Positions 1 through 64,000 of a DNA stretch of 64,000 nt are shown piece after piece. A program made the position numbers and the translations under genes. The notes under the pieces are model-generated. The model saw only the letters and a program-made list of their open reading frames with translations. It had not been told where the DNA came from and ran no database searches. The stretch's first letter is position 1. Each line of letters starts with the position of its first letter. The DNA is from a virus (Duplodnaviria > Caudoviricetes), in IMG/VR virus record IMGVR_UViG_3300014204_007089, positions 42,131 to 106,130 of that record, one strand, 5' to 3'.

Positions 1-614
1 TATCCATCTAATATAATTCCACTTTCAGAACCACGTGCAATAAATTTAGCATATCCATCCATTGGATTTCCACCACCATCTCTTCTAACACTTGTACAGC
101 GTATAGTCCAAGTTTCAGGTGGAGAATTAATATCTACTAATGTCAGATTAGAAATAGTACCATTCCCAATATTATTAGTAGAAGATTTATAATATTGATC
201 ACCTGTTTGTCTTACAAGTGAAGCTGGTTGCAATTCGATTTGCCCAGTTTCAGGATCTAATCTAGCATCAAATCTAGAATCAAATGATAATAAATCAACC
301 ACATCTTCTGACAGGTTAAGTTCAATTCCATTTTTGAACAATCTAGATCTATTTATTACAACAGGAGCTACTACATCTTGTCCTATACCTAATAAAAAGT
401 GACGTCCATCAGAGCCTGTTGAAGATGTGTAAGTTGGATTGAAACCATCGTTTCCGTTACCGTTAGCGGAACCAACTAAGGTTTCTTCTTTCAAACCTTC
501 ACCTATAATTAAAGCAAGGCGAGAACCAGTTGGTACACTAACGCTACGCTGAAGCGTTTTTGTTTCTGAATACACGCCTGGAACTACACTTGTTGCACCT
601 GGAATATTGGCCAT
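1..614 (-). CDS. Contractile tail sheath protein, 5' part (runs off left edge)
   Basis: Not in ORF track. Hand translation from ATG 614 (RBS GAGAGG): MANIPGATSVVPGVYSETK..., open to base 1. PGVYxE is the typical sheath N-terminal motif. Confidence 0.75.
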   Translation of the reverse strand, partial: MANIPGATSVVPGVYSETKTLQRSVSVPTGSRLALIIGEGLKEETLVGSANGNGNDGFNPTYTSSTGSDGRHFLLGIGQDVVAPVVINRSRLFKNGIELNLSEDVVDLLSFDSRFDARLDPETGQIELQPASLVRQTGDQYYKSSTNNIGNGTISNLTLVDINSPPETWTIRCTSVRRDGGGNPMDGYAKFIARGSESGIILDG

Positions 615-699
615 TTATAATCCTCTCAAAGCTATTATTGCCTTATTATATGTTAAACTATTACTATTAGCTTTGCATAAACTAATACGTAGATATGCA

Positions 700-1515
700 T
701 TACAAAATTTCAATTTGATCCAAAAGAGATAATTTTTGATTAATTTCTAAATCAGGAACTATTATATTCTGAAATTCAGTAGTATTGAATGCTCTAAAAT
801 CTATACAAAAATTTATTGTTTCAATTATTCCATCTATTGGTATTAATCTTCTCCACTCACTACGAAAATCAACATTAATAGAAGCTTTATAAAGTTTATC
901 TTGTTGACGATCTTCACCTTCGGAAACTCCGCCAAGACTTGGTTGACCAGATTTTATTAATAAACCAGCCTTTCTAAAACTTTCAAATCTTATATCAGCA
1001 AACATTAACATCAAAATATCTACAAGATTATCTCTAGAATAAATATCTCTTGTTAATATATCTATTGTTAAAGTTCCTTCCCAAGCTCCTGATAAATCAA
1101 TATATTTAGGAGTAAAATATGATCTAAAATTTCCATATCCATCATCTATATAATATTTTTCATATTCAATTATATCTTTATTTCTATTCATTGAAATTGG
1201 AACATATTTAGCAGATGATACTTTTACCAAAATAGCAGGATAGAATATTGCATCAAAATGACATGCTTCTCCAATATAAATTCTAGTTGTTAGATTATCA
1301 TTATATCCAGCATCTTGTGGTAAATCTGTAATATCAACTACTTTTGGAAATCCAAATTCATCAGATACATATCTATAATATGTATCTTGAGCAAACTCTT
1401 CCCTAAGGATTCCTATAACTAATTCTTTAGGATAAGATGTAAGCGCGTTCTGTACAACATTATGTATATTGTACAGTTCATGCCTTACAAGATTTCCAGT
1501 TCCTGGAGTTGTCAT
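700..1515 (-). CDS. Virion protein, possibly tail completion/terminator
   Basis: 271 aa, directly upstream of the sheath gene; YPAILV strand motif; function inferred from position. Confidence 0.45.
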   Translation of the reverse strand: MTTPGTGNLVRHELYNIHNVVQNALTSYPKELVIGILREEFAQDTYYRYVSDEFGFPKVVDITDLPQDAGYNDNLTTRIYIGEACHFDAIFYPAILVKVSSAKYVPISMNRNKDIIEYEKYYIDDGYGNFRSYFTPKYIDLSGAWEGTLTIDILTRDIYSRDNLVDILMLMFADIRFESFRKAGLLIKSGQPSLGGVSEGEDRQQDKLYKASINVDFRSEWRRLIPIDGIIETINFCIDFRAFNTTEFQNIIVPDLEINQKLSLLDQIEIL

Positions 1516-1521
1516 AAAATA

Positions 1522-1533
1522 ATACTAAAATAT
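1522..1533 (-). promoter_or_regulatory. ATA-N5-GTAT putative late promoter element (representative copy)
   Basis: Recurs upstream of virion-block genes, often 6 nt before ATG. Confidence 0.4.
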
Positions 1534-1558
1534 TGCTTATATATTATTGTTTAATATT

Positions 1559-4500
1559 TTATGGATAATCAAAAGTACCAAAGTTTTCTGAAGATACAAT
1601 CCAATTTTCTGGATATGTACCAGATATAATATTATTTCTATCAGAAACATCAAACCAATTTGTAGAAATAAATCCATGACCATCACCTAATACATATATA
1701 GGTCTTGTTAAACCAGTTATATTAATTGATTTTAATGTATTTCCAATTATTAAATTATTATTTGTTTTAACTGATGCATAAATACCATGTAAAATATTAT
1801 TGCATTTATTTCCAGTAATAGATAAACTTCCAATAATATACATTGCATAAAGATATTGTAATGAAGTATTTGAATTACCATTTATAATATTATTTGCACA
1901 AATAATTTGATTATTATATGTTGGATTATTTCCAATAACAACTAATGCATATCTCTTTGTGGTTGAAGTTGTAACTATTTGATTAAATAATATGCTATCA
2001 TGTACAACAAATGTATTTTCCGAAATAATACAATTATATTCAACAGAATTTATTTTCATAAATTCAACTGTATTTCCTCTGATAATATATTCTGCTCCAT
2101 AAATTTCTTCATAATAATCAATTGAGTCGGCATATTTTCCATAACTATTTATAGTAGCAAATATACCACTTATAATTACTTTGGATTGATTATCTAATAT
2201 GTGTATTTGATTATTTAATGAATTATTTATTATATTAAATCCAATTAAACCTAATTGATTATTACGAATAACACAATTTTCAATATTACAATATGTAGGA
2301 TTAATCCAACCATTACCAGAAGTAGTAGCATGTCCTGATATTAATAATCCTTGATAACCATCTATCTTTGTATCTTCAATTATAATATTAGACATTGTAG
2401 GATAATTCAAAGATCCTGCACCATTAATATTTATAAAAGCATATGCTAAACTCTTTTTTGCATAATCTGATGAATCTTGTAAAATATTTCCACTAAAAGT
2501 TATATTTTTAAAAGTATTCGTAGTTCCAAAACATGAAACAAATGGTGGTCTTGGAGTGCTTTGTAAACTATAAAAATGTGAGTTTTCAATTATAAAATTT
2601 TCTATATTTGTAGCAGGAGTAATAATACTTTTTGCAACAAATGCTCCATAATTATAATTCAAACCAAAAATATTTATTGAACTAAGAGTTGTACTTGGTG
2701 TATAAAATACTTTTGCATCTTTAATCTTGCAATTTCCTTTAGTAAAAACCAAACCAATGTTACTATTTAATTCATAAGTTCCACCAATTAATTCTACATA
2801 ATTATCAAAAGATAAATATATTTCTGTATCATTAACTTTAACATATTTTACTTTAACTTGAGTAAGTCCATATTCATTAACCCAGTTACATAAAGAATCA
2901 ACTGTTATAAAGTTTGCATTATATCCATCTGTTTCATCACAATTACACCATGTAAAAGATCCTAAATCTTGATTTGTTATAAATCTACGAGCATCAGTAA
3001 CTGATTCTAATATAAAAGTACTAGTTAAATCAGCTATAACTTTAGCTATGATTGTTAAATCTTTTCTAGTATCAATAATATCTTTAAAACTTAAAGTTTC
3101 AATAAAATATTGAGTGCCAGAAGTTGTAAAGAATTGAACACCTACATCTTTAACTATTGCTTTTAATTGACCTGTTTTAGTAATACAAATAAAATATTCT
3201 ACAGTATCACTAATACTAGATTTAATTTCTGGTAATTTTACACTGTAAGAATCCATTGGTACAAATGAACCATTTACTAATGCTAAACCACCTGAGAATG
3301 TTAAAAGAGATCTCCCAGTAGATCCTGTACCAACACCCTTATATTCGAATCCACGTACAATACCATTAGCATGTAAATAACGTTCACCAGATTGTATAAA
3401 TTCAATAGCAGAATCTGATAGGTTCGTTTCTGATACCGTTCCAAATTCTCTTAAATCAGTAATAGACATAACATGATTACTACTATGACTTACACCTGCA
3501 ATTAAGAAATATTCATCATTTTTTGAAGCTGTTGGAAAAATTTCAATATCTATAATTCTTGGTTCTGTAGTACATACAATAGTTCCAGGATTAATGGTAT
3601 CTTCACGATATTCAATATCAATATAATTTATATATGTATTATCATAGAATCTTAATACATTGTCTTTTGTACCTTTAGTAATAGGTCCAATATTTATTAA
3701 ATTAGAAGTGCCATTTGGTTCACCTATATAACCATCAAACTCACCTGTAGATGAATTATAATTTCTAAGACATAATCTAACAAAATATCTATATATAGAA
3801 GGATCTGTTTGATATCCTATTATTTTTTTAGATACATTACGTATTCTCCAATTATCTTTTAATGTATCAAATAATATAACGGTTTGAGTGCTTTTTAAAA
3901 TTCTTGCACGTTCTATTCCAAATGTATGACCTTCATTATTAATAAATATTTCATGATATCTATGATAATCACCAGGAACATTTACAAGTTGTGTAGTATT
4001 AAAACCAACAGAATCGTCTGAGAAATAAATTCTTACAATATCTCCTATTGAAGATGTTGCTCCTAAAGCTATATCTATATCATCAGAATGAACACCATTT
4101 ATAACACTTATAGTTGTAGTTTGTACAATATCACAAGGAGCATTATAAGATACTTTACCAATAATAAATCTTCCATATCCAATAATACTTGGGTCATTTT
4201 GATTTATTGATTGTATAACAATTGTTTTACCAGGTTTTAAACCTTCAGATCTTAAATCTGCATTAATTTCATATTGGACAACTTGAGATCCATCAACAAT
4301 ATTTACATCATTAACTACTGCTAATAAATATCCATCACCTTGTACAAAGTTTTTAGAACCAACTAAATCCCTTCTTGTTCCATTAATAACAGCATAACGA
4401 TATTTTACTGGTTTAATTATAAACGTTGATAAATTAGAAGCTGATTGTGGTCCTGAATACGAAGTTGTATTTATAGGAGATGCAAAACCAGCTCTTGATA

Positions 4501-6175
4501 AACCCAATCCTAATGGATCATTGCCATCATACGCATCCCCAATAACATTTTGTGTATAAATAGATGGAATTATTGTATCACCACTAACAACACCATTTAT
4601 AATAGAAAAAGAAGATTCATTATAAAAATCTGCTAACATTATACCAAATTCACCCTTTTGATTAAAAGCAATAAATCTGTAATTATAACCAGCGGCTCTA
4701 AATGCTTTGTTTGTTTCTTCAACAACTCTATCTATTGTATATTTTCCACAACTAGCTCCTGCATCTCCTGTAACATCTATAGGTGGCAAATTTGAAAATG
4801 ATGTTAATGTAGTATCTAAATATAATCTTAAATAAAGATTATAATGAGTAGAATCTAATTGGCCAGGATCAAACCCTAATCCAACAGCAACAGCTCCTCT
4901 TGGATTACCTAAAATAATTCCATCAGGATATGGTGAAATTCCTGGAAGAACAGGAAATATATTTTGATATGCCCCAGCAGCTACAAATACACCCCATGTA
5001 TTTGTATCAAATTTAGACTTATCAATTCTTGCACGTGCATATCCATCTATAACATTTACCAAATTATATGCATTAATTCTTACTACCCATTTTCTTTCAG
5101 GTACAAATTCATGAGAAACTGATTTAATTGGAAAATCTTCAGATACATACGAATATCCATCCTGCCAAATATATCCATCTTCTCCTTCATCCCAAATATA
5201 ACCATCATATCCAGACCAAACTGGATATGTTATACGTACAATATCACCAACTAAAACACGTCCAAATTTTTCATCAAAAGAATAACTATCAATATCTTCT
5301 TGAGATGGTATAAATTCAACAATATCATCACCATTAGCTATTGTGTCATTTGGATCTGTTTGATCTGGCATTGCTAAATAAACATATACTGATGTTAATG
5401 GAACAACATTCATTCCATATCCATCACCAGATAAATTATCATTTCTAGCAGTACGACAAATTCCATTTGAATGTAATGTAGCTCTATCAAGACCAGCTGA
5501 TAATGTTTCTCTTTGATCTAAATAATTAAATACAGATTGTACATTTGTTTTATCTACTGGAATTTCTAAAAATTCTGAAGAATCAACTTCAATAGCGCTA
5601 GCTACATGAGCATTTGTTATTTCATTTTCATGACCAATTAATTCGTTATTAATTTCTACTAATGCAGATGCTACATTAACCGATGGTCTTGGAGTTCCAT
5701 CTTTTTCATATAAAGTATATAAACCACCATCTAACATAATAGCACTAGCATTATGATTAGATGAAGTTCCTGCTATATGTCCTATAATATTTAGATTAAG
5801 ATTTAATAAACTTAATTGAATAGAAGAAATAGAACTTACTAAAGTTTCTATTCTATTATTTAAACTTGAAGTTCCAAAATCAAGTTTAAGTTTTGATTCT
5901 ATTATATTTGCATTTGTTGCAATTTGATTATTATCAATTGGAAATGTCGGTAATCCTAAACCAGTTAAATTAGGAGTTCCATCAGCATTGATAAAAACAG
6001 AAATACGATCATTTAAATTTGTTTTTGAACCTTGCACATTTATACCAATTGTTTTTTCAATAGAAAAAACAGCTTGTCTTAATTGGTTTATTGCAGTAGT
6101 TCCAAGTTCAGATAAATTATCATCAATCCTAACTACACTTACATCATTATCAATTGCTGAAGGATAAGTTGTCAT
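1559..6175 (-). CDS. Large virion (baseplate/fibre) protein with C-terminal beta-helix
   Basis: 1538 aa; N-terminal YPxxxD...INQLRQAVFSIEKTIG module like that of 18466..23373; Asn/Ile-rich beta-helix-like C-terminus; 9 DGY. Confidence 0.65.
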   Translation of the reverse strand: MTTYPSAIDNDVSVVRIDDNLSELGTTAINQLRQAVFSIEKTIGINVQGSKTNLNDRISVFINADGTPNLTGLGLPTFPIDNNQIATNANIIESKLKLDFGTSSLNNRIETLVSSISSIQLSLLNLNLNIIGHIAGTSSNHNASAIMLDGGLYTLYEKDGTPRPSVNVASALVEINNELIGHENEITNAHVASAIEVDSSEFLEIPVDKTNVQSVFNYLDQRETLSAGLDRATLHSNGICRTARNDNLSGDGYGMNVVPLTSVYVYLAMPDQTDPNDTIANGDDIVEFIPSQEDIDSYSFDEKFGRVLVGDIVRITYPVWSGYDGYIWDEGEDGYIWQDGYSYVSEDFPIKSVSHEFVPERKWVVRINAYNLVNVIDGYARARIDKSKFDTNTWGVFVAAGAYQNIFPVLPGISPYPDGIILGNPRGAVAVGLGFDPGQLDSTHYNLYLRLYLDTTLTSFSNLPPIDVTGDAGASCGKYTIDRVVEETNKAFRAAGYNYRFIAFNQKGEFGIMLADFYNESSFSIINGVVSGDTIIPSIYTQNVIGDAYDGNDPLGLGLSRAGFASPINTTSYSGPQSASNLSTFIIKPVKYRYAVINGTRRDLVGSKNFVQGDGYLLAVVNDVNIVDGSQVVQYEINADLRSEGLKPGKTIVIQSINQNDPSIIGYGRFIIGKVSYNAPCDIVQTTTISVINGVHSDDIDIALGATSSIGDIVRIYFSDDSVGFNTTQLVNVPGDYHRYHEIFINNEGHTFGIERARILKSTQTVILFDTLKDNWRIRNVSKKIIGYQTDPSIYRYFVRLCLRNYNSSTGEFDGYIGEPNGTSNLINIGPITKGTKDNVLRFYDNTYINYIDIEYREDTINPGTIVCTTEPRIIDIEIFPTASKNDEYFLIAGVSHSSNHVMSITDLREFGTVSETNLSDSAIEFIQSGERYLHANGIVRGFEYKGVGTGSTGRSLLTFSGGLALVNGSFVPMDSYSVKLPEIKSSISDTVEYFICITKTGQLKAIVKDVGVQFFTTSGTQYFIETLSFKDIIDTRKDLTIIAKVIADLTSTFILESVTDARRFITNQDLGSFTWCNCDETDGYNANFITVDSLCNWVNEYGLTQVKVKYVKVNDTEIYLSFDNYVELIGGTYELNSNIGLVFTKGNCKIKDAKVFYTPSTTLSSINIFGLNYNYGAFVAKSIITPATNIENFIIENSHFYSLQSTPRPPFVSCFGTTNTFKNITFSGNILQDSSDYAKKSLAYAFININGAGSLNYPTMSNIIIEDTKIDGYQGLLISGHATTSGNGWINPTYCNIENCVIRNNQLGLIGFNIINNSLNNQIHILDNQSKVIISGIFATINSYGKYADSIDYYEEIYGAEYIIRGNTVEFMKINSVEYNCIISENTFVVHDSILFNQIVTTSTTKRYALVVIGNNPTYNNQIICANNIINGNSNTSLQYLYAMYIIGSLSITGNKCNNILHGIYASVKTNNNLIIGNTLKSINITGLTRPIYVLGDGHGFISTNWFDVSDRNNIISGTYPENWIVSSENFGTFDYP

Positions 6176-6191
6176 TTACGTTCCTTTTTAA

Positions 6192-6620
6192 TTACTCTTT
6201 TTCTTCTACATTTTCTGTAATATCATTTTTTAATATGTTTACATTATTAATTTTTTCTTTAATTGAATTTGGTAAATATTGATCGATAGATTTTTTAGCA
6301 AATCCATAAATTTTACTACTAGCTAAACCAGCAATAATACCTACAAATGTACGCGCCGAATCACTAGATACAAATTCTTCTGGAAATGGATAATCTTTAA
6401 GAAGATATGCTAACAAACCACCAACTAAAAGTGGAAGACCTCTTAATATCCATTCTCTCCAAAAAAATATTATATGATTTTCTAATTTATCAGGAATTAT
6501 AAAAGATATTTTCTTTATTATTGTTTCTACTATTCTTCTTAAAATCAAAACCATAATAGCAATTACAAGTGAGAAAATAAAAACAGATGTTGTAAAAATA
6601 TTTAAAAATGTTTGTTCCAT
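6192..6620 (-). CDS. Membrane protein, holin-like
   Basis: 142 aa, three hydrophobic segments, charged C-terminal tail. Confidence 0.4.
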   Translation of the reverse strand: MEQTFLNIFTTSVFIFSLVIAIMVLILRRIVETIIKKISFIIPDKLENHIIFFWREWILRGLPLLVGGLLAYLLKDYPFPEEFVSSDSARTFVGIIAGLASSKIYGFAKKSIDQYLPNSIKEKINNVNILKNDITENVEEKE

Positions 6621-6635
6621 AAATCACCTACTATA

Positions 6636-9608
6636 TTAAAAATCATAATTACCATAATTCTCTGATGTTAAAATCCAATCACTAGCTCCTGACCCATCTA
6701 AAATTATTGTTTCATCATCAATATCAAACCAATTTGATGAGACTATACCATGTCCACCTACTACAAAAATTGGTTCAGTCATAGAAACTTTATAATTAGA
6801 ATTAAAAGAATTTCCACAAATTAAACTACCATTCATTGTAGCATTAAGTTGAATAAAATTATTTGCTAAAGTACCAACATTACAATACCATGATAAAATC
6901 ATATTACTATTTATATTTGCAATACCACTAGTTACTATAGATGTTGCACAATGATATTGTGTAAGTATTCCAGTGTTTCTATGTTCTATAGTATTATTTA
7001 TAACTTTTACTATAGAATATATACCCGCATAATAAGTATTTATTCCTAGGGCACTTATTATATTAACAGTCATAGCAGTGCCATTAGGATATACAAGAGT
7101 ATAATCATGACATGAATAATTTACATCATTTGAATTAAAATTAACATTCCAACCAGGTGCCATTATATTTACCAAACACCCAATTAAAGTTCCATATTCA
7201 GACCTTACATCAATTGGTCTTACATTCGTTCCTGTTAAAACTCCAATAAATTTATTATCAGAAATATTAATAGATGAAGAAGATATTTGACCTTCTTCAT
7301 CAGAAAGAACACTGCCAACACACATTGTATGATTAGAATATCCTGCAGTAGATGTTTTTATACATAATACATTACTTATACCATTAGTTGGAATATCATG
7401 ATGTCTAATTTCATTTCCATGTATATTAATTTTACCACCAATAATTCCAGAACCACTACTAACACTAAAATCATAAATATAAACAGGAATTCCACCAATT
7501 ATTTTGTTGTTATTTAATTCTATTAATTTTTCAGATGATAAATAACAACAAATAATTGAATGTAAAAAATCACCTGTTACATATAAACCTTTTTGATCTG
7601 GTCCAGAAATATTACTATTATTAATTACTAAAGAATTTGTACCTGTAATATTAGTGTGATATTTATAATAATTTACAGAATTTAATAAACTAGCAGATAC
7701 TAATACTTGTGGACTGTTTATATTTATATTATCTATAAATACGTTATAAGCATTTATAAAAATATAACTTTTTTGATTTGTAATAGCTGATTTTGTTCTT
7801 ATTCCACTAGCGGTTAGATTAAATATACAATTTTCTAAAGATACATAAGCATTAACATTGTTAACTCTAAAACCATAACCATAACCATTAAAATAACAAT
7901 TTAAAACATAGCAAGAACTTGATAATATATCTAAATTAACAATATCACTAAATACTCCGGTTTGTTCAAATCTACAATTTTCTACAATGGCACTTTTTGT
8001 ATTTTCAATACCTACAGTACAATTAATAAATGAAACATTTTTGAAAATATTATAATCTTGAACATCTTGTAAATTAGAAATAATTTGTTGAGGATGATTA
8101 ATTGCTACAAATTCAATATTTTCTGCTTTACCAATATAATTAGTATAAACTCCAGAAGTTAAATTTTGAATATCAGAATTTAATTGAATAATAACTTTAC
8201 GACTTGTTCCATATGTACTACTAGTACTAATATTTCCAATAATTTTTCCAACTTTAAGTTGAGTATTAACAGTATATGTTCCAGGATTAACAATAATAAT
8301 CTGTTCACCCCTACTACTAAGATAATTTTCATCTATACTTGAAATACCAAGCGCGGTTGTATTTATTAAAGAATTAACTAATTCAAGAGAATCTGTTCCT
8401 GTAAAATCACCAGTTGAATGTATACCATCACCTATTGTAATATACCATGGATTACTTTTAACTGATCCCCAAAAATTTCCTACATCAGATAATATAAAAG
8501 CCCATTTAACAACCCTTGAATCAAGAATATAATTAGTACGAGACATTAATTCATTTGAATCAGGATTATCAGTTATAAAAATACTACCTTTATTTCCAAT
8601 CAAACTAACAAATGCATTTTCAACTGGTACAGCTTGCGCTATCAGATTTAAAAAATATCCATATTTTGTATACCCTGTTAAAGTATATGCAAAATAATAA
8701 TTATTATGAATAAAAATTTTACCAATACAAGTTGAAATAAAATAACCAGTATTTGTTGTTGTTATAGTCCTTACCCTGCAATTTTCTACACGTAATTCTG
8801 ATAAATGAGGTTCATTAGTTGGTGCAAATCTTATAGCTGTACTAACACCATCAATATAACATTTATTTAAATGAAGAATTGTTGGAGTACTAACAGGTGC
8901 TGGTGAAACAGGTGTAACAACTCTTATACCATAACGAGTTGTTATTCCACCATATACGCGACCAATAATTGTAACATTTTCTAATAATAATTCGCACCCT
9001 TCGTCCATTTGTATTAATTGTCCATTAGTCCAAGAAGGTGCTCCACTATTTACATTTCCGTCTTTATTATCAAATATGGTTATATTCCAAAGTCTACTCA
9101 TTTTTGTAGATATTATTGTTTCAAGACCATGTATACCAAGATTTTCAATATCTTCTGAATATAAAAATTTAAAAGCTGGACCATTAATAACTTCTGATAC
9201 TATTCTAGCTCCACCTGGTTCTCCCCAAATAGTAATACCTTTAGGAACCTCAACGGTTTTTCTTAAAATATAATCACCAGGTTTAATTACAATAATTCCA
9301 CCAATACCATTGATTCTAATTCTGGCAAAAGCCCATTGAAATGCATAATATAAATCTTCTTTTGGAAGAGTATTATAACCATCTCCAATAGTAATAAAAC
9401 CACCATTAAGACCACTAAAAGCTAATTCTTCTAATGTTCCTTGTAATGTTGTCGATGTAAATTCAGGAAGTACAGGATTTAAATCTATTTGAGTAGCATC
9501 ATGTCTAAAATCACCACCATTATAATGTGCAACGAAATTCTGATTATGAGTAGCTGAATACCCACCTTCTCGTTCACGTCCACTTCCAATAAATCTAGTT
9601 CTGACCAT
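6636..9608 (-). CDS. Tailspike-like protein with pectate-lyase-type beta-helix domains
   Basis: 990 aa; GGIIVIKPGDY...GITIWG and IIIVNPGTY beta-helix caps; repeated IxNNxF turns. Confidence 0.65.
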   Translation of the reverse strand: MVRTRFIGSGREREGGYSATHNQNFVAHYNGGDFRHDATQIDLNPVLPEFTSTTLQGTLEELAFSGLNGGFITIGDGYNTLPKEDLYYAFQWAFARIRINGIGGIIVIKPGDYILRKTVEVPKGITIWGEPGGARIVSEVINGPAFKFLYSEDIENLGIHGLETIISTKMSRLWNITIFDNKDGNVNSGAPSWTNGQLIQMDEGCELLLENVTIIGRVYGGITTRYGIRVVTPVSPAPVSTPTILHLNKCYIDGVSTAIRFAPTNEPHLSELRVENCRVRTITTTNTGYFISTCIGKIFIHNNYYFAYTLTGYTKYGYFLNLIAQAVPVENAFVSLIGNKGSIFITDNPDSNELMSRTNYILDSRVVKWAFILSDVGNFWGSVKSNPWYITIGDGIHSTGDFTGTDSLELVNSLINTTALGISSIDENYLSSRGEQIIIVNPGTYTVNTQLKVGKIIGNISTSSTYGTSRKVIIQLNSDIQNLTSGVYTNYIGKAENIEFVAINHPQQIISNLQDVQDYNIFKNVSFINCTVGIENTKSAIVENCRFEQTGVFSDIVNLDILSSSCYVLNCYFNGYGYGFRVNNVNAYVSLENCIFNLTASGIRTKSAITNQKSYIFINAYNVFIDNININSPQVLVSASLLNSVNYYKYHTNITGTNSLVINNSNISGPDQKGLYVTGDFLHSIICCYLSSEKLIELNNNKIIGGIPVYIYDFSVSSGSGIIGGKINIHGNEIRHHDIPTNGISNVLCIKTSTAGYSNHTMCVGSVLSDEEGQISSSSINISDNKFIGVLTGTNVRPIDVRSEYGTLIGCLVNIMAPGWNVNFNSNDVNYSCHDYTLVYPNGTAMTVNIISALGINTYYAGIYSIVKVINNTIEHRNTGILTQYHCATSIVTSGIANINSNMILSWYCNVGTLANNFIQLNATMNGSLICGNSFNSNYKVSMTEPIFVVGGHGIVSSNWFDIDDETIILDGSGASDWILTSENYGNYDF

Positions 9609-9636
9609 ATTCTAATACTCCAATATTACAGGTTTC

Positions 9637-11247
9637 TTAAGGCATAATAATTTGATGACTATGAGAAAATAAATCTATTACAATTCCATTTACAACAGCA
9701 TGTCCATGACCTTGTTCACTACTCGTTATCTGATTTATTTGAGAAATATTAATAATTTTCTCAGAAATTTTTACACGATGCATATGTGGAATTAAAATAC
9801 CATTAGGCCCTAACATCATACCAATAGTTGTAAGTATTTCTGATGGCATTGTACTAGTATCTCTAAAAGAACGAACTTGATAAATAGGATCTGTCTTACG
9901 CACTCTTATAGCTGTAAATTTTTGTAAACCAGAATCTTCTAATAATGTTCTATTTCTCTCAACATCTATAATTTCATATCTCCATTCTTCAGAACCATCT
10001 TTATTAAATCTAATTATAAAATCACCATCTTGAACTGATGGTGTAACTAATGTCCAACACTTTGGAATATAAGTATTTTCAATACCAGGATCTTCTCTCT
10101 TAAGATCTTCTGTTGTAGGTCCAAAACGTACAAGAATTTTCCCATCACTTCTTCGTGAATTATAATATTGATCATATCCATTTACCATAGACGTACCATA
10201 ATTATCTAATCCACGGTAAGTTGTATTTTCTCTAGTAGAATCATAATGTTGTGATTGTTTACCTTCCCATTTTCTTCTAAACAAAACAACTGGTTCACCA
10301 GTATTTTCAAGTAAATATTCTTCTCTCATATTCATATGTTCTTGAACACCAATGCCACGAATAGCATTACCAACACCCCATTCTCCATCGGCACAACCAA
10401 GCTCCCCTCCGAAATATGTACCAATACATCTTCCTGCAATATAATCTGATACACTGTTACGATCCCAACCAGTATTATCATATTTTGGAAAATCTGAATT
10501 GGCAGCATCTACTACTGCTAAATTACTATTTCCAGTTAAAATATCTACACGTTCTCTATAACCATCTACTATTGTTCGTGCATATTGAAATTCAAATTTA
10601 TTTTCATCCAAACCTATTACATTATTTCCATCTTCAAAACCTTTCCAAAGACGAACAATTCCATCAGAATAATGATAACCATCATATCCATCAATTGTAT
10701 GACTTCTAGGTTCGTATCCATAAACTCCACGTTGATCATAACCATCTAAAATTAAATATCCATTTACATAATCAACCGAAGAATAATAAATTGGTTCTGC
10801 CCCTATTAAAACAATTCCAGTAGAAGGAAATCCATCAGCATCATTAAGTGGAATTATAAGATCTGTAGCTGAAATATTATATCTTAAAGCAGCTTCCGGA
10901 TATATGTAAAACCCATTTATGTTAGGAAGCTCATTAAATCTTAAAGTTTCAGGCTCATGACCAGATGCACGAACAGCAAAATAATAAATACTACCAGGTG
11001 TAAAACCATCTTGTATCATCATAGATAAAATATTATTTGGTGCTACAAATTTTACACCTTCTGTAAAAATACTTTCTTTTATTGATGAAAAATAAATATT
11101 ATAAACCAAATCCCAATTTGATGGCGAAATATAAGATCTATACCATTCTAAAGAAATAGAATATCCATCTCCATGAGCTATAACTGTTTTAACCCCATGA
11201 AGTGAACTATCAAATGTCCAAATTTTAATTGGTGATGTACATATCAT
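9637..11247 (-). CDS. Virion structural protein (FN3-like N-terminus, His-rich C-terminus)
   Basis: 536 aa; FTPGSIYYFAVRA FN3-like motif; C-terminal HMH...GHGH...HSH; 5 DGY. Confidence 0.5.
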   Translation of the reverse strand: MICTSPIKIWTFDSSLHGVKTVIAHGDGYSISLEWYRSYISPSNWDLVYNIYFSSIKESIFTEGVKFVAPNNILSMMIQDGFTPGSIYYFAVRASGHEPETLRFNELPNINGFYIYPEAALRYNISATDLIIPLNDADGFPSTGIVLIGAEPIYYSSVDYVNGYLILDGYDQRGVYGYEPRSHTIDGYDGYHYSDGIVRLWKGFEDGNNVIGLDENKFEFQYARTIVDGYRERVDILTGNSNLAVVDAANSDFPKYDNTGWDRNSVSDYIAGRCIGTYFGGELGCADGEWGVGNAIRGIGVQEHMNMREEYLLENTGEPVVLFRRKWEGKQSQHYDSTRENTTYRGLDNYGTSMVNGYDQYYNSRRSDGKILVRFGPTTEDLKREDPGIENTYIPKCWTLVTPSVQDGDFIIRFNKDGSEEWRYEIIDVERNRTLLEDSGLQKFTAIRVRKTDPIYQVRSFRDTSTMPSEILTTIGMMLGPNGILIPHMHRVKISEKIINISQINQITSSEQGHGHAVVNGIVIDLFSHSHQIIMP

Positions 11248-11273
11248 ATCACCAGATATACCAAATTATCCAT

Positions 11274-11825
11274 CTACTTTTTAGAACAAAATTGATAAAA
11301 TAACTCAGAATTAAATGCTATAGCTAATAAGTTTTCTTTCCTATTATTTCGTTTTTTATCATCAACTGAATTATCTCTATGTCGATCTAATACTTTTTCA
11401 ATATATTCTTCAGCTTCTTCTTCACCTTTTGTATCTGAAATATATTTTGTTTGATTTTGAAATCCTTCTTGCTCTACAGGATTGTCAAGATAATTATCAT
11501 CATCAGATCCTGGTGTTGGTTTAGTTCCAGTTGTCTGTTGTGCAAAATGCGTTACTTCATGAGCTAAATAATGATCATTATTATTTTCAAAATCATCATC
11601 TTTTAATAAATCTATATTAATATATATAATTCCATGATCTGTTCGAGCAGAAACTGGTATTTTAGCAAAACAAATTGGAATTAAATTAATTTCTTCCTTA
11701 TCTAAATTGTATTTATCAAAAATATCTTTAACAACATCATGATTTAAAACCTTTTTACGAATCTTTTCAATAATAGGTAATAATTTTTTATGAGGTAATC
11801 CTTTTGTAATTATTTCATCAGACAT
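11274..11825 (-). CDS. Putative zincin metallopeptidase
   Basis: AHEVTHFAQ (HExxH) plus downstream E (PVEQEG). Confidence 0.55.
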   Translation of the reverse strand: MSDEIITKGLPHKKLLPIIEKIRKKVLNHDVVKDIFDKYNLDKEEINLIPICFAKIPVSARTDHGIIYINIDLLKDDDFENNNDHYLAHEVTHFAQQTTGTKPTPGSDDDNYLDNPVEQEGFQNQTKYISDTKGEEEAEEYIEKVLDRHRDNSVDDKKRNNRKENLLAIAFNSELFYQFCSKK

Positions 11826-11833
11826 ATAACTCC

Positions 11834-13354
11834 TTACAAAATAATACCAGAAAGTTGTTCAATTGAACTTGTAGGTCTTGAAACTTGTGTGGTTTTTTGA
11901 GCTTCTAATTGTTTTTTAACTAATTCATCTTTTATCTTAGTAATTAAAATTGATAAACTTCCATTTATGGCCCCTAACGCTGTATTAAATTGATTATAAT
12001 CACTAAGATCAAATCCTGCACCAAAAAATGGCTGAACTATATTCCCAAGTTTACCCCATATAGATTCTAAATTCTTTAAAGCACCAGAAACTTCATTTCC
12101 TTTATATAAAATATTTTCTGATGCAGATATAAAACTTTCCATTTTCTCTATTAAAGAAATATCATTTTCATTAACTGTTGATTTGATCATTTGATCAATT
12201 AATAATATTACAGTTTTTAAACTCTTGTCATAATCTTCAAATGTTTTTGTATAATCACCAAAACCATCTTTCCTTTGATCAGTAATTAATTCTGACATAT
12301 CAGATAACCATTCTTTTACCTCATTAATTTCTGCACTGTGATTATGTAAGACAGACAAAATCATACTAGCAAACATCGCACCACCAACAATAGCTCCAAT
12401 AGGTAGTATTGCTTTTTTTATAATTGTATTATGATAATATGTTGAATAAGAAAAAATTATATCAATATTATTACTACTTGTTTTTTCTAATTCTATTGTG
12501 TAATTTCTAATTTCATTAACATTAAGAACAAAACCTGTAAGTAAAGAAATTAAATTATTATATTGTTCTTTATTAACTATTAAAGATTCAATCTTTATTT
12601 GATTTTCAAATAAAACATTAATAGAATCTTCAGCTACCTGTACAGCGGTTGTATAACTTGATAAACTTGAAGGATTATCTAAATCAACATTTAATTTTAA
12701 TACATTAATTAAATTATTTTGAACATTAGTAAAAAGAGATATCACTGTATTATCTTGAAGTGTTTGTTTAATATCTTCAATTAATTTTATTGCTTCATTT
12801 ATATTTATTCCAACTTGAGTAGAATTATTAATAGAATCTGCAATCTTTTTTGTATCTTCTAATTTTCCAGAAACTTTTTTACCAGAAAATAAATTATATA
12901 ATATTCCAATAGAAACAGCAACAATAATACCTTTTTTATAATTTGTATTAACTAATGGATTTGTAAATAAAACCTTAAGATTAGCTATTACATTTGATAT
13001 GGAAATTTTACCTATATTTTTTGTACTAGTTATTGATTTGCTAAATGTTTTATAAACTTCATTAAATCTTTTTATTCTATCAATTCTGTTTTGCTTATAT
13101 TGTTTTATTTTAGCATTAGTTAGTAATTTAACTTGTTCTGATATTGGTAATTTTTCAAAACCAACAGGATATGATAATGGCTTCCCTCGTCTATCTACTA
13201 AAAGTTCTAAATTAGAAGGTGTAGCATGTGGTACTTTTAATGGTTCTAATATTGGTGGTTTTATTGATGGTCTTGTTCTAAAAATATTTCTTGACCCTTT
13301 ACCACCAACCTGTTTGGCAAATCCAATAGCATATTTTTCCAATAACTTATCCAT
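11834..13354 (-). CDS. Hypothetical helical protein with hydrophobic segments (possible internal/ejection protein)
   Basis: 506 aa, coiled-coil-like with two hydrophobic stretches; lies in virion block. Confidence 0.4.
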   Translation of the reverse strand: MDKLLEKYAIGFAKQVGGKGSRNIFRTRPSIKPPILEPLKVPHATPSNLELLVDRRGKPLSYPVGFEKLPISEQVKLLTNAKIKQYKQNRIDRIKRFNEVYKTFSKSITSTKNIGKISISNVIANLKVLFTNPLVNTNYKKGIIVAVSIGILYNLFSGKKVSGKLEDTKKIADSINNSTQVGININEAIKLIEDIKQTLQDNTVISLFTNVQNNLINVLKLNVDLDNPSSLSSYTTAVQVAEDSINVLFENQIKIESLIVNKEQYNNLISLLTGFVLNVNEIRNYTIELEKTSSNNIDIIFSYSTYYHNTIIKKAILPIGAIVGGAMFASMILSVLHNHSAEINEVKEWLSDMSELITDQRKDGFGDYTKTFEDYDKSLKTVILLIDQMIKSTVNENDISLIEKMESFISASENILYKGNEVSGALKNLESIWGKLGNIVQPFFGAGFDLSDYNQFNTALGAINGSLSILITKIKDELVKKQLEAQKTTQVSRPTSSIEQLSGIIL

Positions 13355-13431
13355 AGTACCTTACAAAAATATGCACTGAAAACCACTGTTCTTCAGTTAC
13401 ATCATCTTCTTCTTGTTCTTCTTTGTTTTAA

Positions 13432-13481
13432 CCTTTTTCAACAAGAAGCCCTTACCTTTAGGTTAGGGTAGGGTAGTTCAC
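13432..13481 (+). mobile_element. 50-bp minimal IS200/IS605 derivative (left-end tip fused to right end)
   Basis: TTTAA|CCTTTTTCAACAAGAAGCCCTTACCTTTAGG...GGGTAGTTCAC; same termini as the 262-310 bp elements. Confidence 0.8.
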
Positions 13482-14583
13482 CTACTTCTTCTTTGTCTAA
13501 AACTCCGATAGCTTTGTTATATTCATTCTTAGAAACTCCCAAATAACTTACCCACCATGAAATAGCAGCAGGTGTGCAATTATATTTTTTAGCTACAGAT
13601 TTCCCAGAACCTAATTCTTTCAATTTTTCTAATAAAATTTCTTTGGTAAAACCTAAAGTATTAACTCTAGATTTTCTGTTTCTAACACCAATAACCCTAT
13701 ATTCTTTTGCCTTCTTTGCAATTTCTTCTTTTCTTGGTAAAAATATAGTAGCTTCTTTATAAAGAAAATCATACATCTTTGATATTATTATATTCCCATT
13801 ATATCTTAAATTATCAAAAGCTAAATATTTCTTACCATCTTTATATTTTAATTCACTACGCTCTGTATTTTTATTACAAATATTATTAATCAATAATACT
13901 TCATGAAAAACTTCTAAAAACTCTTTCGTTCCTTTCATTGCAAATGAAATATGAGGGTCTTGCCCTTTATTTTTACCAATTGAAAAACAACCATCCCCAT
14001 CAATATAACCTCTCATGTAATGATAAACTAATGGATGATTTTTTAACCATTCTGGAAAACGCATTATATAGGTTTTATTTTCAACAACACTAAAACGTTC
14101 TAAATCTTTGTAACATTTTTCAGAATGAAAAATAAAAGAATAAGCTTCTGTATTTGATATTTTGTAATTATTGCATATATAACCACTACGTTTTATATAT
14201 TGTAAAGGAGAATTACATTTCAATATAGATTTTATATTATTCAAATGATTTATATCTTTAGAAGAAAGTTGCAAACCAATACCATAACTACTACTCTTTC
14301 TAGTTTTCCATCCATCAGCTGCTAAAAATCCAGCTACGTAAAAACTTTTTTCAGTATCACTAGAAAAAAACTCATGATCAACTTCATATTTTCTTCCTTT
14401 TTGACAACCACATTTTGGACACCAACGACCTTCTATAATATGTCTTGGTTCAGCTATCCAAACATGTCCACAAAAACATTGAAATTCTATTTTTGTTTTA
14501 CCATTTATATATTCTTTAGACAAACATTTACCATTCTTTTTCAATGCCAAATCTTGAAAATATTCTATTGTATATTTTTTCAT
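13438..14583 (-). CDS. Free-standing LAGLIDADG homing endonuclease with N-terminal Zn ribbon
   Basis: YVAGFLAADG and YMRGYIDGDG motifs; CxCGH...CPKC; C-terminal HTH-like segment; last codons come from the inserted mini-element. Confidence 0.8.
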   Translation of the reverse strand: MKKYTIEYFQDLALKKNGKCLSKEYINGKTKIEFQCFCGHVWIAEPRHIIEGRWCPKCGCQKGRKYEVDHEFFSSDTEKSFYVAGFLAADGWKTRKSSSYGIGLQLSSKDINHLNNIKSILKCNSPLQYIKRSGYICNNYKISNTEAYSFIFHSEKCYKDLERFSVVENKTYIMRFPEWLKNHPLVYHYMRGYIDGDGCFSIGKNKGQDPHISFAMKGTKEFLEVFHEVLLINNICNKNTERSELKYKDGKKYLAFDNLRYNGNIIISKMYDFLYKEATIFLPRKEEIAKKAKEYRVIGVRNRKSRVNTLGFTKEILLEKLKELGSGKSVAKKYNCTPAAISWWVSYLGVSKNEYNKAIGVLDKEEVGELPYPNLKVRASC

Positions 14584-14614
14584 ATATTCCTTTTAAAAAA
14601 AAAATATATCAAGA

Positions 14615-15514
14615 TTAAAATATTTGTCTTTGTCGTAATGTTCTAAGCCTTCTAATTTGAGGTGAAGCACCAGCAGTAAAGCTAAGAGAACCCAGTCCTA
14701 ACGGTGAGCTTCTCATATTAATTTTAATCAATTTTACTTTTTCATACCAATTAGTCATTTCGTTAGTATATTGCGTATTTAACAAATCCGATATTGTTGG
14801 AGGAGTGAACCCAATGCCATTATCTTGTACGTTAAATTCTCGTCCTCTTTCGATTAAAGCTTGAGCACCTAGAGCTAGATATAAAGCACCTTGAACCAAA
14901 ACATCATGGAACTGTTCAATGATTGGAGTATCTTCAAATGTAAAGAATGTAAAATGTGGTATTTCATTAAATTCTGAAAGTGATTGACAAATAAAAGCCA
15001 CAAGTTCATCTACAGTATACACATCACAATCTTTATATACCACATTGCCATATTCATCAGTTTTTCTTGATTTACCACTACTTTTTAATCTTGCACGTAA
15101 TGATTTTAGTACATTATTTATATTAAAAATAGCATTTTGTGAAAAACAAAAACCAGGGTCATCTCCTAGATGTGTATTTCCATCAGTATTAACACCTGGC
15201 AATTGAGAATTAAAAGTAGTAAATGTAAACTCTCCTATAACTTCATAACCTGCAAGGATACCTCTCCATACATCTCTCCAAGTACCAATTGGAGGATAAA
15301 TTCCTATACTATAATTAAAGCTATATTGACCAGCACCTATTCTAGTAACACCAATACTAGTAGGTCCAACAACTACAGCGCCATTAGGTTGAATTACAGT
15401 AACACGTGGAAATTGATCTAGATCAGTTTCTTCTCCTTCAGGGCCGGTAAATCTAGCACTAAGAGCAACAGTATCACCTGGCTGAATAATTTCTGATCTT
15501 GGAAGAATGGACAT
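14615..15514 (-). CDS. Virion protein, possibly neck/head-tail adaptor
   Basis: 299 aa; Ig-like N-terminus plus helical C-terminus; RBS AGGAG; function inferred. Confidence 0.45.
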   Translation of the reverse strand: MSILPRSEIIQPGDTVALSARFTGPEGEETDLDQFPRVTVIQPNGAVVVGPTSIGVTRIGAGQYSFNYSIGIYPPIGTWRDVWRGILAGYEVIGEFTFTTFNSQLPGVNTDGNTHLGDDPGFCFSQNAIFNINNVLKSLRARLKSSGKSRKTDEYGNVVYKDCDVYTVDELVAFICQSLSEFNEIPHFTFFTFEDTPIIEQFHDVLVQGALYLALGAQALIERGREFNVQDNGIGFTPPTISDLLNTQYTNEMTNWYEKVKLIKINMRSSPLGLGSLSFTAGASPQIRRLRTLRQRQIF

Positions 15515-15584
15515 ATTAAACTCCTATTAATAATATACAAATTAATTAGCCTTTAAATTTGCATAATAATTATTTTACCAAAGA

Positions 15585-15968
15585 TTAAATAGGTGAAACG
15601 GATGAATTTCCAAAAGGTCTTGCAACATTAATTGCAAAAGAATCCCATTGTGGTTGGCCATTATTTTCCCAATACACATTAGCTACATAAGTACCTAAAG
15701 CAGTAATACCTGTAGGTATTAATAATCCATGAATATATAAACCTGAAACATATCCATCACCATCTACACCTGGAACATATCCATCGCCAGTTATGTAAAC
15801 TTGAGTCATATGTCTTGGATAACCAACAGCCACACTAAAATCTGGAAATATTATATTTTGTACAACTGGAATATAGCCATCAATTCTATAACCATCAATA
15901 TCAAGTGTTTGAATAACCAAACGAACTAATTGTCCAGTATTAGCGAATATATATTTTGTAGATCCCAT
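15585..15968 (-). CDS. Small Ig-like virion protein, DGY-rich
   Basis: 127 aa with 4 DGY; beta-rich, resembles the N-terminus of 14615..15514. Confidence 0.5.
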   Translation of the reverse strand: MGSTKYIFANTGQLVRLVIQTLDIDGYRIDGYIPVVQNIIFPDFSVAVGYPRHMTQVYITGDGYVPGVDGDGYVSGLYIHGLLIPTGITALGTYVANVYWENNGQPQWDSFAINVARPFGNSSVSPI

Positions 15969-15982
15969 GTACTTATGCTATA

Positions 15983-16441
15983 TTATTCATCATCATGTAT
16001 TTTAAATTTCGGATCAACTGGCAATACAGGTGCTCTATCTGCAAATTCAAAATCTGCATTTTCAGCTGCAAATTCTTCTTGAGATGATTCTTCAACATCC
16101 AAATCTGGATAATTTGGCACTTCAATTTCAGCGCGTTTTCTAGCAAATCTAGAAGATTGGAGAGATGTAGTATTAGCTATATCTATTTTAATATTAAAAA
16201 TAACAGGTGGAACTTTTCTAATTCTAATAATATCTCTTCTTGTATAAATAGATCCTGTGTTTATACTTTTTTCTATTTGTTCTTTGGTAATATTATATTT
16301 TAATCTTCCATGTATAGTTGTACCAAGTAAATTAATGCTTTTACCACTTTTAATAGTAATACAAAGATCGGATATATTAACATCTTTTATTCTAGAAATA
16401 TTAGTTATCCATAATTCTTCTGGTTTTTTATATACCACCAA
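15983..16441 (-). CDS. Hypothetical protein
   Basis: 152 aa ORF in operon. Confidence 0.6.
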   Translation of the reverse strand: MVVYKKPEELWITNISRIKDVNISDLCITIKSGKSINLLGTTIHGRLKYNITKEQIEKSINTGSIYTRRDIIRIRKVPPVIFNIKIDIANTTSLQSSRFARKRAEIEVPNYPDLDVEESSQEEFAAENADFEFADRAPVLPVDPKFKIHDDE

Positions 16442-16664
16442 TACCTTCTGAAATTATAACAACGTCTACAGCTTTTAATTGTTTATAATTATTTAAACCA
16501 ATAGAAAAAGCAACTTCTTGATCTTTTTTTAATGTTTTAAAACCTTCACATACTATATCTGACCAATAAACAAATAAATCTGTTTCTCCTTCACGAGAAA
16601 TAAAACCAAATCCAAGTTTAGGATTAAACCATATTACTTTGCCAATATATTTTTCTTCTTCCAT
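16428..16664 (-). CDS. cspA: Cold-shock domain protein
   Basis: GKVIWFNPKLGFGFI (RNP1), DLFVYWS (RNP2), GFKTL. Confidence 0.9.
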   Translation of the reverse strand: MEEEKYIGKVIWFNPKLGFGFISREGETDLFVYWSDIVCEGFKTLKKDQEVAFSIGLNNYKQLKAVDVVIISEGIGGI

Positions 16665-16698
16665 ATTAACTTCCTATAAAATGAATAACTAATTATGC

Positions 16699-16992
16699 CT
16701 AATCCAAATTAACTAATGATTTACTAGCGTTAATAGCTTCTTTATAAGAAGTGTTTTCTGGAATAATTTCAATATGATCTACTACTAAATTTCCAACACA
16801 TCCAATAGTTTTATGAATTTCTGCAATACCAAGAGCGGCAATACATTTACGTTGCTCTTCGTTTTTTGCACCTTTAACAGCATCTTGAAATTTTACAATA
16901 ATATTTTTAACCTTTTCTTCAACTCCTTGTTCTCTAGCTAATTTAAGAATTGATTCGATAGTTTCTTTTTCTGTCATTTTTCTTCTTTTCAT
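16699..16992 (-). CDS. Hypothetical protein
   Basis: 97 aa ORF in operon. Confidence 0.6.
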   Translation of the reverse strand: MKRRKMTEKETIESILKLAREQGVEEKVKNIIVKFQDAVKGAKNEEQRKCIAALGIAEIHKTIGCVGNLVVDHIEIIPENTSYKEAINASKSLVNLD

Positions 16993-16993
16993 A

Positions 16994-17308
16994 TTAAACC
17001 TTTTTATAATAAATTTCTTGTATACCCGGAATATTACTTATACCATTTTTTTCATATACAACTATTCTTTGATATGGTAAATTAGTAGATGGTAATATTC
17101 CAAAAATCTTAATTTTTTCTTCATGAACTTTATTGTGACAATTTGCACATATTACACATACATTAGTCCAATCATCCTTACATTCATCATCTGTTCTTGG
17201 TATTATATGATGATATTGTAATGTAGATTTATCTAATTCATTGCAAATTTCACAAAAGAATTTTTTAGGTTTTTTAGTACCATTTCCTTTTTTAACATAT
17301 CTACCCAT
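16994..17308 (-). CDS. Small HNH endonuclease
   Basis: CxxC...HHIIP...N...CANCHNKVH. Confidence 0.85.
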   Translation of the reverse strand: MGRYVKKGNGTKKPKKFFCEICNELDKSTLQYHHIIPRTDDECKDDWTNVCVICANCHNKVHEEKIKIFGILPSTNLPYQRIVVYEKNGISNIPGIQEIYYKKV

Positions 17309-17316
17309 GATTATTA

Positions 17317-17324
17317 ATATATCA
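17317..17324 (-). promoter_or_regulatory. TGATATAT putative promoter element (representative copy)
   Basis: Recurs upstream of about 12 non-structural genes; see findings. Confidence 0.55.
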
Positions 17325-18398
17325 ATGTTTTGGAATATATTTTTTTAATGCTTTTAAAACATATTTAGCTTCTTCTTCGCCATAATTTCCCCATTGAGAA
17401 ATTCTAATATAATCATGTGCTAAACCACCTTCACCTAAAGCAGACATTATAGGACTAGAAGCTGTATGCATAGCTCCACAAGCAGATCCAAGACCTATAA
17501 AAATACCATCTGATTCTAATTGAGACATTAGATATGGACCTGCTTTTTTACCAATTTTTATAAATGATGTATAAGGTATTTTATTATAATTTTTAGCAAT
17601 AACTTTTAATCCAAATTCCTCAAGTCCATTTTCTAATACTGAACTAAAACATATAGCTTTTTCATAACGAAATAATATAGTTTTAATAGCTTCTTCTAAT
17701 GCTACAGCGGATGCTAATATCAATCCAGCATCAGGTGTTCCAGAACGATCTAAATAATACCTACTTCCAGATCCAAATTCTTTCCACCAATCAGTATCTT
17801 GCACATATAAAATTCCAACTCCAACTGGACCACCAAATTTATGAGCACCAAATGTTGCTAATTTAAGATTATTTATATTAGATACTTTAATAGGAATTTT
17901 TCCCAATGCCTGACTCATATCACTGAAAAATGGAACTTTTATATCTGATATTTTTTGAATAGTTCCAATTTCATTATTAACATAAATACAAATCATTGAA
18001 GAATTAGGTTCTGGATTAAAAGTACAATTAATTTCACCATTTTTAGATACAATTAATATATTATTACCAAATAATTCTGTAGATTTTATTGATACCGCTG
18101 GATGTTCAATTGTTGAATAATAGACTTTATTATAATTTCTAGATTTTAGAATTTCCAAAGCCCATTCACAAGCTTGAGTACATGTAGATGTAAAAATTAT
18201 TTGATTAGAATTTTTAGCTCCAATAAGTTTTGCTATTTTTTCTCTCGATTCTTCGATTATAGAAGCTGCTTCTCGTCCAGGACGAGATGAAGCCATAGCG
18301 TTTCCATGCCCTGCTATTGATTTATTAAATTGAACAAAAGCATCAATAGCTTTTGGATGAATTGGTAAATGAGCATTTGCATCTAAAAATAATTGCAT
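17322..18398 (-). CDS. iscS: Cysteine desulfurase (IscS/NifS family)
   Basis: FLDANA, IIFTS, IEHPAV, VNNEIG, AHKFGGP (PLP Lys), GSAC (catalytic Cys). Confidence 0.9.
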   Translation of the reverse strand: MQLFLDANAHLPIHPKAIDAFVQFNKSIAGHGNAMASSRPGREAASIIEESREKIAKLIGAKNSNQIIFTSTCTQACEWALEILKSRNYNKVYYSTIEHPAVSIKSTELFGNNILIVSKNGEINCTFNPEPNSSMICIYVNNEIGTIQKISDIKVPFFSDMSQALGKIPIKVSNINNLKLATFGAHKFGGPVGVGILYVQDTDWWKEFGSGSRYYLDRSGTPDAGLILASAVALEEAIKTILFRYEKAICFSSVLENGLEEFGLKVIAKNYNKIPYTSFIKIGKKAGPYLMSQLESDGIFIGLGSACGAMHTASSPIMSALGEGGLAHDYIRISQWGNYGEEEAKYVLKALKKYIPKH

Positions 18399-18465
18399 AC
18401 AATCTTATATATCTAAAATATTTAAAATAATGTATAATATTCACTTATAAAATATATTAAACATT

Positions 18466-21400
18466 TTACAACCAAGAAGATCCTCTTAATACTATCCAAT
18501 TTGTACCATCAAATAATAATTCAACTGATCCTTTAGAATCTAACGTATATATTAGTGTAGTATCTGCTCTTTTTATATAGGCATGATAAGATACGCCAGA
18601 ATCGTCACGAAGAATTTCAATTAAATCTCCTTTAATAGCATCTATTGCAGAAAGCGTTATTGAATGATGATTTGTATATGTTGTAGTTGTACGCGCTCTA
18701 CGAGTTGCATAACCAATTCCAGCATCTGAATCTGGAAGATTATATATATCTGCACTAGGTGCTGGTTGAGAAATCCATTCTGGTACGGCATAAGTAGACC
18801 AACAAATCCATTCACAAGAACCATCTGTTGTGATAGTTCCGAGAGTTGTATTCCATGTTGGTTCAACAGATCCTGATGTTCCTCCAGTTATTATTGCAAA
18901 AATATGTGTATTGATAGTATTTCTTATAACGTTAGATGAAGCAGCTCCATAAGCTTGATTATTTGTCCAATATCCATCATTAAGAGGTACACAATATCCT
19001 CCAGTTGTTTTATTTTTTATAGCCAACCTAGATGGATTAGACCATAATAATAAATCTCCAGCCTGATAGCAACCAGTTGTTGGTACACCACTTACAACAC
19101 TAAGTAGTGATTTACCTACTCCTAAATGAAATTTATCAACTTGAAACATATCACCTTGAGCACTTCCTTGTTCAATTTGATATGCTATTTTATATTGAGA
19201 ATATTGTCTAGAACCCATACTCCAAATTCTTGTCGTATAATTAAATAAAAATCGTAAATGACCACGTAGTTGAGATGCTCCATCAGATTGTGTATATGTT
19301 TCAAAAGCACAATAATCAGTTCCTGGCCATGACATCACCGAAGTTAATGGATGAGTACATGTTGGATTATAATTTACCATACCATAATTAAAACCATTAC
19401 TACTTGGCAATGGTGACCATTTCATAGTTCCTTTAATTAATGTACCTGCTCCAATTACCCCACCACTACCATGAGAAGGTGAATATAAATAATGATCAGG
19501 TGCTGCAGATGCAACATCTTCCCAATAGCAACCATCAAAACGAGAACATGATTGTACTCCTGTTAATGAATTTTGAGGTCCTCTATAATTAGACTCCCAA
19601 AAACAATTCATAAAACGCGAACCATAAAATCCAAGATCTACAAGACCAGCTCCACAAACGCCTACAAAAGCATTATTAAATGTAGCAATACTAGCATCAT
19701 AACCTTCTATATAAATACCACCACCACATTCATAAGCTGAAATATTATCAAATATAGCACCATCTGTATTTGTTCCAGTTCCACTACTTTTACCATTTAA
19801 AAACCAAGCCCATCCTGAAGAAAATGTAACACATACATGATTAGCTGACATTTGTGCTGATGTTAAAATACCAGCACCCCAAATAACAGGCATCCATTCA
19901 GCTGTTAAACTTATTCCATTATCAAGTGTAATCGAATTATGAATTTTACTCCATATTGGTTCTGTTAATCCTGAAGTTCCACTACTTCCAATCCTATATC
20001 TAAAACCAGTTTCATACCCATCAGAAGGTACAACATATCTACCGCTTACTAAATCTCCACCAGGAGTCCATAATTTCACTGTTGCATATGTATTATGAAC
20101 TGAGTTTGCAACAATTTCTGTTCCAGCAACTTCAAAAGCTCCAGGTATTAATGGTGCTTTAACACCATCAATATATAATTTATTATAAGCTATTAAACCA
20201 AAATGTTCTAATATTGATTGAGCTGCTGTAATTGTTTTATAATTAGCACAAGTCCATACAACACTTCCATCTGTAATTGTTGTACCAACTGTATATGTAA
20301 AAGTAGGATATGTTGTTCCAGTTATACCAGGCGTAGTACATTCCCAAATATATGTTAAATTATTCCAATATCTTGCTGGTCTTAACGAATCCCCAAGTTT
20401 TACAGGAACACCAGGTGTCCATTGAGGACAATCTCTATTATGATCTATAGATAATCCATAAAGAGAATCTATAGGTCTAATTTGTGATATTGGAATATTC
20501 CAGTTACCACCATGTCCACGAATTGAAGATGTTTTCATTACATGTATATCATCCCAAATTAAAAATTCACCACGTGGAATTTCAATATCTCCTCCAAGAT
20601 ATATTGGAGAATTTGGCATTTTTGGAAAAGAATCAAGAGCATCTGTAATAGCAGACCAATTATCATTATATACATTTAAACTAGAAACTGTAGTTCTAGC
20701 AGGTGTATTAATTATAAGATTTGTTGTTCCACCACCTGAAATAATACGTGTTCTTAAATAGTTTGATTGTGATGATACAGGTTCTGTTAATGGAAACATT
20801 GGTAATGTAGAAATGGCTGTTTCAGAATCAATAACTACTACAGGTCTATGTGATCCAGTAGCATTTGAATAACTTAATGTTATTTGTCCAGGAATAACTT
20901 TTCTAAGTGTAAAACTTCCAACTCCACCTCTTCTTACATAAATTAAATACCATGTTGCACCTGGAATAATTTCTGGCCAAACTCCTAACCAATTTGTTTT
21001 AGTAAATGCCGCTGCGGCATTTACTATAGTAGTAGCAGATGATGCTACTGTATAGCCTCTATGACGAGTTGCTGCTACTACTTTAACTTCTACTGTTGAT
21101 GCTCCTGTAGTGCCTTGTTGAAAAACTTCTGGAGCATTAGGTGTTTTTAATCCATGTGCAGATCCTGCACCTTGAATAACTATTCCATAATTATTTAATA
21201 ATTCAGAACCATCTGCAACAATTAAAGTAGAAGATCCATTATTAATAGATCCTGTAGTAGAAATATAATGATCAGAAGCAGAATAAGGATAATCTGTAAT
21301 AACAACAGTATCATTACGTTTAAAATGTCTTTGACCATCATTTTCAATACTACTAGATAAAGATGATTCAATAATTGAATAATCAATTCCATTACCAGTA

Positions 21401-23373
21401 GAGCTGGCTTGTACTATTTTATTAGCATCTCCTGCTCCTGGAACTATTCCATTAATTACAATATCATTTCCATTTTTATCAGTTGATATTAAATAACCAT
21501 CTGAATTTCTAAACCATAAAGTTGAACTTCCATCAACTGGATTTCCACCAGGAACTGAATTTTGACCAACTAATACTAATCCTGTTGGATCTATTAATCC
21601 ATCAACCGTTAATTTTCCACCAATTGTTACATTATTTGCAAAATAACTATCGTAATAAACTTCTAATGGTGCAATATCACAATCTTTATCAATTTTAACA
21701 ACAAGATTAAATTCAGAATCTAAAAACAGAATTCTTCCATCTAAACCATCAGTAGCTGCACCAGGAAGTATTAAAACATCTCCTCCATATAAACTACCTT
21801 CTCCAGCATAAATATTAACAGATCCTCCATAATAACCATCACCAGCTTCAATCTGTAAACGTCCACCTAGATTTTCTCCAGATCCACTATCACCACAAAT
21901 AAGATGAATATTTCCACCATAACCAATTGAACTAGTTCCTGCAAACAAAGCAATATCACCTGGATATTCATAACCATTTCCTGAAGTGATAACTGTATTT
22001 CCACCAATAGAATTTGAACTATTTCCTCCACCAATGGTTAATTCACCTCCAATATCATAACCATCTCCTCCAAGTAAATAAATACTACCACCAGAACTTA
22101 ATAAACTTGTAGTTCCAATAATACTACAACCATCACTTAATACTATTCCATTTGAATTTATTAAATTATTAACTGTTAAATTGTTTGTAAAATAACCATC
22201 AGCAGCATATAAAGATCCCCAACGATATCCATCTTGATTTGCACCAAGATCTATTCCTGGATTTCCTGGATATGTATTATTAGGATCTAATACTGAACAC
22301 ATACTTGTTTCATTAATTCTTATAAAACGATTATGATATTCTTCTTCATTACCTACCCATAATTCAATAGCACTTCCAGGATTAAAACTAGTTGAACAAA
22401 TTTGAATTACATTATCATCATTTTCTACTTTAACTACAGTCTTATTTTTTGAAGATAATGTACACACATCATCTGATGATAATGTAGCTATACCATATCC
22501 GTCTAAAGATAATGATGAGCCACCATCCCTTCCTACAAACATATTTATAGAACCAAATGTATTATTATTAATATTTAATGTTTTTATAGCGCCATAATAA
22601 GTACTTTCATTTATTTCTATTGTAAAACTACCTGTACTATAAATTTTATCATTTTCTGTAATTACAATATCAGTACCATCAGTAATATTTCCAATTGATA
22701 ATGTTTCTGATAAACTTTCACCACCATTCACTCCAGCAATAAATATAACTTTAGAATAATAAACTTCTACAATATCAGTAGTTCTTAATGTTTGTGTTCC
22801 TAACCATGTAAGAGTTTTACTAGATATTGAATAGTCTCCAATCTCCTGTTTTATACCATCTATAAATAATGCAAGTGAATTTAACCAAGGTTTTGTTAAA
22901 AGAGTAAATGTTGTTTGACCTGGAGAAGAAACTATTAAAGCTTCATGAATTGGACAATATCCATCACTGCTGTAACCATCACTTCCACCACCAGTAATTG
23001 TTATTTCTGCTTCATCTGTTCCAACTTTTGCAACTGAAACTCCACTACCAATAAAATTAATAACAGATACTGGATTTACAATTGAAACACCGTTATTTCT
23101 AATATCAATATAAGCATATCCATCATTATATCCATCACGACTCTCTAAAGCATCAAGTCTGGCACGTACAGTTCCATATGTTCCACTAGGCTTTATACCC
23201 AATTCAGACTCAATAGCTAAAATTGAATCTTTTTGACGATTTACAACCTCTGCTTTTACTGGAGTTTTTAAATCTATAACTGTAGGTAAACCATGAGTAT
23301 CTCCTGGTGTAGGGTCATCGAAATCAAATGGATAACGAGTATATATAAATGATGGATTATAAAGCCTTACCAT
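18466..23373 (-). CDS. Long tail fibre / receptor-binding protein
   Basis: 1635 aa; N-terminal anchor module, Gly-rich repeats, beta-helix, three G(T)xGxxxPxW/F...TxDxxxxW-type modules; 12 DGY. Confidence 0.75.
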   Translation of the reverse strand: MVRLYNPSFIYTRYPFDFDDPTPGDTHGLPTVIDLKTPVKAEVVNRQKDSILAIESELGIKPSGTYGTVRARLDALESRDGYNDGYAYIDIRNNGVSIVNPVSVINFIGSGVSVAKVGTDEAEITITGGGSDGYSSDGYCPIHEALIVSSPGQTTFTLLTKPWLNSLALFIDGIKQEIGDYSISSKTLTWLGTQTLRTTDIVEVYYSKVIFIAGVNGGESLSETLSIGNITDGTDIVITENDKIYSTGSFTIEINESTYYGAIKTLNINNNTFGSINMFVGRDGGSSLSLDGYGIATLSSDDVCTLSSKNKTVVKVENDDNVIQICSTSFNPGSAIELWVGNEEEYHNRFIRINETSMCSVLDPNNTYPGNPGIDLGANQDGYRWGSLYAADGYFTNNLTVNNLINSNGIVLSDGCSIIGTTSLLSSGGSIYLLGGDGYDIGGELTIGGGNSSNSIGGNTVITSGNGYEYPGDIALFAGTSSIGYGGNIHLICGDSGSGENLGGRLQIEAGDGYYGGSVNIYAGEGSLYGGDVLILPGAATDGLDGRILFLDSEFNLVVKIDKDCDIAPLEVYYDSYFANNVTIGGKLTVDGLIDPTGLVLVGQNSVPGGNPVDGSSTLWFRNSDGYLISTDKNGNDIVINGIVPGAGDANKIVQASSTGNGIDYSIIESSLSSSIENDGQRHFKRNDTVVITDYPYSASDHYISTTGSINNGSSTLIVADGSELLNNYGIVIQGAGSAHGLKTPNAPEVFQQGTTGASTVEVKVVAATRHRGYTVASSATTIVNAAAAFTKTNWLGVWPEIIPGATWYLIYVRRGGVGSFTLRKVIPGQITLSYSNATGSHRPVVVIDSETAISTLPMFPLTEPVSSQSNYLRTRIISGGGTTNLIINTPARTTVSSLNVYNDNWSAITDALDSFPKMPNSPIYLGGDIEIPRGEFLIWDDIHVMKTSSIRGHGGNWNIPISQIRPIDSLYGLSIDHNRDCPQWTPGVPVKLGDSLRPARYWNNLTYIWECTTPGITGTTYPTFTYTVGTTITDGSVVWTCANYKTITAAQSILEHFGLIAYNKLYIDGVKAPLIPGAFEVAGTEIVANSVHNTYATVKLWTPGGDLVSGRYVVPSDGYETGFRYRIGSSGTSGLTEPIWSKIHNSITLDNGISLTAEWMPVIWGAGILTSAQMSANHVCVTFSSGWAWFLNGKSSGTGTNTDGAIFDNISAYECGGGIYIEGYDASIATFNNAFVGVCGAGLVDLGFYGSRFMNCFWESNYRGPQNSLTGVQSCSRFDGCYWEDVASAAPDHYLYSPSHGSGGVIGAGTLIKGTMKWSPLPSSNGFNYGMVNYNPTCTHPLTSVMSWPGTDYCAFETYTQSDGASQLRGHLRFLFNYTTRIWSMGSRQYSQYKIAYQIEQGSAQGDMFQVDKFHLGVGKSLLSVVSGVPTTGCYQAGDLLLWSNPSRLAIKNKTTGGYCVPLNDGYWTNNQAYGAASSNVIRNTINTHIFAIITGGTSGSVEPTWNTTLGTITTDGSCEWICWSTYAVPEWISQPAPSADIYNLPDSDAGIGYATRRARTTTTYTNHHSITLSAIDAIKGDLIEILRDDSGVSYHAYIKRADTTLIYTLDSKGSVELLFDGTNWIVLRGSSWL

Positions 23374-23431
23374 TATTCCTCAAGTAATTTAAAATATTTT
23401 TCAAATATATTCCAAATTATGCACTCCAATT

Positions 23432-23467
23432 AAAAAAGCTCGGGAAGTTTTCATTCCCGAGCTTTTT
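23432..23467. terminator. Intrinsic (bidirectional) terminator
   Basis: AAAAAGCTCGGGAA-gttttca-TTCCCGAGCTTTTT hairpin between replication and virion blocks. Confidence 0.85.
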
Positions 23468-23488
23468 ACTATTTAATTTATATATTAA

Positions 23489-23791
23489 TTATACTAAAAA
23501 TAATTTTTCAACTTGAGAAAAAGTTACACTATTTGGATTGATTCTATAATAATAAGTTTTCTTACTAGTATGTCGATTTAATTCATAAGAACTCTTACAT
23601 TCAACTTCAAAACCACCATATGTTTCTTTACGCAAATCCCTAACTCTAGCAGTTCCTGATGGAACTCTGGTTAACTTATGTCTTGGAATCCATTCTCCTC
23701 CTACTGAAAGTAAACGAAGAGCAACTCTCTGAGTATTATTTTTAACTTGTGTTCTACTGATATTTTTAATAAATGATTGAATATTATTCAT
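23489..23791 (-). CDS. Putative winged-helix DNA-binding protein
   Basis: 100 aa; TARVRDLRK helix followed by a beta-wing (YYYRI). Confidence 0.5.
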   Translation of the reverse strand: MNNIQSFIKNISRTQVKNNTQRVALRLLSVGGEWIPRHKLTRVPSGTARVRDLRKETYGGFEVECKSSYELNRHTSKKTYYYRINPNSVTFSQVEKLFLV

Positions 23792-23996
23792 TTTCTTCCT
23801 TTTTTTCTTCTAATGTTATTGGTCCTGATATGGCTTTTACACCATCAAGTAATTGACTTAATTTAATTTCTGCAGAATTAACTAATAATTGTAATGGGTT
23901 ATTAACATTTCTAGATGCAATACTTACAAATACATAATATGGTTTATTTGATCTTTGAAATTCCAAATATCCACCATCATTAAATGTAATTCTCAT
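23784..23996 (-). CDS. Hypothetical protein
   Basis: 70 aa, overlaps the next gene. Confidence 0.55.
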   Translation of the reverse strand: MRITFNDGGYLEFQRSNKPYYVFVSIASRNVNNPLQLLVNSAEIKLSQLLDGVKAISGPITLEEKKEENE

Positions 23997-24007
23997 GTTT
24001 TAACCTT

Positions 24008-24817
24008 CTAAATAAAATCTTTAACAAAAATTTTATGATCTGTAATAATATGTTTATTACCATCTTCATCTATAGTAACACTGTGTTCAAAATGAACACC
24101 TATTTCTTTTGTTATAACTGTCCATTTATCATTAAGTATTTTTGTATTTGTGTTTTTACCAAATACAAACATTGGTTCAATTGCAATTGACATTCCTGGT
24201 CTAATTATCACACCGTCACTTGATTTTGATTTATTAGCAATAAATGGAGATGCGTGTAGCATATCACTATCTATTCCATGACCACCATACATAGTTATAA
24301 CACCAAAACCATCATCTTTAGATTTTTTATGTATTACATTTCCAATTTCTCCAATTTTATTTCCTGGTTTAAATACTTCTATTGCATCATATAAAGCATT
24401 TTGACAAGAAAATAATAATTTCATTATTTTATCATCTTTTGGTTTCCCATATATATAAGTCACAGCACAATCAGCAATTGCAGATTGAAAAGTAACTCCA
24501 ACATCTAATGTTAATACATCTCCAGATTGAAGTATAATATCACGATTTGCAAAACCATGTACTAATTCTTTATTTAAAGAAGCACAAACAGATGTTGGAA
24601 AACCACGATAATGTAAAAATGTAGGAGTACATCCAGAATTATCAATAATATTATTAGCAACTTTTTCCAAAGAAGATAAAGTAAGATTTTTAGACATACC
24701 TTTTATCATTTTAAAAAATTCATGATGAATATTTTTAATAACATCACCAGCAATTTTTTGTCTTTTAATCCATTTTTTATCTTTTAAGACAATTATTTGT
24801 CCATTATCTAAAGTCAT
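24008..24817 (-). CDS. map: Methionine aminopeptidase type I
   Basis: CASLNKELVHG, LDVG, ADCA, GHGI, AIEPM, HFEHS; all metal ligands present. Confidence 0.93.
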   Translation of the reverse strand: MTLDNGQIIVLKDKKWIKRQKIAGDVIKNIHHEFFKMIKGMSKNLTLSSLEKVANNIIDNSGCTPTFLHYRGFPTSVCASLNKELVHGFANRDIILQSGDVLTLDVGVTFQSAIADCAVTYIYGKPKDDKIMKLLFSCQNALYDAIEVFKPGNKIGEIGNVIHKKSKDDGFGVITMYGGHGIDSDMLHASPFIANKSKSSDGVIIRPGMSIAIEPMFVFGKNTNTKILNDKWTVITKEIGVHFEHSVTIDEDGNKHIITDHKIFVKDFI

Positions 24818-24839
24818 CTTATTATCTTTCTATTCTTGC

Positions 24840-25076
24840 TTATTTTTGCTTATTTTTATTTATAACTCTATCTTTATTTTTTTCCAATGAAAATAAAGAA
24901 TTAACATCTAAATGTTTAAGATTTTCTACAAATTGTTTATCAAGATCTAATCTTATTTTATTTAGTTCTTGAAAATCAGATTTCTGACATGCACTCTTAT
25001 CATTTAAAACTACATATATATGATTTCTAACAGCAACTAATGCTGCTAAATTATTCAGATTAATTTTATTTGACAT
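24840..25076 (-). CDS. Hypothetical protein
   Basis: 78 aa with RBS AGGA. Confidence 0.55.
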   Translation of the reverse strand: MSNKINLNNLAALVAVRNHIYVVLNDKSACQKSDFQELNKIRLDLDKQFVENLKHLDVNSLFSLEKNKDRVINKNKQK

Positions 25077-25123
25077 TATAATTCCTATAATTTTAACAGC
25101 ATTATTTACTATTCTTATAATTT

Positions 25124-25385
25124 GTGAACTACCCTCACCTAAAAGTAAGGGGTTTTTGGATCCTCATGGTTCCAACATATTGAGGATCATCCTCAATAGC
25201 TTGTCCCAGGCAATAAATGTTTAATAATTAAAATTTTAATTCGTTTTTCTAAGAATCTTTGTGCTAAAAAATAGCACCATGTGATCTTCTATTCAGAATA
25301 TATCAAGAGATTCCTAAAATAAAGAAAAAAGTTTAACAACAATTCATCCTTCTCCTAAAGGAAAGGGATTTATTGTTGAAAAAGG
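25124..25385 (-). mobile_element. Non-autonomous IS200/IS605 element (262 bp)
   Basis: Minus strand TTTAA|CCTTTTTCAAC...GGGTAGTTCAC; homologous to 36573 and 38668 copies with internal deletions. Confidence 0.85.
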
Positions 25386-25619
25386 TTAAACAGATACTTC
25401 TTCTTCTGGCCAAGTAATAACACCAGTATTAATATCAACATTACAACGCGGGTCTAAACCACGCTCAAGGAAAAATTGTTGTAATTGAAGTTTATATTCA
25501 AGTTCAGCAATTCTTGCATCCTTTACTGTTTTTTCAGCGGCTGTAGCAGTTTCAATACCCTTAGTACGTGCTTCAATAATACCCTTTAATTCTTCCACAT
25601 CTACTTTAGTTGTTTTCAT
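25386..25619 (-). CDS. Hypothetical protein
   Basis: Likely start MKTTK at 25619 after AAGGAG; its stop TAA is part of the TTTAA target of the adjacent element. Confidence 0.6.
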   Translation of the reverse strand: MKTTKVDVEELKGIIEARTKGIETATAAEKTVKDARIAELEYKLQLQQFFLERGLDPRCNVDINTGVITWPEEEVSV

Positions 25620-25670
25620 TATATTGCTCCTTATAATTATCAATTTATTTATATATCACACAAATTTTAA

Positions 25671-26066
25671 TTAATCAAAAATACTCCAAGTTTCTATAAT
25701 CATTTCATAATAAAGTTGTTTTGATAAATTTCTCGTCTGTTTATTTTGTTTGGTAATAAATTTAGGTTTAAACCATTCTGCAAATAAAATACCTTTATGA
25801 TATATAATAGATCCTCTATCACCATTGTCAATTATTTCAATCTCTAATTTTAATAATAAATCTCTTAAAGATATTTTTTGTTCTATTGTTAAATATATAT
25901 CAGGCCAGAATTCTTCTACAGGAATTCCAATTTTTTCTAAAATATCTCTTAAAAAAGAATTTCTTTCTTCTTCTTCAACTGTTTTTGCATCTTCTCTATC
26001 TAAATATATAGATCTTTTTTCAACCACAACCCTTACTCCATCCACATGTACAAGATATACACCCAT
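25671..26066 (-). CDS. Hypothetical protein
   Basis: ORF overlapping the RNR stop; real start probably near 26027 (GTG). Confidence 0.55.
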   Translation of the reverse strand: MGVYLVHVDGVRVVVEKRSIYLDREDAKTVEEEERNSFLRDILEKIGIPVEEFWPDIYLTIEQKISLRDLLLKLEIEIIDNGDRGSIIYHKGILFAEWFKPKFITKQNKQTRNLSKQLYYEMIIETWSIFD

Positions 26067-29000
26067 CCATATATATTAATTCTTTTCTACCACAACTTGG
26101 ACATTCACCTCCAGCACTTTCACCATCTATAATGTATTTCTTCAATACTCTAGAAGTAGCTGCTGCTAAATCAGAAACATCCTCAGCTGCTTTCCCCAAT
26201 TGATCTACAATATATTTAATAGGAATAGAATGTCTTAATGAAATAGATACCATTCTAAATAACATTTGTTCAGATGCTGTAAAATATTCTCCAAAATCAT
26301 TAAATGAAATAGAATCATCTATAGTTAATTTATATTTACTATGACCTTCTTTTGTCATTGTTCCCTTCTTGGTCTTAAACTTAAATGCCATTGTTTCAGG
26401 AATTAATCCACCAAACATTTCATATGGCATATTGTTTTGTAAACCAACTACCATAATATACTGTTTACCATGTACCTTTACTTGATAAACATCACATGGT
26501 AATTCTTTTTGTCTTGGTGTAGCGTTTAATGATTTTACACTATCTGATACGATTAAATTAAGTTCTTTAGCTTCTTCTTCGGTAAAATTACTATTATGAA
26601 TTTTAATTCCATCATTTTTAAGTTCAAAAGCTAATTGCTTAAACGGAATATATGAAATAATTCCATACATCTTCTTATCTTTATAAGCAGCAAGACTCTT
26701 TACACCTTTTTTATTTGCTTGAACAATAAGATTATAAATATCTTGCCAAGAAGAATTTTCTGATAAAGAATATGTTACCGAAATAGATGAATCAACATAT
26801 TTCATTAATTTTGACATTAAATTTAATTTATCCAAAGGTTTGATATCACTAGATTTCTTAAATTTAATACCAATTTTTTCAGCATTTTCATTAATAAATT
26901 TTGCAATTGGAATTCCATTAGATCCATCCCAAGTATCTTTAATAGTATCAGAATTAATAGGAATTGAATATCCAGCTTTTTCAAAAGTAGTTCTAACAAC
27001 ATTTGGAACACAAAAATAATATTCATAAAACCCAGAAATTTTAGTACGTTTCCAATAATACATACCAATAGCTGGTTCCACTCCAGTTGAAATAATATAA
27101 TCTCTAAACATTAAAGATAGAGTATTATGATTTATAACACCATTTGCAGTTACATATGTATGTTCAGGATTGTCTACTTCAATATCATATGTTTTTATTA
27201 TTTCCCTGGTAATATTTTTAATCTTTAAATTAAAATAATTATCAAAATTAAATGGAAATTTAATAAAATCATAAATTTTATTTAAAGTAATTCTATTAAT
27301 ATGAGTTAATAACCCTTTATGTCTATTTAATACTAAATTAATATTATTATACAAATTGCATTTTTTATTACGCATTTGTTTACGATACTGTTTTAAAATA
27401 TAAGATAATATATAAATTTTTTCTTGATCTTTTTTAAAAACTTTTAATTTGTTATTTTTTCTATTACTTAAAAATCCAATTTTTTTCTTAAATAAATTTT
27501 TATCAGATGTAAATCTTATATCAAGATTATACCAAGCTATATTGTTTATATTTTTTTTAAAATTTATAAATGATTGTATACCAACATATGTTAATAATTC
27601 TTGAACCTCTTGCATAATATTTTTATGTTTTGAACTTAATGAAATATGAGAACTATGAGAAGTTCCATCTGCTTCAAACAAACCTCTTAAATAAGCACAA
27701 ATTACTGATTTGGGAGATTTGAAAATATATTCTGGAATATGATAAATATAATTATTTTCAACTCCACGTGATGGAAAATCTTTTTTACTAAATCCATTTT
27801 TAATAAAATAATTACAAACATTTACAGAATAAATACTTACTGTAAATGTTTTTTCATTATTAGTTTTAACAATAGAAACATCACAATTAAATAATTTTTT
27901 AATTAAAGTTTGTATTTTTTCAACAAGGTCTATATCTTCATCAAAAACTGTAAATCTAATTGCACTTGCTTTATCATCTGTACATCTAAAATTTAAACTA
28001 CCATCACCCGTAAATAATCCTATTATTTCTGCTAACTCTTCAGTCAATTCTACTGGATATTTTAAATTTTTTATTGAACTAGAATGATTACTATATATGT
28101 CAGTATTTAATTTTACATATTGTTTTGGTTCATTATCAGATCCTTTACAAAGAATAGCAATATCACCAATCTTTAAATTAGGAGCATATTCCCAATCATA
28201 TTTCCCATCTTTAAGTATGCGAATTCTATGAGTCTCTGAAACTTTAATTTCACGACCATCTTCAAACTCAATTACATATCCATTAACTTCTCCATTATTA
28301 TAAAATGATAATACTTTACTAGTACCATTTTCATGTGAAATAAATGTTTCAGGAACATTATAACTAAATTGTTTTTCTTCTGGATACTCATTAACAATAT
28401 CTTTTATTTTAACTAACCCACGATCTGTAATAATTCTAGTATTTTCTTCAATACATCCAGTTGGAGCAATGCTAGAACACGTACAATTACGCATAGTTTC
28501 AAATACAAGACCTTGCTCAATCATATTTTTAATGAATGGAGATTGTTCATATTGTTCTTTTACAAACAATCCAAATGAACCTTTTTCTTTACCAAGAGAA
28601 ATAGATGATTCATATAAATAAAAATTATATAATCTATTAAAATCAAATAATGCTTCATTAGCTTGTTCTGAACCATATTCTAAATTTTGCTTAAAGAACC
28701 AAGCTGCAATATTTGTAATGCCAGCTCCTGTCCTTCTAAGTTTTTCAATAGCTAATCTCTGATGAGGAGTTGAATAGGTTTGTCCAATCAATTCCATTTC
28801 ATTTACATTATCTAAAAATCTATTAACAGAATAAGAAATGGTTTTTAATTCTTGTGTATAAAGATCTTTTTCCGTACTAAAACGTCCAGCATTAATAGAA
28901 GATAATACACAAACACTATCTCTAGATAGATATTGTTCTGAACACGCATTAGAACTAATCACTTTTGGGCAATATTCTCCAGTAGGATCTGTTAAATAAT

Positions 29001-29943
29001 CACTATTTGACCAGTATTTAGCCATATCAATTTGCTGGATACCTGGTTCTCCATGTGAGATGGCATTCTTTGCAATTAATTCTAATAAATATCTAGCTTT
29101 TACTACTTTTTTTACAACTTCTTCTGAACGATCTTTTTTAGCTAATCTATAATATCTTCCTTGTTCATCCTTTTTACAATCCATATCAGTAGAATGTATA
29201 TCTACATATACACGATCACCTTTTTTTGTACTAGGAATTGTAAAAGACATTTCCCAATCAGCATCTTCATCTACTGCTTTATAAAAAGCATCATTTGTTT
29301 GTACTGAAATGTTTGCATTTTGAATAATTGTATGGTCACTTTTTACTTTAATAAATTCTTCAACATCAGGATGGTTAATAGAAAGAGAGAATAGCATTGC
29401 TGGAATTCTTCCCTTTTGTCCAATATAATTACCAATAGAATCAATAAATTTCATCCAATGAATAACTCCTTGGCTTTCATTTGATGAATTTCTTACTTCA
29501 CATCCCCTTGGACGTAGCTTGGAAAAATCTACCCCAAGGCCTTGGCGATATGCGGCCATTTTTGCAACAGTATACGATGTATTCTTTATAATAGATTCTA
29601 AGTTATCCCAATTTGTATCTTCTTGTCCGCCTAAACTTACAGTGGAACAATTAGACATAGAAATAGATTTACCAGAATAGGCACCCTGCATAATAGAACC
29701 TGCAGGATGCCACCAATCATTATAAATTTCATCAAACCATCTATCAGACCAAAACTTTTTTAATTCTTCTGTTGATTCACAAGAAGCTATATAATCACAA
29801 ACTCTTTTGAGTGATTGAACATAAGTTTCTTTTTGTCCATTTATAACTTGTGCATATTTTTTATTAAAGGCATCAATACTAAATTGATTTCCATTAAAAT
29901 ATTCTTCAGTACTTACATTCATAACATCTTCAAAAGTAACCAT
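26020..29943 (-). CDS. nrdJ: Class II (B12-dependent) ribonucleotide reductase, intein-containing
   Basis: SNCS, GLGVDFSKLRPRG, SNACSEQ, RRTGAG, SIAPTG|TLS, C-terminal Zn ribbon; no beta subunit nearby. Confidence 0.88.
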   Translation of the reverse strand: MVTFEDVMNVSTEEYFNGNQFSIDAFNKKYAQVINGQKETYVQSLKRVCDYIASCESTEELKKFWSDRWFDEIYNDWWHPAGSIMQGAYSGKSISMSNCSTVSLGGQEDTNWDNLESIIKNTSYTVAKMAAYRQGLGVDFSKLRPRGCEVRNSSNESQGVIHWMKFIDSIGNYIGQKGRIPAMLFSLSINHPDVEEFIKVKSDHTIIQNANISVQTNDAFYKAVDEDADWEMSFTIPSTKKGDRVYVDIHSTDMDCKKDEQGRYYRLAKKDRSEEVVKKVVKARYLLELIAKNAISHGEPGIQQIDMAKYWSNSDYLTDPTGEYCPKVISSNACSEQYLSRDSVCVLSSINAGRFSTEKDLYTQELKTISYSVNRFLDNVNEMELIGQTYSTPHQRLAIEKLRRTGAGITNIAAWFFKQNLEYGSEQANEALFDFNRLYNFYLYESSISLGKEKGSFGLFVKEQYEQSPFIKNMIEQGLVFETMRNCTCSSIAPTGCIEENTRIITDRGLVKIKDIVNEYPEEKQFSYNVPETFISHENGTSKVLSFYNNGEVNGYVIEFEDGREIKVSETHRIRILKDGKYDWEYAPNLKIGDIAILCKGSDNEPKQYVKLNTDIYSNHSSSIKNLKYPVELTEELAEIIGLFTGDGSLNFRCTDDKASAIRFTVFDEDIDLVEKIQTLIKKLFNCDVSIVKTNNEKTFTVSIYSVNVCNYFIKNGFSKKDFPSRGVENNYIYHIPEYIFKSPKSVICAYLRGLFEADGTSHSSHISLSSKHKNIMQEVQELLTYVGIQSFINFKKNINNIAWYNLDIRFTSDKNLFKKKIGFLSNRKNNKLKVFKKDQEKIYILSYILKQYRKQMRNKKCNLYNNINLVLNRHKGLLTHINRITLNKIYDFIKFPFNFDNYFNLKIKNITREIIKTYDIEVDNPEHTYVTANGVINHNTLSLMFRDYIISTGVEPAIGMYYWKRTKISGFYEYYFCVPNVVRTTFEKAGYSIPINSDTIKDTWDGSNGIPIAKFINENAEKIGIKFKKSSDIKPLDKLNLMSKLMKYVDSSISVTYSLSENSSWQDIYNLIVQANKKGVKSLAAYKDKKMYGIISYIPFKQLAFELKNDGIKIHNSNFTEEEAKELNLIVSDSVKSLNATPRQKELPCDVYQVKVHGKQYIMVVGLQNNMPYEMFGGLIPETMAFKFKTKKGTMTKEGHSKYKLTIDDSISFNDFGEYFTASEQMLFRMVSISLRHSIPIKYIVDQLGKAAEDVSDLAAATSRVLKKYIIDGESAGGECPSCGRKELIYMDGCISCTCGWSKGCG
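27124..28455 (-). mobile_element. Intein (444 aa) with LAGLIDADG endonuclease in RNR
   Basis: APTG|CIEENT...VINHN|TLS; EIIGLFTGDG and YLRGLFEADG. Confidence 0.92.
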
Positions 29944-29945
29944 AA

Positions 29946-30593
29946 TTAAATCTCCAAACCTATTAACTCTTGTTTTAATTTTCTTTTAGCTTCATTTAAT
30001 AATTTTAAGCATATTACCCTAGTAATCTTCAATTGTCCACATATTTTATCAATTGAATTTAGATTACATCTATCATTCGTCATTTCATAATGCAACTCTA
30101 TTACCCGTCTTTGTTCTTCTGGTAATTTTAAAACAGCATTCTTAATGATAATAGAATTTTCACAAGTAGAAAAATTATCTGATGCACTAGGATTATCATC
30201 AATCATTATTGGAATTTGAGAAACTTTATAAGGTTGAATATTTCTAGCGTGCTTTAAAGGTATTTTAATAGTTGAATGTCTATTTGCTTCTCTACTAACC
30301 TTTGTTTTCATATATTTATTAGCCCACCAAAAAAAATCACCCTTTTCAGGATTATATGAATGCAAAGCTGAATATAATGCAATTCTAGCATCTTGACGAA
30401 GATCTTCATAATTAGCAAAATTACGATATCTACGAGTTCTAGCATCTACAAGATACTCTAATTTTTCAATACATAATCCTTGAATTTTTTTTAATTCATT
30501 TTTTAGTTTTGAACTTTTTATTTTTTCGTATTCTCTACGAATAGTTACTAATTGAAATACTATATCATTAATCTCTATATTATTAGATTTCAT
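29946..30593 (-). CDS. Phage sigma-70 family sigma factor (FliA/sporulation-like)
   Basis: YEDLRQDARIALYSALHSYNPEKG (region 2); LPEEQRRVIELHY and HTH (region 4). Confidence 0.85.
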   Translation of the reverse strand: MKSNNIEINDIVFQLVTIRREYEKIKSSKLKNELKKIQGLCIEKLEYLVDARTRRYRNFANYEDLRQDARIALYSALHSYNPEKGDFFWWANKYMKTKVSREANRHSTIKIPLKHARNIQPYKVSQIPIMIDDNPSASDNFSTCENSIIIKNAVLKLPEEQRRVIELHYEMTNDRCNLNSIDKICGQLKITRVICLKLLNEAKRKLKQELIGLEI

Positions 30594-30602
30594 AGTAATT
30601 CC

Positions 30603-30863
30603 TTATTTAGTACCATATAAATTTGCAGCTAAATTATCATTTGTTTTAGCTTGTTTTGCAAGATCCTTTCCTTCTTTCCATAATTTACGTACAAGATCTT
30701 TTCCAGTTAATTCTACTTTTCCAGTAGCTGGTGTTGAAATTAATCTCTTAATATTTCCTTCACTTTTGCAATTTGGGCATACAGTAGGAACAGAATCATG
30801 TATGCTATAAATATCTTCCCATTCATAACCGCATTTAGAACATCCGTGCTCGTAAGTTGGCAT
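30603..30863 (-). CDS. FmdB-family zinc-ribbon protein
   Basis: MPTYEHGCSKCG...CPNC...RLIS. Confidence 0.8.
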   Translation of the reverse strand: MPTYEHGCSKCGYEWEDIYSIHDSVPTVCPNCKSEGNIKRLISTPATGKVELTGKDLVRKLWKEGKDLAKQAKTNDNLAANLYGTK

Positions 30864-30871
30864 TTTAACTC

Positions 30872-31048
30872 CTATTTTTGTATCAAATCTTTTCCAAGTA
30901 CTATTAATTCAACATCATCAATCCAATTTTCTCGAACTCTTTGTTTAAATGATTCATCAATTACTTTGAATACCAAATATAAATCTCCTGTAATAGGATC
31001 TGTTTCCATTCTTATTGCACGAGCAACTGTATCATTTTTATCTAACAT
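30872..31048 (-). CDS. Small hypothetical protein (58 aa)
   Basis: Not in track; MLDKNDTVARAIRMETDP...; TAATG coupling to the dnaB stop; fills the gap exactly. Confidence 0.65.
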   Translation of the reverse strand: MLDKNDTVARAIRMETDPITGDLYLVFKVIDESFKQRVRENWIDDVELIVLGKDLIQK

Positions 31049-33267
31049 TAATCCTCTTTTTTATTCTTAGCTTCTTGAATTTGTTTTATTAAATTAGGAA
31101 TATTAGAAGATACATCTCCTGGAATTTCATTTTTATTAAATGGAACATCAATTAATGATGAATTTGTAAAGTTTTTAATAAGACTTCCTTTAGCTAATGG
31201 TCCATTTCTATTTTTAACTACATGCCATTTTAAATCTGGAAATATTTCTTCATTTGGTCTTGTTTCAATTTGTATACCAACATTTACATTATGCATAATT
31301 AAACTAGATCTTCCCCATCTATGAACACCAACTCTTCTACTTTCTTCTCCACCACCTTGTGAACCTCTTTTAATATCTGTTAATTGAGCTGCTGTAATAA
31401 CTACGCAATCATAAGCTCTACCAAACTCATGTAAACTACAAGCTATAGCCCCCATTTTTAACCAATCTTGTTCTCTAGCCATAGCTGGATTGTGCATTAA
31501 ACCCATATAATCTACAACTACAATATCAGGTCGATATCTTAACATAGCATCGTTATATCTTAATTCAATCTCCTCAATTGTTAAATTTCTAGGCGTGTCT
31601 ACTATATCAAAATAATACCCTGCATCCTGATATTCTTTTATAAATTTATAAGCTTTTTTTACTCTTATTTCTTCATCAGCTGTTAAACATGCTTTAGCTA
31701 AAGATCTTTGAGGAACATTAGCTAAACTAGCTAAAAATCTCATAAAACAACTTCTATATGGCATTTCTAATGAAAAATATAAAATATTATGTCCTTTTGT
31801 AATATTAGATACATTTTCCACAGTATTGTCTTGTAACCATATTTGTTTACCCATATTATTAAGTAATTGAGAATTGTGAGTTGGAATCATTTCTTTACCA
31901 CAAAGAAAACAACTAGAACTTGAATCTACTTGAATACATTGAACTGGTACAGAATCAACTTTTATAATCTTTTTAATACTTCTATTTGGGAATGAATTAA
32001 TACCAAAATAATATGTTTTAAACGAAATAGAATATGTTTCATATGAAGTGCATTTATAATAATCTATAATCGGAATTAAACCAACAGATCTTAATAATTC
32101 TACTAAATCATATATTAATTCTTTTTCTATATTTTTAGATATAAAACCATCAACAATATAAGAAGAAGAGAAAAATCCACGTATTAATTCTAATCTTTGA
32201 TCTATTGATGATTTTAAATATATTTTGGGAATATATTTTTTAACAGAAAAATTATATACATCTAATTCATTTGAAATATCTTCAAATAATTCAATACCCG
32301 CTAACCACTTACCAAAAATATAAGGGTTAATTGAAAAATCTGCATTTGGGTATAATAAAGGTTTACATGCTTTAATATAAAAATAATTATTACTAATTTT
32401 ATCAAATAATTCTTTTGTAGAAAGAGGATAGTTATATTCTTCTACACACCATTTATGATTAGAGTCAGTAATAATTTTTGCACCATCTGAAAATTCTATT
32501 TCATAACAATCATTACCATTCATTATACCTGATGTAGCTATAATATTACATGGTTTTCCATCATTACCAAAAACTACATCTCCTACTTTTAATTCCCCCA
32601 TTGTAGTCCAACCAGTAGGAGTTATTATTGGGGTATTTATAGCTAAGGCTTTCCCACTATTAGTTTCCCCACCAACCATTACCAAATCTCCTGAAACAAA
32701 ACCACCACATACAGTATCAAGCATACTATAATGAGTTTGAATTTCTTGAAAAGATTCAGGATTTAATTTATATGAATTATATGATTCTGAAAATTCATCT
32801 ACATAATCACCAACTGGTTTTTGTGTATATGTTCTTTCTAAATCAAGAGATGTAATTTTACTAATTGCTAAAGACAATTTATTAAAATAATCTTCAGGAT
32901 CTTGTGGATGATCTGGATCTTCTAAATTAGCTTGATCGCGAATTTTTTCAACAGAATCTATTTGAAATCGTTTCTTAAATTGTGTTAAATCATAAGAAAA
33001 TTCTTTAATATCATATTCTAATGATTCAATTTCATCAAAAGAATCATTAATAATATCAACAATACTAGAATTATCCTTATGTCTATCTATCAATGTTCTT
33101 CGAGTTGGCGAAGCTTTAAAATGTTGTATATAATCTATAACTAATTTCGCAAATCTTTGAGATTTCTCATCAAAAATACTATTATCATATTTATAGCAAA
33201 AAGATAAACCATTAACTTTATCAGTAATAATGGATTTTAATATTCTTAGATCTAATTCTTCTTGCAT
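31048..33267 (-). CDS. dnaB: Replicative DnaB-like helicase, intein-containing
   Basis: GGETNSGK|S Walker A, YFSLEM, VVVDYMGL, TAAQL, KNRNG. Confidence 0.9.
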   Translation of the reverse strand: MQEELDLRILKSIITDKVNGLSFCYKYDNSIFDEKSQRFAKLVIDYIQHFKASPTRRTLIDRHKDNSSIVDIINDSFDEIESLEYDIKEFSYDLTQFKKRFQIDSVEKIRDQANLEDPDHPQDPEDYFNKLSLAISKITSLDLERTYTQKPVGDYVDEFSESYNSYKLNPESFQEIQTHYSMLDTVCGGFVSGDLVMVGGETNSGKALAINTPIITPTGWTTMGELKVGDVVFGNDGKPCNIIATSGIMNGNDCYEIEFSDGAKIITDSNHKWCVEEYNYPLSTKELFDKISNNYFYIKACKPLLYPNADFSINPYIFGKWLAGIELFEDISNELDVYNFSVKKYIPKIYLKSSIDQRLELIRGFFSSSYIVDGFISKNIEKELIYDLVELLRSVGLIPIIDYYKCTSYETYSISFKTYYFGINSFPNRSIKKIIKVDSVPVQCIQVDSSSSCFLCGKEMIPTHNSQLLNNMGKQIWLQDNTVENVSNITKGHNILYFSLEMPYRSCFMRFLASLANVPQRSLAKACLTADEEIRVKKAYKFIKEYQDAGYYFDIVDTPRNLTIEEIELRYNDAMLRYRPDIVVVDYMGLMHNPAMAREQDWLKMGAIACSLHEFGRAYDCVVITAAQLTDIKRGSQGGGEESRRVGVHRWGRSSLIMHNVNVGIQIETRPNEEIFPDLKWHVVKNRNGPLAKGSLIKNFTNSSLIDVPFNKNEIPGDVSSNIPNLIKQIQEAKNKKED
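31873..32649 (-). mobile_element. Class 3 intein (259 aa) in the DnaB P-loop
   Basis: SGK|ALAINT...PTHN|S; Ala1; W (HKW), C (VQCIQV), T (PTHN) triad. Confidence 0.85.
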
Positions 33268-33989
33268 TAAAGTTCACCTTTGCGAATATTTTCACGAACA
33301 TCTTTTCCACCAATCACAGGAATGAATCTAACAAGATTAAATAAACTTTCAATACTTGCCTGTAATGGACCTGAAAAACTTCCTTCTATTTTTATACTAT
33401 TTGTACAAAAAAATAAAGGCATTCTATTTTGAATTCTAGTTCTCATAATTGGTTCTAAAATTCTACCAAATAAATCTGCAGCATTTTCAGAACCCATAAA
33501 TCTAGTATCTAATTCATCAATTACAACAAAATCTTCTGATAATAACATTGATCGTGCAGTATTTTTTGTTTCAGAATCAGTATTTAACATAATATGAATT
33601 ATATCTGTTAAATTAACATAAAGTGCACTATATTTATTACTCTCTACAACACGCTTTAAAATTGAAGAAACCGTGATCGTTTTCCCAGTACCATGGGAAC
33701 CTGCAAATCTTGCGCTTTGACCTTCTTTGAAAGATTTTTTAATATCTAAAGTAATACTATTGTAATAATTTTTAAGAATTTTTGGACCAATAAAATCATG
33801 CATATCACGCCACCAATAATCAACTGGAATATTGGCATTGTAATAACGTTGAAACATTTCAACAAGCATAGCCCCATCAGAAGTTAGAATTCCATTATTA
33901 GAATGAACTGAAATTATATCATCAATAGCATCATCTAGTTTTTTTCTTGGGATGTTGAGAAAAGGATTTTGTAAAGTTTGGTGTTCCAA
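33267..33989 (-). CDS. DnaC/IstB-like AAA+ helicase loader
   Basis: GSHGTGKT, VVIDEL, FFCTN; coupled to dnaB. Confidence 0.8.
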   Translation of the reverse strand: MEHQTLQNPFLNIPRKKLDDAIDDIISVHSNNGILTSDGAMLVEMFQRYYNANIPVDYWWRDMHDFIGPKILKNYYNSITLDIKKSFKEGQSARFAGSHGTGKTITVSSILKRVVESNKYSALYVNLTDIIHIMLNTDSETKNTARSMLLSEDFVVIDELDTRFMGSENAADLFGRILEPIMRTRIQNRMPLFFCTNSIKIEGSFSGPLQASIESLFNLVRFIPVIGGKDVRENIRKGEL

Positions 33990-34365
33990 ATATAACCTCT
34001 GGAGCTATGGAAAGTTTATTTGAACGTAATAATTTTTCTGCTCGCTTACGTTCCTCATTTGCTTTCAGTTTATGTAATTCTGATAATTTTTTTGCTCGTA
34101 AATCTTCTCTTTGAAATGGTATATGTTCTATTTCTGGTATATCTAAATTTTCTACATATATAGGCTTTTCAATTTCTTGTAAAATTTTATCACTTGCAAC
34201 CTTTATATTAACAATATTTTCTTTTGGTTGTAATATAATTGAAATTGATTTATCAGATAATTCAAGAACTAATTGATTATCAGATAACTCAAGAACTTTA
34301 CCAGCATCTACAAAACCATTTTTACATATAATTTTTACAAAAGAACCAATTTTAATAAATTCCAT
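33931..34365 (-). CDS. Hypothetical protein (Sm-like beta N-terminus possible)
   Basis: 144 aa, RBS AGGAAGG. Confidence 0.55.
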   Translation of the reverse strand: MEFIKIGSFVKIICKNGFVDAGKVLELSDNQLVLELSDKSISIILQPKENIVNIKVASDKILQEIEKPIYVENLDIPEIEHIPFQREDLRAKKLSELHKLKANEERKRAEKLLRSNKLSIAPEVIFGTPNFTKSFSQHPKKKTR

Positions 34366-34375
34366 TGACCTTCCT

Positions 34376-34984
34376 TTAAATAATATTTAATACAGATTCA
34401 TCAAAACCAATAGTTTTTAATTCTGTAAATAATTTACCATAAACATCATAAACATTATTATTTGGATCATCTTGAATTGCAACTTTTGCAAAAGCTAAAT
34501 CACCATATGTATTTACATCCAATTCTAAATTAGAAACAATAACTTTATATTTTTCTGGTAAAATTGTTGCTCTTGTAATTCTATTATTTTTTCTACTCTC
34601 TTTCTTAAATTTAAGAATAAAAGCAGTTGTGAAAAAATAAGCAATGCTTGAAATTGTAACTTTTTGTGGAATTATTATACAATCAAACATCCAATCAATA
34701 TAATTTTTAATACTAGTAGAATCTTCAGTTCCTAATGCTAATATCATTCTTCGAAGACAATAAATTTCTTTACATTTTGTTGGAGGCCCACTAAACGAAA
34801 GAGAAAAATCAATTCCCATTTGATCTTTATATCTTTTTAATATATGTCCAAGAAATTGATCTTCTTTCCAATTTACTACCGGAATATCAGAATACGAATC
34901 AAGCCGTTCCTTGAATTTTCTCCAATAGGCATTTGGTCTGCCATCATGTTTTAATCCGCTTAATTTTCCTGCTTGTTTAACCAT
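34376..34984 (-). CDS. Hypothetical protein in replication operon
   Basis: 202 aa, RBS GGGAG. Confidence 0.6.
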   Translation of the reverse strand: MVKQAGKLSGLKHDGRPNAYWRKFKERLDSYSDIPVVNWKEDQFLGHILKRYKDQMGIDFSLSFSGPPTKCKEIYCLRRMILALGTEDSTSIKNYIDWMFDCIIIPQKVTISSIAYFFTTAFILKFKKESRKNNRITRATILPEKYKVIVSNLELDVNTYGDLAFAKVAIQDDPNNNVYDVYGKLFTELKTIGFDESVLNII

Positions 34985-35040
34985 AATAAACTCCCGAATA
35001 TTTAAGTATGCAGTATGCTTAAAAAATTATCAAGAACAAT

Positions 35041-36513
35041 TTAATCTTTCAATGGCCACTGTACTTCAAATTCAGTTTCATATATTTCTTTTCTTTTTTT
35101 TGCATGTTCACAAAGATACGGCGCTTGATCTGCAAAGTCAATGATTGCTGCAAATTTCTTTCCAGGATAAGGACGAATTACTCGACCGATTCTTTGTAGT
35201 GCTCTTACAGAAGATTTTCCAGCACTACCTATTATTAAACCAGACAAAATTGGTAAATCTAAACCCCAATCAAAAATCTTACTTGCTATTATACACTTTA
35301 TTTTTCCATTTTCAATATCTTTTTTTATTTTTTCACGAACTTTTGAAGGATGCTTTCCACTTAATAGTGCGGTTGGAACTTTATCTTTTAATTGTTTATA
35401 TAAAATATCACCATGTTTAATACTATTAAATAATACTAATGGAACTAATCCTTGTTCAATCATTTTTATAGCACCAGTAACAATCATTCCATTGCGTTGT
35501 TCATTTTCAGTAATATATTTAGCATATATTTTTTGATACACACCACTTTTGTATGGATAATATTTTGGTACAAGAAAACGAATAATTGGCTTAACTAAAT
35601 ATCCTTGTTTAATTAAATCTTTTGCAGATAAATCAATAATTCTTTTACCAAGAAAAGCTTCTATTAACATATCTTGATTATCATCTCTCCAAGGTGAAGC
35701 AGACATTCCATAAACATGTTCAGCTTTAATATTTTGAGAAATTCCTACTAATGTAGGGGCTGCACAAACATGTGCTTCATCAATAATAACTACCCTTGCA
35801 GAAAGAAGCATTTTCTTTATATCTTGAAATTTTTCTGACGAAACTTCTTTTTCTTTTTCATCAGAATCATCCAATGAACATTTTTCCATAATACCCAATG
35901 CGCTAGAAATTGTCCAAACACTTGCTATATTAATATTTTTAATGTTACAATGTCCATCACCTATAATACCAATTTCTTCATCGAAAATTTTAGAAAACAC
36001 ATTATGTGTTTGATATAATAAATCAGTTCCAATTACCATAATTAATGTAGGTTTACCAAATTTAGCTGTAATTAATGTTGTACATAAAGTTTTGCCACAT
36101 CCTGTAGCTGCTTTAATAATACCACGATCATGTTTAACAGCTTCATTAGCAATATTTATTTGATATGGTCGTGGAACCATATTAATATCCTTTAGCTTTT
36201 TTGAAATATCTATTTCTTTTATTGGTGTCTTTGAATTTTTATTATCAACAATTTCAACTTCTATTTTTTTTTCTTCAAAGAATTTTAATACTCTTTGTAA
36301 TAAACCAATTGGAAATTTTCCAGTAGAAGACATTAAATATCTTCTACCATCCCATGATACAAAATCACCAAATTCATTAATATGCCCTTTATATGCTTGT
36401 GAAAATTCTGCACCTTGAATAGTAAATGATAATAATTTATTTAATTGTTGATATAATTCAGCATCATTAGAAAATAATTTACAAGAATTATCGAATACTA
36501 TTATTTTATTCAT
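35041..36513 (-). CDS. SF2 helicase (UvsW/XPB-like)
   Basis: PRPYQ, ATGCGKT, DEAH, SASP, GLDLP, QRIGRVIR. Confidence 0.9.
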   Translation of the reverse strand: MNKIIVFDNSCKLFSNDAELYQQLNKLLSFTIQGAEFSQAYKGHINEFGDFVSWDGRRYLMSSTGKFPIGLLQRVLKFFEEKKIEVEIVDNKNSKTPIKEIDISKKLKDINMVPRPYQINIANEAVKHDRGIIKAATGCGKTLCTTLITAKFGKPTLIMVIGTDLLYQTHNVFSKIFDEEIGIIGDGHCNIKNINIASVWTISSALGIMEKCSLDDSDEKEKEVSSEKFQDIKKMLLSARVVIIDEAHVCAAPTLVGISQNIKAEHVYGMSASPWRDDNQDMLIEAFLGKRIIDLSAKDLIKQGYLVKPIIRFLVPKYYPYKSGVYQKIYAKYITENEQRNGMIVTGAIKMIEQGLVPLVLFNSIKHGDILYKQLKDKVPTALLSGKHPSKVREKIKKDIENGKIKCIIASKIFDWGLDLPILSGLIIGSAGKSSVRALQRIGRVIRPYPGKKFAAIIDFADQAPYLCEHAKKRKEIYETEFEVQWPLKD

Positions 36514-36572
36514 ATATTTGATTCTATATCTGCTAGTGAATTATATTTAATATTATTATTTAAAATATTTAA

Positions 36573-36882
36573 CCTTTTCAACAAGAAGTCCCTTTCCTTT
36601 AGGAGAGGGATGAATTGTTGTTAAACTTTTTTCTTTAGAAATTTTCTTTATTTCTAGGAATTTCTTGATATATTCTAAATAGGAGATCACATGGTGCTAT
36701 TTTTTAGCACAAAGCCTCTTTGAGGCTTGATTCAAATATATGATGTGATCTTTTTAGAAAAATGAATCAAAATTTTAGTTACTAAACATTTATTGCCTGG
36801 GACAGGCTATTGAGGATAATTCTCAATATGTTGGAACCATGGCGATCCAAGAAGCCCTTACCTTTAGGTGAGGGTAGTTCAC
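36573..36882 (+). mobile_element. Non-autonomous IS200/IS605 element (310 bp)
   Basis: TTTAA|CCTTTTCAACAAG, left hairpin, right hairpin, ...GGGTAGTTCAC; near-identical to 38668..38976. Confidence 0.9.
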
Positions 36883-36942
36883 CTATAAATTTAGTAGTTG
36901 ACATATACTACATATTACTTTATGTAGTTTTATAAAATAAAA

Positions 36943-36974
36943 AATCAGCTGATATTATTCAATATCAGCTGATT
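36943..36974 (-). terminator. Intrinsic terminator after tubulin gene
   Basis: AATCAGCTGATATT-attc-AATATCAGCTGATT perfect stem followed by a T-tract on minus. Confidence 0.8.
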
Positions 36975-36990
36975 CACATTATTATTTTAA

Positions 36991-38364
36991 TTATTTTTTT
37001 CTACGATCTATAATAGCTCCACTATGTAATTTATTGAAAGAAGATGTTTTTTGTTCAATTTTTCTTTTAATCTCATCAACTTTATTTACAGTTTCTTCTC
37101 CTACATCTACTTTCATTGTCATTTGACGTTGTTCATCTTTTTTATGTGCAACACCCATTTTTAATTGAGCTTCTTCTTTTAATTGATCAATACGTTCTGT
37201 TGGTAATCCTAATCCTGAAAACATGCTATAAACTTTAATAAAATCTTCAGAAGATTCTTCTTTATAAATACCATAAAAGATTGCCAATGGACTATCACAC
37301 ACATCATTAATCATTTGTTGTGCATAATCCAAACTAGAACTTGGAATTTTATTCCAAATACGTTCTGGGGCTACAAGCATAAAACCTGCATAACGAGCTT
37401 GTTTAATATTAAAACCAGATGCTAATAAATTACCCTTTAATGATTCTACAATAGCTGTAGCAATTGCTAATTCATTTTCATAATCACTAACTGCCATTTG
37501 ACCATATACTGTAAAACCTTTACCATCAACAAATAATTTTCCAAATTCAGTAGAATCTAGAACTTTAATACCCTCATCCTTTCTACGACTCATTACATTA
37601 AATGCATGTAAAGGTTCTACAATTGCTTTATTTGATACTGGAAAGAAATTAAAAGGACCTACATCACTATATAGTGATTCAATTTTAGCATTATCTACCG
37701 TGATAATATTATCAATTTTATGTTCATTAAACATCTTAGTAAACTTACTTAAAGTCTGCCAAGCATTATGTTTTAATTGAGCATCTTCACTAGCCTTTGG
37801 AAGAATCGTAAGAACAACAACAGGCTTTCCAAGTTGAGCTAAAATATCAACAACAACTTCTACAGAACCAGCACCAGAACCACCACCAAGAGATGTACAA
37901 AAAATAAACACTTGAACATCTGATAATTTACGTTGAATTAGTTCACTAATAGAATTTCTATAAGCATCAGCAGCATCTTTACCTAAGGAAAGATCTTTCG
38001 CACATCCACCAAGACCAAAATCTAATAAAAGTTTATTTTCTTCTGGTACTTTAATATCTTCAAGATCTTGTGGAGCTGTATTAAAAACAACAGCCGGATA
38101 ACCTAATGAACTAAATTGTTCTGCTAAACGGCTACCAGCCTGTCCAGAACCAACAATACCAAAACGAAGACTAACTTTTCTTTCTTCAACTATACGTGGT
38201 GGCATAGATTCCTCTTCTTGTATTACTTGTGATTCTTCTAATTTTTTTTGAGCAGCTCTCGCTTTAAGAGCTGCTAGCTTATCAGGATCTACCTTTGGTT
38301 TATCCTCTAAATTATTCATAATTTCTTCCTTTTTAATATCTTCAATTTTTGATTCTGTACTCAT
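36991..38364 (-). CDS. Tubulin/FtsZ-family GTPase (PhuZ/TubZ-like)
   Basis: GSGQAG, FNTA, GLGGCAKD, LGGGSGAG signature, VDN, LDSTEF T7-like loop; coiled-coil tail. Confidence 0.88.
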   Translation of the reverse strand: MSTESKIEDIKKEEIMNNLEDKPKVDPDKLAALKARAAQKKLEESQVIQEEESMPPRIVEERKVSLRFGIVGSGQAGSRLAEQFSSLGYPAVVFNTAPQDLEDIKVPEENKLLLDFGLGGCAKDLSLGKDAADAYRNSISELIQRKLSDVQVFIFCTSLGGGSGAGSVEVVVDILAQLGKPVVVLTILPKASEDAQLKHNAWQTLSKFTKMFNEHKIDNIITVDNAKIESLYSDVGPFNFFPVSNKAIVEPLHAFNVMSRRKDEGIKVLDSTEFGKLFVDGKGFTVYGQMAVSDYENELAIATAIVESLKGNLLASGFNIKQARYAGFMLVAPERIWNKIPSSSLDYAQQMINDVCDSPLAIFYGIYKEESSEDFIKVYSMFSGLGLPTERIDQLKEEAQLKMGVAHKKDEQRQMTMKVDVGEETVNKVDEIKRKIEQKTSSFNKLHSGAIIDRRKK

Positions 38365-38667
38365 ATTAATCTCTATATCACTCTTTTATTTTTTTTTAAA
38401 TAGTGGAAATCTTTTAATAAGTAATAATATTTTATAGAAAATAGATACTGCTTTTTTAAGATTTTTAATTTTAGTGAGCTTTCTTTTATATTTGTTTTAT
38501 CTGATGTTTTTATCATTTCATCTAATTGCTTTAATATTATTAAACGTTGTTCATAACTTATATTTTTTTTTCTTCCTTTGTAACATCTTTTATTGTTTCT
38601 TCCTTATAATATATAATAATATATGACCATATATTTTAATTTTCTAGTAAAAATACATCATTTTTAA

Positions 38668-38976
38668 CCTTTTCAACAAGAAATCCCTTTCCTTTAGGGG
38701 AGGGATGAATTGTTGTTAAACTTTTTTCTTTAGAAATTTTCTTTATTTTAGGAATATCTTGATATATTCTAAATAGGAGATCGCATGGTGCTATTTTTTA
38801 GCACAAAGCCTCTTTGAGGCTTGATTCAAATATATGATGTGATCTTTTTAGAAAAATGAATCAAAATTTTAGTTATTAAACATTTATTGCCTGGGACAGG
38901 CTATTGAGGATAATCCTCAATATGTTGGAACCATGGGGATCCAAGAAACCCTTACCTTTAGGTGAGGGTAGTTCAC
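38668..38976 (+). mobile_element. Non-autonomous IS200/IS605 element (309 bp)
   Basis: Same termini and TTTAA target as the 36573 copy; interrupts the 3' end of ORF 38917..39204. Confidence 0.9.
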
Positions 38977-39204
38977 TACATCATCTATATATTCACTAAT
39001 TTTACAATCAATTCCTTGATTTTTTAATTCTAATAAATTTTCTATTAAAATATTACCAAAATATATATTAGCCAATATACTTTGAACTTCACCTTTTTGT
39101 ATTCGTGATAATTGTTTATCTGACCATCTATTGTCAGAAATTGCTTTACTTATGCATTTTATAACACGAGCATAATCTGTAATTGTAGGTAATAATTCTT
39201 TCAT
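38917..39204 (-). CDS. Hypothetical protein; C-terminus replaced by inserted element
   Basis: Codons after ...YIDDV read from the element's right end. Confidence 0.5.
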   Translation of the reverse strand: MKELLPTITDYARVIKCISKAISDNRWSDKQLSRIQKGEVQSILANIYFGNILIENLLELKNQGIDCKISEYIDDVVNYPHLKVRVSWIPMVPTY

Positions 39205-39207
39205 ATT

Positions 39208-40176
39208 TCACATCTTAAGAACATATCTATTAGTTACATACCATTGACAAACTTGTGTAATTCCATCTCTAAATTTGTATTGAGGAATCCAATCAATTGA
39301 TTTTATTTTATCATTATTCATAGAAAATCTAAAATCATTTCCAGTTATATCTGAAATATGTTTTATAAGATTGTGACCTCGTCCAATTGCATTACAAACA
39401 ATTTGAGCAACTTCAAGATTTGTAAATTCTTGTTTTGCTGTTATATTATATAAAGCACCATCTATTCCATTATCAATAATATTAAATAAAGCTGAACAAG
39501 TATCATATACATGTATCCAATCTCTTACCTGATTACCCTGCCCATAAATTGAAATTTCATTTTCATCGAAAATACTTTTAATAATTTTTGGAATAAATTT
39601 TTCACTAGTTTGCCAAGGTCCATAATTATTACATAATCTAATAATATTATATTTTAAATCATTTGTTATTCCAGCTGTTTTCGTCAATAATTCTGCAGAA
39701 ACTTTGGAAGCGGCATATATATTTTTTGGATTTATAAAAGATTCTTCTGTCCATGAAGAATCCTTTTCATTATCAAGTGATCCATATACTTTATCAGTGC
39801 TAAATAATATAAGTTTAGCCCCTATTTTTATACATTCATTTATTATGTTTTGTGTACCAATTATATTATTTGTAATAAATGGTATATTATTTTCACTTAC
39901 ACATGATTCATCTGCACCATGAATAATAATATCTGGTTTTTCTTTTTCACAAATAATATGAAGAATATGAGAATCAAGAACATCAGCAATATAAAAAGAA
40001 TGATCTGAATTAACGTAGATATTTTGTGTGAGATGAGTTTCTCTAACCCTATCTAAACTAGAAATAATATATGGTTTCTTGTGATAAAATACTTGGCGAA
40101 TAAAATTACCAAGAATAAATCCACCACTACCTGTTATTAATAATCTACGTTTTTTTATACTCATTTTATTTGCCAT
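39208..40176 (-). CDS. NDP-sugar dehydratase/epimerase (RmlB-like SDR)
   Basis: ITGSGGFI, STDKVYG, YAASK, NNYGP, RDWIHV. Confidence 0.85.
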   Translation of the reverse strand: MANKMSIKKRRLLITGSGGFILGNFIRQVFYHKKPYIISSLDRVRETHLTQNIYVNSDHSFYIADVLDSHILHIICEKEKPDIIIHGADESCVSENNIPFITNNIIGTQNIINECIKIGAKLILFSTDKVYGSLDNEKDSSWTEESFINPKNIYAASKVSAELLTKTAGITNDLKYNIIRLCNNYGPWQTSEKFIPKIIKSIFDENEISIYGQGNQVRDWIHVYDTCSALFNIIDNGIDGALYNITAKQEFTNLEVAQIVCNAIGRGHNLIKHISDITGNDFRFSMNNDKIKSIDWIPQYKFRDGITQVCQWYVTNRYVLKM

Positions 40177-40200
40177 TTTTTTTTATTTTATATAATATAT

Positions 40201-41742
40201 TTATAACAAATCTAATAAAAATTTTGTATATTTTCTAAATTTTTTATTACAAAAATTATATATATCTGTTATTTTAACTGAAGATTCAAAATTTATATCT
40301 TTTAATATATAAACAAACATTATTTCTGTTTCTGAAATGTTATTATCTTTTGGATTAATACCAAATTCTTTTTCATAATATTCACAAGCGTTCTTAAAAT
40401 CTTCAACAGGATTTTTTTTATATTCTTGAATTTTAATATTTTTAATATTTTTTAAATTTATAACTTCTTGATTGATTTTAAAATCTTCTTTAAGAACCTC
40501 TGGAATATATCCCAATTGTCTTTGTATAGAATTTATAAATTTTTGTATATTATCTTTTCCCTTTGTTATAATTTCTTTATTACTATTTTTAAGATTATTA
40601 ACTTTATTTATCAGATTTTTATTATCTGTTTTAATATTAATATCAGTATTAAAACAGATTGGGGGATTTAACATATTATACAATGGTAAAATAGTTACAT
40701 TATTCTTTTTATAATTAAAAATATCATTATCAATTACCCATTCAATAGTTTTAATTAAACCATCTCTTAATGATGTATTTGCTTTAAATCCTAAAACTTC
40801 CTGTGCACGTGATACATCAAGACGTCTAATAGGTTGTCCATTCATATCAATTTTACCATTAAAAACTATTTTACCAGAATAATTTACAAGTTCTGCTATT
40901 AATTCAGCCAAATCTTTTATTGAAATATCAACGCCAGTTCCAAGATTAACCGGATCATTATAATCTACTTCTTCAACTACAGCTTTACAAATAGCTTCTG
41001 CACAATCTTTTGCATAAAAAAATTCTCTGGTAGGAGTTCCATCTCCCCATATTTCTACTTCTGATAAGTTATTATTCTTTGAATCAAGAAATTTACGAAT
41101 TAACGCTGGAATTACATGACCATTTCTATAATCAAAATTATCATAATTACCATACATATTTACTGGTAAAAAATGCATTCCTTTAAGACCAAATTGATCT
41201 CTAAAACATTGTTGCATTAATAGCATTACTCTCTTACTTTCACCATATCCGGCATTTGTAGGTTCTTCAAATCCATTCCACAAATCAGTTTCTTTAAATG
41301 GAACTGGACAAATTTCCGGATATTCACAAATAGAACCAACTCCATATAAATGAGTAATTGGACGTTCACAATTTATTTGTTTAATAGTATTATTTTGCCA
41401 AGTATTAATAGTTCTAATACCCTCAAATAAATTAATAGTCATCTTTAAATTTTCATGAATAAAAATAGCTGGATTATCTTTATTAGCTCCAATACCACCA
41501 CAAAGAGCAGCCATATGTAAAATAATATTTGGACGATGTTGTTGTAAATATTTTAAAACACTTTCATAACTTAATAAGTTTAATTCTTTAGATGATGGTG
41601 TTAATAATTTAAATCTTGGTTCTTTTAAATATGCAATATGCTTTGATAAAGGATTAACCTCTCTTGCATATTTTTTTAATAAAGGAACAACATGATGACC
41701 TAAAAATGATGAACCACCAGTTACTAATATTATCTTTGACAT
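40201..41742 (-). CDS. fcl: GDP-L-fucose synthase with C-terminal extension
   Basis: AALCGGIGAN, EPTNAGYGESK, HVIPALIRKF, WGDGTPTREF. Confidence 0.88.
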   Translation of the reverse strand: MSKIILVTGGSSFLGHHVVPLLKKYAREVNPLSKHIAYLKEPRFKLLTPSSKELNLLSYESVLKYLQQHRPNIILHMAALCGGIGANKDNPAIFIHENLKMTINLFEGIRTINTWQNNTIKQINCERPITHLYGVGSICEYPEICPVPFKETDLWNGFEEPTNAGYGESKRVMLLMQQCFRDQFGLKGMHFLPVNMYGNYDNFDYRNGHVIPALIRKFLDSKNNNLSEVEIWGDGTPTREFFYAKDCAEAICKAVVEEVDYNDPVNLGTGVDISIKDLAELIAELVNYSGKIVFNGKIDMNGQPIRRLDVSRAQEVLGFKANTSLRDGLIKTIEWVIDNDIFNYKKNNVTILPLYNMLNPPICFNTDINIKTDNKNLINKVNNLKNSNKEIITKGKDNIQKFINSIQRQLGYIPEVLKEDFKINQEVINLKNIKNIKIQEYKKNPVEDFKNACEYYEKEFGINPKDNNISETEIMFVYILKDINFESSVKITDIYNFCNKKFRKYTKFLLDLL

Positions 41743-41773
41743 ATTTTACCTTTTTATTTATTAAATTTAATAT

Positions 41774-42763
41774 TTATAAATTATTTAATAATAGTTTTTC
41801 TTTATAAGCTAATTTTAAATCATTATCAACCATTTCTTCAACTAATTGTTTAAATGTATATTTTGGTTTCCATCCAAGAATTGTACGAATTTTTGTAGAG
41901 TCTCCACATAAAGCATCTACTTCAGTTGGTCTAATATATCTAGAATCAAATTCAATATATTTATTATAATCTAAATTTAATATATCAAAAACAATCTCTA
42001 AAAACTCTTTAACAGAATGCATTTCTCCAGAAGCTACTACCCAATCATCTGCCTTAGGAGAATTAACCATCATCCACAATGCGTTAGACACATCCTTAGC
42101 ATGATTCCAATCTCGTTTAGAATCTAGATTACCAAGAATTAATTTATCTTGTAATCCTATTTTTATTCTAGCTGCTGCTCTGGTAATTTTTCTTGTAACA
42201 AAAGTTTCTCCCCTACGCATACTTTCGTGGTTAAAACTGATTGAATTTGCTGCAAAAAGTTTTTCTGATTCTCTATAATTAATAACTGACCAATAACCAG
42301 CTATTTTTGCAGCTCCATATGGAGATCTTGGATGAAATGGTGTTGTTTCGCTTTGTGGAGGTGGAGAATTCCCAAACAATTCAGAAGTTGATGCTTGTAC
42401 AAATTTTGTATGAGAACTAAAATTACATAAAGCTTCTAAACATCTAACAACACCAGTTGCACCAATATCCATTGTATATTCTGGAATATCAAAACTTACA
42501 CGCACATGTGACATTGCAGCCATATTATAAAATTCATCTGGTTGAACTAAACGAACCCAATTGGCTATAGATCCGTAATCAGATAAATCACCAAAAGATA
42601 AATGCAAGTCATTATAGATATGATTTATTCTCTCAGTATTAAAAGAACTACTACGTCTAATTAAACCATGTACTTCATAACCCTTCTCTAATAAAATATC
42701 AGCTAAATATGAACCAGTTTGTCCAGTAATTCCTGTTATACACGCTCTCTTCATTAAAACCAC
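41774..42763 (-). CDS. gmd: GDP-mannose 4,6-dehydratase
   Basis: ITGITGQTGSYLA, RRSSSFN, SHVRVSF, PRSPYGAAK, FNHES, ETFVTRKIT. Confidence 0.95.
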   Translation of the reverse strand: MVLMKRACITGITGQTGSYLADILLEKGYEVHGLIRRSSSFNTERINHIYNDLHLSFGDLSDYGSIANWVRLVQPDEFYNMAAMSHVRVSFDIPEYTMDIGATGVVRCLEALCNFSSHTKFVQASTSELFGNSPPPQSETTPFHPRSPYGAAKIAGYWSVINYRESEKLFAANSISFNHESMRRGETFVTRKITRAAARIKIGLQDKLILGNLDSKRDWNHAKDVSNALWMMVNSPKADDWVVASGEMHSVKEFLEIVFDILNLDYNKYIEFDSRYIRPTEVDALCGDSTKIRTILGWKPKYTFKQLVEEMVDNDLKLAYKEKLLLNNL

Positions 42764-42841
42764 ACTTTCATTATTTAATAAATCCTAATCAAATAATATA
42801 TCACCCTTGAAAATGATTTTGTGAAATTTTAATAAAATATA

Positions 42842-43475
42842 TTATTTCGTAAATATATAATTATATTGTAATTTTTGATTTAGTTTATAACCAATAGATT
42901 TCATATATTCAGTGTAAGTTGGAGTGTGAATCCAATTTTCAAGTAAAATAACTTTTGGAGTATATTTGCTTACATCAAATCCTTTCATCACTTCTAATTC
43001 CCAACCTTCTGTATCCACACTAAGAAAATCTACATGATCAATATTTAATTCAGATAATATTGTATTTAATGTTCTTACTTTAACTTTAATATTTTTAATA
43101 GGTAATAAATTTATAGAAACTTGACCATGTTTAAGATAAGTGTCTTTTATAGTTAAAGATGAATAACTATGATCTGTAATTGTATTATTATTATAATCAT
43201 CAGAAAAATGTACAACTTGAAAATCAACATCATCTTTATTTTCAAATGAACAAGCATATTGATGAATTTCATTTCCACAATCCAAATGCATTTGGACATA
43301 TTTCGGATTAGGATCAATACAGATACAACGCCACCCAGATTCTCTAAAGTGTACTAATGAAATCTGGAGTTGCTGCACCAACCTCTACCATAACACCTTT
43401 AAAAGAAAAGTCAGAAAAATAATTTTCTCTAATTACTTTATCAGTTTCAAATTCAGCATAATATTTATTTACCAT
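42842..43475 (-). pseudogene. FkbM-family methyltransferase, frameshifted
   Basis: ATG 43475 gives MVNKYY...VEVGAATPDFIS; the frame changes at ~43352 to HFRESGWRCICIDPNP...SVDTEGWE. Confidence 0.75.
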
Positions 43476-43484
43476 AAAATCCTT

Positions 43485-44735
43485 TTATATAATTTCAATT
43501 TCTGGGAAAGGAAAAATAAACTTTCCACCATTTTCAATAAATTCTTTTTCTCGTTTTAATATTCCATCCTTAAAATGCCAAGGAAGTACAAGAAAAAAAT
43601 CTGGTTTCATATCACGAGCTTCTTGTTCAGATATAATTGGAATATTGCTACCTGGAGTAAATCTGCCAAATTTATAATTATTTACATCTGCAATAAAAGG
43701 AATTTCTGCACTTGTAAAACCACAAAATTGTAATAACACATTTCCTTTTGTAGATGCTCCATATCCAAATACTTTTTTACCAGAATTTACTAAAGATGTA
43801 ATTAATTGTTTTAAATCATACTTATGTTTAAATACCCTTTCTTCAAAATCACGATATGGTCTAGGAGTATTTAAACCCATTTTATTTTCCTGGAATAAAA
43901 GCCAATTAATAATTGGTGAATTTGGAATAAAATTTGATTTAGTTTTTGCTGCTGTAACTGCAAAACTACCACCATTTATACCATTCATATTAACATCTAT
44001 AATTTTCATATCAGCACATTCTAATATATATTTAATTACAGATAATGAATAATATTCAACATGTTCATGACAAATAGTGTCATAAGATGTTGTTCTCAAC
44101 ATAGATGGCATATAACTTTGTTCAAAATGCCATATTCCATCATCATCTAATATAGAATAAATATCACGAACAAATTTTATTGGATCTTCTAAATCATAAA
44201 ACATAGCAATAGATGTAATTATTTTAATTTTTTTATTAGTTATATTTTCAATAATTTCTTTTGAAAAGAAATTACTTATTAATATGATATCATCAGGATA
44301 ATATTCTTTGAATTTAATTGCTGTAGGATCTACTCCAATTCTTTCAATTCCTTTTACATTATATGATTTTAATAATGTTCCATCATTAGACCCAATATCT
44401 AAAACTACATCACCACTATTTAAACCTATATTCTTTTGTAAAAATAAAACTTTATTTTTTAAATGATTTACCATTGAATAATTTAATCCAGATCGATATC
44501 CGTAATTATCACCATACATTTCATCTGGATTAAAAGAATGTTTCATTTGAACAAGTCCACTATCAGGGCACCATACTAATTCTAAAGGAACTGATGATAT
44601 GTTTTCATCTTTACTCTTAGGAAATACACCAGTTAAACATTGATGTCCTAAATTAAGTATACTTATTAAATTATTACTATTATTTAACCTACATTTATTA
44701 ATTTCTTTATAATTATTTTTATACATAAACACCAA
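43485..44735 (-). CDS. NDP-hexose C-methyltransferase (TylCIII/NovU-like)
   Basis: N-terminal Zn-type domain, LDIGSNDG, YDTICHEH, GYGASTKG, VLPWHF. Confidence 0.85.
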   Translation of the reverse strand: MVFMYKNNYKEINKCRLNNSNNLISILNLGHQCLTGVFPKSKDENISSVPLELVWCPDSGLVQMKHSFNPDEMYGDNYGYRSGLNYSMVNHLKNKVLFLQKNIGLNSGDVVLDIGSNDGTLLKSYNVKGIERIGVDPTAIKFKEYYPDDIILISNFFSKEIIENITNKKIKIITSIAMFYDLEDPIKFVRDIYSILDDDGIWHFEQSYMPSMLRTTSYDTICHEHVEYYSLSVIKYILECADMKIIDVNMNGINGGSFAVTAAKTKSNFIPNSPIINWLLFQENKMGLNTPRPYRDFEERVFKHKYDLKQLITSLVNSGKKVFGYGASTKGNVLLQFCGFTSAEIPFIADVNNYKFGRFTPGSNIPIISEQEARDMKPDFFLVLPWHFKDGILKREKEFIENGGKFIFPFPEIEII

Positions 44736-44759
44736 TATTGTATAATATTCAACTTAGTA

Positions 44760-44930
44760 TATATCAAAGAATTCCTAGAGTGAACTACCCCTACCTAAAG
44801 GAAGGGGCTTCCTATCGGTTGACTTACGTCAACCAGCAAGGCTTTGAATTCGGGCTGTTCCATCCCGAATTTTAATATATTAATCGCAGCATTGATATCT
44901 CTATCATGACATGCTCCGCAGGAGCATGTC
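44760..44930 (-). ncRNA. Putative omega/reRNA of tnpB (boundaries approximate)
   Basis: Inferred from standard TnpB architecture: overlaps tnpB 3' end and right end, guide from the flank. Confidence 0.5.
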
Positions 44931-46075
44931 CATTCTCTATCATTTAATTGTAATTCTTTATTAACTTTTCCACATATTGAACAGGTCTTAGAACTGGGTT
45001 CAAATCTTCCGATTTGAACCAATTTCTTTCCATAGAATTCTGCTTTATATTTGATATAATTTACAAAAGTTGACCATGAACAATCTGCAATATATCTAGA
45101 TAATATGGTAGGAGATTTTTCAAGTAGATCTTTTACACTAAGATTTTCCATAATTATAACGTGGTTTTTGTTTATAATTTTTAGACTTTCCTTATGTAAG
45201 AAATCAGATCTAACATTACTAATCTTTTCATGTTCTCTAGATAATAGTAACTTTATCTTCTTATAATTATTTGATCCTTTAGTTTTCAAAGACAATTGTC
45301 TTTGAAGTTTTTGTATCTTCCTTAAATGTTTATTATATGTTTTAGGATTAGCAATTTTTTCTTTATCAGAAAAAACTGCAAAATCTTTAATTCCCAAATC
45401 TATTCCTATAATATTAGGTCCAAATATAAATTCAGGATTGGGTATATTGTTTTCTACTAAAATAGAAATATAATATTTTTCAGTTGTTGTTTTAGTTAAA
45501 GTGCAAGTTTTAATTGTACCTTCAAAACTTCTATGAAGTTTTGCTTTAGTCCACTTAAGATAAGGAAGAAATATTTTTCCTTTGGAAAAATCAATTCTTA
45601 CTCCTTGTGGAAAAGAGCATGTTTGTTTATTATATCTAGATTTGAATTTAGGAAAACCTGCTCCATGTTTGAAGAAATTAATATAAGCAGTATCTTGATG
45701 TCTCAAACTTTGTTGCAAAGTTTGAGATGGAACTTCTTTTAGGAAAGGATTTTCTTCTTTCAAAGAGAGAAGAAAATCAGAAGCCAAATCATTATAATAT
45801 ATAGATTTCTTTTCAGAATTGTATAGATTTTTACGATATTCTAGGGCATGATTATACACAAATCTGCAAGAACCGAAAGTTCTTGCAAGAATATCTTCTT
45901 GTATTTTTGAAGGGTATAATCTATATTTATAAGTTTTTTGCATAACTAAAATCTTAATTAAGTATATATCGAATAATCATCTAGTTTAAAGGAAAAGCAA
46001 TGGATATAGAAAAATAAAAGTGCAATGGTCCAATTCATCCCCTGCCTAAAGGCAGGGGTCTTCTTGTCCATAATG
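44780..46075 (-). mobile_element. IS200/IS605 element, TnpB only
   Basis: TTTAT|CATTATGGAC..., left hairpin CCCCTGCCTTTAGGCAGGGG, tnpB, right hairpin and ...GGGTAGTTCAC. Confidence 0.88.
44795..45943 (-). CDS. tnpB: RNA-guided endonuclease TnpB
   Basis: YKYRLYP, GIDLG, IMENL, SSKTCSICG, HDRDINAA; RuvC D/E/D intact. Confidence 0.95.
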   Translation of the reverse strand: MQKTYKYRLYPSKIQEDILARTFGSCRFVYNHALEYRKNLYNSEKKSIYYNDLASDFLLSLKEENPFLKEVPSQTLQQSLRHQDTAYINFFKHGAGFPKFKSRYNKQTCSFPQGVRIDFSKGKIFLPYLKWTKAKLHRSFEGTIKTCTLTKTTTEKYYISILVENNIPNPEFIFGPNIIGIDLGIKDFAVFSDKEKIANPKTYNKHLRKIQKLQRQLSLKTKGSNNYKKIKLLLSREHEKISNVRSDFLHKESLKIINKNHVIIMENLSVKDLLEKSPTILSRYIADCSWSTFVNYIKYKAEFYGKKLVQIGRFEPSSKTCSICGKVNKELQLNDREWTCSCGACHDRDINAAINILKFGMEQPEFKALLVDVSQPIGSPFL

Positions 46076-46106
46076 ATAAAAATACTTACATTTAAGTTAA
46101 ATCTTT

Positions 46107-46793
46107 TTATTTTTCATAAAATAATGCATTATATAATTTATAATCTTCAATATTTGTTAAATAAATAAATTCCTTTAATTCATCACTATATTCATATTCA
46201 TTTTCTTTATAAGAAACATTACACATTGGGATAAGATTAATATCAACATTTAAAAAATCACTTAATTTATAATAAAAATTATAAATATTTTCTATACACC
46301 CTACTAAAAAATAATTTTTCTTTATATTTTCAAAAGCATCTTCCCAAAGAATTTTATCACAATTAAAACTTAACATTTTTGTTTGTAAATTTGATATTTC
46401 ATAATTATTTATATGATATAAATATTTAGCAAATTCAAGATATGTTAATTTATAGTGATTAATATAATTATACAAATAATGATTTTTATCTCTTTTTACA
46501 TAATTATAAAAGGAAATAAATCTATTAAACGGATGCCTCATTATTGAAATATGTACTATATTTTTATCATGATTAAAAAATGGATTTAAACCATAATTAA
46601 AATGTCCCCCTGAAGCCACATAATTAGATATATCTTTATCTTCAAATGATTCTTTATATACATGTAAATATTTTTCATTTAATGCATTTGTAATCCATGT
46701 ATTAAAAGATGTTCCGCCACATTTGGGAATATGTGTAAATATTAAAAATTGTTCTTCAAAATTAAATTTATACATTTTTTTTAAAAAAATCAT
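46107..46793 (-). CDS. Sulfotransferase (family 2-like)
   Basis: HIPKCGGTS (5'-PSB) and MRHPFNRFISFY (3'-PB). Confidence 0.85.
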   Translation of the reverse strand: MIFLKKMYKFNFEEQFLIFTHIPKCGGTSFNTWITNALNEKYLHVYKESFEDKDISNYVASGGHFNYGLNPFFNHDKNIVHISIMRHPFNRFISFYNYVKRDKNHYLYNYINHYKLTYLEFAKYLYHINNYEISNLQTKMLSFNCDKILWEDAFENIKKNYFLVGCIENIYNFYYKLSDFLNVDINLIPMCNVSYKENEYEYSDELKEFIYLTNIEDYKLYNALFYEK

Positions 46794-47487
46794 AAGTTGT
46801 ATTAGATTGTTTTATTTTATTTTTTATATTTTTACTAACAGTATATTTAGATAAAGCAGATGGCAAATATTGAATAATATCTGATGGATCTATACCCAAA
46901 AATTCACCACATAATATATCTTTCATATCCCATGTTCGTAAATTAGATATGTGTAAATGATAACATTTAATTAAAAATGAAGGATTAATTGGTAAATAAC
47001 CGCTTTTAAAAAATTGATAAGATATTCTAGAATCACATCCTGCAACACCCATACAAAAATCTACATCTTCAACTATAATAGGTGTTTTTAATATCCATGT
47101 ATCATAACACGCTGAAATTTTTTCATGAAACCAGTTGTCATTATTTGATAATGTATGCCATCTAGATAAACAATATGCATAATCTTTTTCAAAAGTTACA
47201 CACTCTAAAGTATCATCAAAATAAATATCTGCATTTGAAATAATAACAATTTCATTATACATAATATGTTCATTTGCATAATCTATTAAATTTCTAAAAG
47301 TTGGTTTAGTATTAATATTTACAAAATTAACCTTATCATATTCTGTTATATTTTTAATACCAATATCTTCAGATAAAATATTAATTGATTTTATAAATTT
47401 ATTATTACTATTATTTTTTAAACAAGAATAATATTCTTCATTTCGGTTTTCGGAATTAGATTTAAAAAAAGTTGTTATTAAATGCAT
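46768..47487 (-). CDS. Putative GT-A glycosyltransferase-like protein
   Basis: ISNADIYFD, LSRW, GCD, HLH. Confidence 0.5.
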   Translation of the reverse strand: MHLITTFFKSNSENRNEEYYSCLKNNSNNKFIKSINILSEDIGIKNITEYDKVNFVNINTKPTFRNLIDYANEHIMYNEIVIISNADIYFDDTLECVTFEKDYAYCLSRWHTLSNNDNWFHEKISACYDTWILKTPIIVEDVDFCMGVAGCDSRISYQFFKSGYLPINPSFLIKCYHLHISNLRTWDMKDILCGEFLGIDPSDIIQYLPSALSKYTVSKNIKNKIKQSNTTYDFFKKNV

Positions 47488-47495
47488 TTAAATCC

Positions 47496-49211
47496 TTATA
47501 TTTTATTTAATTCTTTATCTATAATTTCATAAACATCTTTTATATAAATAGTGTCAGACCCAATAATTTTAGCATTATATTTCATAGGAATTTTTTTTAT
47601 CCAACTATATGTCATAATTTCATTCTTTAAAAAAATTATAAATTTACAATTTCTTTGATAATTATCAATAGTTATTGAAAAAGAATAAGGACCAGAACCT
47701 CTTCCAATTATAACTTCAGAATTTAATGATAAATAACTGTTTTCATTTAAATCTGAACCTTTAATATTTATAATATCTTCTGTAAAAAACAAATTATCTC
47801 GCCTGATAATATCATTTTTTTTACTAGAAATTAAAAATATAAAATCTTTATATTTATTAGTAATACAATTAATTATAGGACTGAAATTAAATTCAAAAGC
47901 TTGTTCAGAATGAACATCACCATTTGATATAAATATTTTTTTCTTACCATGATAATTATTTAATAATAGATTAACATTATCTATATCACATTTTTTATAA
48001 TCTATTTTGGGAAAAAAATCCCAAATATTATAATTAGTTATATCTATATTAAAATATTTTAATATAATCTCTTTAAAATATTCATATAAACAATCAAAAT
48101 TAGCTTTATATATATTAAAAATATTTAAATTTGTAGAAAACCATGTATTTATATATAATACATTATTTCTAATATGTGTTGGACTATTTGGTTTAAGATA
48201 ATTTACATTTATTTTATTACATTTGATATTAATATCTTTTAATAAAGACAGATCATTGTTATGTAAATATTCACATTCATAACCTAATCCCATAATAAAT
48301 TTTACAAAAGATCTGCTAACATGAATATCTCCATTATGCCAAAAATTAAAGAAAACTATTTTATTAAATTTGTAAATAAAATTATCCTCTTCATTTACAT
48401 CAATAATTTCTTGTTCTATTGGAAATATAATATTTTTTTTATCTTCACATGTTATTAAAATTTTCTTTAGAAAAATCTTTCCTTTTGTAGATATTGGTCT
48501 TTTAATAATAATGCTATAAGATTCCTGATCTGATGTTATTGAAATATCAGTTGTATATGATTTTAATACAGCTGATGCTATATTTGTTTTATATTGTTTG
48601 TCATTTAATAATCCAAATATAAACTTCCCATTTCCATCAATTCTATATAAATCAACCGTAATAAAATATATCTTATCTTTATCTAATTTTGGTATCTCTA
48701 TTGTATAATTACTAGTATTACCAATAATTACACCATTATCACAAATCTTAGCTCCATTTTTACAATCGAATTCACTAAATCCAAATATTTCAGAATTATA
48801 AATAACATTTGTATTTTGTAAATTATCAATTATTGATTTTTTTAATTCAATATCATTGTATAATAAAATTTCATCAACAAGATATATTTTACCCTTATTT
48901 TTTGCTAATGGTTTAATAGTAATTAAACCATCTACACCAATAGATAATGATATACTTTGATTTTCTAAATTAATTTTAAAATCTTTACATATACCATTAG
49001 ATGAAATATTTACAATATCATTAATATAATCTTGTTTAAATTTTAAAACACACCTGTTAGCTTTTATATTTTTAAAATTTAAACACAAATTACTAACATT
49101 AGAATTCAATACCAAACCATCTCTTGTAAAAGAAATATTTTGTATAGAAAATACATAATCTTTAAATTCTAATGGTAATATCTTTTTTAATAAAAAATTT
49201 GCCATACACAC
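47496..49211 (-). CDS. Two beta-rich repeats fused to a putative GT-B domain
   Basis: C-terminal half (WHNGDIH...YINTW...ENSYLS...IIGRGSGP) is paralogous to 53830..54702. Confidence 0.5.
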   Translation of the reverse strand: MCMANFLLKKILPLEFKDYVFSIQNISFTRDGLVLNSNVSNLCLNFKNIKANRCVLKFKQDYINDIVNISSNGICKDFKINLENQSISLSIGVDGLITIKPLAKNKGKIYLVDEILLYNDIELKKSIIDNLQNTNVIYNSEIFGFSEFDCKNGAKICDNGVIIGNTSNYTIEIPKLDKDKIYFITVDLYRIDGNGKFIFGLLNDKQYKTNIASAVLKSYTTDISITSDQESYSIIIKRPISTKGKIFLKKILITCEDKKNIIFPIEQEIIDVNEEDNFIYKFNKIVFFNFWHNGDIHVSRSFVKFIMGLGYECEYLHNNDLSLLKDINIKCNKINVNYLKPNSPTHIRNNVLYINTWFSTNLNIFNIYKANFDCLYEYFKEIILKYFNIDITNYNIWDFFPKIDYKKCDIDNVNLLLNNYHGKKKIFISNGDVHSEQAFEFNFSPIINCITNKYKDFIFLISSKKNDIIRRDNLFFTEDIINIKGSDLNENSYLSLNSEVIIGRGSGPYSFSITIDNYQRNCKFIIFLKNEIMTYSWIKKIPMKYNAKIIGSDTIYIKDVYEIIDKELNKI

Positions 49212-49909
49212 CTATAAAATAAATGAAATAATATTATTAATTCTCTCATCAAACCCACTTTTAATATTTAAATGAAACCCATTTTTCTTTACCATTCTCA
49301 ACTGAAAATTCTTCATGAGTTTCCCCAAACCATTTTTCTTTCTTTGGAATATCATTAGTAGAAAAATAAGCATTGTTAAAACTAATAAAATCAAATTTAT
49401 ATCCAATATTAAGCCCTAGTACATAATCTATAATAGTTTTCAAACCAAGGTGGTTATATTCTATACATAGAACAGTTGGAAGCATGTTAGATTTAGACAT
49501 TCCATCTAATACTTTAATTTCAAAACCTTCAACATCTAAACAAAAAAGATCAACTTTATTAATATTATATTTATTAAATATGAAGTTTAAATCAGTATAA
49601 CTAATTGTTTTAACTTCATATTCTTTAAATGATATAATTGGATGATAATTTAATTCATCTAAATGTTCTGCTGTATGTTTAAAAGATCCATTACCAGAAC
49701 ACTCACCTGTAGGTGTGATAACATCTTTAAACATTAAAGTCTCTGTTTTATCAGATAATCCCATGTTTAAATTTATACTCTTTGGTCTATTTCTTATTAA
49801 TCCTTGATAATATTTACTAGATGGCTCAAAATTAATACCTTTCCATCCCATAAATTCTTCAAAGAATTTACAACAGCTAATACTAACTCCATCAACAGCT
49901 CCTGCTTCT

Positions 49910-51305
49910 GTCAACCACCCCCACCAAGCAAAGCTTGGTAGGGGCTTGTATCTACCAGACAATTGGTTAGTATCCCTTCAATTGCCCCGGAATTCAATCC
50001 AGGCGATAATTTAATAGTCGGATAATGTCTTTCAACATTATCAATCTTTTTCAGACTATTGTTTGGCTCATTGACTGGAGCCTGCTCTTTCGAGATTTTT
50101 TCACTTATCCATAAGTCTCTAATATTCTTTGAAGCATTGAAATCTGCTCCATCTTTATGCCCACACTTTATACAATGAAATTCACTTCCCTTGCGATTCT
50201 TGCGAGATATGTATCCGCAAGAATTGCATCTCTGACTTGTATATTGTGGATTTACATAATCTACTACCTTCCCAATTGCTTCAGCTTTGTATTTAGTATA
50301 CATTTCCAATTGGTAGAAACTCCAATTAGAAATTCTCCTATTCATTCTTTTGCCCTTGGATTTCTTATTCATCTTTGAAAGTTTTTCAAAGATGAAATAT
50401 TGGAAAGGTAATTGCACTAGAGATTTAGAAATAATATGATTTTCATTTTGGCTGAACCGCTTTTCTCGTCCTGACAAAATACGTAAACGTGTTTTGGCAG
50501 CGCGAGTGCCTTTTGCCTGAAGCTTTTTCCTATTATAACTATTCTTTCTTTTTATTTTATTACGATGTTTTCCTGACACTTCCATACCATTAGAACAACT
50601 AATAGTATTAATTATTCCCCGATCAATACCCAGAACATCGCCTTCTGCATTTGCAGAAGGCTGGTCTGAAGTAAAGATTAGAGAAACAAAGAACTGTTGT
50701 TTTTGTTTCTCAAAGGTTAATTGCAGTCCTTTATATTTCCATTTATCTTTTCCATTAACTTTTTCAGTTATTAAGTATTGGAAATATTTTGGAATTTCTA
50801 TTATAGTTTTATAACGATAATTTTTAGTTAAAGTAGAAATTGTTAATAAATTTCCTCTTAAAGAAGAAGTTCTTAAATCAAATTGAACTCCTGAGGAATT
50901 CGATTTTGATGACTTAAATTTCCATGGTTTTTTCTTATTATTAGTTTTAATATTTCCAATAGCAGAATCTCTAATGGATTGAATAAGAGCAGAAGGAAGA
51001 TCTGGGAATTGATTAGTAAGATCGGAATAAAGATCTACATGTACTTTTTTAGTATTAATTGATTTGTGCTCAAAGCACCAATCCACATGAGTATTATATA
51101 CTTTAGAAGCCATATCCATAAGAGGTAAAAATTGATCTTTAGGAAGATCAATTTTTATCTTCATAGTTCTGGAAATAGTTTTCTTTTTAGATTTAGGATT
51201 TGGCATATAAAGTATTTTGACTCATGTTTGGAAAATGTAAAGGGCATTAATGCAATTCATCCCCCACCAAGACAAGCTTGGTAGGGGTTTTCTTGCATTG
51301 CTTTG
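49910..51305 (-). mobile_element. IS200/IS605 element, TnpB only
   Basis: TTTAT|CAAAGC...GGTTGAC; near-identical hairpins CCCCTACCAAGC..TTGGTGGGGG at both ends; no target duplication. Confidence 0.9.
49911..51206 (-). CDS. tnpB: RNA-guided endonuclease TnpB
   Basis: GIDRG, IFEKL, YTSQRCNSCG, CIKCG, ADFNASKNI. Confidence 0.93.
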   Translation of the reverse strand: MPNPKSKKKTISRTMKIKIDLPKDQFLPLMDMASKVYNTHVDWCFEHKSINTKKVHVDLYSDLTNQFPDLPSALIQSIRDSAIGNIKTNNKKKPWKFKSSKSNSSGVQFDLRTSSLRGNLLTISTLTKNYRYKTIIEIPKYFQYLITEKVNGKDKWKYKGLQLTFEKQKQQFFVSLIFTSDQPSANAEGDVLGIDRGIINTISCSNGMEVSGKHRNKIKRKNSYNRKKLQAKGTRAAKTRLRILSGREKRFSQNENHIISKSLVQLPFQYFIFEKLSKMNKKSKGKRMNRRISNWSFYQLEMYTKYKAEAIGKVVDYVNPQYTSQRCNSCGYISRKNRKGSEFHCIKCGHKDGADFNASKNIRDLWISEKISKEQAPVNEPNNSLKKIDNVERHYPTIKLSPGLNSGAIEGILTNCLVDTSPYQALLGGGG

Positions 51306-51411
51306 ATAAAGAAACCATTCCTTTTATCTTTAAAATAATTTTCAAATAATACCTGATCAACAGGTGGAGACCATTGTCCATAAAATTTCCTATTAAAATC
51401 TAAACCAACTT

Positions 51412-51672
51412 TCATTTTACTGCTCCTTTTATTATTTCTATAATTTTTTCATCAATTGCATCTATAAGTTTATTGCGTTCCAAATTCAAATCACATAAAT
51501 TATTTAATATATTTAACATATATTTTTTACTATCTATTGTTGTACAATATTTATTATCAAATTCTTCAAAAGTCATTCTCTTTATTTCATATAGAAATTC
51601 TTGATTTTCCCAAAGTTCATGATCTATTGTAGAAAGTTTATATATTAAATTACCAAAATTATTTTTATCCAT
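51412..51672 (-). CDS. Small helical protein, paralog of next gene
   Basis: IYKLSTIDHELWENQE...DLNLERNKLIDAIDE. Confidence 0.65.
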   Translation of the reverse strand: MDKNNFGNLIYKLSTIDHELWENQEFLYEIKRMTFEEFDNKYCTTIDSKKYMLNILNNLCDLNLERNKLIDAIDEKIIEIIKGAVK

Positions 51673-51674
51673 AA

Positions 51675-51983
51675 TTAATATGTCTTATGTTTTCTTTGAA
51701 TAAATTTTCCATTGTCTAAATTTTCACCAGAAACTGCAGAATTTATTATTTCTACAATTTTTTCATCAACCTCATCTATAAGTTGATTACGTTGATTATT
51801 CAAATCACATGCTTTTTTTAAAATATCCCAAAGTTTTTTTGCACCATCTTCTGTTTGCCAATACTTATTTTTATATTCTTCAAATGTCATTCTACGAATT
51901 TCATAAAGAATATCTTGATTATTCCACATTTTCAAATCTACTGTACATAATTTATCAATAATTCCGCCGATCGTATCGCTCAT
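51675..51983 (-). CDS. Small helical protein (DUF4254-like)
   Basis: IDKLCTVDLKMWNNQD...DLNNQRNQLIDEVDE. Confidence 0.65.
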   Translation of the reverse strand: MSDTIGGIIDKLCTVDLKMWNNQDILYEIRRMTFEEYKNKYWQTEDGAKKLWDILKKACDLNNQRNQLIDEVDEKIVEIINSAVSGENLDNGKFIQRKHKTY

Positions 51984-51989
51984 ATTTCC

Positions 51990-52463
51990 TCACAAAGTTT
52001 TAATTCCTAAATATTGTTTATTATCATAATAACTAAATTCATATCCAAAAGACTTATATAACCTAACTGCAGTAACATTATCTTTATAAACCTTTAATCT
52101 AATTTTTTCTGCTCCATTATTTTTTGCTGCTAAATGTAAAAAATTCATTAATAATTTAGAAAATCCTTTTCCACGGTAATTTTTACTTACATAAATACCC
52201 AAACAAGGAATTTTATATCCATTATCCCATCCTCTTAATAAACCATATGCAATAATTTGATCGTCTTTATCAATATCACTATCTAACATAATATAATAAA
52301 GATCTTTTCCAACATAATCAGTACAAAGGTCATATGCAAATTCATATGTAAATTCATGAGGGTGAAATTTTTTATCTTCTTTTAACTCTATAATTTCATT
52401 AAATAATTTAATTAAAAGATTACAATGTTCAATGTTTGGATATAATATTTGTAATATTTTCAT
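51990..52463 (-). CDS. GNAT acetyltransferase
   Basis: VSKNYRGKGFS, NVTAVRLYKSFGY. Confidence 0.88.
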   Translation of the reverse strand: MKILQILYPNIEHCNLLIKLFNEIIELKEDKKFHPHEFTYEFAYDLCTDYVGKDLYYIMLDSDIDKDDQIIAYGLLRGWDNGYKIPCLGIYVSKNYRGKGFSKLLMNFLHLAAKNNGAEKIRLKVYKDNVTAVRLYKSFGYEFSYYDNKQYLGIKTL

Positions 52464-52493
52464 ATGTTTCCTGTATTATTATTGTTTTTTATA

Positions 52494-53144
52494 TTATTTA
52501 AATTCAATTTTATTTTTCTTTTTAATATTTTTAAAAGCCTCTAAAGGACGTAGATTTTCTAATGCCCAACATTTTTGAAAATTTTCTTCTTCCATTGAAT
52601 TGTATGGAAGAAAAAATTGTGGAATTATATGATCAATATGCCATGTTTTTTTATTCTTATTAATTCTACCATGATTATCCCAATTCATCCAAGGTTCCCA
52701 TTGTTTTTCTAAATGTTGTTTAAATTCATTTATAGTATATGGAAGATATTGTAATATAGACTTGTCAGTTTTCGAAGAGTTTTGTTTTTTAAGTGCTTCG
52801 TTAATTAAGTGAGAAATATTATGACGCAAATTAAATGTTGGATCTTTTAATCTTCGTTTTTTTTGATAATCTTTATTATATTCTAAAATTTTATTTTTAT
52901 TTTTTAATTGATATTCTTTAATTTGTTCTTTATTATTAATATAATATTCTTTAGATTTTTCTTTAATTTTTTCTTTATTATTAATACTATATTGTTTCTT
53001 TTGTTTTAAAAACTGTTCTTTATTATTAATATAATATTCTTTTGTACATTGTTTACACTGATATTGCAATCCATCTTTAGTAGATTTTTTTGTATGAAAA
53101 TCAGATTTATTTTTTTCTATTTTACATTTATTACACATTTTCAT
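52494..53144 (-). CDS. HNH-type homing endonuclease
   Basis: CNKC...CKQC, three YxINNKE repeats, WHIDHIIP...ENLRPL...N. Confidence 0.75.
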   Translation of the reverse strand: MKMCNKCKIEKNKSDFHTKKSTKDGLQYQCKQCTKEYYINNKEQFLKQKKQYSINNKEKIKEKSKEYYINNKEQIKEYQLKNKNKILEYNKDYQKKRRLKDPTFNLRHNISHLINEALKKQNSSKTDKSILQYLPYTINEFKQHLEKQWEPWMNWDNHGRINKNKKTWHIDHIIPQFFLPYNSMEEENFQKCWALENLRPLEAFKNIKKKNKIEFK

Positions 53145-53833
53145 ATATTTTTTGTATCATTGTTTTCAAAAATAGCTTTATATAAAGCATAATCTTGATT
53201 ATTAATTTCTAAAATATAATCATTTAATTCTTTCAAATATGAATTAGAATATTCTATATTATTTTTATTAGAAATATTTAAATAATTAACTTTTATTAAT
53301 GGTGATACTTTAAGAAAATTACTTAATTTATTATAAAATTCATTCATATTCTCAAAACATCCAACAATTATATAATTTTTTTTAATATTATTTAATGCAT
53401 CAATCCAATTTTCATTTTCACGATTATTGTTTAACATTTTTACTTGTAAATTTGAAATTTCTCCATTATTAATATTATATAATGAATGTGCAAATGTTAA
53501 AGGGTCACTATTAATAATATATTTATGTGAATAATGATTTTTATTATTTAATACATGATTATAATATGATATAAATCTAGAAATAGGATTTCTCATTACT
53601 GAAATATAAACTGGAACTTTTCCATTAAAATCTTTAGGATTATCACCATAATACTGATGACCACCAAAACCTTTATATAAAGAAAAATTTTGATTATCAA
53701 TAATATTTGGAGATATAATTGTTAAATAATTATCATTAAATGCTCGCAAAAGCCAATCATGAAGTGATGTCCCGCCACATTTTGGAATGTGTGTATATAT
53801 TAATATTTCATTATTTTGGTCAAAAGTTTTCAT
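53141..53833 (-). CDS. Sulfotransferase (family 2-like)
   Basis: HIPKCGGTS, MRNPISRFISYY; paralog of 46107..46793. Confidence 0.85.
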   Translation of the reverse strand: MKTFDQNNEILIYTHIPKCGGTSLHDWLLRAFNDNYLTIISPNIIDNQNFSLYKGFGGHQYYGDNPKDFNGKVPVYISVMRNPISRFISYYNHVLNNKNHYSHKYIINSDPLTFAHSLYNINNGEISNLQVKMLNNNRENENWIDALNNIKKNYIIVGCFENMNEFYNKLSNFLKVSPLIKVNYLNISNKNNIEYSNSYLKELNDYILEINNQDYALYKAIFENNDTKNI

Positions 53834-54702
53834 ATATTATTTTCTATTATTTTAAATATAAGCATTGGATTCATCTCTCTACTTCCAATGATCGTTGCTT
53901 TATAAGTCATTGGTAAATTTACTATCCAATAAAAATTTTCCCTTATACAAAAATCAATGAATTTTACATTTCTATTATAATTATATTTAGTTATTGCAAA
54001 CATATAAGGACTAGAATGTCTTCCAATTATTATATCACATTCTGTAGATAAATAACTATTTTCATTTAAATCACATTCATTACTATTAATAATATTTTTT
54101 GTAAAATGTATATTCTCACTATTTTTAATATAACTATCTTCATTAGATAATAAAAACAAATATTCAGGATATTTATTTGCAAGTGAATTTATAATATCAC
54201 TAAACGAAAAATTAATAGATTGTGCAGAGTGAACAGTACCATTTGAAATAAATATTTTTTTTCTATCTTTATTAGTATTTAAAAATTTCTTTGCATTTTC
54301 TATATTAAATTTGTTATAATCAATTTCTGGAAAAAATGTCCATAAATCTTCTGTTGAAATATCCTTATCAAAATATACTTTAAATATATTTGTAAAATGT
54401 TCATATAAAGTATCAAATGATACTCCATATTTATTATAAATAGTCATATCAATTGCAAACCACGTATTTAAATATAATATATTATCTTTTATAAAACAAG
54501 GGGTGCGATGTTCTACATTAATTGGGGTTTTACATGGAATACCTAAATCTTTATATAAATTAAGTGGTACATTTTGATAATGTTCACATTCTAAACCAAG
54601 TGATTTAACATAATTATAAGTATAATTAACAAAAGATCTTCCACAATGCAAATCACCATTGTGCCACAAATTAAATAATATAACTTTATTAAATTTATCC
54701 AT
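53830..54702 (-). CDS. Putative glycosyltransferase (GT-B-like)
   Basis: WHNGDLH, IIGRHSSP; in glycan cluster. Confidence 0.45.
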   Translation of the reverse strand: MDKFNKVILFNLWHNGDLHCGRSFVNYTYNYVKSLGLECEHYQNVPLNLYKDLGIPCKTPINVEHRTPCFIKDNILYLNTWFAIDMTIYNKYGVSFDTLYEHFTNIFKVYFDKDISTEDLWTFFPEIDYNKFNIENAKKFLNTNKDRKKIFISNGTVHSAQSINFSFSDIINSLANKYPEYLFLLSNEDSYIKNSENIHFTKNIINSNECDLNENSYLSTECDIIIGRHSSPYMFAITKYNYNRNVKFIDFCIRENFYWIVNLPMTYKATIIGSREMNPMLIFKIIENNI

Positions 54703-54732
54703 AATTTACACCAAGTATTAATTATAATTATA

Positions 54733-55470
54733 TCAAATCAAAATCCAATCTGTAGGAATTAAATCATCAATTGGATTTAATTTTTTCAATTTTGGACCAA
54801 ACCAATTATTAGGAGCTATTATTACTTTATTACTATGTTTACTTAACCAAGCAGCCCACCAAGAAAACGAACTATTTGCAATAATAAAATGATTACACGC
54901 TGACATTAATTTAAAATCAATAACAGATGATCCTGTCTCATTTATTATAAATTGATTTCCAATAAAATTTTTTCTACACCATTTTATATCATCTGAAAAT
55001 ATTATATATTTTTCACATGGTATTTTTTTCATAGCTTCATTATAATATTTCATTGTTTGAATTGAATGATAATCAAAAAATTTTATATAATCACCATGTC
55101 TTATATGTATTGCACAAATATCTTTATATTTATTATGATTTTCAGGATTTTTAAATTCAAAACATTCTTTTATATAATTAGTACAATTATCAAAATATTT
55201 ACAACTTTGAAAATATCCAAACAAATCACAATTCTTTTTAAATGGAATTTTATTATATCTAAAATTAGATTCTTTATAAGTATTATCGAATTTTATTTTA
55301 TTAATATTTACAAAATATTCATCTGATATAGCAAACTCATTCTGATGCTCCCATTTTGGGAATATATATGGTACTTTATATTTTTTAGCATATCCAATAG
55401 TTGCAGCTATTTGAAACAACATATTCCCACGTTGACCATATGTGCCTAATTTACTAAAAGTTACTGTCAT
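54733..55470 (-). CDS. GT11 alpha-1,2-fucosyltransferase-like
   Basis: GQRGNMLFQ, GYFQS, IHIRHGDY, FSDD, IANSSFSWWAAWL. Confidence 0.9.
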   Translation of the reverse strand: MTVTFSKLGTYGQRGNMLFQIAATIGYAKKYKVPYIFPKWEHQNEFAISDEYFVNINKIKFDNTYKESNFRYNKIPFKKNCDLFGYFQSCKYFDNCTNYIKECFEFKNPENHNKYKDICAIHIRHGDYIKFFDYHSIQTMKYYNEAMKKIPCEKYIIFSDDIKWCRKNFIGNQFIINETGSSVIDFKLMSACNHFIIANSSFSWWAAWLSKHSNKVIIAPNNWFGPKLKKLNPIDDLIPTDWILI

Positions 55471-56207
55471 TAAAACTCTTTCAAAATATTGTATGGTTTA
55501 CTTGCTCTAATTTTTTTTTCTAAATATATTTGTCTTATTCTATCAACCTTACTATCATTAATTTCAGATTCACAATTATAAATATATAAAACATCAGAAA
55601 TAAAAGATTGATTAATACCAGCCATTTCTAACATAGGAAACATTGCTGCTAAATCACTAGTCATATCAAAAAATTTTCCATTCTCCATAAAATCTTCTTT
55701 ATTTATTTTTTTAAATAACCAAGCGTAATATGTTCTTAAATGTGATGAACACCAATGAAATTTTCTATAACTATTATTATCTATAATATATTTTGGAATT
55801 GGACGTGAACAACCAAGTTTATTATCTGGAAAAGATCTATATTGTCCATAAGTTATAAATATATTTTCTTTATTATATTCTTTATTTAATCTATTAAGAA
55901 CTTCAACATTAGCTAACCAATCATCACCATCTAAAACTATAATAATTTCATCATCATCGCAACTGTGAACCATATTATACATATTATTCATGGCACCTAA
56001 ACGTTCAGTATTTTTAATTAAAATACAATTATTTTTACCAAAGAATAACTTTTCTACTTCTGTAACAGTTCCATCAGATGAGCAATCATCTGTATAAATT
56101 ATTTTATAATTAGAATAATTTTGATTAAGAACAGATAAAATATTTTTATTACACCATTGTTTGTTATTATAACTTGGAATAACTATTACAAATCTTTTTT
56201 CTTTCAT
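55470..56207 (-). CDS. GT2 glycosyltransferase
   Basis: IVIPSYN, DDCSSDGT, LDGDD; start taken at MKEKR. Confidence 0.85.
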   Translation of the reverse strand: MKEKRFVIVIPSYNNKQWCNKNILSVLNQNYSNYKIIYTDDCSSDGTVTEVEKLFFGKNNCILIKNTERLGAMNNMYNMVHSCDDDEIIIVLDGDDWLANVEVLNRLNKEYNKENIFITYGQYRSFPDNKLGCSRPIPKYIIDNNSYRKFHWCSSHLRTYYAWLFKKINKEDFMENGKFFDMTSDLAAMFPMLEMAGINQSFISDVLYIYNCESEINDSKVDRIRQIYLEKKIRASKPYNILKEF

Positions 56208-56215
56208 AAAAATAC

Positions 56216-56223
56216 GATATATC
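56216..56223. promoter_or_regulatory. Palindromic GATATATC, putative shared promoter core of divergent GT genes
   Basis: Instance of the (T)GATATA(T) motif; 8 nt from the minus ATG and 7 nt from the plus ATG. Confidence 0.55.
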
Positions 56224-56230
56224 AACAAAC

Positions 56231-57175
56231 ATGGTAAAAGAAATTAATATTGTATATTATGGTCATCCTAAAAAATCTCTTGAATACGATGGTCCTGAAG
56301 GAAAAGTTTGGATAAATAATATTCGTGACAAGAATATTCCAAATGTATTTATGGGATATGAATCTTGTAAATATCCTATAAATAATGATAATTTTATAAT
56401 GCTTGAACCAATTACTGTTAGTTTAAAAGATTATGATTATTTTTATTTAAATAAATATTCTAAAATATTTTCACCATTTTATAAAGTATTTGAAAATACT
56501 AATATTAAACATAAAATTATTCCAATAAACTATGCTAGTAATGATAGATTTATTCTTAATAAAAATATAAATAGTTGTCATATTACTTATTTAGATTTTA
56601 TAAATAATTGGAATTCACATGATAATAGAATTAATGGTGCTGTAATTATCTCAGCTGATAAATTTTCAAATCACAAATCTTCTATATATGAATTACGAAA
56701 TTTTATTGGTAATATTTTATATAAAAATAAAATTATAGTTTCAAAATATGGAACATCAAGGTTACCTTTACCATATTTTAAAGGTAGAACTACAGATAAA
56801 CTTGGTGAAATTTGTAAATATAAATTTAATATCTGTACTGAAAATATTTATGATCCATTATATTCTTATAACTATTTAACTGAAAAATTACCTCATGCTA
56901 TATATGGTGGAGCTGTTCCTATATATATTGGATGTTATAATGTTGAAGATTTTGTTCCAGAAAAAGCATTTATTGATTTAAGAAAATTTATAATTACAAA
57001 AAATAATAATAAAACAATTGATGAAAAAGAACTTATAAACTATATAAAAAACTTTTCTAAACAACAATTTGAAGAATATCAGCATGCTGCTATTCAATAT
57101 ATGAAAGATCCGAAAGGTATTTTCTACCAAACAGATCCTAATAGATACTATAAAAAAATGTTAGAAATATTATAA
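56231..57175 (+). CDS. GT10 fucosyltransferase-like
   Basis: YKFNICTEN...YLTEKL...VPIYIG; the only convincing plus-strand gene. Confidence 0.8.
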   Translation: MVKEINIVYYGHPKKSLEYDGPEGKVWINNIRDKNIPNVFMGYESCKYPINNDNFIMLEPITVSLKDYDYFYLNKYSKIFSPFYKVFENTNIKHKIIPINYASNDRFILNKNINSCHITYLDFINNWNSHDNRINGAVIISADKFSNHKSSIYELRNFIGNILYKNKIIVSKYGTSRLPLPYFKGRTTDKLGEICKYKFNICTENIYDPLYSYNYLTEKLPHAIYGGAVPIYIGCYNVEDFVPEKAFIDLRKFIITKNNNKTIDEKELINYIKNFSKQQFEEYQHAAIQYMKDPKGIFYQTDPNRYYKKMLEIL

Positions 57176-57910
57176 TTCTTTATATGGAATAAATAATTGT
57201 TTTTGTTTTTGAGAATATAGTCCACAATTTTTTCTAAATTGTGGGAAATTATCATTATGTTGTTTAGTTTTAAAATCTCTATATTTACCAATATCATTTA
57301 ATCCACTACCTAAATGATTACCCATTCTTTCAATATAACCAATTTTAAATCCTAAAACACGAGTTCTAACTCCAAAATCAGCATCTTCCTCTCCATAAAT
57401 TCCATATTCTGTATTAAAAAATCCAAGCATTTTATGTAACTGTTTTGTAAAAACCATACATGCAGTACCTAAATTGCCATGTGGTTTATCTTGGAATGAA
57501 TATCCATTTTTTGTAATAACTGTATATTTAGTATCTTCAAAATTTACACCAATAGCTGCAAATCCTTTATTAGCAATTAATATATTAATACATTCATCTA
57601 ACCATCCATTTGGCATTTTAACATCATTATCAATTGTACAATACCATTGTGTATTTAATTCATCTGCTTTTTTCAAACCTATATTACGGCCAACAGCAAT
57701 ACCTTTATTAGAATTAACAAGATTAATATGATATTTAACATTTTCTGTATCTTGTAAAGTATTAAGATAATTAATAGTTCCATCAGTTGAACCATTATCA
57801 ATAATTACTAAATTATATGGACGATTAACAGTATTTAGTAAATCATCTAATGTTTCTTTTGTTAAATTTAATCTGTTATAAGTTACCATCATTAATGTAG
57901 TATTTATCAT
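57170..57910 (-). CDS. GT2 glycosyltransferase
   Basis: VTYNR, IDNGSTDGT, IDND, YGEEDAD; start at ATGA overlap. Confidence 0.85.
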   Translation of the reverse strand: MINTTLMMVTYNRLNLTKETLDDLLNTVNRPYNLVIIDNGSTDGTINYLNTLQDTENVKYHINLVNSNKGIAVGRNIGLKKADELNTQWYCTIDNDVKMPNGWLDECINILIANKGFAAIGVNFEDTKYTVITKNGYSFQDKPHGNLGTACMVFTKQLHKMLGFFNTEYGIYGEEDADFGVRTRVLGFKIGYIERMGNHLGSGLNDIGKYRDFKTKQHNDNFPQFRKNCGLYSQKQKQLFIPYKEL

Positions 57911-58878
57911 ATAAAACCTTCGCATATATTAAAAACATCTATTGGAGATATCCATTTTGTATATACAAATATATCATTCTCAATACCAAGTGACTCGGCA
58001 TTTTTTAATAAATCCAATGGACCATTAATTTTTCTAGATATTAATTTCGATTTAGAAATCATCATAGATATTATTAACCAATTTATATCATTTGATAATA
58101 CCATCCATGATTTTATTACTGTTTGCATTATATTTTTAAAATCATATTTATATATATTTATATTTGATCCATAAAAACTATATATATATTTTGTAAATAA
58201 TACTACCTTAAATCCTTTATTTGATACTAATTGTGCAAATTCTTTTATATTATGAATATTCCAATCTAACATATTATTATCGCAATCATTTAAAATAATT
58301 GAAATTATTTTAGTTTTATTAGAATTAAATTTTCCAGTTTTATATAAATTATCTATAAATTCTGTACCTAAATATCTGAGATTTGGAGTATAATTATTCC
58401 ATGGAATTAAAACGTTTTTATATATTTGTTCAAAAATTGGAAGATTAATTTTTTCAGGATATTTACCCCAATAACTATTTCGAATTAAATAATTATTTAA
58501 TATATTAAAATAAGCATTATCATTTTTATCAAAAAATATTGGAACTGGATAATTTTTTAAATTTTCCTCTGTAATTTTTATATTACTTAATGTACATAAT
58601 CCTTGAAATTTTACAAAATCATAATACTCAAAATTTCCAATCCATGATAATTTATTATTATTTACTGTATGTTTAATAGCTTCAGCTGCACATAATGAAA
58701 TGAAAGATTCTAATATTCCACCAAATGCCGTTATTATAATATGTTTATCTTTTAAAACATCATTCCAAATTTGTCCATCAATTTCTGGAATAATATATTT
58801 ACCACGTTCAATTTTCCATGGAATTCCAGCTGAAAATGGAAAAAATTTGGATTTATATTTTATTTTTTTACGTGACAT
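57907..58878 (-). CDS. Hypothetical protein, possibly divergent GT-B
   Basis: 323 aa within GT operon; no clear motif. Confidence 0.45.
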   Translation of the reverse strand: MSRKKIKYKSKFFPFSAGIPWKIERGKYIIPEIDGQIWNDVLKDKHIIITAFGGILESFISLCAAEAIKHTVNNNKLSWIGNFEYYDFVKFQGLCTLSNIKITEENLKNYPVPIFFDKNDNAYFNILNNYLIRNSYWGKYPEKINLPIFEQIYKNVLIPWNNYTPNLRYLGTEFIDNLYKTGKFNSNKTKIISIILNDCDNNMLDWNIHNIKEFAQLVSNKGFKVVLFTKYIYSFYGSNINIYKYDFKNIMQTVIKSWMVLSNDINWLIISMMISKSKLISRKINGPLDLLKNAESLGIENDIFVYTKWISPIDVFNICEGFI

Positions 58879-58935
58879 TTTGTAAATTGATTTTATTTTT
58901 TATTAATTAAAAAAGAGAGTTAGGGGTTTAACAAA

Positions 58936-59724
58936 CTAATCTGCTTTATTGAATTTTCCATCCCATTTATTTTTAAATGTCTTTAAATTATGATTCCACA
59001 TTATTTTATTAACAGGATTTTTCTTTAATGATGCACTTTCTTCATGAAATATCTTAGTTTTTCCACAATACATAATTTTTTTATTAAGATTATATTTTAC
59101 AGATAAATTAAAATCAACATCTTCAAAACACCAAAAATATTTTTCTGAAAATCCATTTAAACCACTAATATTTGTAGTGCAAACTTTTCTAAAATATTCA
59201 GCTTTTGTTAACATACAAGCTGCTGTTACTGCTTCAGCTTCATTATTACTTCTAGATTTATCATCGTCCTTTTCACCGTGACGAAAATTGTATGGAATGT
59301 AATTATATTTTTTTGAAAAATATATTCCAGCATGTTGTAATAAATTACTATTTGGATATAAAATACGACTTCCAACTATACCTACATCACTTTTAAATAA
59401 AGAAATCATATTATCAATTGATGAATTATCTCCAAACCAAAGATCATTATTTAATAATAGAATTAAATCATTATCATCTGGTTTAATTCTATCAAATAAA
59501 ATATTCATTCCAGATGAAAATGAATTTCTATTATGACCGCAAAAATATGTTTTAATTCGATTTGATTCGATCGATTTTAAAAACTGATCCGATCCATCCT
59601 TAGATCCATTATCTTTAATATGCCAACAATAATCTAAATAGCTCAGAGATGGGATTAGAGTCTTATGCAGCCTACGGAGCATGTCTATTTGATTCCAATG
59701 TAGTGTAAGTATTTTTAATTTCAT
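58936..59724 (-). CDS. GT2 glycosyltransferase
   Basis: DNGSKDGS, LLNND, VTAACML, EDVD. Confidence 0.88.
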   Translation of the reverse strand: MKLKILTLHWNQIDMLRRLHKTLIPSLSYLDYCWHIKDNGSKDGSDQFLKSIESNRIKTYFCGHNRNSFSSGMNILFDRIKPDDNDLILLLNNDLWFGDNSSIDNMISLFKSDVGIVGSRILYPNSNLLQHAGIYFSKKYNYIPYNFRHGEKDDDKSRSNNEAEAVTAACMLTKAEYFRKVCTTNISGLNGFSEKYFWCFEDVDFNLSVKYNLNKKIMYCGKTKIFHEESASLKKNPVNKIMWNHNLKTFKNKWDGKFNKAD

Positions 59725-60434
59725 GCAAGCTCCGATTTTCGATTACTCCATAGTTGAATAAATATATTACGTGATTTTAGATACATATCCCCTAAATTAA
59801 GCTTTTTTCCTGTAACTCGACCAATATGTTTTACCGGAATATTAATTATTAAAAAATGAATTCCAAGTATTTTTGCTCTAAAAGAAAGATCTGTATCTTC
59901 AAAATATGCAAAAAATTTAGTAAAAAATGGACCTTCTTCATTTTGAATAATTAATTTATCCCATATATTTGCTGAGGCGGAAATACACCATCCGCTCATA
60001 TACCAAAATCCTCGTGAAGGAAATTTACTTGATTCACAAATAAATTGAAAATTATTATCTAAACAACCAATTGTTGGTCCAACTATTAATCCTTTTTTGC
60101 ATTCTGAAATAATATCATTAGTCCAACAATTTTCTTTATCAATAATTTTAATATCATTATTTAAGAACATAATATTTTCATATCCTAATTCTTTACTTAA
60201 AATAAATCCTTGATTACACGCTTTTCCAAATCCAAGATTAATATTATTTCTAATGATTTTAATTTTATCTGTTGAATTTAATAATTTAGTATTATCAGTA
60301 CTATTATTATCAACTAATATAATTATGTGAGATGAAGGTAATTTAGATAAACTATTCAATGTATTATTTGTATATTGAAAATTATTAAAAACTGGAATCA
60401 CTATCGCTAACTTTTTTTCATTTGAACTGTTCAT
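59721..60434 (-). CDS. GT2 glycosyltransferase
   Basis: IVIPVFN, VDNNSTD, FLNND, YFEDTD. Confidence 0.88.
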   Translation of the reverse strand: MNSSNEKKLAIVIPVFNNFQYTNNTLNSLSKLPSSHIIILVDNNSTDNTKLLNSTDKIKIIRNNINLGFGKACNQGFILSKELGYENIMFLNNDIKIIDKENCWTNDIISECKKGLIVGPTIGCLDNNFQFICESSKFPSRGFWYMSGWCISASANIWDKLIIQNEEGPFFTKFFAYFEDTDLSFRAKILGIHFLIINIPVKHIGRVTGKKLNLGDMYLKSRNIFIQLWSNRKSELA

Positions 60435-60451
60435 ATTGGCACACCTCTTGC

Positions 60452-60493
60452 TACTATAATACTATAATACTATAATACTATAATACTATAATA
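60452..60493. repeat. Tandem repeat (TACTATAA) x5
   Basis: Five exact 8-bp units in the 60435-60872 intergenic region. Confidence 0.9.
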
Positions 60494-60872
60494 AATATAT
60501 ACTAGGGTAGCTTTTTTAATTTATTTATCGATTAATAAATCGTAAAAGTAGGAATTGGGTTGATATTTTCATTAGTTTAATATTAAAGATGATATTATAA
60601 TTTATTAATTTTCGCCTTGTGAAATATTTTACCAGAAAAAATAAGTATTTAATTTAGCAAAATTAATTCTGTTTGCAAAATAATATAATATTAATTTAAC
60701 AAAAAAAATATTATTCAATTTTAAAACATATATAATAGAAATTTTGTATAAATTATAGTAGTATAGAAATTCAAATGAACCCAAATAATTTACAGAAATA
60801 ATACATTTTTATTATTAATCAGTTATCTATTTATTTTCCTTACTAATATATTTTATCAGAAAATATAAAAGA

Positions 60873-61991
60873 TTAAGAATCAATTGATAATATTTGTTTT
60901 GCTGCTAAATTCCATGTAAATTTTTCTGAAGTAGTTTTCATATTTTGTGAAAATAAAGATTTTAAGTGATCATATTGTTCAACTGCTAATTTTAATTTCT
61001 TTGCAGCATCATCTGTGTTAATAACAAAATGCACAGCAAATGGGTTTGATTCCCAATACTGGTGATTTTTTGGAGCACGTTTAACAGATCCATCTATTAA
61101 TAAAGAATTTGTATTATTACAGAAATCCAAAATTCCACCATATCTAGGAACAATATTTATTAATCCACAAGCTAATGCTTCAAGTGAAGGTAAATGCCAA
61201 CATTCAGTATGTGTAGCTGAAAAATTAATATCACAAGCTTTATAAATACTAGCTATATTTGTAATATAATCAAAAACAAATTCAACTTCTGCATGATTTG
61301 GAAATTTATGTTCAAATTCTTTGTAAATTTGATTAAAATCAACATCAAATGGATGATTTGTTTTATTTTGTTTAAATATTTTTGCAACTAAACATACATC
61401 ATCTTTTTTGGTAAAAGCTTTGCCAAAAGCTTCTAAAGCTAAATGTAATGCTTTTCTAAGATGAGGTTGTGCTACATTTAGTAAAATCTTTTTATTTTTC
61501 TTTGTTTTTAAACTCCAAACTTCATCTTTGGTATAATCTTCTAAATTAATTCCATGAGGAATTACAATCATTTTATTTTCAGGAATTTTCATATTTAAAA
61601 ATACATCTTTGGTAAAATTAGAAGATGGAAGTACATAATCTACAGATTTATAATATTTACCAAAACCATGTAATAGTGAAAAAGATTTATTATCAAATTG
61701 TTTAGAATTATATTCATAATTCCAAATTGCATAACGTCGTTTTATTCCATTGGAAGTATAATTTGGCCAATTATGTGGTGCAGTATAACTTAATTGCATA
61801 TCATAAATTCCATTTGGCCTATCTCGAACAAAAGGAATTAAATCTTTTGGTAAAAATCTATAATCAATTCCATCTGTAGATATAAATTCTACATCATGTC
61901 CTTGTTTAATAAATGCTCGCCCTAAATTTTGACCTACAACTGCCCACGAGTGTGATTTAAAAAATAGAAATTGTTGTATTTTAATTCGCAT
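60873..61991 (-). CDS. GT4 glycosyltransferase
   Basis: VIPHGI, RKA, ECWHLPSLEALACG. Confidence 0.88.
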   Translation of the reverse strand: MRIKIQQFLFFKSHSWAVVGQNLGRAFIKQGHDVEFISTDGIDYRFLPKDLIPFVRDRPNGIYDMQLSYTAPHNWPNYTSNGIKRRYAIWNYEYNSKQFDNKSFSLLHGFGKYYKSVDYVLPSSNFTKDVFLNMKIPENKMIVIPHGINLEDYTKDEVWSLKTKKNKKILLNVAQPHLRKALHLALEAFGKAFTKKDDVCLVAKIFKQNKTNHPFDVDFNQIYKEFEHKFPNHAEVEFVFDYITNIASIYKACDINFSATHTECWHLPSLEALACGLINIVPRYGGILDFCNNTNSLLIDGSVKRAPKNHQYWESNPFAVHFVINTDDAAKKLKLAVEQYDHLKSLFSQNMKTTSEKFTWNLAAKQILSIDS

Positions 61992-62080
61992 AATAACTCT
62001 TTGTTAATAAATAATATATCATTAACAATTAAGTTATGTATTGTATTGTTTTTGTTTTTTGTTTTTTTTTAGCTAATTTA

Positions 62081-62362
62081 TTAACAACCAGCATGCCAAA
62101 TATGCACATCTACAGTACCAGTTCCTTTAAACCAAATTTTATCTTCGTTTCTTAAATCAAAATTAAATATTTGATCTGCACTAATTCTTCCATGAGTTGT
62201 TACACCATTAAAAGAATATTCAACATTATCTCCAGTAATTCCTACAAACATTATACGTCTAGCTCCACGAAATGTTACAAGTACTTGTGGATCTATTGTC
62301 CAACTTCCTACAGCAGTTACTGTTTTAAAATAGTTAAAATCTTTTCCTTTTGTTTCAGTCAT
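62081..62362 (-). CDS. Small beta-rich hypothetical protein
   Basis: 93 aa, RBS GAGGT, downstream of fibre gene. Confidence 0.6.
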   Translation of the reverse strand: MTETKGKDFNYFKTVTAVGSWTIDPQVLVTFRGARRIMFVGITGDNVEYSFNGVTTHGRISADQIFNFDLRNEDKIWFKGTGTVDVHIWHAGC

Positions 62363-62378
62363 ATTAAAATACCTCTAT

Positions 62379-64000
62379 TTATTTTTCTTCTAATAATTGT
62401 ATTCTTGTTTTTAAATTTTCAATTATAATTTGTTGTTCTTGAACAGCTTTAATTAATACTGATATAAATTCACTATATCCTAGTGTTTTAATATCTCTTC
62501 CATTATTAATAGAATGATCTTGATAACCACCAAAATCAACTCCTAATTCATCACATACTAATTTTACTTCTTGAGCAATTAATCCGTGATGATATCTATT
62601 TCTCTTTTTTGAATTATCTTTATTTACAATATAATCTTCTCTATAATCCCATTTAAAATCTACAGGGCGGAGTTTATTTATAAATTTAAGACCTAATACA
62701 GTATTTCTAACATCAGCTTTATCTCTAATATCTGAACGATCTTGTACAGCTCCATAAACATAAGTTGTAGTTGTTGAATCGCCTAATTGTATTTGACAAC
62801 TTCCTGAAACAATTGAATTAGCACCAATACAAGTACTATTAAAATATGAAGTAGTTGAACCAAATGCATTATATCCAATAGCTGTATTATTATATCCGTC
62901 TATTAATTCATCACCAGCTTGAAATCCAATTAAAGTGTTTCCATTTGATATTATATTACCACCAGAAAAACTTCCAATTGCAACATTATTACTTATTCTG
63001 TTTACTGAATTTGTATTATTATACAATGCATCATAACCAATAGCAACATTATCATATCCATCATGTATAAAATATCCTGTTTTAAATCCAAGTGATGTAT
63101 TTCTACTTCCTGTACTTAGAGAAAAAAGTGAATTATTTCCAATTGCTGTGTTTTTATCTCCTGTTTGTAATGTTTGACAAACAGAATAACCCATTAATGT
63201 ATTATATGATGAAGTTAAAATTGCATTTGCACCAGCACCATATCCCATAGCTGTATTTTCTACTGCCGTTGTTACTTTTGAAAGAACATTATAACCAACA
63301 GCAGTTGCTGTACCACTTGTTAATGCAATACATGTATTATTTCCAATAAATGTATTAGATGATGAAGTTGTATTTGCACCAGCACCATATCCAATAGATG
63401 TATTTTTAGTTCCTGTTGTTACTTTTGAAAGTGAACTATAACCAATTGCTATACTTTCTGCTCCGCTGCTTAATAATTCAGCTGCTTTATAACCAATTGA
63501 TATATTATAACTTGATGTTATTAAATTTCCAGCATTATGTCCAATAGCAATATTTCCAATACCAGTTTCATTAGATTTTAAAGCATAATATCCTATACCT
63601 ATATTTGCAGCACCTGTTGTATTTGAACTAAGAGTTTGATAACCAATTGCAATTGCAGGAACTGTACTTAATTTTGCAGCTTGATATCCAATTCCAATTA
63701 ATCCAGCAATAGTGCTTGATACACAAGCCTCATTACCAATAGAAATATTATTTGGCATTGTTATACGACTAAAATATCCATCCATCCAATAATTTAAAGG
63801 TGTACCTAAACTTAATTCATTTGATGTATAAGAATATAAAGAATAATTGGTTAAATTTAATTTTTTAATAGATCCAATATAAGTAGTTAAAGATGTTTGT
63901 GCTTTTATATAACCATCTCCAATAATAATATCATTAGAACCAAAATTAAAAGTTGCTTCTCTAGTTGTTGTAGTTAAATAAGTAGAGCCTATTGTAGTTA
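62379..64000 (-). CDS. Tail fibre with C-terminal intramolecular chaperone (peptidase S74); 5' end outside window
   Basis: Frame is open from 63998; NxAIGYxA repeats; SDIRDK...LRPVDFKW...HGLIAQEV. Confidence 0.85.
   Translation of the reverse strand, partial: TTIGSTYLTTTTREATFNFGSNDIIIGDGYIKAQTSLTTYIGSIKKLNLTNYSLYSYTSNELSLGTPLNYWMDGYFSRITMPNNISIGNEACVSSTIAGLIGIGYQAAKLSTVPAIAIGYQTLSSNTTGAANIGIGYYALKSNETGIGNIAIGHNAGNLITSSYNISIGYKAAELLSSGAESIAIGYSSLSKVTTGTKNTSIGYGAGANTTSSSNTFIGNNTCIALTSGTATAVGYNVLSKVTTAVENTAMGYGAGANAILTSSYNTLMGYSVCQTLQTGDKNTAIGNNSLFSLSTGSRNTSLGFKTGYFIHDGYDNVAIGYDALYNNTNSVNRISNNVAIGSFSGGNIISNGNTLIGFQAGDELIDGYNNTAIGYNAFGSTTSYFNSTCIGANSIVSGSCQIQLGDSTTTTYVYGAVQDRSDIRDKADVRNTVLGLKFINKLRPVDFKWDYREDYIVNKDNSKKRNRYHHGLIAQEVKLVCDELGVDFGGYQDHSINNGRDIKTLGYSEFISVLIKAVQEQQIIIENLKTRIQLLEEK

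What the first reader, a model, noticed from the sequence alone, without database searches (positions are those of the whole stretch)
1..64000. A D-G-Y tripeptide marks virion proteins only: candidate modification tag read by a phage glycosylation/sulfation system
Seen: hand counts of DGY are sheath fragment 1 (plus a probable one cut at base 1), 700..1515 1, 1559..6175 9, 6636..9608 1, 9637..11247 5, 15585..15968 4 in 127 aa, 18466..23373 12, and 62379..64000 4. That is about 37 in roughly 5,800 residues, where composition would predict only one or two. I found none in RNR, DnaB, helicase, tubulin, MetAP, IscS, TnpBs or the GTs. Codons vary (GAT GGA TAT, GAT GGT TAT/TAC, GAT GGC TAT, GAC GGA TAT, GAT GGG TAT), so selection acts on the peptide rather than the DNA. 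The motif sits in unrelated folds, often in loop-like clusters. Inference: a short linear tag for post-translational decoration of the virion (Tyr O-glycosylation as in some Gram-positive S-layers, or Tyr sulfation in acidic context) by the 39-62 kb cluster. Alternatives are a docking site for a decoration protein, metal binding, or crosslinking.
Basis: partly seen in the sequence, partly recalled or inferred. Interest (0 to 1): 0.92.

Follow-up and report, generated by a model that had tools for sequence, protein, structure and literature searches.

The report
DGY tag on huge-phage virion proteins
The tail, neck, sheath and fibre proteins of this uncultured huge phage and its many relatives carry the exact tripeptide Asp-Gly-Tyr 10-20 times more often than chance; it behaves like a recognition tag, most plausibly for sugar attachment by a conserved phage enzyme, but no modification has been shown.

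Summary
The window has 37 in-frame DGY in 8 ORFs and none in 43 others. The whole 106-kb contig has 68, and its structural block holds 64 against 3.9 expected.

DGY is by far the most enriched of all 8000 tripeptides. The five other orders of D, G and Y, and NGY, EGY and DGW, sit at or below chance. Flanking residues carry no information and codons vary, so the signal is a bare peptide motif, not DNA or a paralogous repeat.

The trait is shared by more than 100 related huge phages (GC 29-56%). New sites arise repeatedly. Homologues outside the clade keep a D/N/E-G turn without Tyr. Some sites lie in flexible loops or in (DGY)5-6 tandem tracts, which argues against a purely fold-dictated turn.

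Of the window's sugar genes, only the GT4 at 60873-61991, directly after the fibre genes, tracks the trait. The sulfotransferases, GT10, GT11 and two GT2-type genes (58936-59724, 59721-60434) are dispensable.

The best reading (about 0.4) is a tyrosine O-glycosylation sequon. Adhesion, another modification, docking and a structural turn remain open. DGY is not avoided in non-virion proteins.

This scan has already reported the same trait on other DNA, in at least 38 genomes.

The parts
3..614 (-). N-terminal 204 aa of the 824-aa tail sheath. DGY at residue 186, a second at 203-205 cut by the window edge, a third at 409 outside the window.
   Evidence: PHROG tail-sheath hits on the full ORF; counts. 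Sites 186 and 203 are conserved in 53 and 57 of 79 clade orthologues; site 409 is DGV/DGA elsewhere.
700..1515 (-). 271-aa protein next to the sheath, 1 DGY (residue 125).
   Evidence: Site is DGY in 54 of 60 clade orthologues and TDY/NEY/NDY/DAF in the sister clade.
1559..6175 (-). 1538-aa structural-block protein with no known family, 9 DGY.
   Evidence: Orthologues carry 2-11 DGY in 32 distinct columns; some sites are conserved and three lie in insertions.
6636..9608 (-). 990-aa structural-block protein, 1 DGY.
9637..11247 (-). 536-aa neck protein with FN3-like N-terminal domain and C-terminal HxH motifs, 5 DGY (27, 168, 186, 189, 228).
   Evidence: AF2 pLDDT 85.7. Foldseek hits to phage neck proteins of Pam3, 812, T4 and phiKZ. 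Sites 27, 186 and 228 are DGY in 71-76 of 80 homologues.
15585..15968 (-). 127-aa Ig-like protein, 4 DGY, all in two loops.
   Evidence: AF2 pLDDT 80; loops 21-34 and 57-76 are non-regular with low pLDDT. Weak Ig V-like fold hits. Loop expansions made of DGY-rich runs in homologues.
18466..23373 (-). 1635-aa glycine-rich protein with a head-decoration-like C-terminal stretch, 12 DGY.
   Evidence: phrog_20658 at residues 1468-1534; counts.
62379..63998 (-). Tail spike with Peptidase_S74 chaperone domain, truncated by the contig end, 4 DGY.
   Evidence: phrog_4636 E=4e-98 and PF13884. The SPO1 and Staphylococcus phage homologues have GDGV, NGA and EGD at the aligned sites.
60873..61991 (-). GT4 glycosyltransferase, first gene after the fibre/spike genes; candidate reader of DGY.
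   Evidence: PF00534/PF13439. Invariant E263 and E271 (EX7E spacing) in 26 homologues. Present in 28 of 36 related records. The 8 without it comprise 4 that show no DGY excess (two near-complete, G027 and G028; two fragments, G031 and G032) and 4 DGY-rich fragments that are 7-46% complete.
39208..60434 (-). Variable soluble glycan island: GMD, two epimerases, FkbM and C-methyltransferases, 2 Sulfotransfer_2, GNAT, GT11, GT10 (on the + strand), 4 GT2-type genes, 2 TnpB.
   Evidence: Pfam. Only some members have homologues in relatives. No multi-span membrane protein found by a hydropathy scan.

Best explanation
DGY is a short linear motif that selection has written many times onto the outward-facing virion proteins (sheath outer domain, neck, baseplate wedge, fibres, spike, Ig-like decoration protein) of a large clade of uncultured huge phages. 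Something specific to that clade reads it.

The most likely reader is the soluble GT4 glycosyltransferase encoded directly after the fibre genes. It would put the first sugar on the tyrosine hydroxyl in the cytoplasm, with Asp at -2 and the Gly turn presenting the residue. The lineage-variable enzymes of the downstream island would extend it, here to a fucose-based, methylated and possibly sulfated glycan. The result would be a glycan coat on the particle.

Shown: the enrichment, its peptide nature, repeated gain, loop and tandem placement, clade specificity, and GT4 conservation and synteny.

Inferred: that GT4 acts on protein, that Tyr is the acceptor, and that a coat results.
For: - Enrichment. 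The structural block has 64 vs 3.9 expected, P about 1e-53. A complete relative has 69 vs 6.4 in structural regions.
- Relatives. 80 related loci have 546 vs 61.7, while the other five orders of D, G and Y give 43-78, NGY 40 and EGY 13.
- Peptide level. Codons vary across GC 29-56%.
- No shared context. Flanks carry under 0.3 bit each, and site contexts are no more alike than random.
- Repeated gain. DGY occupies 73 distinct alignment columns in five families, the most of any tripeptide (NGY 18, DGW 5).
- Y added on pre-existing turns. DGV/DGA/DGG change to DGY inside the clade, and homologues outside it have GDGV, NGA or EGD.
- Exposed, autonomous placement. All four sites of the 127-aa Ig-like protein are in low-confidence loops. 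Homologues expand those loops with DGY-rich runs. A relative's fibre has (DGY)6 and (DGY)5 tracts just upstream of its GT4 gene.
- GT4. It lies immediately after the fibre genes in three genomes compared in full and keeps the EX7E glutamates. It is present in 20 of 21 and 8 of 15 related records. Two near-complete genomes without it show no DGY excess.
- No multi-span membrane protein was found in the island, which fits a cytoplasmic acceptor.
Against: - No covalent modification is shown, and no known GT4 glycosylates tyrosine (own knowledge).
- GT4 presence is phylogenetically confounded. It is a core gene of the whole lineage, including the sister clade where enrichment is only about 4-fold in structural genes, so it does not explain the strength of the trait.
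- DGY is not depleted from non-virion proteins (15 vs 16.9). Some depletion might be expected if a promiscuous cytoplasmic enzyme read a bare tripeptide.
- At some conserved sites the rare replacements are DGF, DGW or NGF, so there the aromatic ring rather than the hydroxyl seems to matter.
- The glycan island could instead act on host envelope precursors or DNA.
Confidence: 0.4

Rival explanations
1. DGY is a non-covalent adhesion element. Exposed Asp-Gly-Tyr tips act as many weak binding sites for glycans, metal ions or surfaces (host envelope, mucus-like polymers, particles), like Tyr/Gly/Asp-rich antibody loops or the aromatic hairpins of cell-wall-binding repeats.
For: - Sites sit in loops of an Ig-like domain that vary in length like binding loops.
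- Carriers are all outward-facing parts.
- Tandem and clustered copies exist.
- Tyr and Asp are typical sugar-binding residues (own knowledge).
Against: - The strict order D-G-Y with no excess of the other five orders, NGY or DGW is not expected of a composition-driven sticky surface.
- A tripeptide alone cannot form a binding pocket.
- Many sites are on the sheath and neck, far from the host-contact end.
Confidence: 0.2
2. DGY is the target of another modification or chemistry: tyrosine sulfation or phosphorylation, oxidative Tyr cross-linking or hydroxylation, or Asp-Gly isomerisation.
For: - A FAD oxidoreductase directly downstream of the fibre genes on this contig is present in 12 of 14 strongly enriched relatives and in 0 of 7 weakly enriched sister genomes.
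- Two sulfotransferase genes lie in the window.
- Asp-Gly is the most isomerisation-prone dipeptide (own knowledge).
Against: - The sulfotransferases are Sulfotransfer_2 type and have no homologue in a complete DGY-rich relative.
- The oxidoreductase is not next to structural genes in that relative. Its nearest solved relatives are uninformative. The contrast rests on one phylogenetic split.
Confidence: 0.13
3. DGY is only a favoured structural element: a type I' Asp-Gly turn followed by an aromatic strand residue that stabilises beta-rich fibrous proteins in this clade.
For: - In the neck-protein model the sites sit in ordered regions at coil-to-strand edges.
- The D/N-G turn pre-exists in out-group homologues.
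- D/N-G-hydrophobic tripeptides are generally common in these proteins.
- Rare replacements at conserved sites include DGF, DGW and NGY.
Against: - NGY, an equally good turn, is not enriched (40 vs 64).
- Homologues with the same fold outside the clade lack the Tyr.
- Four sites lie in low-confidence loops.
- (DGY)5-6 tandem tracts and DGY-rich loop insertions cannot be hairpin turns.
- Flanks show no strand pattern.
Confidence: 0.12
4. DGY is a docking site for a virion decoration or assembly protein that recognises the tripeptide on assembled surfaces.
For: - The motif is confined to outer parts and is clade-specific.
- Small Ig-like and decoration-like proteins are encoded among the structural genes.
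Against: - No candidate binder was identified.
- The motif also covers the presumed decoration protein itself.
- Dozens of sites per protein in unrelated contexts are unusual for docking.
Confidence: 0.1

Closest known systems
Virion glycosylation of mycobacteriophages by phage-encoded glycosyltransferases (Che8 and relatives; Freeman et al. 2023, as cited in PMC11256854)
   Same: Phage-encoded soluble glycosyltransferases and abundant structural proteins as presumed acceptors, giving a glycan shield on the particle.
   Different: There the glycans were shown by experiment on capsid proteins. Here nothing is shown, the carriers are tail, neck and fibre proteins, the acceptor would be Tyr in a fixed tripeptide, and the phages are unrelated huge myoviruses.
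Short bacterial protein-glycosylation sequons (Campylobacter D/E-X-N-X-S/T; Bacteroidota D-S/T-A/I/L/V/M/T) - own knowledge
   Same: A three-to-five-residue linear motif with an acidic residue two positions before the acceptor, read in many unrelated proteins.
   Different: Those are read by membrane oligosaccharyltransferases outside the cytoplasm, on Asn, Ser or Thr. Here there is no membrane enzyme, a Tyr acceptor, and a 10-20-fold proteome-level enrichment that those sequons do not show.
Tyrosine O-glycosylation of Gram-positive S-layer proteins (beta-Glc or beta-Gal to Tyr; PMC2943079)
   Same: Shows that bacteria-type systems can link glycans to tyrosine on surface-array proteins.
   Different: The S-layer glycans are built on lipid carriers and transferred outside the cell at two to four sites. 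No DGY sequon is described in the paper read.
Cell-wall/choline-binding type aromatic hairpin repeats, and the repeated domain in Bacillus phage G fibre proteins
   Same: An Asp-Gly turn followed by aromatic residues; phage G gp420-431 hold 14 DGY vs 2.2 expected.
   Different: In phage G the motif sits in a long conserved repeat, six copies ending in DGYWYVRG. That is paralogy. In this phage the contexts are unrelated and Pfam finds no such repeat.

Membership tests
Protein glycosylation sequon system | Short linear acceptor motif recurring in many unrelated proteins | tested here: met
   68 sites in 13 ORFs (the 14th count is the window's copy of the sheath N-terminus), with flanks uninformative and contexts unrelated.
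Protein glycosylation sequon system | Dedicated transferase that co-occurs with the motif | tested here: inconclusive
   GT4 is present in all adequately covered DGY-enriched records and absent from two near-complete records without enrichment. It is a lineage core gene, so the association is phylogenetically confounded.
Protein glycosylation sequon system | Covalent glycan on the acceptor residue | not testable with these tools
   Needs mass spectrometry or structure determination.
GT4 glycosyltransferases (retaining GT-B) | Pfam Glycos_transf_1 / Glyco_transf_4 domains and the EX7E glutamates | tested here: met
   PF00534, PF13439 and PF13692. E263 and E271 are invariant in 26 homologues. 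The EX7E motif of GT4 is described in PMC2943079.
Mycobacteriophage-type virion glycosylation | Phage-encoded glycosyltransferases plus experimentally glycosylated structural proteins | tested here: inconclusive
   The glycosyltransferases are present. Glycosylated proteins are not testable here.
Tyrosine sulfation (TPST/RaxST type) | A tyrosylprotein sulfotransferase conserved with the motif | tested here: not met
   The two sulfotransferases are PF03567 (Sulfotransfer_2) and have no homologue in complete DGY-rich relative G001.
Type I' beta-turn as a purely structural motif | Equivalent turn formers (Asn-Gly) and other strand residues equally favoured, and conserved in homologues of the same fold | tested here: not met
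   NGY 40 vs 64 expected. Out-group homologues have the turn without Tyr. Loop and tandem sites exist.
Cell-wall-binding / paralogous repeat domains | Extended conserved repeat around the motif | tested here: not met
   No Pfam repeat. Pairwise context identity equals random controls, with one paralogous pair only.

The most novel reading that the evidence does not exclude
DGY is the sequon of an undescribed cytoplasmic protein tyrosine O-glycosylation system. A phage-specific GT4 primes tyrosines on folded outer virion proteins. Lineage-variable islands build different glycans on them, so that a whole clade of huge phages carries a programmable sugar coat on tail, neck and fibres.
Probability: 0.35. 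Interest if true: 0.9.

Novelty: new variant of a known kind. Interest (0 to 1): 0.8.

Why it matters
A three-residue motif enriched 10-20-fold across the whole outer surface of a virus particle, in more than 100 related genomes from many environments, has no description in the literature searched.

If it is a sequon, it would define a new acceptor (Tyr), a new soluble protein glycosyltransferase family, and a way for huge phages to coat their tails with variable glycans. That has consequences for host recognition, particle stability and escape from adsorption blocks.

It would also give a compact tag (as short as DGY, or (DGY)n) for site-directed protein glycosylation.

If it is not a sequon, it is still an unexplained, strongly selected surface code that is directly testable with one small protein and one enzyme.

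Tried and rejected
- DNA-motif explanation. Rejected: 68 of 70 occurrences are in the ORF frame, there are none on the other strand, and codons vary in relatives.
- Paralogous-repeat explanation. Rejected by context comparison. Bacillus phage G, looked at as a possible cultured example, owes its excess to a repeated domain and is a different thing.
- GC or composition artefact. Rejected: the trait holds from 29 to 56% GC.
- GT2 genes at 58936-59724 and 59721-60434 as readers. Rejected: absent from complete DGY-rich G005.
- Sulfotransferases, GT10, GT11 and the GT2 at 55470. No homologue in G001.
- GT-B-like gene at contig 4883-5743. Present in only 9 of 21 records.
- Complex prediction of GT4 with the 127-aa protein gave 'no support'. 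This is not evidence either way.
- Megablast of the 1635-aa protein's gene, and tblastn of the sheath protein, against cultured phages: no match for the first, and only a weak sheath hit to phage G for the second.
- Single-protein locus searches for two distant sheath lineages found nothing.
- Major capsid protein not located with PF05065 or PF07068, so whether the capsid shell carries DGY is unknown.
- PHROG search of DGY-bearing ORFs of relative G001 was uninformative.
- Papers on Tyr-glycosylation sites (PMC4397588) and Freeman et al. 2023 (PMC10527164) are not held.
Full report
**1. The observation**

ORFs were called in all six frames. Nearly all genes lie on the minus strand of a 27.5% GC sequence.
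There are none in 43 other ORFs of at least 100 aa.
- Composition predicts 3.75. DGY is the most over-represented of all tripeptides (z 17.2), also against a first-order Markov model (10.1 expected). The next candidates are rare tripeptides seen twice.
- Close variants are not enriched: NGY 7 vs 5.4, DGF 6 vs 3.6, EGY 1 vs 3.6, SGY 3 vs 5.0.

The window is the right-hand 64 kb of a 106,130-b virus contig.
- On the whole contig there are 68 in-frame DGY in 13 ORFs (one search's list counts the sheath N-terminus twice).
- GAYGGNTAY occurs 70 times on the coding strand and never on the other.
- The contiguous block from the fibres to the 1635-aa protein, chosen without regard to DGY, has 64 against 3.9 expected (P about 1e-53).
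- All ORFs outside that block, leaving out the tail spike, have 0 against 2.1 (P=0.12).

The enrichment is therefore real and very strong. The 'only' is not a significant avoidance.

**2. What kind of signal it is**

- The eight residues on either side of the 68 sites each carry under 0.3 bit.
- The 20-residue contexts are no more alike than random positions of the same proteins. Only one pair, in the tail spike, is paralogous.
- Codons follow the genome's usage here (GAT GGA/GGT TAT). In relatives of 31-56% GC they become GAC GGC TAC and other combinations.

It is thus a bare peptide motif, not a DNA word or a repeated domain.

**3. The carriers**

Profile searches identify:
- a myovirus tail module on the contig: gp6-like baseplate wedge, gp25-like protein, sheath;
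- a tail spike with an S74 chaperone domain;
- a head-decoration-like stretch in the 1635-aa protein.

The 536-aa protein folds with pLDDT 85.7 and resembles phage neck proteins with an added FN3-like domain. The 127-aa protein is a small Ig-like sandwich.

Proteins without DGY include a 221-aa putative tube protein, the 914-aa, 1714-aa and 682-aa proteins of the inner tail region, and all replication and sugar enzymes: RNR with an intein, DnaB, UvsW-like helicase, tubulin, IscS, TnpBs and the GTs. For the inner tail proteins the expectation is only 0.63, so their zero is uninformative.

**4. Relatives**

- The sheath has hundreds of relatives in IMG/VR, many on contigs of 200-460 kb.
- In 80 loci around the sheath gene, DGY occurs 546 times against 61.7 expected. 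The other five permutations give 43-78, NGY 40, EGY 13 and DGW 13.
- Whole-record counts of the coding pattern against a reversed-pattern control are 4-10-fold in 14 records of the main clade. They are 1.5-2-fold in seven records of a sister clade with a 977-aa sheath.
- I fetched one complete genome of each clade. The 459-kb relative has 69 vs 6.4 in its structural regions and 15 vs 16.9 elsewhere. The 335-kb sister genome has 17 vs 4.0 and 15 vs 11.9.
- A wider panel adds more rich records, up to 130 vs 17 at 56% GC. It also adds two near-complete 125-140-kb phages with no excess.

**5. How the sites evolve**

- In orthologue alignments of five families, DGY occupies 73 distinct columns, more than any other tripeptide (NGY 18, EGY 9, DGW 5, DGF 30).
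- Some sites are kept in about 90% of the clade: neck protein 27, 186 and 228; the 271-aa protein 125.
- Others are lineage-specific or lie in insertions.
- Where a site is absent, the Asp-Gly or another turn is often still there: DGV, DGA or DGG in the sheath. The sister clade has TDY, NEY or DSF.
- The tail-spike homologues of Bacillus phage SPO1 and a Staphylococcus phage have GDGV, NGA and EGD at the aligned positions.

The fold therefore does not need the tyrosine; the clade adds it.

- In the 127-aa family the two DGY loops vary in length. In some members they are expanded by runs rich in DGY, and the window's copy has a 16-residue insertion with two DGY.
- In the model all four sites are in non-regular, low-confidence loops.
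- A fibre protein of a sister-type record has (DGY)6 and (DGY)5 tandem tracts.

These facts speak for an autonomous, exposed unit. Against that, in the neck protein the sites sit at ordered coil-to-strand edges. The rare replacements at two conserved sites keep an aromatic residue, so part of the sites also have a structural role.

**6. The candidate reader**

Window 39-62 kb is a soluble sugar island: GDP-mannose dehydratase, epimerases, methyltransferases, two Sulfotransfer_2, GNAT, GT11, GT10, four GT2-type genes and one GT4. A hydropathy scan finds no multi-span membrane protein.

In the three genomes compared in full the order is fibre genes, GT4, variable island, sugar-nucleotide genes, tubulin.

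Tested over 21 records:
- The GT4 is in 20; the exception is 40% complete. In three records it is fused to a second GT4.
- The GT2 at 58936 and the GT2-like gene at 59721 are in only 10 and are missing from a complete DGY-rich genome.
- The sulfotransferases, GT10, GT11 and one GT2 have no homologue in the complete relative.

In the second panel:
- The GT4 is present in eight records, all with DGY excess.
- It is absent from the two near-complete records without excess.
- The three DGY-rich records lacking it are 7-46% complete.

The GT4 keeps the two glutamates at EX7E spacing. Its look-alikes in the ESM Atlas are almost all viral clusters.

This is consistent with the GT4 as reader, but it is a lineage core gene. 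It is also present in the weakly enriched sister clade, so the evidence is correlative and confounded. A FAD oxidoreductase downstream of the fibres separates the strong from the weak clade (12 of 14 vs 0 of 7), but on one split only.

**7. Verdict**

- A context-free, order-specific, repeatedly gained, clade-specific surface motif is best explained by a reader (about 0.7 overall).
- Tyrosine O-glycosylation started by the conserved GT4 is the leading version (about 0.4).
- Sulfation by the window's cluster is unlikely.
- Adhesion, other chemistry, docking and a purely structural turn remain as rivals.

Nothing on a DGY motif was found in the literature searched. Bacterial Tyr O-glycosylation and phage virion glycosylation exist as precedents (PMC2943079; PMC11256854 citing Freeman et al. 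2023).

Earlier notes of this scan report the same trait in at least 38 other genomes. I treated them as leads. My tests agree on the enrichment. They narrow the candidate reader to the GT4, but they do not establish independent co-loss.

Noticed in passing
L285 (record G026, 66000-82000), ORF from about 66002: A fibre protein of more than 2958 aa has perfect tandem tracts (DGY)6 and (DGY)5, about 7-9 kb upstream of that record's GT4 gene.
   Followed up: partly
window 3-614 and contig 40270-42744 (sheath residues about 99-253): The DGY-bearing stretch of the sheath is a module also found at about 50% identity inside longer variants of the neck-protein family and other proteins (P0047, P0284, P0290, P0306). 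This suggests domain shuffling between outer virion proteins.
   Followed up: no
window 9637-11247, C-terminal 60 residues: Three conserved His-x-His pairs (invariant H488/H490, H514/H516, H529/H531) recall the metal-binding HxH motifs of T4 fibre proteins.
   Followed up: no
contig 8154-9395 (L001:8154-9395, minus strand): A FAD-type oxidoreductase directly downstream of the fibre genes is present in 12 of 14 strongly DGY-enriched relatives and in none of 7 weakly enriched sister genomes. Its function is unknown.
   Followed up: partly
window 26020-29943: The ribonucleotide reductase large subunit is interrupted by a LAGLIDADG-type element, probably an intein.
   Followed up: no
window 44795-45943 and 49911-51206: Two TnpB (OrfB_IS605 / Cas12f-like TNB) genes are inserted in the glycan island.
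   Followed up: no
window 13438-14583, 16994-17308 and 17322-18398: Two HNH-type endonuclease genes and an IscS-like cysteine desulfurase sit in the middle of the structural gene block.
   Followed up: no
window 39208-57175: The island combines GDP-mannose dehydratase, GT10 and GT11 fucosyltransferase-like genes, FkbM and C-methyltransferases and two sulfotransferases. This points to a methylated, sulfated fucose-containing glycan made by soluble enzymes.
   Followed up: partly
record G001, about 55700-55900 (L142): A short frame encodes a low-complexity Gly/Asp/Tyr/Ser run (GDGYGSGYG...). It was not called as an ORF by my filter.
   Followed up: no
L222 (Bacillus phage G, gp420-gp431): The large fibre-like proteins share a repeated domain ending in DGYWYVRG (six copies). 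It gives a local DGY excess by paralogy.
   Followed up: yes
L219:2903-5167 (record G005): In three relatives the fibre-adjacent GT4 is fused to a second GT4 domain in one protein of about 750 aa.
   Followed up: partly
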